Translations under genes and position numbers: made by a program
Part shown: positions 1 through 64,000 of the stretch, in pieces
Position numbering within the stretch: position 1 is the first letter of the stretch
Layout of the letters: each line of letters opens with the position of its first letter
Source: Sphyrna mokarran
Lineage: Eukaryota
Assembly: GCA_024679065.1 (NCBI GenBank)
Contig: JAGIQG010000009.1
Span: 91,574,001-91,638,000 of the forward strand
Reading direction: 5' to 3'
Length of the DNA: 64,000 bases
Notes under the pieces: model-generated
Told to the model about the DNA's origin: nothing
The model's database searches: none
Seen by the model: the letters and a program-made list of their open reading frames with translations, nothing else

Positions 1-164
1 TTGCAATTTTTCCAGTCCGCTTTAGGTTTTCCAATTTGAAATTGAGCAGACGAATGGTCTGGTGTGAGCACCTAGCAGTTGGCCAGGGAGGACAGTCCTC
101 CCACAATCTCTTTCAGCTTGCCTGGCTGTAAGAGCAGACCCAGTTTGCCCTGTAGATGGACATT

Positions 165-270
165 CCCCTCCCCTCACCACACTCCCCGGCACCACACTCC
201 CCCTTACCACACGCCCCCACAGCACACTCCCCCTCACCACACTCCCCCTCACCACACTCCCCCGCACCCG
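165..270. repeat. 15-bp C-rich tandem repeat (CCCCCTCACCACACT)n, about 7 units
   Basis: Direct periodicity; it generates the spurious RGSVV/GEGEC/HHTPP ORFs. Paralogous sites near 24945 and 63795 have about 2 and 3 units. Confidence 0.85.
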
Positions 271-517
271 CATAATGGTGGCCTGGCTTCTTTCCTGGTT
301 TATTTTGATGTTTTTCTGAAGTGACTAACATGGACCTTCCTGTTGAAGCAGTTTCTCAGTTACACACCCTGTAGTGTAACTGGGTGCTTGTCGAAAGCTG
401 GAGGAATCCGGATTGGTTATTGGGGAACCTGCCCACTGTTCTTAATTGTGAGGGAAATGGTTTCCATGCCAATTATAAATGTTCCCCCACAGAAAATCCT
501 TAACTGTGACCTGCATT

Positions 518-760
518 TGTGTGTATACACCTGTTTGTTGCTGTGGGTGTGTGTGTATATGAGCATGTGTGTATATTTACGTGGGTATGTGAGCATGTGT
601 GTACTTATTTCTGCGTAGTGCGTGCGCGTATCTGTGTGTGCGTATGTATCTTTGTGTCAGCGTGTTTGCATATGTGTGTTTACTTACCTCTGTTTGTGTG
701 TGTGTGCGTGTGTGCGCGCACGCTGGTATATATGTGCATCCTTACGTGAGGCTGTATGTG
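518..760. repeat. Degenerate (TG)n-rich low-complexity tract
   Basis: TG/TA/CG dinucleotide runs; paralog at about 25240-25460. Confidence 0.85.
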
Positions 761-1199
761 CATCCTCACTCCATAACCCATTCAATTATCAATTACAATT
801 TAAAATGAAAAACTTCCAACAATTCTACAAACCCTGTAAGACTGTTATTCAATTTCTTTCCAGTTGCCTCTTTTTTAGTCTCAACAGGATATGAAAATTA
901 CCGGCCAGGCCAGCACTTAATGCCCATCCCCAGTTGCCCTTCACAATGCTGTAAGAGTGGGAGTTCCAGGGTTTTGACCCAGTGATGGTGAAGGAACAAC
1001 AGATATATTTCCAAGTTAGGGTGGTGTGTGGCTTGGAGTGGAACCTCCAGGTAGTGTGTGTTCCCAGGTATCTGCTGTCCTTGTCCTTCAAGATGCTAGC
1101 GGATTTATAAGATGCTGCCCAAGGAGCCTTGGTGAGTTCCTGTAGTGAATCTTGTAGATGGTTCACACAGCTGCCACTGACCATCAGTGGTGGAGGGCT

Positions 1200-1517
1200 T
1201 GAATCATAGAATCCTCCAGTGCAGGAGGAGGCCATTCAGCCCTTCAAGTCTGCACCGACCGCAATCCTACACCATCCCCATTAACTCATGCATTTAGCCG
1301 CGCTAATCCCCATGATATAAAGGGGTTATTTAGCCTGGCCAGTTCAGCTCACCCGCACATTTTTGGACCATGGGAGGAAATGGAAACACCTGGAGGAAAC
1401 GCATACAGACAGGGAGACAATCTGCAAATTTCACACAGACAGTGACTCAAGAAGTGTATCAAACCCGGGTCCCTGGTGTTGTGAGGCAGCAGTGCTAACC
1501 ACTATTCCACCCTGCTG
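1200..1517 (-). mobile_element. HE1/V-SINE-like tRNA-derived SINE
   Basis: Minus strand reads GTGGTTAGCACTGCTGCCTCACAACACCAGGGACCCGGGTTTGAT (A/B boxes), followed by the central V-type domain and an ATTCTATG-type tail. Paralog at about 25905-26220. Confidence 0.75.
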
Positions 1518-1634
1518 TCCCTTGTGGAATGGGTAGCAATGAAGTGAGCTGCTTTATCCTGAATAGTGTCTGTTGAATTTCTTGAGTGTTTTTAGAGCTG
1601 TCCTTACCTCGGCAAGTGGAGAGAATTCCATTAC

Positions 1635-2040
1635 ATAGAAACATAGAAAACAGAAGCAGGAGAAGGTTATTCAACCCTTTGAGAGTTTTCACCATTCATT
1701 ATGATCATGGTTGATCATCAAATTCAATATCCTGATCCCCTTTCCCCCATAACCCTTGATCCCAAAAGGCCCAAAAACTCCATCTAATTTATTCTCGAAG
1801 TCAGACCTTGTTTTGGCCTCACCGACTTTCTGTGGTACTGAATTCCTCACACTCACCACTCACTGGGTGAAGAAATTTCTCCTCATCTCAGTTCTTATCC
1901 TCAAACTATGACTCCTAGTTCTGGATTCCCCACCATTTGGAACATTCTTTCTGAATTACCCTGTTTAATCTTGTTAGAATTTTATAAGTCTCAATGAGAT
2001 TCCCTCTCACTCTTCTAAACTCCAATGAATACAATCCTCA
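1635..2040 (-). mobile_element. CR1 LINE 3' end fragment
   Basis: Degenerate RT C-terminus/3' UTR ending in a (TTTCTATG)-type tail; paralog at about 26340-26750. Confidence 0.65.
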
Positions 2041-2049
2041 CACTCCTGA

Positions 2050-2945
2050 ATTGTGCTATGTATATGGTGGACAGGTTTTGGGGAGTCTGAGGTGGTTTCC
2101 CACTGCAGGATTCCTAACAGACATGATAATACCATTGAATGTCAAGGGATGGTGGTTAGATTCTCTCTTGTTGGGGATGATTGTTGCCTTGCACTTGTGT
2201 GGCCCAAATATTACTTGTCACTTGTTAGTCCAAGCCTGGATATTGTTCAGGTCTTGCTGCATTTTGGACATGGACTGCTTCGATATCTGAGTAATCATAA
2301 TGTAGCTGAACATTGTGCAATCGTCAGTGAACATCCCCACTTCTGACATTATCATAGAAGGCAGGTCATTGATGAAGTAGCTGAAGATGGTTGGGATGGG
2401 GACACAAATTTCCTGAGGAATTCACTGATGCCCAGAGAGTGAGATAATTGACCTCCAACCAAACAACCACCATTTTTTGTGCTAGTTATGAGTCCAACCA
2501 GTGGAGAGTTTTCCTCCTGATACCCATCAATTCCAGTTTTACAAGGGCTCCTTGATGCCATAACTCGGTCGAATGCGGCCTTGATGTCAAGAGCTCTCAC
2601 TCTCATCTCACCTCTGGAACTCAGCTCTTTTTTTCCATGTTTGGATCAAACCTGTAATGAGATCAGGGGCTGAGTGACCCCAGAGGAACCCAAACTGGGT
2701 GTCACTGAGCAGATTATTGCTGAGTAAATGCTGCTTGATGACACTGTTGATGAACCTTCATCACTTTACTGATGATTGACAGTAGACTGATTGGGCTGTA
2801 ATTGCCTGGGTTAAATTTGTCCTGATCCTAGTGTACAGCTATTTTATACATTGCCATTCTTCTCACTGTACTGGAAAGCTTGGCTAGAGGAGAAGCAAGT
2901 TCTGGAGCACAAGTCTTCAACATTTTTGCCAGGATGTTGTCCTTC
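2050..2945 (-). mobile_element. Degenerate CR1/L2-group non-LTR retrotransposon RT fragment
   Basis: Broken frames contain LKTCAPELASPLAKL and ALDIKAAFDRV; the paralog at about 26750-27710 contains QQDLNNIQAW. Confidence 0.7.
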
Positions 2946-2974
2946 CACACCAATACACTCACTTTGAGGTTCCC

Positions 2975-3790
2975 TGCAAACATAGATAGGTTGCAGAGCT
3001 GGGCCATGAGGTGGCAAATGGAATTCAATACGGATAAGTGTGAGGTGATTCACTTTGGTAGGAATAACAGGCATATGAAATATAGGGCTAATGGAAGAAC
3101 CCTTAATAGTGTTGTCGAGCAGAGGGATCTTGGGGTACAAGTACATAGCTCTTTGAAAGTTGACACCCAGATTGATAAAGTTGTTAAGAAGGCGTACGGT
3201 GTGTTAGCTTTTATTGGTAGAGGGATTGAATTTAGGAGCCGTGAGGTTATGTTACAACTGTACAAAACTCTGGTGCGGCCGCACTTGGAGTATTGCGTAC
3301 AGTTCTGGTCGCCGAATTATAAGAAAGATGTGGAAGCATTGGAAAGGGTGCAGAGGAGGTTTACCAGGATGTTGCCTGGTATGGTGGGAAGGCCTTATGA
3401 GGAAAGGCTGAGGGACCTGAGGTTATTTTCATTAGAGAGAAGAAGGTTACGCGTGACCTAATTGAGGCGTATAAGATGATCAAGGGATTGGATAGGGTGG
3501 ATAGTGAGAGCCTTTTTCCTCGGATGGTGATGACCAACACAAGGGGACATAACTTTAAATTAAGAGGTGGTAGTTATAGGACGGATGTCAGAGGTAGGTT
3601 CTTTACACAGAGGGTGGTGAGGGCGTGGAATGCCCTGCCTGCAGCAGTTCTGGACTCGCCTACTTTGGGGACATTCAAATGTTTGGTGGATAGGCATATG
3701 GATGATATTGGCGTAGTTTAGGTTAGAGGGTTCACTGGCCGGCGCAACATCGAGGGCCGAAGGGCCTGTACTGCGCTGTAATGTTCTATG
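2975..3790 (+). mobile_element. Young 5'-truncated CR1 LINE (RT C-terminus plus 3' UTR)
   Basis: [42 protein letters not shown]; ATGTTCT tail; absent at the paralogous site near 27745. Confidence 0.92.
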
Positions 3791-4921
3791 TACACTTCTC
3801 ATTACTGAGAAGCTGGTGAGCCTTCATCAAAAGCTCACTGGGAAATGTGCTGAAGTTTGATTCTCTAAAGTTAGGACATGGCTTCCTCTCCTCTGTCTCT
3901 TACACTGACATCTTCAGTTAACAAGTGAATCAGTGCTGATGGAAAACAGTGAATGATGCTGACATTTAGTCTGAACTCAGTCAGTTCACATTGGATTGAA
4001 CCTCAACAACTGCCCATTCCAATCGTCACAAGCTGCTGAGTGAATGAACTAAACCTTGCCTGTGAAATCAGTGAAGAAGAATTCAGACAAATCAAACACC
4101 AAGAGTTATTTATTGGTGACAATCCACAGTTATGATGTTTCACTATGATCCTGATTATAGATTTTACTCCATGAATGTGATATAACATAAAAATAAACAA
4201 TCATAGAACACATCAAATATGATGTTACATAAAGAGCAAAATGAGCCAGTGTGTAATAATTTAAATTCTGCAGTGTCTCACTACACTGAGAGTTACAATT
4301 TAGATTGGCAATATTAATATCTCAGCAATATTCACACTGAGAGATTTGACATGTTTTTCAGCCACTCCCTGTAACGTTGATGGGAGGTCTTCCCCCATTG
4401 AGTGTCTCCAGTAACTGTCCAAGTTGTGTCGTGTCCCTCACCAGTATTCCTGGACCTTGCATCGTGACAATCTGAAACCCTTAGTCATGGAGAACTCTTT
4501 GCCCTGGAAGAGCTGTTAGTTTCAGGCTAATTTTCACTGAGTTGATGGTCCTCCAGCAGGAGACGGTGTTTATCTCAATGTGTGTTCCTGGGAACAGCCT
4601 GTACAGCATACAGTCCTGTATAAAGGAGCTGCTGCGAAGAACATTCTGTGACTGTGTGGGAATTCATCAGATCAAATTTCATTTTACTTCATCTCATACA
4701 ACTTATAAAGTGAAGTGGGAAAACTGCCCAGCGCCAGAAAAATGTTTCCAACATCCTGACTGTCTTCTCCATTATCAGATATATCACATAATCTTTGAGA
4801 CAGTTCCAAAAAGTCTTGATCAAAATCCACAAACATTTAAAGATTGTTCAGAGTTTTAACGATGAGAAAGTGAGAAAAGTATACAAACTGTGAGTGTATT
4901 TCATTCCCAACAATCTGTCCC

Positions 4922-4965
4922 TCAGTCACTCACTGGAGCTGTTGTGTACGTCTTAATTGGTGAAT
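4922..4965 (-). CDS. Gene A putative cytoplasmic-tail exon (DSPIKTYTTAPVSD*)
   Basis: Acceptor TTCACTTCTGCAG, phase 1; Tyr-containing tail; same frame and stop in gene B. An internal CCA|GTGAGT donor is possible. Confidence 0.55.
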
Positions 4966-5350
4966 CTGCAGAAGTGAAATAAATGTCAGTTAGAATGGGG
5001 AATAATCCATTCTCAGAGAGTGAGAACACAACAAGTGTGAGGGAATGGAGATTGTGTGAGAAATACTCATCCTCACACTCCCCTCCATCCTTACACTTTA
5101 TGGAGATCCTGTAGATCTCTTCCATTCCATCCATATTCAGTAGGTGAGGATGTGAGTGTGTGCGGTGGCTTTAATGATCAATATTATACCTGGACTGGGC
5201 TGATCACACAAAGGAAAATCAGGCAGGGAACAAGATGTGTTTATACGTGTGTATCTGTGTGTGGGAATTAAATCAGTTCATTCAACACAGTGTCCTGTAT
5301 TCCCAGTACTGGAGATTCCCCACACTCACTCTGTCCCCTCTGATTCTTAC

Positions 5351-5461
5351 CTCTCCGCTGTCTTTTCCAGATGATTATTCCGAATATAACAGCCAGTGCT
5401 GAGATCACTGATCCGATTATAATTCCAAGATGGGACCATTCTCCACTGTTTTCCGGTATTT
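5351..5461 (-). CDS. Gene A connecting peptide/transmembrane exon
   Basis: TGTTTCAG acceptor, G|GTAAGA donor, 111 nt, phase 1-1; EIPENSGEWSHLGIIIGSVISALAVIFGIIIWKRQRR (hydrophobic span plus basic stop-transfer). Confidence 0.9.
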
Positions 5462-5824
5462 CTGAAACACATTTGAATAATATGAGGATTGTCTCTGTTT
5501 CTGGATCCATTCCCAGTTCTGTGTTCATTGGGGACAATTTGAATTAAAGCCGTACCAGTCCAAATGGGAGTGGTTGAAGCTTTGCTTTTACACTGGCCCC
5601 ATGGTGGATAAAGGAGTGTCTCCGGACCTGCTCTGGATGAACTTCCAGAAGCCACTGATTATTGTCAAGAATCTCTTGTGTGGAACGTTATCAGAGTGTT
5701 TGGAATTGAAGGGAATCTTTGCCATGGGGTGAAAATTGGTTGGCAGTGGGGGGAGACAGGGAATGGCGAGAATGGGAATGTGCTCCCATACAAACACATG
5801 CACATATCCAGTACAGTTCCTTAC

Positions 5825-6103
5825 CCAACTGATAGAGCTTGGGCTCTGCCAGGCTGCTGTGTTCAATTTGACAGGAGTATTGATCCTCATCCCCAGCATT
5901 TATTTCAATCTCTTTCTGGATCTGATGTGTTCCATCATGGTTCGGTCGAATCCCCGAGGATAGTGTCTCAGACATTACCTCTCCGTTCCTTAACCAGTTC
6001 ACCTCGATGTCTACAGGATAAAAGCCAGTAACCAGGCAGGAGAGAGTGAGGGGCTTGTACTGACTATTGGGCTCACTTCTGGAGATGAACACTTCAGGCT
6101 GTA
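5825..6103 (-). CDS. Gene A MHC class I alpha3 (Ig C1) exon
   Basis: 279 nt, CCATTACAG acceptor, G|GTAAGG donor; LSCLVTGFYP, WLRNGE, PNHDGT, YSCQIEHSSL. Confidence 0.96.
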
Positions 6104-6220
6104 CTGTAATGGGAAAGGGTGAAAACACAAACAATAAACCCACACTGAATGGAATGGGGGAACGGTTTGATAAATCAGTGAAGTTAGAGCAGAACATGGA
6201 TTGAAAACTGAAATCAATAC

Positions 6221-6496
6221 CTTTCTGTCCAAAATATACTTTTCCAGCTTCCAAATATTTCTTTAAATGTTCAACAAATTCTTCCTGCAGTTGTTGTTTC
6301 CAGTAATTATTCCAGGATTGATCTGAATCCCATTTCTCTTTAGTCTTCACTGCAAAGTGATTGGATGCGACCCATCTCATTCTGTCTGGCTCTAAACTAA
6401 TATAGTCCTTTCCATCAAATCCGACCTGCATCGATCTCGTAATGGAGCCGTCTTCAGTGACCTCGACAGACCAAATCCATTGGAAAATATGGATTC
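6221..6496 (-). CDS. Gene A MHC class I alpha2 exon (non-classical, no Cys)
   Basis: 276 nt, CTCTGACAG acceptor, G|GTATTG donor; GIHIFQ, GFDGKDYISL, TKEKWD, LKKYL. Confidence 0.95.
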
Positions 6497-7259
6497 CTGT
6501 CAGAGAGCAAATGATGATCAATATTCAGTGAACTGGAAGATTGGAAATATTGCTTTGTTAATCAATAAATTGGAGAAATGATCTTTGTGATAGAATTGTC
6601 AGCAAAACTGAAATCCCTGGAATAAAATAAGCAGCATCAGAATGTAAACAAACTTGCCGAATGGATCAGAAACAGAGTGGCCAGGATTCTCCCAAAATAA
6701 TTCAACTGTCAAATTCGTTTGAAACCTGGAGTAAATCACGTTTCATTTTGAAACTCCCGCTGTAAAAACAATCTCCCTCAATCTGTACATTGCAGAGAGC
6801 ACGAGCAGGTTTCACACTGAAAAGCTGTCGGTGGGGCCTATTCCCGCTGGAGAGACTGACAGCAAAGTGCTGAGTGGGCCACTGCACATGTGCCAATCAG
6901 TCAGATTGGTGCATGCTCTGTAGCCCCTGTCTGCCGGCCGGCTCGATCGCTGGTCAGTTCTGCAATTCCGACAAGGTCAGTCCTCCACCAACCCCCCCAC
7001 CCCACAGCCCGATCTCTGGTCCCCTGAACATTCACGCACCATCTCCAATCACCATCCGCCCTTCCAGCCTGCCCTAATCTCCAGTACCCTCTGATCCCAC
7101 ATGATCTTGACAATTACCCCACCCCACACTCCGTAGTGCCAGCTTGCCCTCCCTCGTGTAAGGCAGCCCCACTACCCCCCACCTCCAGCACGCTGACCCC
7201 ACACCCACACCGATGGCCAGCCCTGATCGTTGGCCTTCCTCCTTCCCCCATGATCCTCC

Positions 7260-7385
7260 ATGGTGGCACAGTGGACAGTGAAGAAAGTTATCTCCAATTG
7301 CAATGGGATCGTGATCAATTGGGCCAGAGGGCTGACGAATGACAGATGGAGTTTAACTTAGGCAAATGCGAGGTGATGCATTTGA
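7260..7385 (+). mobile_element. Short CR1 RT fragment
   Basis: GGTVDSEESYLQLQWD...QMEFNL.KCEVMH. Confidence 0.7.
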
Positions 7386-7566
7386 CCTGAAGAGATCAAA
7401 TCCACTGAAGAATGTGACTTCCTTCAGAAACTAAATAGGGATCAATAATCAATAGACAATCTTTTCAGTGGAGAAAGGGAATTTCGTCTGAGATAGAAAT
7501 GGATGGAATTTTCCTCTGCCATTAGTAATAGGAAGCTGAGCAGTGAGGTTACTAAATTAGATGGAG

Positions 7567-7797
7567 CCAGTGCTGGGGGACTGAGTCCAGTGTCCCAGGG
7601 GTCAGTGCTGGGGGACTGAGTCCAGTTTCCCAGGGGTCAGTGCTGGGGGACTGAGTCCAGTGTCCCAGGGGTCAGTGCTGGGGGACTGAGTCCAGTGTCC
7701 CAGGGGTCAGTGCTGGGGGACTGAGTCCAGTGTCCCAGGGGCCAGTGCTGGGGGACTGAGTCCAGTGTCCCAGGGGCCAGTGCTGGGGGACTGAGCT
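7567..7797. repeat. 35-bp minisatellite (CAGTGCTGGGGGACTGAGTCCAGTGTCCCAGGGGT), about 6.5 units
   Basis: CAGTGCTG starts at 7568, 7603, 7638, 7673, 7708, 7743, 7778. Confidence 0.95.
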
Positions 7798-7846
7798 CAG
7801 TGCAAGGTTGTACATCAACACGCTTATTCTCTCTGTCTGTTCTTAC

Positions 7847-8107
7847 CGGATGTCTGGTTTGTGATCTTCAGCACTGTATTCAGATTCTCCTTTGCCATGT
7901 TTGAGTGTGAGTTCACCAGTGCTGTGATATAATCCCAGAATTCAGAGCTGATATTTTCAGCAATGAACCTCTGCCTGGGAATGCAGCGACCGATATTACT
8001 GTCATAATATCCTATTTGGACACCATTGACTATTGCAGTGCTTGTGACCTCAGGAAAATCTTCTATCCCAGAGACAACATTACGCATCACCATGAGTGTG
8101 TTAATGT
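7847..8107 (-). CDS. Gene A MHC class I alpha1 exon
   Basis: 261 nt, TTCTTTTACAG acceptor, G|GTAAGA donor; DINTLMVMRNVVSGIEDFPEV...YYDSN...FWD...TNQTSG with the conserved N86 sequon. Confidence 0.93.
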
Positions 8108-8179
8108 CTGTAAAAGAAACAGTTAAAGGGACGGGTCAATAAACATCTCTGATCATCAGAACAATCTCACAGGACTTCA

Positions 8180-8582
8180 CCATCCCCTCTCCTCCCGTCC
8201 CCACTATCCCTACAGAGCCCCTAAACACAATCCCCTACTCCCGATCACCATCCTCTCCCCGATCACCATCCTCTCCCCGAGCACCACCCCCTCTCACGAT
8301 TATCACCCCTTACCCCAATCACTACCCCCTCCCACAATCACCAACTCCTACATCCGATCACCATCCTCTCTCTTAATTACCACCGACTCCCCAATCAGCA
8401 TCCCCCTCCGACCACTACCCCTACCTCCCAATAACCATCCTCTCCTCCTCCTCCTCCTCCTGATCACCACACCCTCTCTTCCTGATCATCCACCCCTCCC
8501 CTTATCACCACCCCCTCCTCCCAATCACCATCAGAGCCACCCCCCCCCCCCCCCCCCCCACCCCTGCCACCGAACACCACCC
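8180..8582. repeat. C-rich degenerate tandem repeat (CCGATCACCATCCTCTC-like) with a poly-C run
   Basis: Repeated ATCACCA/CCCCT motifs and a C20 run at 8540-8559. Confidence 0.8.
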
Positions 8583-9035
8583 CGAATGGGCCAGTAATAC
8601 AGTCTGGGAGGCTGTGTAATCGGCCATCAGCGTCCTGCTACAGAGGACTGGGGACCAGTGTCAGAAAAGGATGAACAACCTTCTTTGGGCAGGAAGGGTC
8701 AGTGTCCATCCCATCCTGATATCGTTCCCGTCTGTTGCCTTTGCAATGTTGAGCCACCCGCCTGACACTCTGCAGCCTCCCAGCACCCGGTCTCAAGGAC
8801 ATTCCTCCAACCCCTCAGTCACCCCCACTGACAACCACAGACTGTCGAGGCACAGCCCCGATAAACCCACCCTCTACACCCTGTGTCCTTCCAGCCACCA
8901 GGTTTTCAATCCCTTCTTTATCTCCATGGGATGAAGTTGACCATAAGCACCAGGATCATGCAAAACTGGAGATGGGGTCTCGGAGCTGCATCTCCTCACT
9001 ACCTTTGAGGATGGCTATGGAGTCAACAGGGAAAG

Positions 9036-9345
9036 ATGAGGAGAATGGAATATAAAAGTAGGGAAAGCTTGCTAAAATTATACAAGACACCAGTTAGACC
9101 ACATCTGGAAAACTGTGATCAGTTTTATTCTCCTTATCTCAGGGAAAATATACTGGCATTGGAAGCAGTCCGGAGAAGGTTCACCAGGTTGATACTGAGT
9201 ATGGAGGGATTTTCTTATGAGGAGAGGTTGAGTAGATTGGGCCTGTACTCATTGGAGCTGAACAGAATGAGAGGTGACTTTATTGAGACATATCGGATTC
9301 TCAGGGGTTTGACAGGGTAGATGCTGAGAGGTTATTTCTCCCTTG
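9036..9345 (+). mobile_element. CR1 RT C-terminal fragment
   Basis: YKTPVRPHLENC...LEAVRRRFTRLI...YEERLSRLGLYSLE; paralogs at 21746-22083 and 47670-47980. Confidence 0.85.
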
Positions 9346-9569
9346 GAAGAATGCCAAGACTGGGGATGGGGTCCCCGAGCTGCATCTCCTCAATGCCTCT
9401 GAGGAGCGCTATGGGGCTAGCAGGAAAGGGTGAGGAGGGAATGGTCACTGATGGTCAGGTCGGGGTTCACCATGGTAGTGAGCATTTCCAAAACCCGAGT
9501 TCAAATGGCTCAATCCAGGTAATGGCATACTGCCCAGACACTTGTCCCTTTCTACTTTCCTTGTAATCT

Positions 9570-11470
9570 TCTGGAATACGAGGAAAGTGGAAAGAAAGTT
9601 AAGCAAGGATTAAGGAGGGATAAAAAGCATCATACAAAAACACTGGCCAGCAGGATTAAGGAAAATCCCAAGGCTTTTTATACATAAGTAAAGAGCAAGA
9701 GGGTAGCCATGGAAAGGATTGGCCCACTCAAAGACAAGGGAGGGAATGTATGTGTGGAGTCAGAGGTAATGGGCAAAATATTAAATAAATAGTTTGCATC
9801 AGTATTCACCAAAGAGAATGACTTGGTGGATGATGAGTCTAGGAAAAGATGGGTAGATAGTTTGAATGATGTTGAGATCAAAAAGGAGAGGTATTGGGGT
9901 TCTTGAGAGACATTAAAGTAGAAATGTCCCCAGGGGCTAATGGGATATACCCCAGAATACTGAGAGAGACAAGGGAGGAAATTGCTGAGGCCTTGAGAGA
10001 AATCTTTGTATCTTCACTGGCTCCAGGGGAGGTCCCAAAGGATTGGAGAATTGCCAATGTTGTTCCTTTGTTTAAGAAGGGTAGCAAGAATAATCCAGGT
10101 AATTACAGGCTGGATCATCAGTGGTAGGGAAATTATTGGAGAGGATTCTTCGAGACAGGATTTATTCCCACTTGGAAATAAGTAGACATATTAGTGAGAG
10201 ACAACATGGTTTTGTGAAGGGGAGATCATGTCTCACAAACTTCATCGAGTTTTTCAAGAAAGTGATGAAGATGATTGATGAGGGTAGGGCAGTGGATGTT
10301 GTCTACATGGACTTCAGTAAGGCCCTTGACAGGATCCCTCATGACAGACTGATGTAAAAGGTAAAGTCACATGGGATCAGAGATGAGCTGACAAAGTGGA
10401 TATAAAACTAGCTCGGTCAAAGAAGACAGAGGGTAGCAGTGGAAGGATGCATTTCTGAATAGAAGGCTGTGACTAGTGCTGTTCCTCAGGGATCAGTGCT
10501 GAGATCGTCGCTGTTTGTAACATATATAAATGATTTGCAGGAAAATGTAACTGATTCGATTAGAAAGTTTGCAGACGACACAAATGTTGGCGGTTTTGAT
10601 GATAGCAATGATGAACATCAAAGGATACAGCAGGACATAGATCAGTTGGAGAATTGCAGATGGGGTTTAATCCAGACAAATGTGAGGTAATACATTTTGG
10701 AAGGTCTAATACGGATAGAAAATGTACAGTAAATGGTAGAATCCTTAAGAGTATTGATAGGCAAAGGGATCTGAATGTACAGGTACACAGGTCACTCACT
10801 GAAAGTGACAATAGAGGTAGAGAAGGTGGTCAGGAAAGCAAATGATATGCTTGCCTTCATTGGACGGGCGATTGAGTTTAAAAATTTGCAAGTCATGTTG
10901 ACGCTTTATAGAATCTTAGTTAGGCCGCACTTGGAATATAGTGTTCAATTCTGGTCACCACATTACCAGCAGGATGTGGAAGCTTTGGAGAGAGTATAGA
11001 AAAAATGTACCAGGATGTTGCCAGATATGGAGGGCATTAGCTATGAGGAGAGATCGAGAAACTTGGTTTGTTCTCACTGGAACGACAGAGATTGAGGGGT
11101 GACTTGATAGAAGTCTACAAGATAATGAGAGGCATGGACTGAGTGGATAGTCAGAAGCTTTTTCCCAGGGTGGAAGAGTCATTTACTAGAGGGCACAGGT
11201 TTAAGATGCAAGAGTTTAAAGGAAACGTATGAGGCAGATTTTTTTACACAGAGAGCAGTGGGTGCCTGGAACGTGTTGCTGGGGGAGGTAGTGGAAGCAG
11301 AGACTGTACTGACTTTTAAGGGGCGTCTTGACAAGTATACGAATAGGATGGGAATAGAGGGATATGGTGTCGGAAAGATAGGAGGTTTTAGACCAGTGAG
11401 GCAGCATGGTCAGTGCAGGCTTGGAGGGTCAAAGGGCCTGTTCCTGTGCTCTAATTTTCTTTGTTCTCTT
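9570..11470 (+). mobile_element. CR1 LINE ORF2 (RT) remnant with 3' end
   Basis: PGANGIYPRIL, QHGFVKGRSCLTN, YMDFSKA, VPQGSVL, KFADDT; many stops and frameshifts. Confidence 0.92.
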
Positions 11471-14212
11471 GCACTGAACCTTGTGTTATCTGTTACAGGA
11501 AATGATCCAGATGCATTAAACCCTCCCACTCCGCTCCTCCTAAGATGCACAATGGCAGCTGGAAGAAAACCTCGGAGGAAGGCCCCAAGGAAATTGTCAA
11601 GCTCAGCATTTGTCAATTGACACCAGCTTCCACCACACAATCCACCAGCGCAGATACGATCAGCTCAGTGGGACAAGTTAGTGCTGAGGCTTCTGGGTCA
11701 ATTACTGGTGGGCACCACACAGCCTTTAATCTACATCGGGTGAAGGTGGGAATGTCGACGGTTCGGGCACACGGAGTTCTTCCAGAGCTAAGGATGCATC
11801 TGGCCCCAAGCCAAGTGCTAGGCCTCTGGGATCGGTCATCCCGAAATTGCTGGAGCTCCATCAGCAGCAGTGGTGGAGGGACTGTCAGCAACACTGCATC
11901 AACTGTGAGGCTTTTGGAGGAATCTAACAGATTTCTGTCACAGGAGGTGGTACCGGTACAGTGTGGTACTCAGACTAACACTGCAAGGGTCGCATCCACA
12001 GTGGAAAGCCTGGGGTAAGGATTGGTCACCATGGTTGACAGGATGCAGACCATCCTGGAGACACAGCCATGGCTGCGAGCCTCAAACTTGATCCAGTCTC
12101 AGGGGGCATCGCTGAGGGCTTGTACACCATGGGGCAGATGTAGTTGGGGATTCCAGGACTGACAGAGCCAGGTGATGCTGAGGCTTTTGGAGATGACTCC
12201 AGCTGGCCACCATCCAATGGAGTATCCCAGGTACATGTGGGCACTCTGAGTGGGAAGATTTGGAGCCCATGCTGGGGCCTTCCCTTCCTCACACTGGAGC
12301 ATCTCACGGGCAGCAGGATGAACAGGGTGGCATGGCTACACCAGTGTCATCCACAAGACAGCCAAAGACCTCCAGGTATCAGCGCCCCCCAGGGGTCTCC
12401 CATCAATGGGATCACAGACCATGGGGTGAGGAATGCAGTAGGATGTCTCCCCATCAATGTGCATCCTGACGGGTCACTCTGGTGCAGTAAAAGGCCTTGT
12501 AAAATTCAGAAGTTCTAATGTCATCAGGATGGCAGAAGTTAACGTTTGCACTAGTCAGAAAAAGGACATTACATACTGTTTAGAATGACATACCCCTGTT
12601 ATATTGTACAATTAAATATCATCCCTTCATGTTATTTGTACTGTTAGTTGCACCAAGAAATATTATTGCACCCCCAGCTGTGACTAATCTTTCTGTGATT
12701 CCTACCCTACAGGGATGACCGTATCCTGACCGCACACAAAGAGGCGCAGAACGTCATGCTGTGTGACAGAGGCCCTTCGGCCAGTAGGCACAGACAGCCT
12801 GCCCTGGTATCTCCAGCACCCACTACACTCTGTGGCAAACTGCCCCCCTCTGCACCCACAGGGTTTTGTTCCCCCCTTAAACCCACACAGCCCACTGACT
12901 GCACGTTTATATCCGAGGCCCACATTCATACGTGTGCCCAGGTGCCAGTGTAAATAGAGAGGGCAGGTAGGATTCAGATCTGTGTGGCACCAGAGCAGCA
13001 TCACAGTGTGTCGCAAATTGAGTCATCATCACCCTCCTGCCTGGACCAAGGACTCACTAGCGTGCCCAGCCCACTCCCATCACCCTGGTGTGATGCCATT
13101 TGGATCCTTGTCCCCCACCAGCCATCCCGGCAGCCTGAGCTGGTCCTCAAAGAGCCCCGGGAACTCCGGAGGATGTCGCTGTTGTACACACACTCCCTGG
13201 GTGTTGTACACACACGTACATGATATTCAGCCTGTGGTCATGGACAGTCTGCACATTCAGGAAGTGGAACCCCTTCCTATTGATGAAGTGCAGTCCCTGA
13301 TCATGTGGGATCCACTGAATAATGTGAATGCCATCTCCAGCCCTCTGCACATGGGGCAGTGCAGTGATGGTGGTGAAATCTGCAGCCTGGGCTTCCTGTT
13401 GGGCCTGATCCATGTTGAAGTGGATGTAATTGGCTGGATTCCTGGAAGAATCTGGTGGTGTAGATATTGAGGGCACCATGACCTTCACTGCCACAGGGAG
13501 TGGGTGTCCTCCTGTGCCTCGAGTTCCCAGGTCTGAGGAGCTGAAACAGGTGCCACACTGTCTCCTTACTGAGACGGAGCCTGCAGCATCATGTGGCCTC
13601 CATCATCCCTGCAAAGCATCTACAAGTCCTGTACGCCCTGAGCCTCCACATCCTCCTTCCCCTGCCCCCCTCCCCTGTGGCAGGATGTACTGCCATGTCC
13701 TGGCCCTGACCGGCAGCCCCCTGCCCTCCTGCTGTGGCTTCTGCCTTCTGGCCACACAGGGAGGAAAGAGGAGTGGGTTTCCCAGGCTACCCATTGCGGA
13801 CCCTTGAAGCTTGGGTATGGGTGCTATCACCGCAGTACCTTCCAGGGACATGTTGCATTTCAGACAGTCGGGACAGGGACAGCCTCGTGACTATCACAGG
13901 ATGGGTTCCCATCGCAGGCAGCAGTGCAGAGTCCAGGCAGTGTGAAGAACCATGTTAACAACTGCACAGCTCCTGTGCTTGGAGCAGCAGCTGACAGAGC
14001 TGCTGTCTGTTACTGTTATTGGGCCTGGGATACAAAGTCTGGAGTCAGCTGCAGTGCCTGTCCAGCAGACAGACAGCAAAACAAACAGGTCAGTATTTGT
14101 GGGTTGGTGATGAACATTATGTGGCACCTTTCGGGGGTCTCTGTGTAGCCAGGGGAAATGTGTGCACCATGAACCTGCTGCAAATGGTGACTCCCAGCAC
14201 TGGTCCCCCCAG

Positions 14213-14553
14213 GGGAGGAGGTGGTGTTGTGGCCCTGTCGCTGGACTAATCCAGAGACCCAGGGGAATACTCTGGGTACCTGGATTCGAATCCCACCATG
14301 GCAGTGGTGAAATTTGAATTCAATAGAAGTCTGGAATTAAAAATCTAATGGTGACCAGAAACTGTTATCGATTGTCACAAATACCCATCTGGCTCACTAA
14401 TGTCCTTTAGGGAAGAAAATCTGCCATCCTTACCTGGTCTGGTCTACATGTGACTCCAGACCCACAGCAATATGGTTGAGTCTTAAATGCTCTCAGGAAT
14501 GGGTAATAAATGCTGGCCCAGCCAGTGACACCCACATCCCAGGAACAAATAAA
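14213..14553 (+). mobile_element. tRNA-derived SINE (second family) nested in the Harbinger element
   Basis: B-box GGATTCGAATCCC; tail AATAAATGCTGGCCCAGCCAGTGACACCCACATCCC-A-rich; paralogs at about 53575-53905 and 43463-43548. Confidence 0.65.
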
Positions 14554-15664
14554 AAATCCCCCACCCCACCCCAGTAACATTGCAGCTCCTGAGTATCCGG
14601 TGCCCCCTTTCCCCCTGAACTCCGGGGGGCTGCCCCTCAATGGGACTTTCCTCCTCACTCTCCTTCGCTATTGCTGCCCCAGGCCCAGACTTTTATAAAC
14701 TATCTGTGATTCATGCTGGAGTGATGTCACGCTGGAGAGGAGGGTAAGGTATGGGAGGGGGAAAAGGGCTGTGCCAAACTCTAATGATATGTACACCTAT
14801 AAAAATCCATGGAAATTGACGTCCCGCCGGAAAAAAATGGCCTGGGAGAATCCCAAACCACCTGACACCGAGCGCAAATTTGATTGTTCGGCCCACGGTC
14901 CATTTCCTTCCCCACTACACCAGTGAACCAGTGCAGCAGGGTGGAAAGATCACAGCATCAAGGACCCAGGTTCAATTCCAGGATAAATGCATGGAGTTGT
15001 GGGGATAGGTCTGGGTGGGACTGTGATCAGTGCAGACTTGATGGGCCGAAAGGCCTCCTTCCGCGCTGTAAGGATTCTATGAGGGAGATGGACAATCCAG
15101 AGCAGGATCTTCACTGACCTTCACAGAGCTTTTTAATTCCCCTTTATACATGCTCATGAGTACATCCTCAGTTTGGAAAAGTCTAGGAATCACCAAGCAG
15201 GAATATTCCGATTTAAATTTCACTCCCAGCTGTGGCTGCCTGGAAACACTCTCACCTCTGACTCAGTATGTTCTGGATTGAAGCTCCCGTTCCAGAGACT
15301 GGGCTGCACACACAGTGTATTACTGACAGAATGCTGCACTGTCAGAGGATCAGTCCTGAGGGAGAACTTTCCTCACAGATTAATGGAATAGATCCCGGGA
15401 CAGAGCAGGATGATCAGAAACTGGATCAATACTGATCCCTGAGACAACATCATCCATGTAGATTGTCTAATCAGAGTTTCCTGCACCATAACAGTGAGGA
15501 CACTAGAAAAGGTATTTCATTGGCTGGAAAGAGCTTTGATGCATCCTGGTGTTGTGAAGTCTTTCTGTATCTGCTTTCTCTCTCACACCTTTTGTCAAAA
15601 CACAATGGTAACTTTGGAATCTAACGTCACTGCTCCCAAATCAAAGTACGGATTTTAATTTGTT

Positions 15665-18600
15665 AAGAACATAAGAACCAGGAGCAGGAATCGGCCATCT
15701 GGACCCTCAAACCTGCTCCGCCATTCAATAAGATCATGGCTGATCTTCTTATGGACTCAGCTCCACTTACCTGCCCGCTCACCGTAACCCTTAATTCCTT
15801 TACTGTTCAAAAATGTATCTATCCTTGCCTTGAAAACATTCAATGGGATAGCCTCAACGACTTCACTGGGCAGGGAATTCCACAGATTCACAAGCCTTTG
15901 TGAAGAAGTTCCTCCTCAACTCAGTCCTAAATCTGCTTCCCCTTATTTTGAGGCCATGCTGCCAAGTTCTAGTTTCACCCGCCAGTGGAAACAACTTTCC
16001 TGCTTCTATCTTATTTATTCCTTTCATAATCTTAGATGTTTCTCTCAGATTCCCCTCATTCTTCTGAATTCCAATGAGTATAACCCCATCCGTCTCTTCT
16101 CATAAGCCAACCCTCTCAACTCCGCAATCTACCTAGTGAATCTCCTCTGCACCTCCTTCATTGCTAGTATATCCTTTCTCAAGTAAGGAATCCAAAACAC
16201 GTGAGGTATGGCCTCAGCAGCACCTTATACAGTTGCAACATAATCTCACTGTTTTTAAACTCTATCCCTCTGGCAATGAAGAACAAAATCCCATTTGCCT
16301 TTTTAATTACCTGCTGCACCTGCAAACCAAATCCTTGAGATTCCTGCACAAGGAGACCCAGGTCCCTCTGCAGAGCAGCATGCTTCAACCTTTTACCATT
16401 CAAATAATCGTACATTTTGTTGTTATTCCTACCAAAATGGCTGACCTCACATTTAGCAACATTGTACTCCATCTGCCGGACTCTTGCCTACTCACTTAGA
16501 TTATCTATATACTTTTGCAGACTTTTGGCATCCTCTGCACACTTTGCTCTTTATCCATCTTAGTGTTATCTGTGAATTTTAATATACTACACTTGGTTCC
16601 CAACTTCAAATCATCTATGTAAATCATAAATTACTGTGGTCACAAAACTGATCCCTGAGGCACACCACAGGTCACTGATCACTACAAAAACACCCACTTA
16701 CTCCTACTCTTTGCTTTCTGTCAGTTAACCAATCCTCTATCCATGCTAATACATTACCCTGTAACATTGGGCACCTTTATGTAGCAATCTTTGGTGCCGC
16801 ACCTTGTCAAATGCCTTCTGGAAATCCGGATATATCACATCCACAGGTTCCCCATTGTCCACTGCACATGTAATGTTCTCAAAGAATTCCACCAAGTCCA
16901 TCAAACATGACCTGTCCTTCATGAATCCATGCTGTGTCTTACCAATGAGACTACTTATATCCAGATATCTCACTATTTCTTCTTTGATGGTAGATTCAAG
17001 CATTTTCCTTACTTCAGGAGTTAAGCTTATCGGCCTGGAGTTAACTACCTTTTATCTATCTCCTTTTTTAAACAGTGGCATTGTTTTCCAATCTGTGGGA
17101 AAATTCAGTGAATTTTGGTAAATTACCACTAGTGCATTTGTTATTTCCCCCTGACATCTCTTTTAGTATCCTGGGATACATTCCATCAGGACTACAAGAC
17201 TTGTCTATCTTCAGCCCCATTAACTTGCCCAACACTCCCTCTTTTGTGATAATGGTAGTTTCTCATTTCTCACCTGCCATAGCCTTCCTGTCATCAATGT
17301 TTGACATGTTATTTGTGTCTTCCACTGTGAAGATTGAACAGATATTTTGTGTCAATGCCTCAGCCATTTTCTCATTCCAGTTATTACACCCCGTTTTTCA
17401 TTCTCTATGGAACCAATCTTTATTTTCACCACTCTTTTTCGTTTTATATATTTGTAGAAACTTTCACTATCTGTTTTCATATCCTGAGCTAGTTTACTCT
17501 CATAATCCATCTAACCTTTCTTTATAGCTCTCTTTGTGATTTTCTGCTGACCTTTAAAGATTTCTCAATCCTCCAGGTTCCCACCAATCTTTGCCATTTT
17601 CTATGCATTTTCTTTCAATCTGATTGGTTGATTGAAATTCAATTTCAAGGGGTGTAGAGTACAAGAGCTGGCCTTTAATGTTGCCGTTGTATAAAACGTT
17701 GGTTAGACCTCATTTGGAATATTGCGTCCAGTTCTGGTCGCCTTACTACTGTAAGGACGTGGAGACTCTGGAGAGAGTGCAGAGGAGGTTTACCAGGATG
17801 CTGCCTGGTATGGAAGGTCTGAGTTACGAGGAGAGGTTAGGCAAATTGGGACTGTTTTCCTTAGAAAGACATAGACTTAGAGGCGATCTAATAGAGGTGT
17901 ACAAGATTACAAAGGGGATAGATAGAGTAAACAGGCTTAAGCTTTTTCCTAGGATGGACTCAAATAGCAAGAGGGGTCACGGGCTTAGGGTGAGAGGGAT
18001 AAGGTATAATTTAGATGCTAAAGGGAGTTTTGTCACACAGAGGGTGGTGGGGGTATGGAATGCGCTGCCAAGTAATGAAGGCAGGTACTCTGGAGTTATT
18101 TAAGAAATACTGAGATGGGCACATGAACAGAATGGGAATGGAGGGGTATAGAAAACTGATTTAAAATAGGGATCATGAGCCTTGGGAGTCCCTGGGAAGT
18201 GAGTAAATAGATGATGATATTGATGTCCTTGTTTTTATCCTACAGGTGCTTTGGTCCACCTTGTTGTCTAACAAGGGGCATACACGCGATGGGTCATGAG
18301 AGGGCTGCTCTTGGATCTTTTTCGAGAGTATCCTAGTGCTTCACGTCATTAATGTCCGCTTGACCTGGACCATTTGATGGGCAACACGACAGCTCAGTGA
18401 CTATCGCTGTGCTGTGAAGCTACATGGATTTGGGCCTGTGTCTGTGGGAGTTTGCGCATTCTCCCCGTGCTTACGTGGGTTTTCTTCAGGAGCTCCGGTT
18501 TCCTCCCACATCCCAAAGATGTGCTCTTAGGCTAATTGGCAAAACAAATTCTCTCCAAATTGTCTCAAATTTGGTTTTTAATCCATAGATCTATAAATAT

Positions 18601-20530
18601 GGACAGGGATCGTGAGTAGAGGTGGGAACAGCGGCGTGGGCTTGTGGGGCTGAATGGCCTGTTTCCTGTGCTGTTTTGTTCTTTGTTATTTGATTCTCTC
18701 TTTTATTTCCTCAGATATCCATGGCTGATTATCTCTTTTTCTACAGTCCTTCCTTATCACTGATGTATACCTTTGATCAGCACTGGGAAAGGTCGTTTTG
18801 AAAGTCTTTCACTGTTCCTCAATTGTCCCAGTATAAAGTTTTTGCTCCCAGTTTACCTTAACCATTCCTGACTCATCCCTTTATAGTTCCCTTTGTTTAA
18901 ACATAAGCCAATAGTATTTGATTTTACGTTCTCATGCTCCATCTGTGTTTTAAATTCAACCACAGTGTGATCTCTTCTTCCAAGGGAATCCCTAACTGCA
19001 AAATCATTCATTATTCCCGACTCATTCCCCAGGATAACTTGCTCCCTCATCGGTTCCATTCCATACTGTTCAAGGAAGCTATCGTGGATTCATTCTATGA
19101 ACTCCTCCTCAAGGCTGCCTTGACCGACCTGGTTTGACCAATTGATATTTAGATTAAAATCCCCCATGATAATTGCTGTACCATTTTTACATCCATCAGT
19201 TATTTCTTTGTTTATTTCTCACCCCATCATGATGTTATTATTTGTTGGTTTATAGACTAAGCCAATCAGTGACTTTTTCTCCTTACTATTTCTAATTTCC
19301 ACTCAAATGGATTCAACCGTTTTTCCATAGAACCTATATCATTTTTCATTATCGCTCTGATATCATCCTTAAATATCACAGTTACACCATTTCCATTATC
19401 TTCCTGTCGATCCCTCCAAACAGTTTGATACCCCTCAATATTCAACTCCCAGTCGTGACCATCCTGGAACTCTCTCTGTAATGGCCACCAAATCATACTC
19501 GTTCACAATGATCTGTACTGTCAACTCATTTACCTTGTTTTGAATACCACAAGCATTCCGATGAAGTGCCCTTATGGTAGTTGTTTACTTTCTTTTTGAA
19601 TTCTAACATTTCCATTAATAACATCTCCTCAGTTCTCCTTCCATTTAATTTTTTTTCTGATTTTTGATGGAGTTGGAACTTTCTCCCCACATTTTGTCCT
19701 TGCTCTCTCCTTATCGGACTCCTTACATTGGTTCCCATCCCCCTGGCATTATTAGTTGAAACTCTCCCCAAATGCTTCAGCAAACACACCCCCACGGTCA
19801 ACAGTCCCAGTCCTGTCCAGGTGTAACCTGTCCAATTTGTACAGGTCCCGCCTCCCCTAGAACCAGTGCTAATGCCCCAGAAATCTGAAACCTTCCTCCT
19901 GACACCATCTCTTCACTCTCCCCCTTCACAAAGCCTTGCTCCGAGACATCCTTGACCCTAGCACCAGGGAGGCAACATACTATCTCTTACAGCTACAGAA
20001 ATGCCTGTCTATTGCCCTTACAATTGAATCCCCTATAACTATTAGACTATAACTAATCTACACAGTAAAACTGGCACACTTTTTACCCCTCATGTCTGCA
20101 ACAGAACCAACCTTGGTGCAATGAGTTTAGCTGCTGTTGCTTTCCCTAGAGAGGTCATTCCCTCAACAGGATCCAAAGCAGTATATCTGTTTTGCAGGGG
20201 AATGGTCACTGGAGATTCCTGCACTAACTACCTATCTCTCTTGCTCTGAAGGAGGTCACCCATTCTTTTCCTGCCTGTGGAGTTTGAGCCTGCAGTGTGA
20301 CCAACTCTCTATACCTGCTATCCACAATACTCTCTGACTCGTGGTTGCTCCACAGTGTCTTCATCCGCCGCTCCAGTTCTGAAACTCAAGCTTCCAGGAG
20401 CTGTCGCTGGAGACACTTCCCCTACACATACTGACCCAGGAGACTGGAACTGTCCCCAACCTGCCGCATGGAGCAAGAGGAACAAACCACTGCTTGGAGC
20501 TCTCCTGTCATGTCTTACCCCTTTCAATTA
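15665..20530 (-). mobile_element. Near full-length decayed CR1 LINE (ORF1 remnant, endonuclease, RT), split by a younger CR1
   Basis: QHGFMKDRSCL, DFQKAFDKV, DWELNIEGY; ORF1-like segment at about 19900-20520. Uninterrupted paralog at 55168-58440. Confidence 0.85.
17645..18690 (+). mobile_element. CR1 3' fragment with composite 3' UTR (hairpin module plus V-SINE domain)
   Basis: [18 protein letters not shown] 17678-18103; absent from the paralogous site near 57135; same family at 30945-32805 and 40118-43450. Confidence 0.88.
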
Positions 20531-21435
20531 AACTTTTGAATGATCTTATGTTTCAGATATATACAATTTTCTTTCTTTTCTGTTCCTCGTTACAACCGAG
20601 CATGACCTTTTCAAACTATAAACCACAGAAATTATACAGAAACACTATAATAGTGTACACCAACTACAATGCCAAGAGCAAAAAGAAACAATATTCCCAA
20701 TCAGCACTCTCGCTTGTAGCCTCTGCTGCCTATTTCACCTAACTCCCTGTGTCCATCCAACTCCCAAAGCACTCCTCCTTAACGTTTCTCCTTACTCCAG
20801 CACTCTGTGCAGGAAAATTATAACAGTAAACCAGCCAGGAGGTGAACCTGGAATGTTCTGATCTTGTTTTCTGCTGCTAATATTTTATCTTTTCCTCTTT
20901 GGTACTACAAGGTACTTGGTTACTAAATCTCCTGTGTTATCTACAGCTCTGCCTGTCAATCTTTAATGGTTCCATATCTCACAGAGTCACTCATTTACTG
21001 TTAATATATTTCAGTAAACTTTTACCATTAGTCTTTATATTACCTACACATTTTCACAATGGCCTTTATCTCAATTTAATCTTTCTGTTCCTCCATTTTT
21101 CCCTCTGTTTCTGGATATTTCCACTTTAATTGCTCCAAGCTTCTCAGATCAGGTGTTTTGAACATACAAACATGGATCAGGAGTAGGCAATTCGGCCCCT
21201 CGAGTCTGCTCTGTTATTCTGTGGCTGATGTGATTGTGATCTGAACTCTACTTTCCTCTCAATCTCTCTGTACACTTTCACTCCCGTGTCAGTCATGATG
21301 TTATCTAACATTTATATCTGACAGATACACAATAATGTCTGAGTGAACATCACCCATTTCAAACTCTCACCAAAAGATTCAAATTCACCCCAGAGAGAGA
21401 GAGAGTGAGAATGGGAGAGTGAATTCTGTACTTAC

Positions 21436-21487
21436 CGGGAGAGACCCAGGAAAAACACAGGGAGATGGAGAAAAGGATCAGCAACAT
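21436..21487 (-). CDS. Gene A leader (signal peptide) exon MLLILFSISLCFSWVSP(D)
   Basis: ATG plus 52 nt, hydrophobic, G|GTAAGT phase-1 donor matching the alpha1 acceptor; nearest intact leader upstream of alpha1-A. Confidence 0.82.
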
Positions 21488-21544
21488 TCTGGGAATCCAC
21501 TGTCCCAATTCCAATCAGTGATTGGGAATTAAACATTCTGAGGG

Positions 21545-21730
21545 TGAAACAGCTTGATAAACTGGGGGAAAAACACGAAAAAACAAAAACTTTCTCCAGA
21601 CTTCATTTTCCTGTCTAAATCGAGCATTTCCTTCTTGTAGAACCAGAGGGTGACTGATTGGTTAGTCTCAGAAAATTAACCAATGAAAGAGATAAACAGC
21701 CAGCCTGTCACTAGTTACCCGGAAGATCAA
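21545..21730 (-). promoter_or_regulatory. Class I-like proximal promoter: X-like, Y (ATTGG), CCAAT; TATA mutated; ISRE absent
   Basis: Minus strand CCGGGTAACTAGTGACAGG (21704-21722), ATTGG 21680-21684, CCAATCA 21655-21661; TATCAA at the TATA position. Confidence 0.6.
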
Positions 21731-21745
21731 ACTCACTCAGGTTCA

Positions 21746-22083
21746 GTAGGGAAGGCTTGCGAAAACTACACAAGGCACCAGTTAGACCACATCTGGAAAA
21801 CTGTCCCCTTTAGTCCCCTTATCTAAGAGAAAATATACTAGCATTGGAAGCAGTGCAGAGAAGATTCACTAGATTGAGCCCAGGTGTGGAGGGATTTTCT
21901 TATGAGGAGAGGTTGAGTAGATTGGGCCCGTACTCATTGGAGTTTAGAAGAATGAGAGGTGACCTGATTGAAATGTATAAAATTCCCAGAGGGTTTGACA
22001 GTGTAGATGCTGAGAGGATGTTTCCCCCTGTGGGAGAGTCTAGGACCAGAGAGTAGAATCTCAGAGTAAGGTGTCACCCATTT
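21746..22083 (+). mobile_element. CR1 RT C-terminal fragment
   Basis: EAVQRRFTRL...YEERLSRLG. Confidence 0.85.
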
Positions 22084-22159
22084 CAAACTCTCACCAAAAG
22101 ATTCAAATTCACCCCAGAGAGAGAGAGAGTGAGAATAGGAGAGTGAATTCTGTACTTAG

Positions 22160-22211
22160 CGGGAGACACCCAGGAAAAACACAGGGAGATGGAGAAAAGG
22201 ATCAGCAACAT
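22160..22211 (-). pseudogene. Orphan leader exon copy with dead donor (CTAAGT) and no promoter
   Basis: 52-nt copy of the leader; GT changed to CT; homology to the promoter ends about 50 nt upstream of the ATG. Confidence 0.8.
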
Positions 22212-22433
22212 TCTGGGAATCCACTGTCCCAATTCCAATCAGTGACTGGGAATTAAACATTCGAAGGAGGAAACTAATATTGTTTATTGTGATCGGAAAA
22301 CATAAAAAAAATGTTGATAAGGGCTCCAGTTGCCTGTCTTCATTAAAATGTGATCAGTTCCCTGACGTTAAGCCACACAGTAAGAATTTAGTAACACCAA
22401 TTTTAAATCGAACCGATTTATTTGATAGTAAAA

Positions 22434-22469
22434 TTGCGAGCTTTCAACACTCTGTTCTTCCTCAGGCAA
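22434..22469 (-). ncRNA. Minimal type I hammerhead ribozyme motif (left Penelope arm)
   Basis: TTGC-CTGAGGA-AGAACAGAGTGTT-GAAA-GC-TC-GCAA. Confidence 0.65.
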
Positions 22470-24221
22470 ATGCAGTGTTCTGGTCTGCAATAGCACACAT
22501 CAGCACAGACAGTCAGAGATTGCTGATTAGAATGCAAATCCTTACATCTAACCTGCTATTCAAGTGTTAAAGTGGCTAACAATGTGTGTGAAGGGAATCC
22601 TGAGCATTTAGAGAATTGTGTATTTTCTCCAGACAGCACAGTAAGTGAGGTTTTTTGCTAACCCAGGCAAGTTACGGGGGTTACAGATAGCGTGTCATGA
22701 AGCCAAGATCCCTGTTAAGACCGTCCTCATGTGTGCGGAGCTTGGCTATCAGTCTCTGCTCAGCGACTCTGCGCTGTCGTGTATCACGAAAGCCCCCTTG
22801 AAGAACATTTACCCGCAGGTCGGAGGCCGAATGCCCATGACTGCTGAAGTGTTCGCCCACAGGAAGGGAACTGTTTTGCCTGGTGATTGTTGAGCGATGC
22901 TCATTCATCCGCTGTCGTAGTGTCTGCATGGTCTCCCCAATATACCATGCTTCGGGACATCCTTTCTTGCAACGTATTAGGTAGACAACGTTGGCCGAGT
23001 TGCAAGAGTATGTACCGTGTACCTGGTGAATGGTATCCTCACGTTTGATGATGTCGTCCATGTCTATGATCTGGCATGTCTTGCAGAGGTTGCTGTGGCA
23101 GGGTTGTGTGGTATTGTGGTCACTGTTCTCCTGAAGGTTGGGTAGTTTGCTGCGAACAATGATCTGTTTGAGGTTGTGCGGTTGTCTGAAAGCAAGAAGT
23201 GGGGGGGTGGGGATGGCCCTAGCGAGATGTTCATCGTCATCAATGATATGTTGAAGACTCCGGAGAAGATGTCGTAGCTTCTCCGCTCCGGGGAAGTACT
23301 GGACAACAAAGGGTACTCTGTCCACCGTGTCCCGTGTCTCCTCAGAAGATGAACACGGGGACGGTGGACAGAGTACCTTTGTTGTCCAGTACTTCCCCGG
23401 AGTGGAGAAGCTACAACATCTTCTCCGGAGTCTTCAACATATCATTGATGACGATGAACATCTCGCTAGGGCCATCCCCACCCCCCCACTTCTTGCTTTC
23501 AGACAACCGCACAACCTCAAACAGATCATTGTTCGCAGCAAACTACCCAACCTTCAGGAGAACAGTGACCACAATACCACACAACCCTGCCACAGCAACC
23601 TCTGCAAGACATGCCGGATCATAGACATGGACGACATCATCAAACGTGAGGATACCATTCACCAGGTACACGGTACATACTCTTGCAACTCGGCCAACGT
23701 TGTCTACCTAATACGTTGCAAGAAAGGATGTCCCGAAGCATGGTATATTGGGGAGACCATGCAGACACTACGACAGCGGATGAATGAGCATCGCTCAACA
23801 ATCACCAGGCAAAACAGTTCCCTTCCTGTGGGCGAACACTTCAGCAGTCATGGGCATTCGGCCTCCGACCTGCGGGTAAATGTTCTTCAAGGGGGCTTTC
23901 GTGATACACGACAGCGCAGAGTCGCTGAGCAGAGACTGATAGCCAAGCTCCGCACACATGAGGACGGTCTTAACAGGGATCTTGGCTTCATGACACGCTA
24001 TCTGTAACCCCCGTAACTTGCCTGGGTTAGCAAAAAACCTCACTTACTGTGCTGTCTGGAGAAAATACACAATTCTCTAACCAATGCTCAGGATTCCCTT
24101 CACACACATTGTTAGCCACTTTAACACTTGAATAGCAGGTTAGATGTAAGGATTCGCATTCAAATCAGCAATCTCTGACTGTCTGTGCTGATGTGTGCTA
24201 TTGCAGACCAGAACACCGCAT

Positions 24222-24258
24222 TTGCCTGAGGAAGACACAGAGTGTTGAAAGCTCGCAA
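24222..24258 (+). ncRNA. Minimal type I hammerhead ribozyme motif (right Penelope arm)
   Basis: TTGC-CTGAGGA-A-GACAC(AGA)GTGTT-GAAA-GC-TC-GCAA: stem I TTGC/GCAA, core CUGANGA...GAAA, palindromic AGCU in place of stem III. Confidence 0.7.
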
Positions 24259-27200
24259 TTTTACTATCAAATAAATCGGTTCGATTAAAAATTGGTGTTG
24301 CTAAATTCTTACTGAGTTCTTACCACCCCAATCCAACGCCGGCATCTTTACGTTAAGCCACACAGCCACAGGGAGAATAATTCATTGCTGTCAGAAAAAG
24401 AGCCAATGAAAGGAAAGAATTTCAAATGTCTATTTTTCACAACTAGGCTTACATTCATAGTGTAATGAAGTTACTGTGAAAATCCTCGAGTTGCGACACT
24501 CCAGCACCCGTTCAGGTACACTGAGGGAGAATTTAACATGGGTGATTCACCTATCCTGTCTCCAGTTATCAGGAAATTGTCCATTTCCAGTTCCGACACT
24601 TCCATGTTAAGTTTCCTCCTCCATCAGGAATGGACACAAAAATAGGGCTTGAAAATGATAAAGAAGCCACACTACAAACAACCATCATTTTAGCTGCTGC
24701 AGGCTTTGGGCCCAGTCAGGCCACCTGCCCCCACAAGGGTACAGATTGTTAGACTAATTAAAAATCTTGTTACACTGCAATTCTTCCAGTCCGCTTTAGG
24801 TTTTCCAATTTGAAATTCAGCAGACGAATGGTCTGGTCTGAGCACACACAGTTGGCCAGGGAGGACAGTCCTCCCACAATCCCTTTCAGCTTGCCTGGCT
24901 GGAGGAGCAGACACAGTTTGTCCTGTAGATGGACATTCCCCTTCCCTCACCACACTCCCCCTCACCCCCATAATGGTGGCCTGGCTTCTTTCTTGGTTTA
25001 TTTTGATGGTTTTCTGAAGTGACTAACAAGGACTTTCCTGTTGAAGCAGTTTCTCAGTTACACACCCTGTACTGTAGCTGGGTGCTTGTCGAAAGCTGGA
25101 GGAATCTGGATTGGTTATTGGGGAGCCTGCCCACTGTTCTTAATTGTGAGGGAAATGGTTTCCATGCCAATTATAAATGTTCCCCCACAGAAAATCCTTA
25201 ACTGTGACCTGTATCTTTGTGTTTATACCTCTCTTTATTTCTGTGAGTGTGTGTGTACATGAGCATGTGTGTATACTTATGTGGGTATGTGAGCATGTGT
25301 ATGTGTATTTGCACGCCAGTGTGTGCTCGTAGCTGTGTGTGTGTATGGATCTTTGTGTCTGTGTGTTTGCATGTGTGTTCACTTATCTCAGTTTGTATCT
25401 GTATGTGTGTGTGCGCACGCTGGTATATATGTGCGTGCTTATGTGAGGCTGTATGTGCATCTTCACTCCATAACCCATTCAATTATCAATTACAATTTAA
25501 AATGAAAAACTTCCAACAATTCTACAAAGTAAGACTGTAAGACTGTTAAATTATTCAATTTATTTCCAGTTGCCTCTTTTTTAATCTCAACAGGATGTGA
25601 AAATTCCTGGCTAGGCCAGCATTTATTGCCCATCCCTAGTTGCCCTTCACAATGCTGTTAGAGTGGGAGTTCTAGGGTTTTGACCCAGTGATAGTGAAGG
25701 AACAACAGATATATTTCCAAGTTAGAGTGATGTGTGGCTTGGAGTGGAACCTCCAGGTAGTGTGTGTTCCCAAGTATCTGCTGTCCTTATCCTTCAAGGT
25801 GCTTGTGGGTTTTGAAGATGCTGCCCAAGGAGCCTTGGTGAGTTCCTGCAGTGAATCTTGTAGATGGTTCACACAGCTGCCACTGACCATCAGTGGTGGA
25901 GGGCTTGAATCATAGAATCCTCCAGTGCAGGAGAAGGCCACTCAGCCCATCAAGTCTGCACCAACCGTAATCCTACACCATCCCCATTAACTCATGCATT
26001 TAGCTGTGCTAATCCCAAGACACAAATGGGTTATTTAGCCTGACCAGTTCAGCTCACCCGCACATCTTTAGACCATGGGAGGAAACCAGAACACTCTGAG
26101 GAAACACACACAGGCACGTGGAGAATGTGCAAACTTCACATAGACCGTGACCCAAGAAGGGAATCATACCCGGGTCCCTGGTGTTGTGAGGCAGCAGTGC
26201 TAACCACTATTCCACCAGGCTGTCCCTTGTGGAATGGGTAGCAATGAAATGAGCTGCTTTATCCTGAATAGAGTCTGTTGAGTTTCTTGAGTGTTTTTAG
26301 AGCTGTCCTTACCTCGGCAAGTGGAGAGAATTCCATTACATAGAAACATAGAAAACAGAAGCAGGAGTAGGTTATTCAACTCTTTGAGAGTTTTCACCAT
26401 TCATTATGATCATGGTTGATCATCAAATTCAATATCATAATCCTCTTCCCCCATAACCCTTGATCCCAAAAGGCCCAAAAACTCCATCTAATTTATTCTC
26501 GAAGTCAGACCATGTTTTGGCCTCACCGACTTTCTGTGGTACTGAATTCCTCACACTCACCACTCACTGGATGAAGAAACTTCTCCTCACCTCAGTTCTT
26601 ATCCTCAAACTATGACTCCTAGTTCTGGACTCCCTCATTGTTTGGAACATTCTTTCTGAATTACCCTGTCTAATCCTATTAGATTTCTTAAGTCTCAATG
26701 AGATCCCCTCTCACTCTTCTAAACTCCAATGAATACAATCCTCACACTCCTGACTTGTGCCATGTAGATGGTGGACAGGTTCTGGGGAGTCAGGAAGTGG
26801 TTACCCACTGCAGGATTCCTAACCTCTGACCTGCTCTTGTAACTACAGTATATGGCTAATGGCGAATCCAGTTTTGTTTCTGGTCAATGAAAGGCCCCAG
26901 GATGTTGCTAATGGAGGATTCAGACATGATAATACCATTGAGTTCAAGGGATGGTGGTTAGATTCTCTCTTGTTGGGGATGATTGTTGCCTTGCACTTGT
27001 GTGGCCCAAATATTACTTGGCACTTGTTAGTCCAAGCCTGGATATTGTTCAGGTCTTGCTGCATTTTGGACACAGACTGCTTCGACATCTGAGGAGATAT
27101 AATGTAGCTGAACATCAGTGAACATCCCCACTTCTGACTTATCATAGAAGGCAGGTCATTGATGAAGCAGCTGAAGATGGTTGGGATTGGGACACAAATT

Positions 27201-28860
27201 CCCTGAGGAATTCACTGATGCCCAGAGACTGAGATAATTGACTTCCAACCAAACAACCACCATTTTTTGTGTTAGTTATGATTCCAACCAGTGGAAAATT
27301 TTCCCCTGATACCCATTACACTGGTTTTACTAGGGCTCCTTGATGTCAAGAGCTCTCACTCTCATCTTACCTCTGGAACTCAGCTCTTTTGTTCATGATT
27401 AAATCAAACCTGTAATGAGATCAGGGGCTGAGTGGCCCCAGAGGAACCCAAACTGGGTGTCACTGAGCAGGTTATTGCTGAGTAAATGCCACTTGATGGC
27501 ACTGTTGATGAACTTTCATCACTTTACTGATGATTGACAGTAGACTGACTGGGCTGTAATTGCCTGGGTTAAATTTGTCCTGATCCTAGTGTACAGCACA
27601 TACCTGGGCAATTTTATTCATTCCCATTCTTCTCACTGTACTGGAATAGCTTGGTGAGGGAAGCAGCAAGTTCTGGAGCACAAGTCTTCAACATTTTTGC
27701 CAGGATGTTGTCCTTCCACACCAACACACTCACTTTGAGGTTCCCTACATTTCTCATTACTGAGAAGCTGGTGAGCCTTCACCTCCAGCTCACTGGGAAA
27801 TGTGCTGAAGCTTAATTCTCTAAAGTTAGGACACGGCTTCCTCTCCTCTCTCTCTCACACTGACATCTTCAGTTAAGAAGTCAATCAATGCTAATGGAAA
27901 ACAGTGAATGATGCTGACATTTAGTCTGAACTCAGCCAGTTCACATTGGATTGAACATCAACAACTGCCCATTCCAATCGTCACAAGCTGCTGAGTGAAT
28001 GAATTAAACCTTTCCTGTGAAATCAGTGAAGAAGAATTCAGACAAATCAAACACAAAGAGTTATTTATTGATTACAATCTACAGTTATGATGTTTCATTA
28101 TGATCCTGATTATAGATTTTACTCCATGAATGTGTTATAATATTAAAATAAACAACCATAGAACACATCAGATATAATATTATATAAAGAACAAAATGGG
28201 CCAGTGTGTAATAATTTAAATTCTGACATTCCGTCGTGTCTCAGAGTTACAATTTAGATTGGCAATATTAATATCTCAGCAATATTCACACTGAGAGGTT
28301 TGACATGTTTTTCAGCCACTCCCTGTAACGATGATGGGAGGTCTTCCCCCATTGAGTGTCTCCAGTAACTGTCCAAGCTGTGTCGTGTCCCTCACCAGTA
28401 TTCCTGGACCTTGCATTGTGACAATCTGAAACCCTCAGTCATGGAGAACCCTTTGCCCTGGAAGAGCTGTTAGTTTCAGGCTGATTTTCACTGAGTTGAT
28501 GGTCCTCATGGTGTTTATCTCAGTGTGTGTTTCTGGGAACAGCCTGTACAGCGTACAGTCCTGTATAAAGGAGCTGCTGGGATGAACATTGTGTGACTGT
28601 GTGGGAATTCATCAGATCAAATTTAATTTTACTTCATTTCATATAACTTAGGAAGTGAAGTGGGAAAACTGCCAGAAAAATGTTTCCAACATCCCAATTG
28701 TCATTTGCATTATCAGATACATCACATAATCTTTCATATGGATTCCAAAAAGTCTTCATCAAAATCCGCAAACATTTAAAGACATTTAAAAATTTAAGCA
28801 ATCAGAAAGTGAGAAAAGTGTACAAACTGTGAGTGTATTTCATTCCCAACAATCTGTCCC

Positions 28861-28904
28861 TCAGTCACTCAGTGGAGCTGTTGTGTACGTCCCACTTGGT
28901 GAAT
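28861..28904 (-). CDS. Gene B putative cytoplasmic exon (DSPSGTYTTAPLSD*)
   Basis: Same acceptor, frame and stop as in gene A. Confidence 0.5.
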
Positions 28905-29310
28905 CTGCAGAAGTGAAATAAATGTCAGTTAGAATGGGGAATAATCCATTCTCAGAGAGTGAGAACACAACAAGTGTGAGGGAATGGAGATTGTGTGAGA
29001 AATACTCATTCTCACACTCCCCTCCATCCTTACACTTTATGGAGATCCTGTAGATCTCTTCCATTCCATCCATATTCAGTAGGTGAGGATGTGAGTGTGC
29101 ACGGTGGCTTTAATGATCAATATTATACCTGGACTGGGCTGATCACACAAAGGAAAATCAGACAGGGAACAAGATGTGTTTATACGTGTGTATCTGTGGA
29201 TGGGAATTAAATCAGTTCATTCAACACAGTGTCCTGTATTCCCAGTACTGGAGATTCCCCACACTCACTCTGTCCCCTCAGTTCTACATTCCCCTCTCTC
29301 TGATTCTTAC

Positions 29311-29430
29311 CTCTCCGCTGTCTTTTCCAGATGATTATTCCGATTATTCCAAATATAACAGCCAGTGCAGGGATCACTGTTCCGATTATAATTCCTAAAT
29401 TGAAATTTCCTCCACAGTTTTCTGGTATTT
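29311..29430 (-). CDS. Gene B connecting peptide/TM exon
   Basis: 120 nt, TTTTTCAG acceptor, G|GTAAGA donor; EIPENCGGNFNLGIIIGTVIPALAVIFGIIGIIIWKRQRR. Confidence 0.88.
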
Positions 29431-29809
29431 CTGAAAAACATTTGAATAATATGAGGATTGTTTCTCTGTTCCCAGGTCCATTCGCAGTTTTCTGTTCACT
29501 GGGGACAATTGGAACTGAATCTGCCCATTGAGAATTGATGGGATTTTCTGAAACACTGGTTTTACACTCGCCCCATTTCACCCTCCAGTGAAGTGATGAA
29601 AGATTCCCATTGATGGTGATGTCAAAGCCGTGTTATTCCCAAACCCATGGGATATCATCCCAGCCAGTTCAGTTCTAATTCTCCCCAATGTCTGTGTGTC
29701 CTGTCTTTGTTCAATCCCAGGGTTAAATTGTATGTCCCAGGAGGCAGCATCACTGATGTTTTCACATCAAACACACACATACACACAGAACAGTTTGACA
29801 GTTCCTTAC

Positions 29810-30088
29810 CCCACTGATAGAGCTTGGGCTCTGCCAGGCTGCTGTGTTCAATTTGACAGGAGTATTGATTCTCATCCCCAGCATTTATTTCAATCTCTTT
29901 CTGAATCTGATGGCTCCCATCATGGTTTGGTCGAATTCCCGAGGATAGTGTTTCAGACATTACCTCTCCATTCCTTAACCAGTTCACCTCGATGTCTGCA
30001 GGATAAAAGCCAGTAACCAGGCAGGAGAGAGTGAGGGGCTTGTCCTGACTATTGGGCTCACTTCTGGAGATGAAGACTTCAGGCTGAA
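29810..30088 (-). CDS. Gene B MHC class I alpha3 exon
   Basis: 279 nt, canonical splice sites, both Ig Cys present, 5 aa differences from gene A. Confidence 0.93.
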
Positions 30089-30205
30089 CTGTAATGGGAA
30101 AGGGTGAAAACACAAACAATAAACCCACACTGAATGGAATGGGAGAACGGTTTGATAAATCAGTGAAGTTAGAGCAGAACATGGACTTAAAACTGAATTC
30201 AATAC

Positions 30206-30480
30206 CTTTCCGTCCAAAATATACTTTTCCAGCTTGTAAATATAACAACAAATATTTCACCAAGACTTTTTCAAGACTTGTTTTCCAATAGTTGTTCCAG
30301 GATTGATCCGAATCCCATTTCTCTTTGTCTTCACTGCCATGTGATTGGATGCGACCCATCTCATTCTGTTGGGCTCTAAACTGATATGGTCTTTTCCATC
30401 AAATCCAACTCTCATCGATCTCTTTATGGAGCCGTCTTCAGCAATCTCAACAATTAGGATCCATTGAAAAACGTGAATTC
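30206..30480 (-). pseudogene. Gene B alpha2 exon with a 1-nt deletion (frameshift) at about 30326
   Basis: 275 nt versus 276 in gene A; the homologous peptide is split between ORFs 30257-30508 and 29655-30359. Confidence 0.85.
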
Positions 30481-30636
30481 CTGTCAATAACCAAAAATCA
30501 ATAATCATTTATTCCCAGAAAATCACAATTATCTAATCAATGGGGAAATGAGCAATCTGACTCGGATGGTGTCAATGGATTTGAAGATTACAAATGTTAC
30601 ACCCTCATTGATTACACTCTAATCATTGAAAACAAA

Positions 30637-30869
30637 GGCAAGGAACCTTTAGGAAGAAAATTAGCCTGAAGTCTTCATCACCAGAAGTGAGCCCAATAGT
30701 CAGTACAGGGTCCAGGGATGAATAGGTTAAAGGGGTTAGTGGGTATAATATGTAGGGAAATGGGAGTAAGGCCTGGGTGGGATTGCAAACTCAATGGGCT
30801 GAAAGGCCTCTTTCTGCACTGTAGGGTTCTATGACTCTAAGCCACTCACTCTCTCCTGCCTGTTCACTG
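30637..30869 (+). pseudogene. Inverted class I fragment (alpha3 N-terminus, possibly with the alpha2 end) split by a SINE piece
   Basis: 30663-30707 encodes PEVFITRSEPNSQY; 30839-30869 encodes KPLTLSCLFT; a SINE 3' fragment lies between them. Confidence 0.8.
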
Positions 30870-30944
30870 AACATATGAAGAGGCAAGGTTGGATCAGGGG
30901 TAGTCACCATGGGTTTGTCAGAGGGAGTTCATGCCTAATAAATT

Positions 30945-32805
30945 TAAGAACAAAGAACAAAATAGCACGGGAAACAGATCCTTTGGCCCAACGAGCCCAT
31001 GCTGCCACCCCGATGTTCCCACCTCTACCCGTGATCCATGTCTATGTTTATAGATCTATGGATTAAAAAACCAAATTTGAGACAATTTAGGGAGAATTTG
31101 TTTTGCCAATTAGCCTAAGAGCACATCTTGGGATGTGGGAGGAAACCGGAGCACCCGGAGAAAACCCACGCAAGCACGGGGAGAATGCGCAAACTCCCAC
31201 AGACACAGGCCCAAATCCATGTATCGGCACAGCACAGCGATAGTCACTGAGCTGTCGTGTTGCCCATCAAATGGTCCAGGTCAAGCGTACACTAACGACG
31301 TGAAGCACTAGGATACTCTCAAAAAAAAAATCCAAGAGCAGCCCTCTCACGACCCATCGCGTGTATGCCCCTCATTAAACAACAAGGTGGACCAAAGCAC
31401 CTGTAGGATAAAAACAAGTACATCAATATCATCATCTATTTACACACTTCCCAGGGACTCCCAAGGCTCATGATCCCTATTTTAAATCAGTTTCCTATAC
31501 CCCTCCATTCCCATTCTGTACATGTGCCCATCTAAGTATTTCTTAAATAACTCCAGAATACCTGCCTCCACCACTTTACTTGGCAGTGCATTCCATACCC
31601 CCACCACCCTCTGTGTGAAAAAACTCTCTCTAGCACCCAAATTATACCTTGCCCCCCTCACCCTAAGCCTGTGACCCCTCGTGGTATTCCAGTCCATCCT
31701 AGGAAAAAGCTTAACCCTGTTTATCTATACCCCTCATAATCTTGTATACCTCTATTAGATCTCCTCTAAGTCTACGTCTTTCTAAGGAAAATAGTCCCAA
31801 TTTGCCTAACCTCTCCTCGTAACTCAGACCTTCCATACCAGGCAGCATCCTGGTAAACCTCCTCTGCACTCTCTCCAGAGTCTCCACATCCTTCCCGTAG
31901 TAAGGCGACCAGAACTGGACACAGTATTCCAAATGAGGTCTAACCAACATTTTACACAACTGCAACATTAAAGGTCAGCTCTTGTACTCTATACCCCTTC
32001 CTATAAAGTCTAACATACTATATGCTTTCTTCACAACCTTCTCCACCTGCTCTGCCACCTTCAGAGACTTGTGCACTTGCACCCCCAGGTCCCTCTGCAT
32101 TTCTATACTCTTAATAGGTCTACTCTTTATCATATACCTCCCCACTACATTCTTTCTCCCGAAATGCATCACCTCGCATTTATCAGGATTGAATTCCATC
32201 TGCCATCTGTCTGCCCAAGCTACCAGCCTACCTATGTCCTGCTGCATCACCTGACAATGCTCCTCACTATCCGCAAGTCCAGCCATCTTTGTATCGTCTG
32301 CAAACTTGCTGATCACTCCACTTACTCCCTCTTCCAAGTCATTTATATATATTACAAATAGAAGAAGTCCCAGTACTGAGCCCTGCGGCACACCACTACT
32401 GACTGACCTCCAGCTGGAAAAACATCCTTCCACTATTACTCTCCTTCTCCTATTACTAAGCCAGTTACTTATCTATCTAGCTACCTGTCCTTCTATCCCA
32501 TGAGCGTTCACCTTCTCAACTAACCTCCCACGAGGGACTTTGTCAAACGCCTTACTAAAATCCATATAGACAACATCAATGGCTCACCCTTCGTCCACTG
32601 TTTTTGTCACCTCCTCAAAACATTCTACCAGATTTGTAAGGCACGACCTCCCCTGAACAAATCCATGCTGCGTATCCCTAATCAGATCGCAACGCTCTAA
32701 GTGCCTATACATCCTATCTCTAAGAAGCCCCTCCAACAGCTTCCCTACCACTGACGTCAAACTCACCGGCCTATAATTCCCAGGGTTATCCCTCCTACCC
32801 TTTTT
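30945..32805 (-). mobile_element. CR1 LINE (RT plus composite 3' UTR) nested in an older plus-strand CR1
   Basis: [30 protein letters not shown]; flanked by AAATTTAA/AAATTTGA; the host CR1 frame HGFVRGSSCL resumes after it. Confidence 0.92.
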
Positions 32806-34310
32806 AAAAAAATTTGAATGAATTTTTTGAGGAAGTTAGTAGTTATGTTGAAGACGGTGATGCAGTCGATGTAGCTTATATCGATTCCAGTAAAGCCTTC
32901 GACAAGGTTCGAAATGGGAAGCTTATAAAGGAGACAAATCCACATGGGATATAGGATAATTTCATAAACTGAATTTAATATTGGCTTAGTTATTGGAGAC
33001 AGAGGCAATGACAGAAGGCTGTTTTCATGACTTGAAGCCAGTGTCCAGTGGGGTACCACAAGGATCTGTGCTGGGTCGTACATTATTTGTCATTTATATA
33101 AATGACATAGATAACAATGTTGGGTGGCGGGGCGGGGGGGTGGATGAGATTAGTATTTGGGGATGACACAAAGATTGGACAGATGGTTAACAGTGAGTCA
33201 GAGTTCCTTGGGCTACAAGAAGATATAGACAGGATTGGGCAGATAAGCGGCATATAAGCATTTAACCTTGAAAAGTATGAGGTGATACATTTTGAAAGGA
33301 TGTATTTGAATGAATGCCATGACATTAGGAAGCTTTGTGAAACAAAGTGGCCTTGGCGTGCTTGTCTCTAAAGGCGGAAAGACATGTTAGCAGGATGGTG
33401 AAAAACGCATATGGGACACTTGCCTTTATCGATTGAGGCATCGATTTCAAAAACAGGGAAGAGATGTCGGAATTGTACAACTTTGGAAGGATGTGATTGC
33501 AGTGGAGAGGGTGCAGAGGAGATACACCAGGATGCTGCCTGGGATGGAACATTTAAGTTATGAAGAGAGGTTGTGTAGGTTTGGATTATTTTCGCAGCTG
33601 GTAACTGGTCACTGGGCTGCTGCTGATCAGAAGCTGCATCAATTCGAAATCCAGCTGCTGTCGGATGGACCTGCACTGTTTCTGTATTTAAAACTGACAG
33701 GAGTGATTCTATTGGGGTTATTTGTGTTGCTGGCATCCCAGCTCTACATAATTCATGTCTTTGTATTGCTTCTTGTGAAGGGACCTTGCTGCATCCTCCA
33801 TGTGGCTGTAAGGGCTCACCTGAAGAAGAAGTAACACTCTGAAAGCTTGTGCTACCAGATAAACCTGTTGGATGTTGTGAGGCTTCTTAGTGTACTTTTT
33901 GTTCAAGCAGAGAAGACTGAGGGCTGACCTGATCAAGGTGAACAAGATTATGAGGGACACAGTGGACAGAGTGAATAGGGAACAGCTATTTTCCTTAGTT
34001 GAAGGGTCAGTACAAGGGGACACAAGTTCAAGGTGAGGGGCAGTAGATTTAGGACAGATTTGAAGACAAGAAGTTTTACTCAAAGAATGGTAATAGCCTG
34101 GAGAGTGTTGCCTGGGAGGGTGGTAGAGGTGGGTTACCTCACATGCTTTAAAAAGTATCTGGATGAGTATTTGGCACAAAATAACATTTAAGGCTATGGG
34201 CGAAGTGCTGGCAGATGGGAATAAGGTGGAAGGTCGGGTGTTTCTTTTACGTCAGTGCAAATTCAATGAGCCGAATGGTCTCTTTTCACGATTTGATTCA
34301 GTGATTCTAT
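32806..34310 (+). mobile_element. Older decayed CR1 LINE (starts at 30872, interrupted twice)
   Basis: EFFEEV, KAFDKV, VERVQRRYTRMLPG; 3' tail GATTCTATGA. Confidence 0.8.
33592..33896 (+). mobile_element. Old Penelope pLTR fragment with a hammerhead core (33817-33851)
   Basis: CAC-CTGAAGA...GAAA-GCTT-GTG followed by ATAAACCTGTTGGA, as in the other pLTRs; interrupts the CR1. Confidence 0.6.
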
Positions 34311-36904
34311 GACATGGCGCAACTCTATGAGAGTTATTACTGAACAATGTCAACCTCAGCAAATTGGTTTAAAACATTTCATAACATTTGTGTTCATGAA
34401 CTACTTTTCTATTTTGTAATCTGTCATCATTTTAAAACGGTTCATATGAATAAAATGGTTTGATTTATTTACAATGACTCTGAGCTAAAACTTATCATCT
34501 AGCATGGGCATGAAGCAGAGACTGGTTGTTGAAGGTTGGGAATAAAGGATGGGATTTTCCGCAACCTTCTCTTCTCCAAGGATGTTTCATGGTGGCAGAG
34601 GAGGCCCACCATTGGCTGGCTGTAGGAGCTTCGTTATCAGTGGGTTTCCCATTGAATGGACCCCTGTTGCCGGGAAAACTGTGCCGGGCATTCGCTGTCG
34701 GCAGGACCAGAAGATCCTGGTGGTGAAAATGGCCAGAAAATACCAGCCTAAGGAGTTGTTTCAGTCAGAAGATTGTAAGCTGAGGTATCTCTGTTGAAAA
34801 ATAGTAGAGATCAAAGGGGTGATGTTCAGCCACGTTTGTCTTCAAAGAGAATGGACACGGGGGTGGGGAGTGCGGGGGGAGAGTAAAATACGGTGAGATT
34901 CTCACTGGCAAGATCATGTTTCCCATGTTTTTCATGTGAAAGAACAGTGATATATTTTTGAATCAGGATGGTGAGTGATTTGGAGAGGGACTTGTGGTGA
35001 TGGCGTTTCTATGTATTTACTGTCCTTGTCCTTGATGGTGACCGAGGCATTTTAATTTTTAAATAGAGTAGAAAGGTGTAATACAGCTCATATATTTTAA
35101 TTAATCAATTGTGGAATAATATTAACTTGAGCTTACATTGCACATTTAATGTGGAATGTCCCAATGCATCTTATCTGATAAAACTGTTAAATGACCAAAA
35201 GCTTGGTCAAACAGATAGATCTTAAGGAATATCTTAAGTAGGGGAGGAATACGAGGGGGTTTAAGATTGAACTTCTCAACCTTAGGTCGAGCTAAGTAAA
35301 AACATAGAACGTAGAACATTACAGCGCAGAACAGGCCCTTCAGCCCTCGATGTTGTGCCGACCAACATGGCACCAATGAATGAGGATTGGAAGTTAAGGG
35401 TGTACAAGAAACTAAAAGTAAATGAATGCAGGTCACTCAGAGGATTGTAGGGCTGCAGAAGGTTACACATTGGGGTAGCATGGTGCCATAGGAGGATCTG
35501 AAAATGAAATTGTGAATTCTAATTTCAAGCCTGAAATCAATGCAGGTCGTCAGTAAGCACAGGCACAAGAGTAGAATTTATAGTAAATCATACTGTCAGA
35601 AACCTCCCAAATCTCTTCATGTACAATCAAGCCATCCAAAACGCTGCTAGCCATATCTTATGTCACATCGTGTCCCACTCTTCCTGGCATACACTGTCAC
35701 GCAATATCCTGAATTTAAATCATCATTCTTGTTTTCAAATCCATTCCTGGCTTCATCTCTCCCTGCCTGTAATCATCTCCAATCCCACAACATCCCAAGA
35801 CATCTGCACTCCTTCAGTACTGGCTTCTTGAGCATGTGTATAATTGCTGCACCATTGATAGCGATGCCTTCAGTTAACCAGGTAATGAGCTCTGGAATTT
35901 CTGCACTGTACCTGTTCACTTCTCTTGCTTTCTTCCTTTCAGATACTTCTAGAAATACCTTTCAGACCAAGCTTTTGATCATTACAGTTAATATCTCTTT
36001 CTGTGGTTTAGTGTCTTTTTTCCACAGTGTTCCTGTGAAGCACTATGATGACTTCAGCCATTCTAATGAAGTTGGCTTCTAGAGTATGAAGCCCTAAGTT
36101 AATTTGAGTTTATTTATTTATTGGTCTGCAAAAGAGCTACCTAATGTGTTCTCACAATTGATGCTTTCCACATCTATTGGGCACTGCAGGGGCCAGCGTA
36201 TATTACTGACCCTGAAAATCACATGATGATTTGGTGTTTTAAATTTCTTTTTTACTTTGTTTTTTGTTCAGGCTGTTCCCTCTCCTTTAGGAGGTCTGCT
36301 CCTTTTAATTTGAGTTAGTTTATTACGTTGGCATATATTAAGTTCTAATTGATGGTTAAATCAGGGAGCCTCGTGCTCCCTATTTAAATCAGGCATGTCA
36401 GTCTCTCAGCCTGCATTCATCAGGGAGCAATTGGAGAGCTGGCTGTGTGCAGATCTATGTTGTAAATAAAGTAATTTGTGATGGGACTTTCACTTCTGTG
36501 GAGTTATACAAACAGTTTGGAAAATTTTGTTACAATCAAGGCCTTCTACAAGTTGACAGTGTTACTGTTGAATTGTTTTGAAAAGTGGCTAATGTTGTGA
36601 TGAAAGCAAACAGCTTCATTACAGTATTACTGACAAGAAGCAATTCTTCACCTAAAGAGGGATCAGTGACTGCAGTGGTCTCCGGATAGAAGTATGGGTT
36701 TAGGATACTCACTATCCTTCCTCCACGACACGGGTACAGGGTACATGAGATAGAGGCCTCAGATCATTATACAACTCACTCCATGTACTGCTTGGAAGTC
36801 TTGTGGTTGATTGGGAAGAATTGTGACTCTGAGTCAGAAGCTCTGGCATCTCCAGAACTTGTTCTCTGCTGGAGAATAGTTCATGATGAGAAATAATCTG
36901 TTAA

Positions 36905-37225
36905 TTGTAGAATCCTTACAGTGCAGAAGGAAGCCATTCAGCCCATTGAACCTGCACCAACAAAAATCTCACCCAGGCCCAATCCTCATCATACCATATA
37001 TTTACTTTGCCAGTCCCTCCGACACGAAGGTCAATTTAGCATGGCCAATGAACCTAACCAGAAACCTCTTGGACTGTGGAAGGAAACCAAAGCACCCAGA
37101 AGAAACCCAATGCAGACACAGGGAGAATGCACAGACTCAGTACAGACAGTGACCCGAGGCCGGAAATGAACCCAGGTCCCCGGTGCGGTCAGGCAGCACT
37201 GCTAACCATTGTGCCACTGTGCCAC
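36905..37225 (-). mobile_element. HE1/V-SINE-like SINE
   Basis: Minus strand GTGGCACAATGGTTAGCAGTGCTGCC...CTGGGTTCATTTCC plus V domain. Confidence 0.78.
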
Positions 37226-37753
37226 TCCTAATTTTATATCTAATTTTATATTAATGGAGGTGGAGGCATTATCTTAGGGATTCATCTGGGCAAATTGAAA
37301 AAGATGTGTTTGCATAATGGAAGAAGTTAAATGAAGATTGGTGGAGTGTGTTTGAAAGGATTCAATCTCTAATGAAATGTTGAGCAGAGAAAAGACAGGC
37401 TGCGGTTCCATTTCTCAACAACTGACTTTCTAGATTATAACAGCAGGGATCAATCATTCTCATCACAGAACTTGTGGATTTGTAACTTCTGCCCTGCACA
37501 ATATGCTACTCTGCCATACAAAGTAGAGATTCAAAAGTGTTCCCTTATCCAGTATAAGGTTAATCACAGGAGTGTCAATGTAAAGATCTCAATCAGAACA
37601 GGACGAAGGAACAGAATCACCCTCCATATCTCCCTGATTCATGGACCCACACGCTGTATACCCCAGGGTCACAGTCTGCAGTATAACTGTGGTTAGGTAC
37701 CTGTCTGACACACATTAAATAGTCAGTGGGAAATTGGACATCACTGATCTTAC

Positions 37754-38014
37754 CAGATGTCTGGTTTGTGTTCTTCATTATCGAATTCAGACTCTCCTTT
37801 GCCATGTCTGATCGTTTAATTATGATAGATGTAATGCTTTCCCAATATTCCTCACCAAAAAATTCCACCATGAATTGCTGTCTGGGAATTAATCGAGGAA
37901 TGTGAGTGTCATGATAATTAAGTAGAACTCCCTTCACTATTGCAACATTAGTAACCTCAGGAAGATCACCGATTCCGGAGATTGCCGTGTATATCACAGT
38001 CAGTGAGTCAGTAT
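37754..38014 (-). CDS. Gene B MHC class I alpha1 exon
   Basis: 261 nt, ATTTTACAG acceptor, G|GTAAGA donor; TDSLTVIYTAISGIGDLPEV...EEYWE...TNQTSG. Confidence 0.92.
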
Positions 38015-38889
38015 CTGTAAAATAGAAACAGGTTAATAGACGTTTCCACAGACTACCAGCTGATCATAGTGAGAGCCATTCAAACTCCAATAATCACATT
38101 CAATCCCAATCTTAGAATCCTGTCTGATATTAGCAAAGGGGTGATGGACAATCCAGAGCAGGATCTTCACTATCCTTCACAGAGCTTTTTAATCCCCCTT
38201 TATACATACTGTCTAGGGATGGCTTCTGGGCAATGTCAGCCTGGCATCTCGATAATGGCCACCTGGCAGTGCCAGAGATAGACCCTATGTGGGAGGAGGC
38301 CTATGGGAGCAGGGCCTGAAGAGGCCCTGTAGTGTGTTTCACAGCATCAGGAGAGGGAGAGGGTCCCGTTGCCACTCTGCAGCTGCAATATAAAGAGGGA
38401 GGTGAGGGGGTCCCGCCGCCACGCTACAGGTAATCAGTATAGGGGGGAGAACGGCCGACTGCCTCTCTGCAGCTCTGATTGGTTGGGGACACAATTAGTA
38501 TCGTTGGCAGGGCAGGGGTGGGGGCAACAGGGGCTGATGTGGGGCTCATGAGGGCCATGGAGCCTGTGATTGCAGTGGGGGGAGAGAGTTTGTTGAGGCT
38601 ATGTATAACAGCAGCGGACTAACTGTTGTTCCTATGGCGCATGTATATTCTCACAGGTCTACACATGTGTGGTAGCTCTCTCTGCTGTTGTGCAGTAGCC
38701 CTCTCAGCTATTGCCATTCTACAGGCTGGCTGGTGAATTAAACCTTTCTCCCTATCTGTAGCAGCTATATATGGTCTAGCTGATATTTGCAAACGTCTAA
38801 GTCCATAAGATTAGGAGTGAAAACTCACCTAACAAATGGATCTGCATCTCTGCCATTTCCATGTTAGCTGGACATATAGAATCATTCTC

Positions 38890-39270
38890 ATAAAATTTCA
38901 TCCATACTCTCACCAAGATCCTGCACAACTACTGCAAAATTTTTTTTATTCTTGTACTCCAATCTCCTTGCAATAAAGACTGTTATACCAATGGTCTTCC
39001 TAACTGCTTGCTGTAGCTCCATGCTAACTTTCTGCATTCCTTGTACAAACACATCACAACCTCTCTGAGCATCAATATTTACATATTTCACAACTTTGAA
39101 AAAATATTCTGCATTTCTATTCTTATGGCAAAAATGAATAACTTCCCACTTGCTGCGATTATACTGCACCTGCCATCTTGAGGCTGCCTCACTTACTGAC
39201 ATCTGTTTGCAGGCTCTTGGTGCCTTCCCAACAGCTCACCTTATCACCAACCTCTCTATGATCAGTAAAC
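38890..39270 (-). mobile_element. Old CR1 RT fragment
   Basis: RWQVQYN..KWEVIHF...QQAVRK..G...FIARRLEYKN. Confidence 0.65.
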
Positions 39271-39796
39271 TGAGAATGCAGACCTGACAGAGAATTTTAT
39301 CCCACTGTGTGATGAGTTCAGGAAGCAATGTGCCATTTACTAGCGGCAGGATCTTATGGTCCCACTACTGTCAATGGGGTTTCTGTTGAAGGTGTTTCTT
39401 GTGCCTAGGAACCCGCAGCAGGGGAGCGTCATTGGCAGGATGGACAGTTACCGTCAATATAAACAGCAGCAAGATTTTGCGTTTGTCTTGTTAACAAAGT
39501 CATTAATGTAAATAGTAAAAGTTGTGAGTATTGGAGTGATGAAGCTGTTTTGCTTCTCCCAATCGATGTGAAAGTTAAAATTGTCCATTTGAAGCATTTT
39601 TCATGAACTCCAAGCTTCTTTGAACATCAATCCCATCAGACTCTCCCACACTATGCTGACTTCAAAGGTGTCAAACATCAGGCTGGCTGCACAACAGCGT
39701 CTCAGCAAACATCACCCATTTCAAACTCTCACCAAAAGATTCAAATTCACCCAGAGAGAGAGAGAGTGAGAATGGGAGAGTGAATTCTGTACTTAC

Positions 39797-39848
39797 TGGG
39801 AGAGACCCAGGAAAAACACAGGGAGATGGAGAAAAGGATCAGCAACAT
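39797..39848 (-). CDS. Gene B proximal leader exon (intact ATG, A|GTAAGT donor)
   Basis: 52 nt MLLILFSISLCFSWVSP(N), 1.8 kb upstream of alpha1-B. Confidence 0.82.
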
Positions 39849-39909
39849 TCTGCGAATCCACTGTCCCAATTCCAATCAGTGACTGGGAATTAAACACCCT
39901 GAGGGTGAA

Positions 39910-40100
39910 ACAACTTTATAAACTGGGTGGAAAACATGAAAAAAACCTAAACCTTATCCAACCTCCATGTTCCCATCTGAATCAGACTTTGCTCATTTCT
40001 TTATTGCAGAGCCAGAGAGTGACTGACTGGTTTGTCTCAGAAAATTAACCAATTAAAGAGATGAACAACCAGCCTGTCACTAGTTACCAGGAAGATCAAA
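39910..40100 (-). promoter_or_regulatory. Proximal promoter: X-like, Y, TATA; truncated upstream by CR1 (no ISRE)
   Basis: CCTGGTAACTAGTGACAGG, a 19-nt spacer, then ATTGG (40049-40053); TATAAA near 39915-39920. Confidence 0.62.
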
Positions 40101-40117
40101 CTCAGACAGGTTCAGAT

Positions 40118-43100
40118 TCAAAGAACGAAGAACAACACAGCACAGGAAAGAGACCCTTCGGCCCAACAAGTCCACACCGCCATTTTAAAATTGTGAGTGC
40201 CCTCTTCTACCTTTGTCTATGCCTATTGGACTCCACAATAAAGGAATTATAACCAGTTTCAGAGACGCCTAATTTAAGAACAATTTGTTAACACCAATCA
40301 GCCTAACAGCACGTTTTTGGGGTGCGGGAGGAAACCAGAGCACCCGGAGAAAACCCATGCAAGCACGGGGAGAATGCACAAACTCCCACAGACACAGGCC
40401 CAAATCCATGTATCTGCACAGCAAACAGTGAGCTGTTATGTTGCCCATCAGCTGGTCCAGTTTAAGTGTACACTAACAACATGAAGCACTAGGCAACTCT
40501 TAAAGCAACATTCAAGAGTAGCCCTTGCATGACCCACCGCGTGTAAGCCCCTTGTTGGGCAACAAGGCGGACCGAATCACCTGTGGATGTTAAAAAAAGA
40601 CATCAATCAACATACACAATGTATACGGACATTCACGGAATCCCCAGAAGCTCAAACGTAAGACAGGTGAGCCATAAAATATGTTGGACGGTTCATAGGA
40701 ATCTATTGATTCCCAGGAATGTCCCAAGGCTCTTGATCCTTATTTGGAACAGTCTCCTGTATCCCTCCAACTGTTCATGTGCCTATCCAGGTAAGCATTA
40801 AACAACTCTAGCGTGCCTGCCTCCATCACCCTACTTGGCAGTGCATTCACAGTGCTCTGTGAAAAACCTCTTGCTCACATTTGAATTATACCTCGCCCCT
40901 CTCACGCTAAGCCCATGGCTCCTCGTAATTTTCGTATCCAACCTGGGAAAAAGCTTATCACTGTTCATTCTACCTATAACCTTCATAATCTTATACATCT
41001 CTATTACATCTCTCTTCATTCTCTGTCTTTCTAAGGCGAACAGCCCCAATTGGCCCAATCCCTCCTCATAAGAGTAAAATGCCTTTGGATTTTCCTTAAT
41101 CCTATCCGCCAAAACCATTTCATGCCCTCTTTTTGCCCTTCTAACTCCCTGTTTGAGCTCCTCCTACTCTCTTTGTATTCCCCAATGCTCTCTCCGTTCC
41201 CAGTTTCTTAGACGTAACATATACCTCTCTTTTTTCCTAACTAAGTCCTCAATATCCCTAGTAATCCATGGCTCTCTAATCCTACCTTTCCCATCCTTCC
41301 TCTTAAGCAGCACATACCTTTCCTGCAACCTTTTCAGTTTTCCCTTGAAAGACTCCCATGCCGAACGTGGACTTATCCTCAAACAACCTTTCCCAATTAG
41401 TTTTAATAAGTTCCTACCTAATCTGACTGTAGTTAGCCTTCCCCCAATTTAGCACCCACCCCTTAGGGCAACAAGCATCTTTTTCCATTTGTATCGTAGA
41501 CAGAATTGTGGTCACTCTTTGCAACATGTTCACCCTACTGCAACTTCATCCACCTGACCTGGCGCATTACCCAGAACTAAATCCAATATAGCCCCTTCTC
41601 TAGTTGGGCTAGCTACATACTGTTCCAATGACCCTTCTTGTACACATTTTACAAATTCCTCTCCATCCGAACCCCCAGTTCTAGGCACCTTCCAGTCCAC
41701 CCCAGGGGGATTAAAATCTCCAAGTACAACAACCCTATTCTTTCTGCACCTACCAAAATGCCTTACATATACCTTCTCCCACTGCCCGCAGGCTGTTGGA
41801 TGGCCTATAGTGTACCCCTAGCATAGTAACTGCTCTCTTCCTATTCCTCAACTCCACCCACCGCGACTCAATTCCTAACTCCTCTATATTATCCTCCCTC
41901 TGCACTGCTCTGATGTGCTCCCTAACTAACAACGCCACTCCCCCTCCTCTGTCAAGCCTAAAACACTTACATTTAGCTGCCACTGCTGCCCTTCCTTTAA
42001 CCACGTCTCTGTCACTGCAACCACATCTAAATTCCTTGCGAATGTTAAGGCCTTAACTTCATCTGTTTTATCTGTTACGCTCCTCGCGTTAAAACAGATG
42101 CACTCCAGACCTCCAGGCTCACCAGGATGCTCCTTCTCCCGGATGATTTTCCTCTCATCCAAACTTACCTTGTCACCCAACTTGCTTCCAATCAGTGCCT
42201 ACTGAGCTTTGGGTCTCATCTCCACCCCTCCTCCACACTAGTTAACACCCTGCTGAAACACTCCAGCTAACCTCCCAGCTAAGATATTCGTGCCCTTCCC
42301 ATTTAATTGTTCCCCATTCCTCCTATACAAGTGCCCTTCTCTCACGAATGATCTACAAATGTAAAACCCTCTGTCTTGCACCAATCCTTTAGCCATATAT
42401 TTAGCTGTAGGATCTCATTATTCCAAGCCCCACTATTACTAAGCACTGGTAGCAGCCCAGATATTGTCACCTGGAGGCTCTGCTCTTCAGCCTGGCCCCC
42501 AACTCCCTGAACTGCCTACGCATATCCCCCCTGCTCTTCCTCCCTACATCCTTCTCTCCTATATATACACAATTATATCAGCCTGGGTCCCTTCGCCCTT
42601 CAAAATTCCCTCTACTCCCTCAGAAACACCCTGTACCCCTGCTCCAGGGAGACAGGCTACCAACCTGGAGTCTCGCTTTTGTCTAAAGAACTGCCTATCT
42701 ATTCCTCTAACCCTCCCATCCCCCACCACTATCTCACTTCTAGCCCCCTTCCTTCCCTCTGAGGCATTCTGATCCTCCTCTCTTATGTTTTTTACCCCAG
42801 TTGTTGCCCTGCCCTCGATATTTTGGGGGACTACTGCTGGGGTCGTCTTTGGACCACGACTCCTCTTCTCCCCTTCCCAACAGTAACCCACCTGTCTCTC
42901 CCACTCCCGGTTCTGGGATCTCCACTTGACTGTGGTTCCTATCCATTATTGCCTCATTCCCTCTGACTAAAAATACATCCTTAAGACGCAGCTCTAATTG
43001 CCTGACCCGGGCCCTCAGATGCTGCAGCTCCAAATACTTGATGCAGATGTGGACTTTCAAGAGATGTGTTGTCTCCAGGAACTCCCACATATGACACCTA

Positions 43101-43450
43101 ATGCAATTAAAGCGTCTCTCCATAGACCCTGCTATTTACCTGACCATCTTTGGAGTTATGAACACAAAAATGGAAAAGAAGAAAGACAGAACAGTAACAC
43201 ATCTTGCCTAAGCCTGCTGTCGCCTAAGCCCAGTGAGCCAAAACCCTTACAGCTCTCATTCTGCTCCCAACTCACTCCACTGCCCGTTCCCAACACTGCC
43301 CGCTGTCTACTGCCTTCTTTTTATCCTCCCGCAGTCCCTTCCTGACTATCCCTGCGTCTAACTTCTGCTATGGTAAGAAAAACAACCAAAAATCCCACAA
43401 ATCGGAAATAGAGAGAAAAAGAATTGAATGAAAATTCACTTGATTGACCA
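40118..43450 (-). mobile_element. CR1 LINE with ORF1 (Zn-finger plus SGNH esterase remnant), APE endonuclease, internally deleted RT and composite 3' UTR
   Basis: CIRCHMWE, IVVGDGRVRGID...VACLPGA, CFNARSV...VAVTETWL, GGGVALLV; fusion junction ENPKAFY/SYEEGL near 41073. Confidence 0.88.
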
Positions 43451-43949
43451 CTCACCTTAGCAATGCGGTTGAGTCTTAAATGCTGTCAGGAATGGGTAAT
43501 AAATGCTGGCCAGCCAGTGACATCCACATCCCAGGAACAAATAAAAAAGACCCACAGCACCCATGTAAGCCAGCCATTACATCCCAGAAATGTTGCAGCA
43601 CCTGAGTATCTGGTGCCCCCTTTTCCCCTGAACTCCGGGGGCTGCCGCTCAATGGGACTTTCCTCCTCACTCTCCTTCGCTATTGCTGCCCCAGGCCCAG
43701 ACTTTTATAAACTATCTGTGATTCATGCTGGAGTGACGTCACGCTGCAGAGGAGGGTAAGGTACGGGAGGGGGAAAAGGGCCGTGCCAAACTCTAATGAT
43801 ATGTAAACCTATACAAATGCATGGAAATTGACATCCTGCTGGAAAAAATGGCCTGGGAGAATCCCGAACCACCTGACACCAGGTACAAATTCGATTGTTC
43901 GGCTGACGGCCTATTTCCCTGTCTCGCTACACTGACCAACGAATGCAGC

Positions 43950-44250
43950 AAGGTACAAAGATCATAGCATCAAGGACCCAGGTTCAATTCCCGGCTTGGG
44001 TCACTGTCTGTGTGGAATTTTCACTTTTTACCCGTGTGTGCGTGGGTTTCCTCCGGGTGCTCCGGTTTCCTCCCACAATGCGAAATGTGTGGGCTAGTGG
44101 ATGGCCATGGTAAATTGTCCCTTAGTATCAGGGATACTAGCCAGGGTTAATGCATGATGTTATGGGTATGGGGTCTGGGTGGGATTGTGATCGGTGCAGA
44201 TTCGATGGGCTGAAAGGCCTCCTTCTGCACTGTAAGGATTCTATGATTCT
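43950..44250 (+). mobile_element. HE1/V-SINE-like SINE
   Basis: GGTTCAATTCCCGGCTTGGGTCACTGTCTGTGTGGA...CTCCGGTTTCCTCCCAC...GATTCTATGATTCT; paralogs at 54280-54580 and (internally deleted) 14935-15080. Confidence 0.78.
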
Positions 44251-44614
44251 GTGAGGGAGATGGACAATCCAGAGCAGGATCTCCACTGACCTTCACATTC
44301 CCCTTTAATACATGTTCCCCTTTCTACATGTTCACGAGTATACCCTCAGTTTGGAAAAGTCTAGGAATCACCAGGCAGGAATATTCCGATTTAAATTTCA
44401 CTCCCAGCTGTGGCTGCCTGGAAACACTCTCACCTCTGACTCAGTATGTTCTGGATTGAAGCTCCCATTCCAGAGACTGGGCTGCACACACAGTGTATTA
44501 CTGACAGAAATCTTTCTGTATCTGCTTTCTCCCTCACACCTTTTGTCAAAATACATTGGTAACTTTGGAATCTAACATCACTGCTCCAAAATCAAAGTAC
44601 AGATTTTAATTTGT

Positions 44615-46600
44615 TAAGAACATAAGAACCAGGAGCAGGAGTCGGCCACCTGGTTCCTCAAACCTGCTCCGCCATTCAGTAAGATCATGGCCGATATTCT
44701 TGTGGACTCAGCTCCACTTACCCGTCCGCTCACCATAACCCTTAATTCCTTTACTGTTCAAAAATTTATCTATCCTTGCCCTGAAAACATACAATGAGAT
44801 AGTTTCATCTGCTTCACTGGGCATGGAATTCCACAAATTCACAACCCTTTGTATGAAGAAGTTCCTCCTCAACTCAGTCATTAATTGGCTTCCCCTTATT
44901 TTGCGTCTATCTCCTGAGTTCTAGTTTCACCTGCTAGTGGAAACAAGCTCCCTGCTTCTACCTTATTTATTCCCTTCATAATCTCAGATGTTTCTATAAG
45001 ATCTTCCTCATTCTTCTGATTCCAATGGGTCTAACCCCAGTCTACTCAGTTTCTCCTCATAAGCCAACCTCTCAACTCCGGAATCAACCTAGTGAATTTC
45101 CTCTGCACCCCTTCCAGTACCAGTAGACTCTTTCTCAAGTAAGAAGACCAAAACTGTACACAAACTCCAGGTGTGACCTCACCAGCACCTTATACAGCTG
45201 CAACATAATCTCGCTGTTTTTAAACTCCATCCCTCTGGCAATGAAGGACAAAATTCCATTTGCCTTTTAAATTACCTGCAGCACCTGTAAACCAACTCCT
45301 TGAGATTCTTGCACAAGAACACCCAGGTCCCTCTGCACAATAGCATACTGCAATTTTTTACTGTTTAAATAATAGTCCATTTTGCTGTTATTTCTTTCAA
45401 AATGGATTACCTCACATTTACCAGTATTATACTCCATCTGCCAGATCCTCGCCCACTCACCTAGATTATCTACATCCCTTTGCAGACTTTCAGTGTCCCC
45501 TTCATACTTTGCTCTTCCACCCATCTTAGTATCATCTGTGAATTTTGACACACTACACTTGGTCTCCAACTCCACATCATCTATGTAAATCGTAAACAAT
45601 TGCGCCCTAACACTGACCCCTAAAGCACGCCACTAGTCACTACTCACCAGAAAAACACCCATTTACTCCCACTCTTTGCATTCTGTCAGTTAACCAATCC
45701 TCTATCCATGCATTACCTGTAAAATCAGACACCTTTATCTTATGTAGCAGTCTTTGGTGCGGCACTTTGTCAAATGCTTTCTGCACATTAAATATATCAC
45801 ATCCACAGGTTCCCCATTGTCCACTGCACATGTAATGTTCTCAAAGAATTCCACCAAATTCGTCAAACATGACCTGCCCTTCATGAACCCATGCTGTGTC
45901 TTACCAATGGAACAATTTATATCTAGATATCTCACTATTTCTTCTTTGATGATAGATTCAAGCATTTTCCTTATTTCAGAAGTTAAGCTTATCAGCCTGT
46001 AGTTACCTGCCTTTTATCTACCTCCTTTTTTAAACAGTGGCATCACATTTGTTGTTTTCCAATCTGTGGGAAACACTCCATGGCCCAGCGAATTTTGGTA
46101 AATTACCACGAGTGCATTTGTTATTTCCTGCTGACATTTCTTTAAGTACCCTAGAATACATTCCATCAGGATGAGGAGATTGTCGATCTTTAGCCCCATT
46201 AACTTGCCCAACACTCCCTCTTTTATGATAATGATAGTTTCTAGGTTCTCACCTGCCATAACCTTCCTGTCATCAATTTTTGGCATGTTATTTGTTTCTT
46301 CCATTGTGAAGACCCACACAAAATATCTGTTCAATGCCTCAGTCATTTTTTCATTTCCAGTTATTACACCCTGTTTTTCATCCTCTATGGGACCAAAGTT
46401 TACTTTCACCACTCTTTTTCGTTTTATATATTTGTAGAAACTTTTGCTCTCTGTTTTCATATCCTGAACTAGTTTACTCTCAAAATCCATCTTACTTTTC
46501 TTTATAGCTTTCTTTATGGCTTTCTGCTGATCTTTAAAGATTTCCCAATCCTCTAGGTTCCCAACAATTTTTGCCACTTTGTATGCATTTTCTTTCAATT
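44615..46600 (-). mobile_element. CR1 RT remnant (paralog of 15665-17625)
   Basis: QHGFMKGRSCLTNL, KAFDKVPHQRLL, KFTDDTK. Confidence 0.88.
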
Positions 46601-46953
46601 TGGTATCCTCCATCCTTCCCTCTGTTTCTGGACATTTCCACTTTAATTGCTCCAAGCTTCTCTGATCAGGGTGTTTTGAACGTACAAACATGGAGCAGGA
46701 AGAGGCCATTCGGCCCCTCGAGTCTGCTCTGTTATTCTGTGGCTGAAGTGATTGTGATCTGAACTCTACTTTCCTCTCAATCTCTCTGTACACTTTCACT
46801 CCCGTGTCAGTCATGATGTTATCTAACATTTATATCTGACAGATACACAATAATGTCTGAGTGAACATCACCCATTTCAAACTCTCACCAAAAGATTCAA
46901 ATTCACCCCAGAGAGAGAGAGAGTGAGAATGGGAGAGTGAATTCTGTACTTAC

Positions 46954-47005
46954 CGGGAGAGACCCAGGAAAAACACAGGGAGATGGAGAAAAGGATCAGC
47001 AACAT
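46954..47005 (-). CDS. Distal intact leader exon (candidate alternative first exon of gene B)
   Basis: 52 nt, ATG and G|GTAAGT intact; no alpha1 exon between it and the 39797 leader. Confidence 0.7.
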
Positions 47006-47069
47006 TCTGGGAATCCACTGTCCCAATTCCAATCAGTGACTGGGAATTAAACACTCTGAGGATGAAACA

Positions 47070-47335
47070 ACTTTATAAAACTGGAGGAACAACACAAAAC
47101 TACAAAAACTTTATCCAAACTCTGTTTTCCCGTCAAAATTGAACTTTGCTCGTTTCCTTATTGCAGAACCAGACGATGACTGATTGGTTAGTCTCAGAAA
47201 ATTAACCAATTAAAGAGATAAAGAGTCAGTCTGTTCCTCGTTTCCAGGAAGATCAAACTCAGACAGGATCAAGTTCAGGCTGATAAAAATCTAATCTTTA
47301 CCCAGCACTTTTCACAAAGTGAAACTTCCCCAAGG
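47070..47335 (-). promoter_or_regulatory. Most complete class I-like promoter: kB-like/ISRE, X-like, Y, CCAAT, TATA
   Basis: Minus strand GGGGAAGTTTCACTTT (47316-47331; ISRE AGTTTCACTTT), ATTGG 47206-47210, CCAATCA 47181-47187, TATAAA 47072-47077. Confidence 0.72.
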
Positions 47336-48194
47336 ACAGCTTTATAAAACAAAGATTGACCCAGAGACACACACAGCTCATTGCATAAAAACTGTCTCCA
47401 AATTCCAGGGTTGAAGGAGTGTTTTAAAGAGAGGCTGCAGAGAGGTGTAGGGAGGGATTACAGAGTGAAGGACCGAGGTTACTGAAGGCACAGTTCCCAG
47501 TGTGGGGGAGATTCTAATCCCTGAGACTGCAGATATCAGAATGAGAGGAACCCCGAGATCCCACAGAGTTTGTGAAACTGGAGGAGATTACAGAAATAGG
47601 ATGGTGTGAGGACATCGAGAGATTTCAATTTTAAAATTTGGGGCAGAGGGAGTAGTGCCTTCATTTCAAAGAGAGTGGAATATCAAAGTAGGGAAAGCTT
47701 GCTAAAACTATTCAAGACACCAGTTAGACCACATCTGGAAAACCGTGATCAGTTTTAGTCCCCTTATCTAAGGGAAAATATACTGGCGTTGGAAGCAGTC
47801 TAGAGAAGGTTCACCATGTTGATCCCAGGTATGGAGAGATTTTCTTATGGGGAGAGGTTGAGTAGGTTGGGCCTGTATTCACTGGAGTTTAGAAGAATGA
47901 GAGGTGACCTTATTGAGACATCTCGAATTCTCAGGGATTTGACAGGGTAGATGCTGAGAGGGTGTTTCTCCCTGTGGAAGAATTCCAAGACTGCAGATGA
48001 GGTTGATGAGCTGCATCTCCTCAATACCTTTGAGAATTGCTATGGGGCTAGCAGGGAAGGGTGAGGAAGGAATGGTCACTGATGGTCAGGTCGGGGTTCA
48101 CCATGGACATGAGCATTTCCAAAACCTGAGTTCAAATGGCCCAATCCAGGTAATGGCATACTGCCCAGACACTTGTCCCTTTCTACTTTCCTTG

Positions 48195-49560
48195 TATTCT
48201 AGTGGAATACAAGGAAAGTAGAAAGAAACTTAAGCAAGGAGTAAGGAGGGCTAAAAAGGGTCACGTAAAAGCACTGGCCAGCAGGATTAAGGAAAATCCC
48301 AAGGATTTTCTTACATATGTAAAGAGCAAGAGGGTCGCCAGGAAAAGAGTGGGTCCACTCAAGGACAAGGGAGGGAATCTATGTGTGGATCCAGAGGAAA
48401 TGGGCAAGGTATTAAATGAATACTTTGCATCAGTATTCACCAAAGAGAAGGACTTGGTGGATGATGACTCTGGGAAAGGAGGTATAGATAGTTTGAGTGA
48501 TGTTGAGATCAAAAAGGAGAATTTATTGCGGTTCTTGAGAAACATTAGGGTGGAGAAGTCCCCAGTGTCTGATGGGATATACCCCAGAATACTGAGAGAG
48601 GCAAGAGAGGAAATTGCTGGGGCCTTGAGAGAAATCTTTGTATCCTCACTGGCTACAGGGGAGGTCCCAAAGGATTGGAGAATAACCAGCGTTGTTCCTT
48701 TGTTTAAGAAGATTTAGCAAGAATAATCCAGATTATTACAGGCTGGTGAGCCTTCCGTCAGTGGTAGGGAAATTATTGGAGAGATTCTTTGAGACAGGAT
48801 TTATTCCCACTTGGAAATAAGTAAACATATTAGTGAGAGGCAACATGGTTTTGTGAAGGGGAGATCATGTCTCACAAACATGATCGAGTTTTTTGAGGAA
48901 GTCACAAAGATGATTGATGAGGATAGGGCAGTGGATGTTGTCTACATGGACCTCAGTAAGACCTTTGATAAGGTCCTTCATGGCAGACTGGTGCAGTAGG
49001 AGAAGTTGCATGGGATCAGAGATGAGCTGACAAGGTGGATACAAAACTGGCTCAATCAGAGAAGATTAAGAGTAGCAGTGGAAGGATGTGTTTCTGAATG
49101 GAGGGCTGTTACAAGTGGCATTCCTCAGGGATCAGTGCTGGGACCTTTGCTATTTGTAGTATATATAAATGATTTGGAGGAAAATGTAACTGGGTTGATT
49201 GATGAGTTTGCAGATGACACAAATGTTGGTGGTTTTGTGGACAGCAATGAGGACCATCAGAGGATACAGCAAAATATAAATTTGTTCGACACTTGGGCAG
49301 AGAGATAGCAGATGGAATTTAATCCGGATAAATGTGAGGAAATGCACTTTTGAAGGTCTAATACAGATAGGAAATATGCAGTAAACAGCAGAACCCTTAG
49401 GAGAATTGATAAGCAAAGGGATCTAGATTTACAGGTACGCAGGTCACTGAAAGTGGCAATGTAGTTGGAGAAGGTTGTCAAAAAGGCATATAGCATGCTT
49501 GCCTTCATCAGCTAGGGCATTGAGTTTAAAAATTGTCATGTCATATTGCAGCTTTATAGA
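48195..49560 (+). mobile_element. CR1 RT remnant (paralog of 9570-10910), cut off by Penelope
   Basis: [41 protein letters not shown]. Confidence 0.9.
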
Positions 49561-51715
49561 TGTGGAGATGCCGGTGTTGGACTGGGGTAAACACAGTAAG
49601 AAGTTTCATAGGTTAAAGTCCAACCAGTTTATTTGATAGTAAACCCACAAGCTTTTGGGGTTTGCCCCTTTGTCAGGTGAGTGGAGAGTTCTGAAGAGAT
49701 GTGTATTGTCTCCGGACAGGACAGTAAGTGAAATGTTGCAAGTTCAGGCAAGTTGTGGGGGTTACAGATAGTGTGACATGAACCCAAGGATGAGGCCTTC
49801 CTCAGTCTCCGCTCAGTAACTCTGCGCTGTTGTGTGTTGTGAAAGCCGCCTTGGAGAACGTTTAACTGACAATCAGAGGCCGAATGCCTGTGACCGCTGT
49901 ACTGTCTGGAGACAATACACATGTCTTTAGCCCATGCCTAATGCTATCTGCACTCACATTGTCTGCATCTTTAAGGCTTGAATGACAGGTTAGCTGTGAA
50001 GGCTCGCATTGTAATCAGTATTCTGTAAACTGTGTGTGCCTTTTATATGCTCTGTTTGAGACCAGAACTCTCCACTCACCTGACAAAGGGGCAAATCCCA
50101 AAAGCTTGTGAGTTTACGATCAAATAAACTGATTGGACTTTAACCTGGTGTTGTGAGACTTCTTACTGTATTTACCCCAGTCCAACACCGGCATCTCCAC
50201 ATCAGAACAACCATCGACACTGCAAACTGCCGGATCCAAGTGGAGAGGATCTCCAAGAAGATTGCACATATCGACGCAGACATCAAGTTTTTATAAAGAT
50301 GCAAGAAAGCGGACAAGATACCGAAAAGACTACAGATCATGGACCCACTCAGTTTAACCTATAACGCAGACCACGCTGAGAGACTTTGCTTTTGCACGCC
50401 TCTCACACTCTCCAACCACTTCATACACCAACTCTATAGCAAATGCCGCATCCTGGAAACCAAGATAGAATACATATTCTCAACTTGCACTCAGGACTCA
50501 GATCAGCTGCAAAACACTGCCAAGCGGATGAGACAAAGAAACTACACCATCTACATGCACATCAAGAACAGGAAACTTGAGAAACTCAGCATCACCACCA
50601 GCAGCAACCAAGTCTCCCCCGGTCCCACAATAGAAAACAGTACCACCGCAGAGAGGTCCATTGTCAACTTGTCGGACTACACACTTCAACCAGATGAAAT
50701 CGAAGTTCTCAGCTGAGGACTCAATTTCTGCCCCACCACCAGAATGGACCCCATCAGTCTCGCAGCAGATACAGAGGAATTCATCAGGTGAATGAGGCTG
50801 CAGGAGTTCTTCCACAAAACACAAGAGGCCAACAGTGAACACAATGAGATAGCCAATGAACAGGAACAGCTGAAGAGAGATCTACAGTGCAGCAAACAAA
50901 GAGGAGAGAGTCCAATTGGACTCCTGCAGAAGGCCGCTGCCCTCGACTGGACATGTTTGGCCAAGTCATCAGGAGGTACATCAACATCAGATTCATCAAC
51001 CGCACTCACAAGACAGCCTCGAACATCATCTGAGCACAATGCAACACCATCAACACTCTTAAGACCAACAGTAACATTGTCATCAAAACAGCAGACAAAA
51101 GAGGGACCATTGTCATATTGAACAGAACAGATTACACTGAGGAACACTACAGTTACTGTAGATCCGACCAAAGAACACACCGTCAATTCAACAGACTGAT
51201 CAAGACCTTTGATTTGGACCTTTAGAGTATCCTCCATGCTCTCATCCCACATACCCCCTGCGTTGGAGATCTCTACTGTCTCCTTCCCAAAGATACACAA
51301 GGCAAACACACCCAGCGGTCCCATCGTCTCGGGCAATCGGACTCTGTGCGAAAACCTCTCCGGCTACGTCGAGGGCATTCTGAAACCCATTGTACAACGA
51401 GCCCCCAGCTTTTGTCACGACACTATGGATTTCCCACGGAAACTCAGCATACATGGAACAGTTGAACCAGGGACACTCTTCGTCACAATGGATGTCTCGG
51501 TGCTCTACACCAACATCCCCCACGACGATGGCATTACTGCAACAGTCTCAGTACTCAACACCGACAACCGACAATTTCCGCATGCAATTTTACAACTCAT
51601 TTGCTTCATCCTGGACCATAATATCTTCACCGTCAACAACCAGTTCTTCATCCAGACACAAGGAAGAGCCATGGGGACCAAACTTGCACCTCAATAAACC
51701 AACATCTTCATCCGC
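49561..51715 (+). mobile_element. Penelope-like element 5' part: inverted pLTR, pLTR and decayed RT ORF
   Basis: 49561-49710 is the reverse complement of about 50060-50202; RT motifs PKIHK, PIVSG, VTMDVSVLYTNIPH, GRAMGTKLAP; degenerate hammerhead motifs at 49643-49682(-) and 50074-50113(+). Confidence 0.87.
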
Positions 51716-51719
51716 AAGT

Positions 51720-54245
51720 CAGCCAGAGACCTCCAAGTCTCAGCCTCCCAGGGGTCTCCAACCAAGGGGGATCACAGGCCACTGGGTGTGGAATGCAGTA
51801 GGGTGTCTCCCCAGCCAATGTGCATCCTGAGGGGTCACCCAGGTAAAGACCTTGTAAAATTCAGAAGTTCTAGTGTCAACAGGAGGGCAGAAGTTAAGGT
51901 TTGCACTAGTTAGAAAAAGGACACTAGATACTGTTTAGAATGACATACCTCTGTTATATTGCACAATTAAATATCATCCCTTCATGTTATTTGTACTGTT
52001 AGTTTCACCAAGAAATAATATTGTATCCCCAGCTGTGGCTAATCTTTCTGTGATTCCTGCCCTACAGGGATGACCGTATCCTGACCACACACAAAGAGGC
52101 GCAGAACGTCATGCTGTTGGACAGAGGCCCTTTGGCCAGTAGGCACAGACAGCCTGCCCTGGTATCTCCAGCACCCACCGCAACCTGTGACAACCTCCCT
52201 CACCCCCACAGAGTTTTGGTCCCCCCCCTTAACCCCACACAGCCCACTGACTGCATGTCTATGTCCGAGACCCACACTCATACATGTGTGCACGGGTGCC
52301 AGTGTAAACAGAGAGGGCAGGTAGGATTCAGATTTATGTGCCACCAGAGCAGCATCACAGTGTGCTGCAAAGTGAGTCATCATCACCCGCCTGCCTGGAC
52401 GAAGGACTTGGAAGCGTGCCCAGCCCACTCCCATCACCCTGGTGAGATGCCATTTGAACCCTTGTTCCCGCCAGCCATCCCGGCAGCCTGAGCTGGTCCT
52501 GAAAGAGACCTGGGAATGTCCGAACTCTGGAGGATGTACCTGTTGTGCACACACTCCCTGGGTGTTGTACACACACGTACATGATATTCAGCCTGTGGTC
52601 ACGGACAATCTGCACATTCAGGAAGTGCAACCCCTTCCTATTGATGAAGTGCAGTCCCTGATCATGTGGGATGCACTGGATAATGTGAATGCCATCTCCA
52701 GCCCTCTGCACATGGGGCAGTGCAGTGATGGTGGTGAAACCTGCAGCCTGGACTTCCTGTTGGGCCTGATCCATGTTGAAGTGGATGTAATTGGCTGGAT
52801 TCCTGGGAGGATCTGGTGGTGTAGAAGTTGAGGGCACCGTGACCTTCACTGCCACCGGGAGTGGGTGTCCTCCTGTGCCTCGAGTTCCCATGTCTGAGGA
52901 GCTGAAACAGGTGCCACACTGTCTCCTTACTGAGACGGAGCTGACAGCATCATGTGGCTTCCATCATCCCTGCAAAGCATCTACAAGTGCTGTACACTCT
53001 GAGCCTCCACCTCCTCATTCCTCTCCCCCCACTCCCCTGTGGCAGGATGTACTGCCATGTCCTGGCCCTGACCGGCAGCCCCCTGCCCTCCTGCTGTGGC
53101 TTCTGCCTTCTGGCCACACAGGGAGGGAAGAGGAGTGGGTTTGCTAGGCTACCCATTGCAGACCTTGAGGCTTGGGTATGGGTGCTATCACCGCAGTACC
53201 TTCCAGGGACATGTTTCATTTCAGACAGTCGGGACAGGGGCAGCCTCGTGACTATCACAGGATGGGTTCCCATCGCAGGCAGCAGTGCAGAGTCCAGGCA
53301 GTGTGAAGAACCATGTTAACAACTGCACAGCTCCTGTGCTTGGAGCAGCAGCTGACAGAGCTGCTGTCTGTTACTGTTACTGGGCCCTGGGATACAAGGT
53401 CTGGAGTCAGCCGCAGTGCCTGTCCAGCAGACAGACAGCAAAACAAACAGGTCAATATTTGTGGGTTGGTGATGAACATTATGTGGCACCTTTCGGGGGT
53501 CTCTGTGTAGCCTGGGGAAATGTGTGCACCATGAACCTGCTGCAAGTGGTGACTCCCAGCACTGGTCCCCCCGGGGGAGGTGGTGGTGAAGTGGACTTGT
53601 CCTGAGACTGAGGGAAATAATCTGGCACCTGGGTTCGAATCCCACCATGGCAAATGGTGAAATTTGAATTCAATAGAAGTCTGGAATTAAAAATCTAATG
53701 GTGACCAGAAACTGTTATCTATTGTCACAAATACCCATCTGGCTCACTAATGTACTTTAGGGAAGAAAATCTGCCATCCTTACCTGGTCTGGTCTACATG
53801 TGACTCCAGACCCACAGCAATGTGGTTGAGTCTTAAATGCTCTCAGGAATGGGTAATAAATGCTGGCCCAGCCAGTGACACCCACATCCCATGAACAAAT
53901 AAAAAAGACCTCCATCCCACCCCAGCAACATTGCAGCCCCTGAGTATCCGGTGCCCCGTTTCCCCTGAACTCCGGGGGCTGCCGCTCAATGGGACTTTCC
54001 TCCTCACTCTCCTTCGCTATTGCTGCCCCAGGCCCAGACTTTTATAAACTGTGATTCATGCTGGAGTGACGTCACGCTGGAGAGGAGGGAAAGGTACAAG
54101 AGGGGGAAAAGGGCCGTGCCAAACTCTAATGATATGTAAACATATTCAAATCCATGGAAACTAACAACCCGCCAGAAAAAAATAGCCTGGCAGAATGCTG
54201 AACCACCTGACGTTGGGCGCAAATTCAATTGTTCGGCTCGCGGCC
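51720..54245 (-). mobile_element. Harbinger transposase remnant (paralog of 12360-14894)
   Basis: GDGIHI...FINRKGLHFLNVQIVRDHRLNI...PGSV; frameshifted. Confidence 0.8.
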
Positions 54246-55167
54246 TATTGTCCTGCCCCACTAACCAATCAACCAATGCAGCAGGGTGCAAAGATCACAG
54301 CACAAAGTACCCGCGTTCAATTTCCGGCTTGGGTCACTGTCAGTGTGGAATTTATATGTTCTCCTCATGTGTACGTGGGTTCACTCGGGTGCTCCCGTTT
54401 CCTCCCACAGTCCAAAATATGAAGATTTGTGAATGGCTATGGTAAATTGCCCTTAGTATCAGGGGTACTAGCCGGAGGAAATGCATGGGGTTATGGGGAT
54501 AGGGCTTGGATGGGACTGTGATCAGTGCAGACTTGATGGGCCGAAAGGCCTCCTTCTGCACTGTAAGGATTCTATGATTCTGTGAGGGAAATGGACAATC
54601 CAGAGCAGGATCTTCACTGACCTTCACAGAGCATTTTAATTCCCCTTTATACATGTTCACGAGTATACACTCAGTTTGGAAAAGTCTATGAATCACCAGG
54701 CAGGAATATTCTGATTTAAATTTCACTCCCAGCTGTGGCTGCCTGGAAACACTCTCACCTCTGACTCAGTATGTTCTGGATTGAAGCTCCCATTCCAGAG
54801 ACTGGGCTGCACACACAGTGTATTACTGACAGAATGCTGCACTGTCAGAGGATCAGTCCTGAGGGAGAACTTTCCTCACAGATTAATGGAATAGATCCCG
54901 GGACAGAGCAGGATGATCAGAAACTGGATCAATACTGATCCCTGAGACAACATCATCCATGTAGATTGTCTAATCAGAGTTTCCTGCACCATAACAGTGA
55001 GGACACTAGAAAAGGTATTTCATTGGCTGGAAAGAGCTTTGGTGCATCCTGGTGTTGTGAAGTCTTTCTGTATCTGCTTTCTCTCTCACACCTTTTGTCA
55101 AAATACATTGGTAACTTTGGAATCTAACATCACTGCTCCCAAATCAAGGTACGGATTTTAATTTATT

Positions 55168-58100
55168 AAGAATAGGAGAACCAGGAGCAGGAGTCGGCCA
55201 TCTGGCCCCTCAAACCTGCTCCGCCATTCAAAAAGATCATGGCCGAACTTCTTGTGGACTCAGTTTCACTTACCCGCCAACTCACCGTAACCCTTAATTC
55301 TTTTCCTGTTCAAAAATGTATCTATCCTTGCCTTAAAAACATTCAGTGAGGAAGCCTCAACTACTTCACTGGGTAGGGAATTCCACAGATTCACAACCCT
55401 TTGTGTGAAGAAGTTCTTCCTCAACTCATTCCTAAATCTGCTTTTCCTTATTTTGAGGCCATGCCCCCAAGTTCTAGTTTCACCTCCCAGTGGAAACAAC
55501 TTTCCTGCTTCTATCTTATCTGTTCCCTTCATAACGTTAGATGTTTTTATAAGATCTCCTGTCAGTCTTCTGAACACCAAAGAGTATAGCTCCAGTCTAC
55601 TCAATCTTTTCTCATAAGCCAACCCTCTCAACTGTGAATCTCCTCTGCACCCCTTCCAGTGCCAGTATATCCTTTCTCAAATAAGGAATCCAAAACTGGT
55701 GAGGTATATCCTCAGCAGCACCTTATACAGCTGCAACATAATCTCACTGTTTTTAAACTCCATCCCTCTGGCAATGAAGAACAAAATCCCATTTGCCTTT
55801 TTGATAACCTGCTGCACCTGTAACCCAACACTTTGCGATTCCTGCACAAGGAAACCGGCTCCGTCTGCACACCTGCATGCTGCAACTTTTTATCATTCAA
55901 ATCATAGTCCATTTTGCTGATATTCTGACCAAAATAATTGACCTCACATTTACCAACATTGTACTTCATCTGCCAGATCCTCGCTCACTCACTTAGATTA
56001 TCTATATCTCTTTGCAGACTTTTAGCATCCTCTGCACACTTTGCTCTTCCACCCATCTAATTGTCATCTGTGAATTTTGACACACTACACTTGGTCTCCA
56101 ACTCCAAATCATCCATGTAAACTGTAAACAATTGCAGTGGCAACATTTATCCCTGAGGCACACCACTCGTCACTGATCACCAGAAAAACATCCATTTACC
56201 CCCAGTCTTTGCTTTCTGTTAGTTAACCAATCCTCTATCCATGCTAATACCCATAACACTGTGCATCTTTATCTTATGCAGCAGTCTTTGGTGCGGCACC
56301 TTGTCAAATATCTTCTGGAAATACAGATACATCACATCCACAGGTTCCCCATTGTCCACTGCACATGTAATGTTTTCAAAGAATTTCACTAAATTCATCA
56401 AACATGACCTGCCCTTCATGAACCCATGCTGTGTCTTACCAATGAGGCAATTTATATCCAGATGTCTCGCTATTCCTTTTTGTGTGATAGATTCAAGCAT
56501 TTTTCATGCTACAGAAGTTAAGTTTACCAGCCTATAGTTACCTGCCTTTTATCCACCTCCTTTTTGAACAATGGTGACACATTTGCTGTGTTCCAATCTC
56601 TAGGAACCTCCCCAGAGTCCTGTGAATTTTGGTAAATTACCACTTGTGGAATTGCTCTTTCTCTCGCCATCTCTTCTAGTATCCTGAGATGCATTCCATC
56701 AGGACCAGGAAATTTGTCTATCTTTAGCCCCATTAACTTGATCAATTTTACATCTTTCATGATAATGATAGTTTCTGGGTTCTCACCTCCAAAGTTTTCT
56801 TCCCACAGCCTTTTTGGCATGTTATTTGTGTCTTCCAGTGTGAAGACCCACACGAAATACCACTCAATGCCTCAGTCATTTTCTCATTTCCAGTTATTAC
56901 ATATCTCTTCTCATCCTCTAAAGGATTCATGTTTACTTTCACCACTCTTTTTCATTTTTATATTGAGAGAAACTTTTGCTCTCTGTTTTTAATATTCTGA
57001 GCTAGTTTACCCTCATTCTCCATATTACCTTTCTTTAGCTTTTCTCATGGCTTTCTGTTGACCTTTAAAGATTTTTCCATCCTCCAGTTTCTCACTAATC
57101 TTTGCCATTTTGTATGCATTTTCTTTCAATTTGATTCCCTCTTTTATTTCCTCAGATATCCATGGCTGATTATCTCTTTTTCTACAGTCCTTCCTTATCA
57201 CTGGTGTATACTTTTGCTGAATACTGTGAAAGATTGCTTTGAAAGTCTTCCTCACGCTCCATCTGTACTTTAAATTCAACCATACTGTGCTCGCTTCTTC
57301 CAAAAGGATTCCCAACTACAAGATCATTCATTATACCCAGCTCGTTCCCCAGGTTGCTTGCTCCCTTATCGGTCCCATTCCATACTGTTCAAGGAAGCTA
57401 TCGTGGATACATTTTATGAACTCCTCCTCAAGGCTGCCTTGACCGACCTGGTTTGACCAATTGATACTAAGATTAAAATCCCCCATGATAATTGCTGTAC
57501 CATTTTTACATCCATCAGTTATTTCTTTGTTTATTTCTCGCCCCACAATGATGACATTATTTGCTAGTTTATAAACTACGCCAATCAGTGACTTTTTCTC
57601 CTTACTATTTTTAATTTCCACTCAAATGGATTCAATCTTTTTTCCATAGAACATGTATAATTTTACACTATCCGATATTTCCTCTCATTTCTACTCTAAC
57701 GCGCGGCACCACTAATAATCCTGAAATCACTACCTTTATGATCCAATTTCTTAACTTTCTTCCTAGCTCCCTATATTCTGCTTTTAGGACCTCATACTTT
57801 TTTTAACCTGTGTCGCTTGTACCAACATGTGCTACAACCATGGGGTGTTCACCCTCCCGCTTCACAATGTCCTGCAGCCACTCCGAGACATCCTCGACCG
57901 TAACACCACGGAGGCAATATACTATCTTGAAGTCTTGCTGCAGCCACAGAAATGCCTGTCTATTGCCCTTACAATTGAATCCCCTATAACTATTGTACTG
58001 GCACACTTTTTACTCCTCCCCTCTGCAACAGAATCAACCTTGGTGCAATGAGTTTAGCTGCTGCTGCTTTCCCTAGAGAGGTCATTCCCCTCAACAGTAT

Positions 58101-58440
58101 CCAAAGCGGTATATCTGTTTTACAGGGGAATGGTCACTGGAGATTCCTGCACTACCTGCCTATCTCTCTTGCTCTGTCTGGTGGTCACCCATTCTTTTCC
58201 TGCCTGTGGAGTCTGAGCCTGCGGTGTGACCACCTCTCTATACCTGCTATCCACAATACTCTCTGACTCACGGATGCTCCACAGTGTTTCCATCCGCCAC
58301 TCCAGTTCTGAAACTCGAGCTTCCAGGAGCTGTAGCTGGAGACATTTCCCATACACATACTGACTCAGGAGACTGGAACTGTCCCCAGCCTGTCACATGG
58401 AGCAAGAGGAGTAAACCACTGCTTGGAGCTCTCCCATCAT
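55168..58440 (-). mobile_element. Near full-length decayed CR1 LINE including ORF1 remnant
   Basis: GKCLQLQLLEARVSELE, VVAHVGTSD, MGDFNL.INW, QHGFMKGRSCL. Confidence 0.88.
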
Positions 58441-58740
58441 GTCTTACCCCTTTCAATTAAACTTTTGAAAGATCTTTTGTTTCAGATATATACAATTTTC
58501 TTTCTTTCCTGCTCCTTGTTACTACCGAATACAACCTTTTCAAACTATAAACCACAGAAATTACACAGAAACACTATAATAGTGTACAACAACTACAATG
58601 CCAAGAGCAAAAAGAAAAAATATTTCCCAATTAGTACTCTCGCTTGTAGCCTCTGCTGCCTGTTTCACCTAACTCCCTGTGTCCATCCAACTCCCAAAGC
58701 ACTCCTCACAGTCAGACAGCACTCTGTACAGGAAAAATAT

Positions 58741-58966
58741 GATGTGGAAATGCCAGCATTAGATTGGGGTAAACACAGTAATAAGTCTCACAACACAAGG
58801 TTAAAGTCTGAAGGTTATTTGATAATAAACATCCTTCTTCAGGTGATTCCAGAGTTCTGAATGGAGAACTTTCCACTCACCTGATGAAAGAGGTGCATTC
58901 CGAGAACTAGCGGCGTTTACTTTCAAATAAACCTGTTGGACTTTAAAGTGGTGTTATGAGACTTCT
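58741..58966. mobile_element. Solo fold-back Penelope pLTR with 14-bp TSD
   Basis: TACAGGAAAAATAT at 58727-58740 and 58967-58980; empty site near 20807-20820; CACCTGATGAA core remnant. Confidence 0.8.
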
Positions 58967-59577
58967 TACAGGAAAAATATAACATCGAAGCAACCAGGAG
59001 CCGAACCTGGAATCTTCTGATCTTGTTTTCTGCTGTTAATATTTTATCTTTTCCTCTTTGGTACTACAAAGTATTTGATTACTAAATCTCTTGTGTTATC
59101 TTTAATGGTTCCATATCTCCCAGAGTCACTCATTTACTGTTAATATATTTCAATAAACTTTTACCATTAGTCTTTATATTACCTACACATTTTCACAATG
59201 TCCTTTATCTCAATTTAATCTTTTTGTTCCTCCATCTTTCCCTCTGTTTCTGGACATTTCCACTTTAATTGCTCCAAGTTTCTCTGATCAGGATGTTTTG
59301 AACGTACAAACATGGAGCTGGAGTAGACCATTCGGCCCCTCGAGTCTGCTCTGCCATTCTGTGGCTGATGTGTTTGTGATCTGAACTCTACTTTCCTCTC
59401 AATCTCTCTGTACACTTTCACTCCCTTGTCAGTCATGATGTTATCTAACATTTATATCTGACAGATACATAATAACGTCTGAGTGAACATCACCCATTTC
59501 AAACTCTCACCAAAAGATTCAAATTCACCCCAGAGAGAGAGAGAGAATGAGAATGGGAGACTGAATTCTGTACTTTT

Positions 59578-59629
59578 CTGGAGACACCCAGGAAAAGCAC
59601 AGGGAGATGGAGAAAAGGATCAGCAACAT
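59578..59629 (-). pseudogene. Leader exon copy with destroyed donor (AAAAGT)
   Basis: ATG intact; GT replaced by AA. Confidence 0.8.
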
Positions 59630-59689
59630 TCTGGGAATCCACTGTCCCAATTCCAATCAGTGACTGGGAATTAAACACTCTGAGGATGA

Positions 59690-59950
59690 AACAACTTTAT
59701 AAGTTGGAGGGAAAACACGAAAAAACAAAAACTTTATCCAGGCTCCATTTTCATGTCTAAATCGGACTTTGCTCTTTTCCTGATTGCAGAATCAGAAGAT
59801 GACTGATTGGTTAGTCTCAGAAAATTAAGGAGAGAAAGAGTCAGTCTGTTCCTCGTTACCAGGAAGATCAAACTCAGACAGGATCAAGTTCAGGCTGATA
59901 AAAATCTAATCTTTACCCAGCACCTTTCACAAAGTGAAACTTCCCCAAGG
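59690..59950 (-). promoter_or_regulatory. Promoter copy with kB-like/ISRE, X-like, CCAAT and TATA; Y box deleted
   Basis: AAAGTGAAACTTCCCC at 59931-59946; GTTACCAGG present; AATTAAGGAG replaces AATTAACCAATTAAAG. Confidence 0.62.
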
Positions 59951-60050
59951 ACAGCTTTATAAAACAAAGATTGAGCCAGAGACACACACAGCTCAGTGCA
60001 TAAAAACTGTCTCCAAATTCCAGGGTTGAAGGAGTGTTTTAAAGAGAGGC

Positions 60051-60126
60051 CAGTAAGAATTTAGCAACACCAATTTTCAATCCAACCGTTTTATTTGATA
60101 GTAAATCTGCGAGCTTTCAACACTCT
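60051..60126 (-). mobile_element. Tiny Penelope pLTR tip, same family as 22381-24349
   Basis: CAGTAAGAATTTAGCAACACCAATTTT...GCGAGCTTTCAACACTCT matches 22378-22453. Confidence 0.75.
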
Positions 60127-60714
60127 TTCAACACAATGGGATTGGATGGCAAAACCTCAGAGTAAGATGTCACCCATTTAAGATAGAGATGTGGAGGAAT
60201 TTATTCTCTCAGCGTGTACTGTCTCTTTGCAATTTTTTCCTTCAGATTTCAGTGGGGGCTGAGCCATTAAGTATAGTCAACCTGAGATCGACAGATTGTT
60301 AGTGAGTTAGGGAACAGAAGGTTAATGGGATAAGATGGGAAAGTGGAGCTGAGGATTATCATATCAGGATCAGTCATAATCTCATTGAATAGTGGAGTGA
60401 CCCAATAGGATCAATTGGGTCCACCTGTTCCTATATCTTCCGGATTTATAAGTCACTTCCCTGGGAACTTACAGGTCAGTGAGCACAGGGGTAGCCGAGG
60501 AACACAGAGCTCAGTGTGAGGGTTCATGGTGTGAGCTGTAAGAGTCTGAGGGATATTGATCGGATGTATGTGGAGAGGATGTAGTGTTTAAAATAAGGGG
60601 ATCAGTGTTTAAAATAAGGGGTCTTCTGTTTAAGACAGAGATGAGGAGAAATGTTTTCTCTTGAGAGTCACAAGGCTCTGAAACTCCTCCAAGGCCATGG
60701 AAGCTTTGAATATT

Positions 60715-61000
60715 TGGCACAGTTGGTAGCACTGCTCCCTCACAGAGCCAGGGACCTGGGTTTGATTCCCGGTTTGGGTCACTGTCTGTGTGGAGTTTGC
60801 ACATTCTCCACGTGTCTGCGTGGGTTTGTTTCAGCTGCTCTGGTTTTTTCCCACAGTCTGAAAGATGTGCTGGTTGGGTGCGTTGGCCACGCTAAATTCT
60901 CCCTCAGTGCACCCGAACAGGCACTTGAGTGTGATGACTAGGGGCTTTTCACAATAACTTCATTGCATTGTTAACGTAAGCCTACTTGTGACAATAAGTA
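60715..61000 (+). mobile_element. HE1/V-SINE-like SINE
   Basis: TGGCACAGTTGGTAGCACTGCT...GGGTTTGATTCCCGG...V domain...GCCTACTTGTGACAATAA. Confidence 0.8.
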
Positions 61001-61029
61001 AACTTCTAACTTTTCTTTGGGAGAAGAAA

Positions 61030-61365
61030 TTATAACTTAAATCTGTGTTAAATGATCATCCCCTTATTCTGTGACTCTGCTCTCTGATTCTACACTCTCC
61101 CACAAATGGAAACATTCTCTCAACATTTACCCTCTCTAACCCCCTCAGACTCTTAAATGTTTCAATCATATCACCGCTCATTCCTCGGAACTCCAAGGAG
61201 CACAGACACAATCTGTTTAATCTTTCCTCATATGGCAGTCCCTCTGTACCCAGGATCATCCTAGTAAACCTCCTCTGTACTGCCTCCAGTGACAATATAT
61301 TTCCTTAAATAAGGAGACCAAAACTGTGTGCAATATTGTAACTGTGGCCTCACTAATAGCTTGTA
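61030..61365 (-). mobile_element. CR1 RT C-terminal fragment
   Basis: [12 protein letters not shown]...YEERLNRL. Confidence 0.8.
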
Positions 61366-61799
61366 TCTTGAAGGGGATGGGAGGTGCTGCTGAGGGAGGG
61401 TGGATGGCAGTGAGGGTGTTTAACTGGCAGCCCGGGGCTGGGATTTACAGGTGTGCACCTCCAATTCCAGCCCCGTCCCCGTGACAGCCACTCAGGCTCG
61501 CACTTCCTCACATTCCGACTCCCAAACGTGAGGCACCAACTGCCGCTGCGCTTGGAAGAAATGACAATTCAGGCATTGCGGGCTGGCTGTCCCCCTGATT
61601 CCATACTCCCATCCTCACTGTGCAGGCCTGAGGGAAATATGGGTAATGTACAAACAACAAAAAATCAGATGCTGCTGATGCTGATCCATTCCTCATTCAT
61701 TTTCTGTGTCTATATTAAACAATTACAGCGAACCAAGACGGGTACCTGTCATCGGCCAGCAGCGTAAAGAGTAGCTGATGGTTAATCCGACTTTTTATT

Positions 61800-62665
61800 C
61801 AACGAACAGAACACAGAACATAGAACACAGAACACAGAACACAGAACATAGAACATAGAACACAGAACACAGAACATAGAACACAGAACACGGAACATGG
61901 AATATGGAACATTACAGCACAGTACAGGCCCTTCAGCCCTCGATGTTGCACTGACCAGTGGAACCAATCTAATGACCCTCTAACCTAAACTATTCCAATG
62001 TTATCCATATAACTATCCATTGACCATTTGAACACCCTTAAAGTTGGCGAGTCCACAACTGCTGCAGGCATGGCATTCTACACCCTTACTACCCTCTGAG
62101 TAAAGAACCTGCCTCTAACATCCGTCCTATAATTATCACCCTTCAATTTAAAGCTATGTCCCCTCGTGTTAGACATCACCATCTGAGGAAAAAGGCTCTC
62201 AGTCTCCACCCTATCTAACCCTCTGATCATCTTGTACGCCTCAATTAGGTCATCTCTTAGCCTTCTTCTCTCTAATGAAAATAAGCTCAAGTCCCTCAGC
62301 CTTTCCTCAAAAGACCTTCCCACCATACCAGGCAACACCAGGGTAAACCTCCTCTGCAGTCTTTCCAATGCTTCCACATCTTTTTTTTAATGCGACGACC
62401 AGAACAGTACGCAATAGCCCAAGTGTGGCTGCACCAGAGTTTTGTACAGTTGCAACATGATCTTGCAGCTCTGAAATTCAATCCCTCTACCAATAAAAGC
62501 TAACACACTTCTTAACAACCTAACCAATCGAGGTGCCAACTTTCAGGGACCTATGCACATGTACACCGAGGTCTCTCTGCTCGTCGACACTACCAAGAGT
62601 CCTTCCATTAGCCCTATATTCTGTACTCCTGTTCCTTTACCAAAGTGAATCACCTCACACTTTTC
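61800..62665 (-). mobile_element. CR1 3' fragment with expanded 7-bp tail repeat (AGAACAY)n at 61805-61912
   Basis: LERLQRRFT...RGRFFTQRVV; same family as 2975-3790. Confidence 0.88.
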
Positions 62666-62995
62666 CAGAGCGTTTCGAAGACTTTAGACTCGGAGTGATG
62701 AAGCTGTTTTGCTTCTCCCAATGGAAGTGAAAATTAGAATAGTCCATTTGAAGCATTTTCCATTTGTTCCAAGTTTCTCTGCTCTGGGTGTTTGTACATC
62801 CTGCTGTCAGAAGAGCTGAACACCAATCCCATCAGAGTCTTCCACACTGTGCTGACTTCAATGGTGTCAAATATCAGGCTGGCTATATAATAATGTCTGA
62901 GCAAACATCACCCTTTTCAAACTCTCACCAAAAGATTCAAATTCACCCCAGAGACAGAGAGACAGAGAAAATGGAAGGGTGAATTCTGTACTTAC

Positions 62996-63047
62996 CGGGA
63001 AAGGCCCAGGGAAAACACAGGGAGACGGAGAAAAGGATCAGCAATGT
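62996..63047 (-). pseudogene. Leader exon copy lacking the start codon (ATG to ACA) and promoter
   Basis: Donor GTAAGT intact, ATG lost; positional paralog of 22160-22211. Confidence 0.78.
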
Positions 63048-63629
63048 TCTGGAAATCCACTGTCCCAATTCCAATCAGTGACTGGGAATTAAACATTCGA
63101 AGGAGGAAACTAATATTGTTTATTGTGATTGGAAAACACAAAAAAATGTTGATAAGGGCTCCAGTTTCCTGTCTTCATTAAAATATGATCAGTTCCCTGA
63201 CGTTAAACCACACAGCCATAGGGTGAATGGTAGATGAGTGTGGGAAAAAGAGCCAATGAAAAGGAAAGAATTTCTAATGTTCATTTATTTTTCACAACCA
63301 GGCTTACATTAATACTGCAATGAAGTTACTGTGAAAATCCCCCAGTTGCCACACTCCGGTACCTGTTCAGGTACACTGAGGGAGAATTTAGCATGGGTGA
63401 TTCACCTATCCTCTCACCAGTTATCAGGAAATTGTCCATTTCCAGTTCCGACACTTCCATGTAAAGTTTCCTCCCCGTCAGGAATGGTCGCAAAAAAGGA
63501 GCTTGGAAATGATAAAGAAGCCACACTGCAAACAACCATCATTTTAGCTGCTGCAGGCTTTGGGCCCAGTCAGGCCACCTGCCCCCGCAAGGGTACAGAC
63601 TGTTAGACTTATTAAAAATCTTGTTAAAC

Positions 63630-64000
63630 TGCAATTTTTCCAGTCCGCTTTAGGTTTTCCAATTTGAAATTGAGCAGACGAATGGTCTGGTGTGAGCACC
63701 CAGCAGTTGGCCAGGGAGGACAGTCCTCCCACAATCCCTTTCAGCTTGCTTGGCTGTAAGAGCAGACCCAGTTTGCCCTGTAGATGGACATTCCCCTCCC
63801 TCACCACACTCCCTCTCATCACATTCCCCCTCACCCCCATAATGGTGGCCTGGCTTCTTTCTTGGTTTATTTTGATGTTTTTCTGAAGTGACGAACATGG
63901 CCCTTCCTGTTGAAGCAGTTTCTCAGTTACACACTGGGTGTTTGCCGACAGCTGGAGGAATCCGGATTGGCTGTTGGGGAGCCTGCCCACCACTCTTAAT
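63630..64000. repeat. Start of a third copy of the class I gene downstream flank
   Basis: Matches 1-450 and 24775-25145. Confidence 0.88.

Follow-up and report, generated by a model that had tools for sequence, protein, structure and literature searches.

We identify two MHC class I heavy-chain genes, A and B, on the minus strand of the window, the 64,000-nucleotide stretch of Sphyrna mokarran DNA analysed here, from exons cut at GT/AG and translated. On balance, we favour a reading in which gene A, intact and transcribed, belongs to a multigene class Ib family spread across sharks, likely beta2m-bound, with a groove fixed at one end and fast-changing at the other and with the alpha2 disulfide lost once in an ancestor. 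Exon translation gives gene A an open protein of 340 amino acids with no disruption, laid out as follows.

21436..21487, minus strand: leader exon, MLLILFSISLCFSWVSP, GT donor intact; the nearest intact leader copy upstream of alpha1
7847..8107, minus strand: alpha1 exon, with V7, F59, I63, L66, I84 and the N86 sequon; spliced joint 6495/7846
6221..6496, minus strand: alpha2 exon, with V101 and F164; W97, M114, W133, T143, K146, W147, W152 and W156; Q159, H167 and Y171
6104..6220, minus strand: alpha2-alpha3 intron, 117 bp, in frame and stop-free; skipped in X1 and X4 contigs
5825..6103, minus strand: alpha3 exon, C1-set, C203/C259 pair kept
5351..5461, minus strand: connecting peptide and transmembrane exon; joint 4965/5351 in X1, X2 and X4
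4922..4965, minus strand: last coding exon, a short tail with YTTA and then a stop; RNA contig cover runs on into the 3' UTR

The leader is assigned to gene A by position, its joint to alpha1 being represented by a loose end only, at 8108 in run X1. Every residue that the earlier note had read in gene A stands in the translated exons (V7, F59, I84, N86, H93, Q96, V101, D119, G120, D122, T143, K146, W147, Q159, F164, H167 and Y171). The residue numbers fit both the HLA-A2 row in the supplementary alignment of PMC10751288 and PDB alignments.

Absence of the C101-C164 disulfide is a property of the whole family. The translated exons bear out the earlier reading of C101 as V in both genes and of C164 as F in gene A and L in gene B. 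An alpha2 search recovered 71 family proteins among 72 candidates, at 63-86% alpha2 identity and with every named one from sharks, and none of the 71 has both alpha2 cysteines. Position 101 is V in 64, I in 2, A in 1, a gap in 3 and C in 1, this last being a partial model that is misaligned there and carries Y164; V101 is common to 11 shark genera. Position 164 is C in 8/71, always beside V101, and bulky in 47/71 (L 21, F 16, Y 10). The pattern indicates that the bond is lost through C101 and that residue 164 then drifts, because C164 persists beside V101 in those eight while no homologue has both. Both cysteines are present in every other class I lineage of this genome (loci L018, L020, L021, L023-L025, L027-L030 and L051-L058), so the missing disulfide is not chance. 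We propose that V101 packs on the bulky residue 164 and would thereby replace the bond. A compensating disulfide was also sought, and rejected for gene A and its family: C45 is the sole alpha1 cysteine of gene A, and across the family the cysteines at 45, 71 and 164 are scattered.

The alpha2 file of the PMC10751288 supplement holds 26 class I rows, of which 23 have both cysteines and three have neither: the nurse-shark Gcirratum_UCA_NODE_26056, dogfish UCA and a ray 'UHA'. The missing disulfide had been proposed as the mark of a new lineage or special sublineage, a role it loses as a trait of all 71 homologues and of published nurse-shark and dogfish sequences. In the literature searched, with most subscription papers and bioRxiv supplements outside its scope, no text states that a shark class I lineage is without C101-C164, and the portions of PMC6523485, PMC4364491 and PMC9586880 that were covered contain nothing on the cysteines of this lineage. 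In human HLA-A2, the alpha2 disulfide and residues 124-147, a buried cluster, are needed for TAPBPR binding, according to the sections of PMC6926029 consulted; in the sharks, the class I platform persists without a disulfide that human class I needs for chaperone binding.

The family is very likely the published UEA lineage and not a new one, because disulfide loss is family-wide and the array sits at the mapped UEA place. The name rests on synteny and elimination, with no sequence named UEA among the database matches or supplement rows compared. In the hammerhead's own genome, 16 alpha2-bearing relatives, genes A and B included, lie at 90.98-91.73 Mb of contig C1548, with one more at 86.66 Mb; 11/16 array genes have open alpha1-alpha3 exons, and 5/16, gene B among them, carry stops or a frameshift. 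The neighbours are a BET-domain gene at 90.78 Mb (brd2 side), UDA-like (91.75), UFA-like (91.79) and two UGA-like genes (92.06 and 92.15), and further out a ZIP transporter at 93.68 Mb (slc39a7), an RXR gene at 94.33 (rxrb), a UBA cluster at 95.6-95.8 and UAA-like genes at 85.8. Flanking genes are named by domain family and position, with beta2m and hsd17b8 not located, and the UDA-, UFA- and UGA-like genes by eye against labelled rows of the PMC10751288 supplement. The portions of that paper used here (Verissimo et al. 2023) place single-copy UDA and multicopy UEA and UFA between brd2/beta2m and hsd17b8/rxrb/slc39a7. Our array order matches this UDA/UEA cluster, a multicopy family with brd2 on one side and slc39a7/rxrb on the other, and no second multicopy class I array lies within it. 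A 2021 UEA study by Almeida et al. is said to have found UEA in sharks only, in three sublineages and with peptide anchors lost. A 2025 review (PMC12562908) names two shark families as expanded, UBA and UEA, and assigns lipid binding to UFA/UGA.

Comparison with published sequences points the same way. Gcirratum_UCA_NODE_26056 is identical to gene A at 62/92 alpha2 (67%) and 81/93 alpha3 residues (87%), and to array member L047/L011 at 59/87 alpha1 residues (all hand counts), and its V7, V101, Q159, L164, K146, W147 and Y171 follow the anchor pattern of the family. No row of the PMC10751288 supplement files is labelled UEA, and the matching query is labelled 'UCA' there; we infer that it is UEA under a working name. 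A profile search returned 118 matches, with named family members from 11 shark genera and UDA proteins scoring far lower; none of the 118 is named from rays or chimaeras, although the search was word-seeded and such absence is not proof. A first tree, of 61/118 database proteins (those with full leader and alpha1-alpha2) and 17 own-genome rows, resolves the family as one clade (100/100) apart from UDA and UAA-2. The second, of 48/84 rows with more outgroups and with UFA compared by eye only, outside the tree, separates it from UAA, UBA, UDA and UGA (SH-aLRT 99). Gene A falls with Mustelus proteins in a recent expansion (99/84), and gene B joins L008 and L009 in an older subclade (100/100). Support is also strong for another two old subclades (100/99 and 100/95), and the expanded remainder holding A and B is less resolved.

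That the family is instead a new lineage, distinct from both UEA and UCA, would fit trees built without any sequence named UEA and an alpha2 identity to dogfish UCA of just 33% (30/92, hand count). We regard it as very improbable given the sole multicopy class I array where UEA is mapped, the nurse-shark identities in alpha1, alpha2 and alpha3 and a shark-only range among profile matches. Of the earlier note's guess of a UEA/UCA-type sublineage or a new lineage, the UEA/UCA type stands, and the new lineage or special sublineage falls to an array at the UEA locus and a trait shared by the family. On novelty, synteny and the nurse-shark query group the genes, at lineage level, inside a described lineage with the same features.

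Shark UEA is likewise multicopy, shares an MHC-Ib cluster with UDA and UFA, flanked by brd2 and slc39a7/rxrb, and occurs in sharks only in the searches made. Peptide anchors are reportedly not conserved in UEA and are unevenly lost here, T143/K146/W147 being mostly kept; no difference from the gene A family is shown. Within this comparison, gene A belongs to the recent expansion shared with Mustelus, and the hydrophobicity of its groove is no more than mild on the two scales applied. Spiny dogfish UCA (AF515705) resembles the family in V101 and V164 (no disulfide), V7, W97, W133, W152, W156 and the QW..VEV strand. Because it shares V101 and these four tryptophans, the disulfide loss and the tryptophan cluster look older than the UCA/UEA split. 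It differs from gene A in its low alpha2 identity and in having also lost T143, K146, W147 and Y171, and gene A was rejected as a dogfish UCA since it lacks close identity to it (30/92 in alpha2, against 62/92 for the nurse-shark query). UDA (QGX07421 = P0113), UFA and UGA are likewise non-classical, MHC-linked cluster neighbours; they differ in keeping C101-C164, in their single or low copy number and, for UGA-like genes, in much more hydrophobic grooves. UDA also keeps Y7/Y159/W167/Y171. The leader peptide of UDA proteins P0109-P0113 is almost identical to that of window 21436-21487, although the ectodomains are about 36% identical. Classical UAA (PDB 6LUP; L051 in the own genome) shares the fold, exon layout, beta2m-facing residues and T143/K146/W147, but keeps the disulfide and Y7, Y59, R84, Y159, W167 and Y171, at about 32% identity. 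Gene A as a classical UAA was excluded for lack of the full anchor set and C101-C164, and as a CD1-like UFA/UGA because it does not group with UGA, has no disulfide and has no strongly hydrophobic groove. The gene find itself adds little, with the lineage named and mapped and the missing cysteines visible in published sequences.

Transcripts and selection bear on whether the family is functional. Four of the 17 listed RNA runs were used, the other 13, of small share, being left out. Spliced contigs skip exactly introns 4965/5351 (X1, X2, X4), 6103/6221 (X1, X4) and 6495/7846 (X1, X2). Because the joints are spliced, the contigs point to mRNA; the 'RNA' label itself is the tool's guess. A 159-nt X1 contig matches 6221-6354 with 0 differences, the nearest paralogue differing at 2 bases and the rest at at least 11. 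Over 11 intact genes, dN/dS is 0.47 in alpha1, 0.34 in alpha2 and 0.29 in alpha3; among six recent paralogues it is 1.32, 0.54 and 0.36. Residues 111-156 have a pN of 0.012 and, over 72 family rows, a mean entropy of 0.59, against 1.36-1.60 in alpha1 and 1.57 in 157-180. Purifying selection is thus shown on alpha3 and on residues 111-156. The earlier note would have discounted genes that were unexpressed with dN/dS near 1; we find spliced transcripts and dN/dS of 0.29-0.47. On a reading of decaying duplicates, the changes would come from relaxed selection, as the stops and frameshift in 5/16 array genes, gene B included, might suggest. We consider this exceedingly improbable for the family, with V101 in 11 shark genera, dN/dS below 0.5 in three domains over the intact genes, and spliced transcripts, one of which matches gene A exactly; for gene A it is already largely refuted, and for gene B it holds.

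Among recent paralogues, an excess of amino-acid change lies at one end of the groove. For the six, the 22 groove codons assigned to the N-half give a pN of 0.247 (codon bootstrap 0.170-0.338) and the 20 of the C-half give 0.049 (0.019-0.086); pS is 0.114 overall and 0.156 at the N-half codons, so that the pN lower bound of 0.170 lies barely above the latter. With all 11 genes included the excess vanishes, N-half pN being 0.425 and local pS 0.475. The halves use what we take to be the groove positions and were defined with the entropy table already in view, and the pairs are not independent. An N-half faster than silent sites in recent paralogues is a lead, not proof.

The residues facing beta2m are near-invariant, while the peptide anchors are unevenly lost. 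Among relatives with a residue at the position, H93 is kept in 66/67, Q96 in 65/67, D119 in 69/70, and G120 and D122 in 70/70. We therefore consider a beta2m-bound surface class Ib molecule highly probable, because these interface residues are near-invariant; with the C1-set alpha3, they uphold the earlier description of a non-classical class I heavy chain with its beta2m-facing residues kept. Y7 and W167 are absent in all 71 relatives, and position 84, part of the C-terminal anchor, is R in 14/71 and Y in 0/71. Y59 is retained in 26, Y159 in 17 and Y171 in 49 of the 71, which weakens the earlier idea of a hydrophobic N-terminal pocket for lipid. T143 is retained in 53, K146 in 67 and W147 in 70. 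The 72-row table has N86, H93, Q96, M114, G120, D122, W133, W147, W152 and W156 invariant in 72/72, with W97 in 59/72 and F/V116 in 69/72.

The groove appears to be split. Its N-terminal half is the most variable part, and its C-terminal half carries the invariant M114/W133/W147/W152/W156 cluster. We propose that the frozen 111-156 segment would give stability, beta2m contact and perhaps chaperone contact, and would hold a constant ligand end. The invariant cluster, with T143/K146, could grip this constant end, probably the C-terminus of a peptide, while the untethered alpha2-2 helix and the A/B pockets would give each paralogue its own specificity. Peptides with a blocked, acylated or overhanging N-terminus would be the most likely ligands. 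Mouse H2-M3 binds formyl-peptides, and macaque Mamu-B*098 and chicken YF1 bind acylated peptides and lipids, in each case with a rebuilt N-terminal pocket and the alpha2 disulfide kept. They may serve as a working analogy for a modified N-terminus pocket in gene A and are not orthologous to it.

A peptide-like ligand held from its C-terminal side is the favoured ligand reading, though we hold it only tentatively, ahead of a lipid or metabolite and of no ligand. T143/K146/W147 may be kept for folding or chaperone contact and not for peptide, because the position 84 anchor is lost and dogfish UCA is without 143/146/147.

A lipid or small aromatic metabolite, bound in a CD1-, YF1- or MR1-like manner, would make the tryptophan cluster a cradle and T143/K146/W147 structural leftovers. 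The invariant W133/W147/W152/W156/M114 and the frequent W97 would suit this, but bulky aromatics would be expected to fill a deep pocket and not to open one. Groove hydrophobicity was measured on two scales, the positions and scales being our own choice. The means for gene A (0.41) and gene B (0.38) are somewhat above those of UAA (0.31), UBA (0.26-0.28) and UDA (about 0), whereas the family mean of 0.30 equals that of UAA (0.25 against 0.19 on the KD scale) and lies far below the UGA-like genes (0.51 and 0.62). UEA and UCA grooves were reportedly called the most hydrophobic then known, above UAA, UBA and UDA, by Almeida et al. in 2021. Charged or polar residues are nevertheless common at 9, 69, 70, 76, 99, 163 and 167. 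Hydrophobicity of the N-half is 0.36 in gene A, 0.18 in the family, 0.30 in UAA and 0.51 and 0.64 in CD1-like UGA, and the family C-half (0.43) exceeds its N-half. The earlier proposal of a hydrophobic N-terminal pocket for lipid or lipopeptide is weakened by an N-half no greasier than that of classical UAA and well below UGA on two scales, and such a pocket is not a feature of the family, in which this half varies most. No close solved structure was found among the PDB entries searched. The AlphaFold2 model built for P0001, the closest homologue (42-row alignment, mean pLDDT 64.8), adopts a class I platform whose top matches include MR1, together with chicken BF2 and shark UAA, at 28-34% identity and without preference; these ranks fail to separate BF2 from MR1 and do not discriminate ligands. 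We judge a lipid or metabolite ligand unlikely, if a serious contender.

MIC, HFE and FcRn are class I-like molecules that are ligand-free, and the tryptophans might similarly shut the groove and take over from disulfide and peptide in stabilising the platform, so that NK-type or innate T-cell receptors would recognise the variable helices themselves. Helix positions that face upward (65, 158, 162, 166 and 170) vary as much as groove positions, 111-156 is nearly frozen, and the many paralogues show gain, loss and mosaicism, all as such a role would predict. Floor positions 5, 9, 24, 34, 45 and 99 are also highly variable, however, which a closed groove would not need, and K146 and T143 are largely kept; we rate a ligand-free groove as somewhat less likely again than a lipid or metabolite.

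Returning to a C-terminally held peptide, its furthest extension is speculative and, in our estimate, rather improbable. UEA and UCA would then be a 350-million-year-old disulfide-free platform in which a W97/W133/W147/W152/W156 cage clamps a ligand by its unvarying C-terminal part, positive selection diversifies the N-terminal pockets and the untethered alpha2-2 helix, and a dozen germline presenters display N-formylated or N-acylated bacterial peptides. A split-groove design, with a fixed and a diversifying end, would if true be previously undescribed. The fixed/variable split points to specific residues for testing, and gene A, being intact and expressed, offers a candidate for refolding and ligand elution.

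Several observations concern the array and its surroundings. Gene A is a mosaic, its alpha1 nearest L003 (15 differences) and its alpha2 nearly identical to L002 (5), and alpha3 exons of recent paralogues differ by only 5-15 bases, pointing to apparent recombination and conversion in the array because of this mosaic and the near-uniform alpha3. The intact family member near 86.66 Mb of C1548, L015, is separated from the array by 4 Mb and lies closer to the UAA-like genes (85.8 Mb); its alpha2-alpha3 intron is longer, at 185 bp. L054 (92.06 Mb) is the second UGA-like gene, with the most hydrophobic groove measured and close to basking-shark P0117; L057 (93.31 Mb), a lone U-type gene with S167 and R146, lies between the clusters. 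Database models P0072, P0119, P0129 and P0131 are 611-813 aa long, and P0072, which fuses two class I ectodomains of this family, is probably an annotation read-through between tandem genes. Around gene A itself, a 35-bp tandem repeat of about 7 copies occupies 7568-7802 in the alpha1-alpha2 intron, and a 1.9-kb near-perfect inverted repeat (98%) at 22375-24317, just upstream of the leader, holds two head-to-head copies of a 250-aa ORF that we take to resemble a Penelope-type GIY-YIG endonuclease end. The YTTA of the gene A tail presumably resembles the YxxA tyrosine motif of classical class I tails; cytoplasmic tails are much longer in some old subclades of the family.

Gene B extends over 39848-28861 and is probably a pseudogene. 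Its exons are as follows.

39797..39848, minus strand: leader exon, donor intact
37754..38014, minus strand: alpha1 exon, with V7, Y59 and N84
30206..30480, minus strand: alpha2 exon, 275 bp, with a one-base deletion in codon 143 giving a frameshift and early stop
29810..30088, minus strand: alpha3 exon, 87/92 residues identical to gene A
29311..29430, minus strand: transmembrane exon, from exon translation
28861..28904, minus strand: last coding exon, from exon translation

The residues listed by the earlier note are present (V7, Y59, N84, V101, S159, L164, Y167 and Y171), but it missed the deletion near 30326, and residues 143-171 are readable only in a second frame. Codon 143 is complete in the 14 paralogues read, as ACT in 13 and ACC in 1 (2/17 loci failed to match the pattern), and the lost base is not within a homopolymer; the probable pseudogene status rests on these two points. 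A homopolymer assembly error was judged unlikely, the lost base lying outside any run. Identity between A and B rises from 42/86 in alpha1 through 69/91 in alpha2 to the near-identity of alpha3.

Four extra leader-exon copies with flanking DNA lie on the minus strand at 22160-22211, 46954-47005, 59578-59629 and 62996-63047. The splice donor is dead at 22211 and 59629 and the ATG is missing at 63047; the copy at 46954-47005, intact at 47005, could serve as an alternative first exon of gene B. The 117-bp alpha2-alpha3 intron (6104-6220 and 30089-30205) is in frame and stop-free in 10/11 intact paralogues and was probably homogenised together with alpha3. Its retention would add 39 residues, and the spliced form is the one present in the RNA contigs.

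Follow-up and report, generated by a model that had tools for sequence, protein, structure and literature searches.

Shark UEA genes have lost the classical peptide-anchoring residues, form three sublineages, and show weak tissue expression. To our knowledge the lineage is present in sharks and missing from rays and chimaeras, and it was reportedly set out as a nonclassical class I lineage by Almeida et al. in 2021. The available portion of Verissimo et al. (2023; PMC10751288) places UEA as a multicopy class Ib lineage in a cluster with single-copy UDA and UFA, and that portion mentions neither concerted evolution exon by exon, nor chimeric junctions, nor a leader in common with UDA. For HLA-E/H2-Qa1 (Joly and Rouillon 2006; PMC1403747) and newt MHC-I (PMC12863176), the available excerpts describe concerted evolution of class I alpha3 with groove orthology retained: alpha3 and the non-groove parts of alpha1-alpha2 are homogenized per species, and the groove-defining parts stay orthologous. 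Salmonid and zebrafish classical UBA (PMC6523485, in the text available) undergoes alpha1 shuffling via intron 2 among alleles of one classical locus, with old trans-species alpha1 lineages, an intron 2 that is sometimes long, and identical alpha1 on very different alpha2. Domain-partitioned concerted evolution, with alpha3 grouping by species and groove parts orthologous, is an already known class I pattern, and it is also what we find in a shark array.

The window, meaning the whole 64,000-nucleotide stretch of Sphyrna mokarran DNA that was analyzed, carries genes A and B, members of a 14-gene tandem nonclassical MHC class I array. By-eye comparison with nurse shark sequences shows that the array adjoins a UDA-like gene (C1548:91745644, plus strand), whose alpha1 is 73% identical to a nurse shark 'nonclassical MHC class I antigen', and UFA-like exons (91774908, plus strand). 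Fourteen tandem genes beside UDA and UFA fit the multicopy UEA cluster, and the likeness extends to close relatives in sharks only: among the 120 matches listed, all named ones of at least 51% identity are from sharks, chimaera sequences reach 24 to 32%, and no ray appears, an absence that is weak in a word-seeded search. At the anchor positions, which we take to follow HLA-A2 numbering, Y7, Y84, and W167 occur in none of the 14 genes and Y59 and Y159 in 3 each, with T143 and W147 kept in 14 and K146 and Y171 in 13. Our cross-species set comprises 74 sequences from 14 sharks, the other 13 species as predicted proteins only. The alpha2 disulfide of classical class I (UAA), C101-C164, is lacking, as two cysteines occur in 0/74 alpha2 domains. 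Within the supplement of PMC10751288, a nurse shark row labelled 'UCA' matches best (by hand count, 58/86 in alpha1 with array gene G12 and 81/93 in alpha3 with gene A) and is probably the UEA query; 'uea' has 0 matches there. The array data represent one haplotype, in which the A sublineage accounts for seven genes and the B sublineage for three; the cross-species comparison yields more than three alpha1 groups. Spliced array contigs are present in run X2 (putative RNA), as a record of presence only. The two genes are laid out as follows.

21436..21487, minus strand: gene A leader exon, MLLILFSISLCFSWVSP, with GT donor
7847..8107, minus strand: gene A alpha1 exon, A sublineage
7568..7802, no strand: 35-bp minisatellite in gene A intron 2
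7383..7422, minus strand: relic alpha2 acceptor and first 39 nt of an older alpha2 exon, in gene A intron 2
6497..7382, minus strand: 3' part of gene A intron 2 in common with G14 (99% over the last 150 nt)
6221..6496, minus strand: gene A alpha2 exon, without Cys101 and Cys164; strands homogenized, helix sublineage-specific
6104..6220, minus strand: gene A intron 3, 117 nt in 13/14 genes, median 95% identity between sublineages
5825..6103, minus strand: gene A alpha3 exon, homogenized
5351..5461, minus strand: gene A transmembrane exon
4922..4965, minus strand: gene A cytoplasmic exon with stop
39797..39848, minus strand: gene B proximal leader exon
37754..38014, minus strand: gene B alpha1 exon, B sublineage
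30206..30480, minus strand: gene B alpha2 exon, B type, with a 1-nt deletion at ~30326 in the assembly
29810..30088, minus strand: gene B alpha3 exon
21090..29809, minus strand: gene B intron 4, transmembrane exon (29311-29430), cytoplasmic exon, and 3' flank, with two blocks 97% identical to G03

Amino acid identity between genes A and B climbs steeply toward alpha3, as an earlier note on this DNA had described: without the split first codon it is 42/86 in alpha1, 68/91 in alpha2 (frameshift codon masked), and 87/92 in alpha3, and with the split codons added it is 43/87, 69 to 70/92, and 88/93. The corresponding dS values are 1.00, 0.69, and 0.135, with alpha1 and alpha2 each separable from alpha3 (Fisher, P = 1e-6 and 1.6e-4) and not from each other (P = 0.35). 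The nearly identical leaders (51/52 nt agree), colinear 3' flanks (88 to 92% over ~5 kb), and unalignable introns around alpha1 (58% and 54% over 150 nt on each side, versus 53% and 51% when shuffled) are likewise borne out. Overlooked in that note were the 150 nt ahead of alpha2, also unalignable (59% versus 55%), a second concentration of alpha2 differences in the first strand (16 in nt 1 to 60), and the frameshift deletion in gene B alpha2.

Our main reading, to which we assign a probability of roughly 80%, is that the groove types (alpha1 plus the alpha2 helix) are old and trans-order, and that the leader, intron 3, and alpha3 hardly differ among the copies of any one species, likely as a result of recombination among paralogs that repeatedly overwrites them. 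The homogenized parts are the leader, the alpha2 strands, intron 3, and alpha3, and non-allelic recombination is the most likely agent. Between and within sublineages (67 and 24 pairs), dS is 0.94 and 0.12 in alpha1, 0.52 and 0.15 in alpha2, and 0.10 and 0.08 in alpha3; third-position distance between sublineages is 0.46 to 0.56 in alpha1, 0.10 to 0.16 in mid alpha2, 0.37 to 0.40 in the alpha2 helix, and 0.02 to 0.16 in alpha3. Sublineages share 95% identity in intron 3, and the introns flanking alpha1 are at shuffle level. Across the 74 sequences, alpha1 resolves into trans-species sublineages and alpha3 groups by species: the nearest neighbor is from the same species for 22/71 in alpha1, 23/71 in alpha2, and 54/71 in alpha3 (9 ties), and the trees imply 43 species-label changes for alpha1 and 20 for alpha3 (minimum 13, shuffled 52). 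Constrained-tree tests on 26 chosen rows show that alpha3 rejects a G12-like clade (p-AU 1e-4) and a B-like clade (5e-70), and that alpha1 rejects an own-genome clade (3e-36).

Birth-and-death duplication without recombination, in which alpha3 and leader are held by strong purifying selection and the groove is under diversifying selection, would agree with the low alpha3 dN everywhere (0.03) and with the sublineage signal that remains in alpha3 (alpha1-linked, 0/500 permutations with 74 rows and 3/500 without 7 outlier-lineage rows), which equally indicates that homogenization is incomplete. It would also suit a run test over 91 pairs, in which corrected tracts were found in 2/91 for alpha1+alpha2, 3/91 for alpha2, 0/91 for alpha1, and 0/91 for alpha3. 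However, homogenization extends to synonymous sites and to noncoding intron 3, orthologous clades are rejected for alpha3, and species-specific alpha3 residues run across sublineages that predate those species, as in the two sawshark proteins, with 55% identity in alpha1 against 99% in alpha3; we consider this explanation very improbable. Groove selection is without statistical support, since over the 38 codons that we take to form the groove pN is not significantly above pS (95% confidence interval of the difference, -0.055 to 0.077 for A and -0.032 to 0.122 for B). Exchange of long blocks is not the rule, as the median 3-kb 3' flank is unalignable between sublineages (0.02).

The earlier note had gone further and suggested alpha1 shuffling, by analogy with the intron-2 route of salmonid UBA, to yield combinatorial grooves. 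Consistent with salmonid-style shuffling into alpha1 by alpha2 combinations, some genes have a long intron 2 (>10 kb in 3/14), a fossil junction lies in intron 2 of four A-type genes, the partner of G06A is G03 in alpha1 and G08 in alpha2, and each of alpha1 and alpha2 rejects the full tree of the other (p-AU 5e-4 and 7e-6), a formal incongruence which means that some alpha1/alpha2 reassortment does occur. Yet both trees recover the same A and B clades (support 100/97 and 99/100), and for each of G01, G12, G14, and the outlier X86 the best foreign match in alpha1 is also the best in alpha2. Among the 14 genes, the closest partner in alpha1 and the closest partner in the alpha2 helix belong to one group, and no pair has near-identical alpha1 on very different alpha2; between shark orders, alpha1 distance tracks alpha2-helix distance (0/500 permutations). 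The helices of the junction genes are A-type, with 11 to 18 differences to other A genes versus 36 to 38 to G14. Since the alpha2 helix travels with alpha1, the intact unit is the pair of groove helices, and unlike UBA the array consists of tandem nonclassical paralogs in which alpha1 stays with its own helix. Alpha1 shuffling between sublineages is largely refuted, and the salmonid-style route is unlikely: the swap in gene B crosses intron 3/alpha3, and the intron-2 junction spared the A-type helix. Combinatorial groove diversity is unsupported as well, the helix being tied to the alpha1 sublineage. What survives of the earlier interpretation, which per-exon trees (incongruent) and dS (unequal) did not refute, is the homogenized leader/alpha3 backbone, patchwork conversion, and old, diverged alpha1, rather than alpha1 as a freely shuffled cassette.

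Two junctions in the window bear on these exchanges. Gene A intron 2 appears to hold an alpha2 relic with a stop, joined to intron DNA of another sublineage: the in-frame TGA of the relic is also found in the alpha2 exon of pseudogene G09, the segment in common with G14 starts within a CR1-like element, of which G14 has a longer copy, and the relic junction occurs in four diverged A-type paralogs. The 35-bp minisatellite is present in 7/7 A-type genes (1 to 125 motif copies); as a recombination trigger it is unsupported, the junction lying ~185 nt farther on, past the relic exon. Judged from its sequence, gene B (G05B) appears to be a physical chimera with the A-type gene G03, crossing in intron 3/alpha3 rather than intron 2, with the switch from B-type to G03-like between ~30237 and 29810 and a 97% match to G03 along ~9 kb of the 3' half, traced to 9 kb below alpha3. 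Mosaic paralogs might also be faked by polishing, misjoins, or gene models. The gene B alpha2 deletion is missing from independent contigs of runs X1 and X2, so the assembly may contain errors, and the G05B/G03 switch is spanned by no read or contig reaching unique sequence on both sides; raw reads of X23 had no coverage of the deletion site. Against an artefact, the G05B/G03 block is 97% and so not identical, the G05B-specific helix is found in an X1 contig (record 6) with zero differences, the intron-2 junction recurs in four diverged paralogs, and proteins from 13 other shark species show the same partition; we regard it as barely credible.

If recombination among paralogs is responsible, conversion tracts and unequal crossovers would initiate only where paralogs still align, presumably the promoter-leader, the middle of alpha2, intron 3-alpha3, and the introns around the transmembrane exon. 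The alpha1 exon, flanked by unalignable introns and ~35% diverged, would escape, and the alpha2 helix would form an island between two homogenized zones, likely kept by selection matching it to alpha1 or by heterology halting tracts. The expected outcome would be fixed groove types carried on one backbone tuned to each species, with no combinatorial alpha1 by alpha2 repertoire.

The leader reaches beyond the array. The ancient single-copy UDA has the same promoter-leader as the UEA array and, by sequence comparison, tracks species-specific UEA leader variants. About 250 nt upstream of the gene A leader exon, the promoter carries what we take to be SXY-like boxes. The window also holds spare leader copies.

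22160..22211, minus strand: spare leader copy upstream of gene A, donor broken
46954..47005, minus strand: spare intact leader copy upstream of gene B
59578..59629, minus strand: spare leader copy, donor broken
62996..63047, minus strand: spare leader copy, ATG lost

No class I exons were found in the examined stretches around further leader copies at C1548:90.70 Mb and C1215:79.02 Mb. We suggest, tentatively and with considerable doubt, that one promoter-leader cassette may be kept across the array and UDA by ongoing cross-lineage conversion, giving co-regulation and a near-invariant signal peptide that might be a self-surveillance ligand, and that a stop-bearing array gene may have been rescued by one-ended capture of another sublineage's intron 2 and alpha2 start and then expanded to four genes. 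Class I leaders serve as the ligand of HLA-E, and the role suggested for the array/UDA signal peptide would, if true, be analogous.

The array differs from HLA-E/H2-Qa1 and the newt genes in that many paralogous groove sublineages coexist, some common to galeomorph and squalomorph sharks, and in that the promoter-leader is also common, reaching the separate lineage UDA. Our limited literature search, conducted without the primary UEA papers, found none on per-exon UEA evolution or a UDA-UEA leader, and novelty is uncertain. Trees based on alpha3 or on whole proteins will conceal UEA orthology, and the leader common to UDA and UEA is a testable link between two lineages. Lasting individual constraint falls on alpha1 and the alpha2 helix, with the other parts of this large shark class Ib family interchangeable, and telling the two apart points to the groove types on which ligand tests would be worthwhile.

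Two MHC class I-like genes, gene A (G06) and gene B (G05), lie in the window, which covers G000:C1548:91574001-91638000, and belong to a row of 14 tandem class I genes (G01 to G14) within the 458 kb examined around it.

Class I features (window positions, or contig positions prefixed G000:C1548)
leader 21487, alpha1 8107-7847, alpha2 6496-6221, alpha3 6103-5825, then TM and a cytoplasmic exon; minus strand; gene A, MHC class I-like
leader 39848, alpha1 38014-37754, alpha2 30480-30206, alpha3 30088-29810; minus strand; gene B, MHC class I-like
G000:C1548:91745644; plus strand; UDA gene (locus L055), with a promoter-leader block nearly identical to that of UEA

Of the 14 genes, 11 have intact alpha1-to-TM exons and splice sites; the exceptions are the broken G09 and G14, and gene B, whose alpha2 lacks 1 nt. 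This deletion (~30326) is missing from the single X1 contig and the single X2 contig (from independent sequencing runs) that cover the site, the X1 contig having G13-like intron letters and perhaps representing more than one paralog, and represents either an error in the assembly or a private allele. X2, which we guess to be RNA, contains spliced contigs, one joining a G10-like alpha1 to a B-type alpha2. The cytoplasmic exon (4922-4965) has a possible internal GT donor immediately 5' of the stop, and models from other sharks have a further exon after it. Inverted, decayed leader-alpha1 and alpha3-TM fragments lie within the array (G000:C1548:91718562-91721225 and 91378873-91379659, both plus strand). 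Two overlapping 250-aa ORFs in opposite orientation with GIY-YIG-like ends (22610-24078) suggest an inverted, putatively Penelope-like element.

We assign the array to UEA, a shark nonclassical lineage, with high but not full confidence. Y7, Y84, and W167 are missing in all 14 genes and T143 and W147 are retained (HLA-A2 numbering); no alpha2 with two cysteines occurs among 74 domains. A UDA-like gene stands head to head with the array, which also adjoins UFA-like exons. The closest named proteins among the matches listed are from Mustelus, so a carcharhiniform host is likely. Verissimo et al. 2023 (PMC10751288) group UEA, present in several copies, with UDA and UFA, each of them single-copy, and a review (PMC12562908) gives UEA as an expanded shark lineage. 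A nurse shark row labelled 'UCA' in PMC10751288, which by hand count matches 58/86 residues of G12 alpha1 and 81/93 of gene A alpha3, is presumably UEA. On visual comparison, further class I genes at G000:C1548:85.8, 89.6, 92.1, 93.3, and 95.6-95.8 Mb look like the UAA, UAA-2, UGA, and UBA rows of the PMC10751288 supplement.

The steep identity gradient between genes A and B reported in the earlier note is borne out: 43/87 in alpha1, about 70/92 in alpha2, and 88/93 in alpha3 with split codons included, or 42/86, 68/91, and 87/92 without them. The corresponding dS values are 1.00, 0.69, and 0.135; synonymous divergence in alpha1 and in alpha2 differs from that in alpha3 (Fisher p=1e-6 and p=1.6e-4), with no difference between alpha1 and alpha2 (p=0.35). 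Its near-identical leaders (51/52 nt) and unalignable introns around alpha1 also hold. These introns, like the 150 nt 5' of alpha2, align only as well as shuffled sequence does, while identity in intron 3 reaches 97%.

Divergence is similarly partitioned across the array. Between- and within-sublineage dS is 0.94/0.12 in alpha1, 0.52/0.15 in alpha2, and 0.10/0.08 in alpha3, and the gradient is uneven: third-position distance drops to 0.10-0.16 along the alpha2 strands, climbs to 0.37-0.40 over the helix of alpha2, and is down again at 0.02-0.16 in alpha3. An A clade of seven genes appears in both the alpha1 tree (support 100) and the alpha2 tree (97), as does a B clade of three (99 and 100, respectively); in alpha3 the genes are mixed, in a short tree with weak support. 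The alpha1 and alpha2 data each reject the other's full topology (p-AU 5e-4 and 7e-6), one visible conflict being the partner of gene A, G03 in alpha1 versus G08 in alpha2. A simple run test of low power, in which conserved regions are unmodelled, is passed after correction by 2/91 pairs in alpha1+alpha2, 3/91 in alpha2, and none of 91 in alpha1 or in alpha3. At G000:C1548:86.66-86.68 Mb, 4.7 Mb away from the array, stands an isolated UEA gene whose alpha3 is less homogenised (dS of 0.30 against the array genes; 91% to its match in Mustelus). This is the outcome expected were conversion limited by distance.

Two structures are chimeric. Gene B is B-type down to ~30237, and from intron 4 on it matches A-type G03 at 97% (two blocks, followed 9 kb below alpha3), the start of its intron 4 being 97% identical to G03 versus 63% to the next gene. 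The switch point is in intron 3 or alpha3, and the exchange could have run either way. The 3' flanks of the window pair are colinear because gene B has this G03-like 3' half; those of the median between-sublineage pair are not (aligned fraction 0.02).

The other structure lies in intron 2 of G03, G04, gene A, and G08, where an earlier alpha2 acceptor and the first 39 nt of its exon persist as a relic. The relic abuts ~890 nt shared with G14, the two overlapping by no more than 2 nt. The junction interrupts a CR1-like element extending further upstream in G14; the G14 lineage is therefore the likely donor. The relic has an in-frame TGA also present in the G09 alpha2 exon, and all four genes have kept an A-type alpha2 helix, with 11-18 differences from other A genes against 36-38 from G14. 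This fits a one-ended capture rescuing a null allele, with stop and capture in either order. A 35-bp G-rich minisatellite (7568-7802) recurs in intron 2 of A-type genes; its copy number ranges from 1 to 125 motifs, and in G09 it accounts for most of intron 2 (11.7 kb).

The leader is shared beyond UEA. The UDA leader, 1.7 kb 5' of UDA alpha1 and in frame, is 1 nt off the UEA consensus, and homology of the blocks extends up to ~800 nt at 83-89%; in a 400-nt comparison, the match of UDA to 12 UEA genes is 72-89%, where the UEA-UEA median is 88%. UDA has the same departure as consensus-deviating UEA leaders in 4/4 species (Hemiscyllium, Chiloscyllium punctatum, Heptranchias, and Pristiophorus), and the two are one residue apart in Heterodontus. 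There is no exact match in Scyliorhinus canicula, and four ray UDA proteins have related yet clearly different leaders. Although gene models may take a leader from a neighbouring gene, a separate UDA copy is seen in this genome and in the fused Carcharodon model. Leader copies exceed genes (29 matches genome-wide, including 39797-63047 and 22160-22211 in the window), several with broken donors or missing ATG, and alternative promoter use among them is possible. The intron 1 and leader region of gene A (9041-21745) is duplicated at ~43459-60050 (85-91%), upstream of gene B and without an alpha1 exon.

The comparison across sharks used predicted proteins clustered at 90%: from the best 120 of 136 matches, 95 were labelled lineage members and 59 had all three domains, and removal of one truncated model left 58, compared together with 16 own genes. 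A row's nearest neighbour comes from its own species in 22/71 cases for alpha1, 23/71 for alpha2, and 54/71 for alpha3 (9 ties). On a quick tree, species labels need 43 changes for alpha1 and 20 for alpha3, against a minimum of 13 and a shuffled value of 52. Groove types are trans-species and alpha3 is species-wise. A G12-like alpha1 clade covers Mustelus, Chiloscyllium, Heterodontus, and Pristiophorus (support 100/100). In topology tests on 26 rows, picked after inspection of the species-label trees, alpha3 rejects this clade (p-AU 1e-4) and a B-like clade (5e-70); an own-genome clade is not rejected by alpha3 (0.26) but is by alpha1 (3e-36). Between orders, alpha2-helix distance follows alpha1 distance (rho 0.35, null 0.00, 0/500 permutations), with no clear tracking by the alpha2 strands (35/500). 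Alpha3 partly retains the alpha1-linked signal (0/500, or 3/500 without seven outlier-lineage rows), which counts against reading it as homogenised.

The earlier note's interpretation, diverged alpha1 cassettes slotted between a shared leader and a homogenised alpha3, is partly supported. Identical alpha1 on very different alpha2 among alleles, described for salmonids and zebrafish in part of PMC6523485, was not found in the shark array. Non-allelic conversion and crossover would be limited to alignable segments, with alpha1 and the alpha2 helix shielded by heterology and probably also by selection; positive selection on the groove gave no significant signal. Joly and Rouillon 2006 (PMC1403747) describe intraspecies homogenisation in mammals of alpha3 and non-groove alpha1-alpha2 residues, and a passage of PMC12863176 reports conversion as commoner in alpha3 in newts. 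The literature searched yielded no per-exon analysis of UEA, and the 2020 and 2021 UEA papers or their supplements may contain one. Overall, both the pattern and the family are known; two details that may be new are the intron-2 fossil junction and the leader common to UDA and UEA.

Follow-up and report, generated by a model that had tools for sequence, protein, structure and literature searches.

How does a stretch of shark DNA with two MHC class I gene bodies come to carry six leader exons? The window, that is the whole 64,000-nt stretch of Sphyrna mokarran DNA analysed here, contains six leaders of 52 nt, all on the minus strand. A first-pass annotation had read them as a modular system in which the promoter-plus-leader head of a gene is duplicated, giving alternative promoters or shadow enhancers.

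Leader exons and gene bodies

The positions of the leaders and the state of their start codons and donors were exactly as annotated:

21436..21487, minus strand: leader of gene A's nearest head, with ATG and GT both intact
22160..22211, minus strand: extra leader of the distal type; its donor is CT, and 800 nt around it contain no promoter module
39797..39848, minus strand: native leader of gene B; ATG and GT intact; intron start g2-like
46954..47005, minus strand: extra leader, sole candidate second first exon; ATG and GT intact
59578..59629, minus strand: extra leader; donor AA
62996..63047, minus strand: extra distal-type leader; ATG changed to ACA; six differences from the majority exon

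The leaders encode the same 17 residues in the same reading phase, and five of the six read MLLILFSISLCFSWVSP. Gene B indeed has two intact first exons (ATG and GT) for the same signal peptide, at 39797 and 46954, separated by 7,157 nt; the latter shows no difference from the majority exon and its donor is the consensus. The two can be told apart by their last letter, A in 39797 and G in 46954, and by a G at -5 before the ATG in 39797. Start and splice capacity is present at 46954 and absent at 22160, 59578 and 62996, and the CT donor lesion of 22160 is also found in g4D and g8D. Since a 27-nt piece of the leader has 26 genome-wide matches at no more than three mismatches, all on C1548 between 90.7 and 91.75 Mb, and its reversed control has none genome-wide, the leaders are not chance matches.

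The annotated count of only two alpha1 exons in the window also held, and each is followed by alpha2, alpha3, transmembrane and cytoplasmic exons:

4922..4965, minus strand: gene A cytoplasmic exon, to the first stop
5351..5461, minus strand: gene A transmembrane exon
5825..6103, minus strand: gene A alpha3
6221..6496, minus strand: gene A alpha2; both disulfide cysteines replaced
7847..8107, minus strand: gene A alpha1
28861..28904, minus strand: gene B cytoplasmic exon, to the first stop
29311..29430, minus strand: gene B transmembrane exon; 98% to that of g12, whose alpha1 is A-type
29810..30088, minus strand: gene B alpha3
30206..30480, minus strand: gene B alpha2; one base short in the assembly, base present in run X1
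37754..38014, minus strand: gene B alpha1; 92-93% to g2 and g5, 66% to gene A
63200..64000, minus strand: 3' flank of the next gene, g11, an array unit boundary; 88% like 24350-25144

The possibility that the genes lack alpha3 was rejected, the exon sitting 117 nt behind alpha2. In the assembly, alpha2 of gene B is 275 nt long, which produces a frameshift with a stop. Its interpretation as a pseudogene was likewise discarded, as the 1-nt loss is absent from the same-species DNA run X1 and from X3 and X2, which were compared with gene B over 29000-30940. The X1 contig spanning this exon (306 nt) carries the extra base, differs at six other letters and matches none of B, g2 and g5 exactly; between the assembly and X1, gene B shows two 1-nt indels and four substitutions. 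The loss may be an assembly error or a private allele and, because X1 carries the base, the frameshift cannot serve as an argument against function. X3 held no B-specific contig over 30170-30234, which is no evidence of gene B silence.

A class I array with surplus heads

The window is spanned by a tandem array of shark nonclassical MHC class I genes, which probably belong to the UEA lineage. UEA is a multicopy lineage of sharks that rays reportedly lack, and 80 of 81 protein matches bear shark names and one has no name, with none from rays. As expected for a class Ib cluster beside brd2/b2m, a BET domain is encoded at C1548:90.78 Mb, about 0.6 Mb from the array, and a single-copy class I gene adjoins the array, as UDA does in the UEA cluster. 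The b2m gene itself was not located, an A2M receptor-domain search did not place C4, and none of the sequence matches returned was a record named UEA. In gene A, the equivalents of residues 59, 84 and 159 and both alpha2 cysteines are replaced and those of 123, 143, 146, 147 and 171 are kept (read by eye); loss of peptide-anchoring residues is reported for UEA. The white-shark relative of the single-copy neighbour is LOC121291255, which appears as MHC-Ib in a listing of the shark nonclassical cluster (Verissimo et al. 2023, PMC10751288). For Cetorhinus, Heptranchias and S. torazame, the search gave no record of the single-copy gene that includes a leader.

A comparison of leader and alpha1 numbers across the array, as proposed in the annotation, showed leaders to be in excess, with 25 leaders to 16 alpha1 exons over 444 kb (an inverted fragment and a gene from a different lineage included). 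The 6:2 ratio of the window is the local extreme. Counting same-strand leaders and leaving out two plus-strand heads, we obtained 23 leaders against 13 headed bodies, i.e. 10 extra heads. Gene g1 and the inverted alpha1 fragment were left out of the exon matrices.

Promoter, leader and the opening 90 nt of intron 1 form the head, a module whose evolution is separate from that of the groove. Its 190-nt core is 94-97% identical between head types, against about 70% in the flanks, and the 48 nt before the ATG, ATTGG included, are 96-97% conserved in the head groups compared. Identity ranges over 56-98% among alpha1 exons and 93-98% among alpha3 exons, transmembrane exons are shuffled relative to alpha1, and leader variants are shared within a species across two class I lineages. 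The sister of gene B, g5, has a B-type body (alpha1 at C1548:91,465,672) behind a head of the long-intron type (at 91,482,710); both inner heads are gone, and the body follows a foreign head at a distance of 17 kb. Its copy of 46954 has lost the exon and the Y box of the promoter, and the remnant is without the two X1 changes of the 46954 module, which are therefore probably recent decay.

Promoter modules, ancestry and junctions of the heads

Upstream of the leaders we found a putative SXY-like promoter module, whose boxes (S, X and Y) we name by consensus and spacing:

21680..21744, minus strand: putative module of gene A; X box followed after 20 nt by ATTGG
40049..40113, minus strand: module of gene B, intact; reference module
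47206..47270, minus strand: worn module of 46954; spacing and Y intact, two changes in X1 and two in X2
59821..59885, minus strand: module of 59578; Y box deleted, X2 changed
63253..63449, minus strand: module of 62996, interrupted by an inserted repeat; X and Y are 153 nt apart, not 20

With a limit of three mismatches (both the limit and the reference, 40049..40113, were picked after seeing the data), the module is present at 13 of 13 nearest heads and at the single-copy neighbour, and an intact, correctly spaced X-Y module is found at none of the ten extra heads, 46954 being borderline. The 444 kb contain 15 such sites against 0.05 in 20 shuffles, and intact modules and headed bodies stand at 13:13 across the array. 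The S and X boxes are 15 nt apart and X and ATTGG 18-20 nt; in mammals, distances of 16 nt (S-X) and 20-22 nt (X-Y) are reported, and the spacing is described as critical (PMC4374748).

The first exons thus do not each have an intact promoter of their own: 22160 has none, that of 59578 has lost its Y box and that of 62996 is split. The module of 46954 has four mismatches, one over the limit, against three in g14, which is in a working position. One of its X-box changes hits a position that is invariant in 14 of 14 body-linked modules. Dead leaders were found at 5 of the 10 extra heads against none of the 13 nearest ones (Fisher p=0.0075, or p=0.042 when three copies sharing one CT donor count once). 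Together with the deletion of both inner heads in g5, these counts do not bear out a maintenance of the extra exons by selection.

The extra heads relate to the heads of other genes. The closest relatives of the heads at 21436, 22160 and 62996 are g11P (98%), g8D (99%) and g5D/g6D (92%), respectively, and the sequences upstream of 59578 and 46954 are closest to g7P (87-88%), their mutual identity of 84% being second best for each. Over +140..+540, identity between heads belonging to one gene is only 46-76%. The g2-type intron start of 39797 is unrelated to those of the other three gene B heads (46-55%), so gene B's own head was not their source. In AU tests, monophyly was rejected for gene B's four heads (p=1.6e-52) and for gene A's two (p=3e-98), as was a sister relation between the introns of 46954 and 59578 (p=6e-31, or 1e-7 with g7, g11 and g12 allowed in). 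The distal-type head occurs on 8 of 13 headed genes and these eight form one clade; in the promoter trees, from which g5P was left out due to an insertion, distal-type promoters group with heads of the complete genes g13 and g14, and the CT donor is scattered over the tree. A tree of the leader and first 395 nt of nine long-intron heads did not resolve them. The annotation's modular view therefore stands as far as the head evolves apart from the groove, and is not supported for the duplication of each gene's own head.

Several repeat fragments and introns mark the joins between heads. The repeats are LINE fragments of CR1 type (class read from the translation):

9041..9350, plus strand: CR1 fragment near the 3' end of gene A intron 1; 84-89% like 21745-22037 and 47671-47981
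21745..22074, plus strand: CR1-type LINE fragment between gene A's two heads
43459..46953, minus strand: truncated long-type intron 1 behind 46954; groups with the gene A intron, not with that of 59578
47671..47981, plus strand: CR1 fragment, candidate recombination junction; homology switches from intron-1 end to head-upstream DNA
47982..59577, minus strand: long-type intron 1, nearly whole, without alpha1; distal part 90-95% like the g7, g11 and g12 introns

The join between 59578 and 46954 lies inside a 310-nt CR1 fragment common to intron-1 ends and head-upstream DNA, and the fragment at 21745..22074 is joined to the 22160 head at 22074 through a 10-nt microhomology. No homology junction was identified at 43459. 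The array, a mosaic, also contains a headless body (g1, with a stop in alpha3) and g6, in which the alpha1 donor is dead and alpha2 has a stop. As in birth-and-death evolution, fragments are nearest to other complete genes, junctions fall at repeats or microhomology, and reciprocal products and pseudogenes are present.

Probable orphan heads, rival readings and related systems

The relatives at other genes, the CR1 join, the microhomology join and the headless body suggest a likely origin of the four extra leaders: they would be 5' ends orphaned from other genes of the array. Each gene is predicted from its sequence to be transcribed from its nearest head, as only this head has an intact SXY-like module. 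Neighbouring bodies would have been removed by unequal recombination, leaving their heads, with crossing-over between CR1 fragments of like orientation, which occur both where intron 1 ends and immediately upstream of heads. We infer that one such event removed a body and placed head 59578 ahead of 46954, that 46954 came to precede gene B's own head through a second deletion, and that the distal-type heads at 22160 and 62996 derive from one older orphan that was duplicated together with entire genes. Orphan exons would be kept young-looking by gene conversion of the 190-nt core, so that an intact ATG and GT would be no evidence of use. Once the inner head is deleted an orphan could become a working head, as it appears to have done in g5. 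Against this origin count the five of ten extra leaders that are intact, the X2 change that 46954 has in common with g7P, the nearest head of an open gene, and the 165-nt promoter alignment, in which 39797 and 46954 as sisters were not rejected (p=0.44).

Of the window's four extra heads, three lend no support to the annotation's alternative promoters: their exons are dead, and their module is absent, split or without Y. Only 46954 remains a candidate. It could be a working second promoter of gene B, a foreign-type orphan head through which the B-type groove would be expressed in another pattern as well, with an unchanged signal peptide. Its unchanged exon and donor and its Y box at 20-nt spacing speak for this, and g5 indicates that a foreign head 17 kb off can serve a B-type body. 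Given its four X-box changes, the one at an invariant position, the probably recent decay of X1 and the loss of exon and Y box in its sister copy, we consider such use unlikely. Mammalian MHC class II has distal X-Y modules, named in titles cited by PMC7866136 (refs 61, 62). Retention of the extra heads as comparable shadow enhancers is very improbable: the stretch before the ATG is conserved, but the presumed enhancer element itself is split, deleted or mutated in ten of ten, box spacing is reported as critical (PMC4374748), and g5 has dispensed with both inner heads.

Deletion of a body, and duplication of a head followed by recombination, result in an identical layout, which counts against orphan origin. 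Tandem duplication of each gene's own head, its ancestry scrambled later and its effect neutral or weakly enhancing, would accord with the mosaic region, with the second-best similarity of the 46954 and 59578 flanks and with the fact that unequal crossing-over at the same CR1 pair yields either product. The unrelated intron start of 39797, the AU rejections and the grouping of distal-type promoters with g13 and g14 make it quite improbable. Assembly duplications, which the annotation had itself raised, or haplotype joins are extremely improbable. The small differences between the assembly and X1 in gene B would fit such an artefact, as would the fact that X1 holds only 0.66 of sampled words. 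However, the low similarity of the heads of one gene and the lack of a gap in the array, the sole N run in the 444 kb being beyond it, argue against duplication; copies differ by 3-18% in shared flanks, their neighbours differ, and g5 repeats the architecture at 96-99% with deletions of its own.

Beyond an origin as orphans, it is possible, if rather unlikely, that the array rewires promoters to grooves. Stacked orphan heads would form a reserve, deletion of an inner head would hand a body to a foreign promoter with the protein unchanged (g5), gene B would be an intermediate with 39797 and 46954 both active, and the conversion-kept leader core would make heads interchangeable. Were g5 expressed from its foreign head and 46954 active, the exchange of promoters between class Ib grooves would offer an expanding immune family a directly testable way of changing the site of expression of its members.

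Partial genes are familiar from the HLA class I region, which carries 5' and 3' gene fragments. MHC class I regions undergo birth-and-death evolution, with gene-conversion homogenisation of exons and introns within species (Joly 2006, PMC1397804). Our array shares with them partial genes among working genes and within-species homogenisation, but here the fragments are stacked directly before working genes in the same orientation and phase, so that one can take over as first exon. This makes the array a clear worked case of birth-and-death evolution. Arrays of variable first exons, as in the clustered protocadherins and UGT1A, have own intact promoters and exons encoding different domains; they too place several first exons upstream of one acceptor in the same phase, whereas the shark exons are mostly dead and code for one and the same 17 residues.

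In teleost class I genes, alpha1 is shuffled through a long intron 2 and re-paired with alpha2 among alleles, according to PMC6523485. The common element is a long, repeat-rich intron as the site of recombination; in the shark, intron 1 re-pairs promoter and leader with a whole body among paralogs and the protein is unchanged. The shark nonclassical cluster with multicopy UEA and single-copy UDA (PMC10751288) likewise combines a multicopy class Ib array with a BET-domain gene and a single-copy class I gene, although the accessible portion of that paper is silent on leader exons, promoters and orphan heads. Our literature search returned no paper that describes stacked leaders in class I genes of sharks; Almeida 2020 and 2021 (UEA, UDA), which lay outside it, may already describe the shared leader. 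The SXY of MHC promoters (PMC4374748, PMC7866136) has three boxes in the same fixed order at near-equal spacing, but these papers concern mammals, and the shark boxes are putative, named by consensus and spacing. Leader counts in this array overstate the number of genes or promoters, and the SXY-like module, as one mark per headed gene, shows which head to assay.

Leaders, gene bodies and promoter modules

The window carries six 52-nt leader exons, all on the minus strand; their positions and lesions, as reported in the first-pass annotation, were confirmed in the sequence:

21436, minus strand, leader preceding gene A, intact
22160, minus strand, leader preceding gene A, donor dead
39797, minus strand, leader preceding gene B, intact
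46954, minus strand, leader preceding gene B, intact
59578, minus strand, leader preceding gene B, donor dead
62996, minus strand, leader preceding gene B, ATG dead

They come with just two class I gene bodies (A and B), as had also been claimed, each with alpha1, alpha2, alpha3, TM and cytoplasmic exons. After adding 380 kb around the window (444 kb in all), genes were numbered g1-g14 by coordinate, A being g9 and B g10. Of the 25 leaders in this region, 23 lie on the minus strand and serve 13 headed bodies; the other two belong to an inverted fragment and to the single-copy class I gene that closes the array. We use "head" for promoter, leader and start of intron 1; the nearest head lies closest to its body, and the rest are extra heads. 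g1 is a body without a head (L038:2406-2663 and L040), and its alpha3 carries a stop. g6 (contig G000:C1548, about 91.489-91.501 Mb) has a GA donor after alpha1, an alpha2 stop and a TM exon of 110 nt, and near the array end (91.7186-91.7212 Mb) lies an inverted head whose start is dead, with a frameshift in its alpha1.

The nearest heads have in common a 65-nt block about 200-265 nt before the ATG, with boxes that we take to be S-, X1-, X2- and Y-like; a distant paralog, 4.9 Mb off, has it as well. The block spacing of 15 and 18-20 nt is close to the 16 and 20-22 nt given for SXY in PMC4374748, where spacing is called critical. Searching the 444 kb for an X box, 18-22 nt and ATTGG (Y) at ≤3 mismatches, with limit and reference chosen after the data were seen, returned 15 matches against 0.05 per shuffle. 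These lay at 13/13 nearest heads, the single-copy gene and one unrelated site, and at 0/10 extra heads. The module is missing at 22160, split by a repeat at 62996 (X-Y distance 153 nt) and without Y at 59578. Dead leader exons agree with the module states, both separating nearest from extra heads (0/13 vs 5/10, p=0.0075; 0.042 with the common CT donor counted once). A further SXY-like module, at L003:998 on the plus strand, is followed by no leader exon of the array type; about 220 nt downstream there is a possible splice donor.

The feature is real, and we consider it probable that the extra heads are birth-and-death debris homogenised by conversion. The head at 46954 is the one candidate for a second promoter of gene B, a role that we regard as unlikely: its module keeps its spacing, but with 4 mismatches it falls beyond the limit within which all nearest heads lie. 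It misses that limit by one; the nearest head of g14 passes at 3, the proximal-type head of g7 (g7P) has the same X2 change, and the limit and reference module were set post hoc, so 46954 stays a candidate. The literature searched yielded no description of stacked leaders in shark class I.

Origin of the extra heads

In 8/13 headed genes a distal-type head (suffix D) lies 0.7-4.9 kb beyond a proximal-type head. The promoters of these eight form one clade, adjoining the heads of the complete genes g13 and g14. The doublets 21436/22160 and 59578/62996 were therefore inherited with whole-gene duplication, and not through head duplication gene by gene, as had been proposed. A clade of gene B's four heads was rejected (AU test, p=1.6e-52), as was one of gene A's two (p=3e-98); 39797 with 46954 was not rejected on a 165-nt promoter alignment (p=0.44).

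By sequence, 39797 is gene B's own head: 38216-40120 matches the only head of g2, together with its intron, at 88%, and the alpha1 exons of g2 and B are 92% alike. The heads at 46954 and 59578 have the intron start of A-type (long-intron) genes, 46-50% like 39797 at +140..+540. In trees of a 900-nt intron block, the sequence behind 46954 falls with gene A (100/100), that behind 59578 with g7, g11 and g12 (100/100); holding the two together was rejected (p-AU 6e-31; 1e-7 once g7, g11 and g12 were included). The intron behind 59578 tracks that of gene A to about 930 nt from alpha1, then becomes head-upstream sequence, switching inside a 310-nt CR1 fragment found at both intron-1 and head-upstream sites:

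47671-47981, CR1 fragment copy
9041-9350, CR1 fragment copy
21745-22037, CR1 fragment copy

At the 22160-type join, the head's intron and a CR1 copy share 10 nt of microhomology. Both marks are expected of unequal recombination, by which, as the trees suggest, bodies were probably deleted rather than heads copied. Degenerate, presumably Harbinger-like transposase remnants in long intron 1 (12029-14319 and 51708-54322) were inherited along with heads. A large inverted repeat of about 98% (22375-24317) holds two 250-aa frames, which look to us like the terminal part of a Penelope-type element; this pair recurs upstream of g8.

The leader core and gene B's reading frame

From -48 to +140, head types are 94-97% identical, while the flanks on both sides are about 70%. 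The CT donor is present in g4D, g8D and 22160 and absent from g11D, though g11D is 98% like 22160. The single-copy gene of other sharks carries a leader as in the array, although its domains are only 26-42% like the array's. Within species, array and single-copy gene have leader variants in common (R14 in C. punctatum, L6+R14 in Hemiscyllium, P13 in S. canicula) or a common form in both (Mustelus, Stegostoma); they differ at position 16 in Heterodontus and position 6 in C. plagiosum. In this comparison isoforms are counted several times, gene models may err, and the Rhincodon model is not comparable. In rays, the leader of the orthologs is related, though it has diverged. This pattern points to repeated gene conversion of the leader core, which would keep orphan leaders intact-looking. 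The single-copy gene next to the array, of another, UDA-like lineage, has the same leader and an intact module (L031:7644-7695 and 9362-9625), and some 800 nt surrounding this leader match array heads at 83-87%.

In the assembly, gene B's alpha2 is one base short. Four of 24 runs were compared, over 29000-30940. In the same-species DNA run X1, a long contig across the site includes the base and shares 30 nt with a B-specific contig; contigs of X3 and X2 likewise carry the base. Gene B is thus not counted as a pseudogene, and that reading was dropped.

Modular evolution and probable identity of the genes

Gene g5, with a B-type body, lies outside the window, at G000:C1548 about 91.466-91.483 Mb:

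L010:1410-1672, g5 alpha1
L011:8710-8761, g5 head

In alpha1 and intron 1, g5 matches gene B at 96-99% along some 9 kb, with only two deletions of at least 10 nt (1,531 and 518 nt), each removing one inner leader; in a post hoc test with 200,000 trials, random placement gave this outcome in 1.8%. Its exons are open, and its next head, 17 kb off and long-intron-type, has a full module, shifted to -448 by an insertion. Run X3 contains spliced alpha1-alpha2, alpha2-alpha3 and alpha3-TM joins. A 596-nt X3 contig, possibly from g5, shows 5 letter differences and 1 gap against B alpha2, as many as g5 does, site 30409 included. It stops short of the leader, and g5 would be expressed from its foreign head, an apparent promoter swap. 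TM exons are shuffled against alpha1 (g12 alpha1 is 94% to A, its TM 98% to B). Given the g5 head loss and this shuffling, the proposed head/groove/backbone system stands as one of modules in evolution; the analysis gave no evidence of two promoters working on one gene.

The proteins nearest to A and B are class I proteins of sharks that RefSeq names "F10 alpha chain-like" (63-86% over the alpha2 query), and 80/81 alpha2 matches bear shark names. In A as in B (6221-6496; 30206-30480), other residues stand in place of the two disulfide cysteines of alpha2; among 13 array alpha2 exons listed, only g13 keeps the second cysteine. Several presumed peptide-anchoring positions are also replaced in gene A. 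The alpha2-alpha3 intron (6104-6220, 30089-30205) has a length of 117 nt, divisible by three, and most copies are open in frame; if retained, it would add 39 residues. Some 0.6 Mb from the array there is a BET-domain gene. An excerpt of PMC10751288 lists a white-shark relative of the single-copy gene in an MHC-Ib cluster of multicopy UEA and single-copy UDA; the array is therefore probably UEA, a name assigned by cluster position. Contig G000:C1548 also holds, at 81.08-81.86 Mb, a tandem cluster of about 29 near-identical C1-set exons. Two more single class I genes lie in L050 and L051; for the alpha3 piece of L050 the nearest match is PDB 9CH4, and our guess is that it possibly belongs to the CD1-like lineage.
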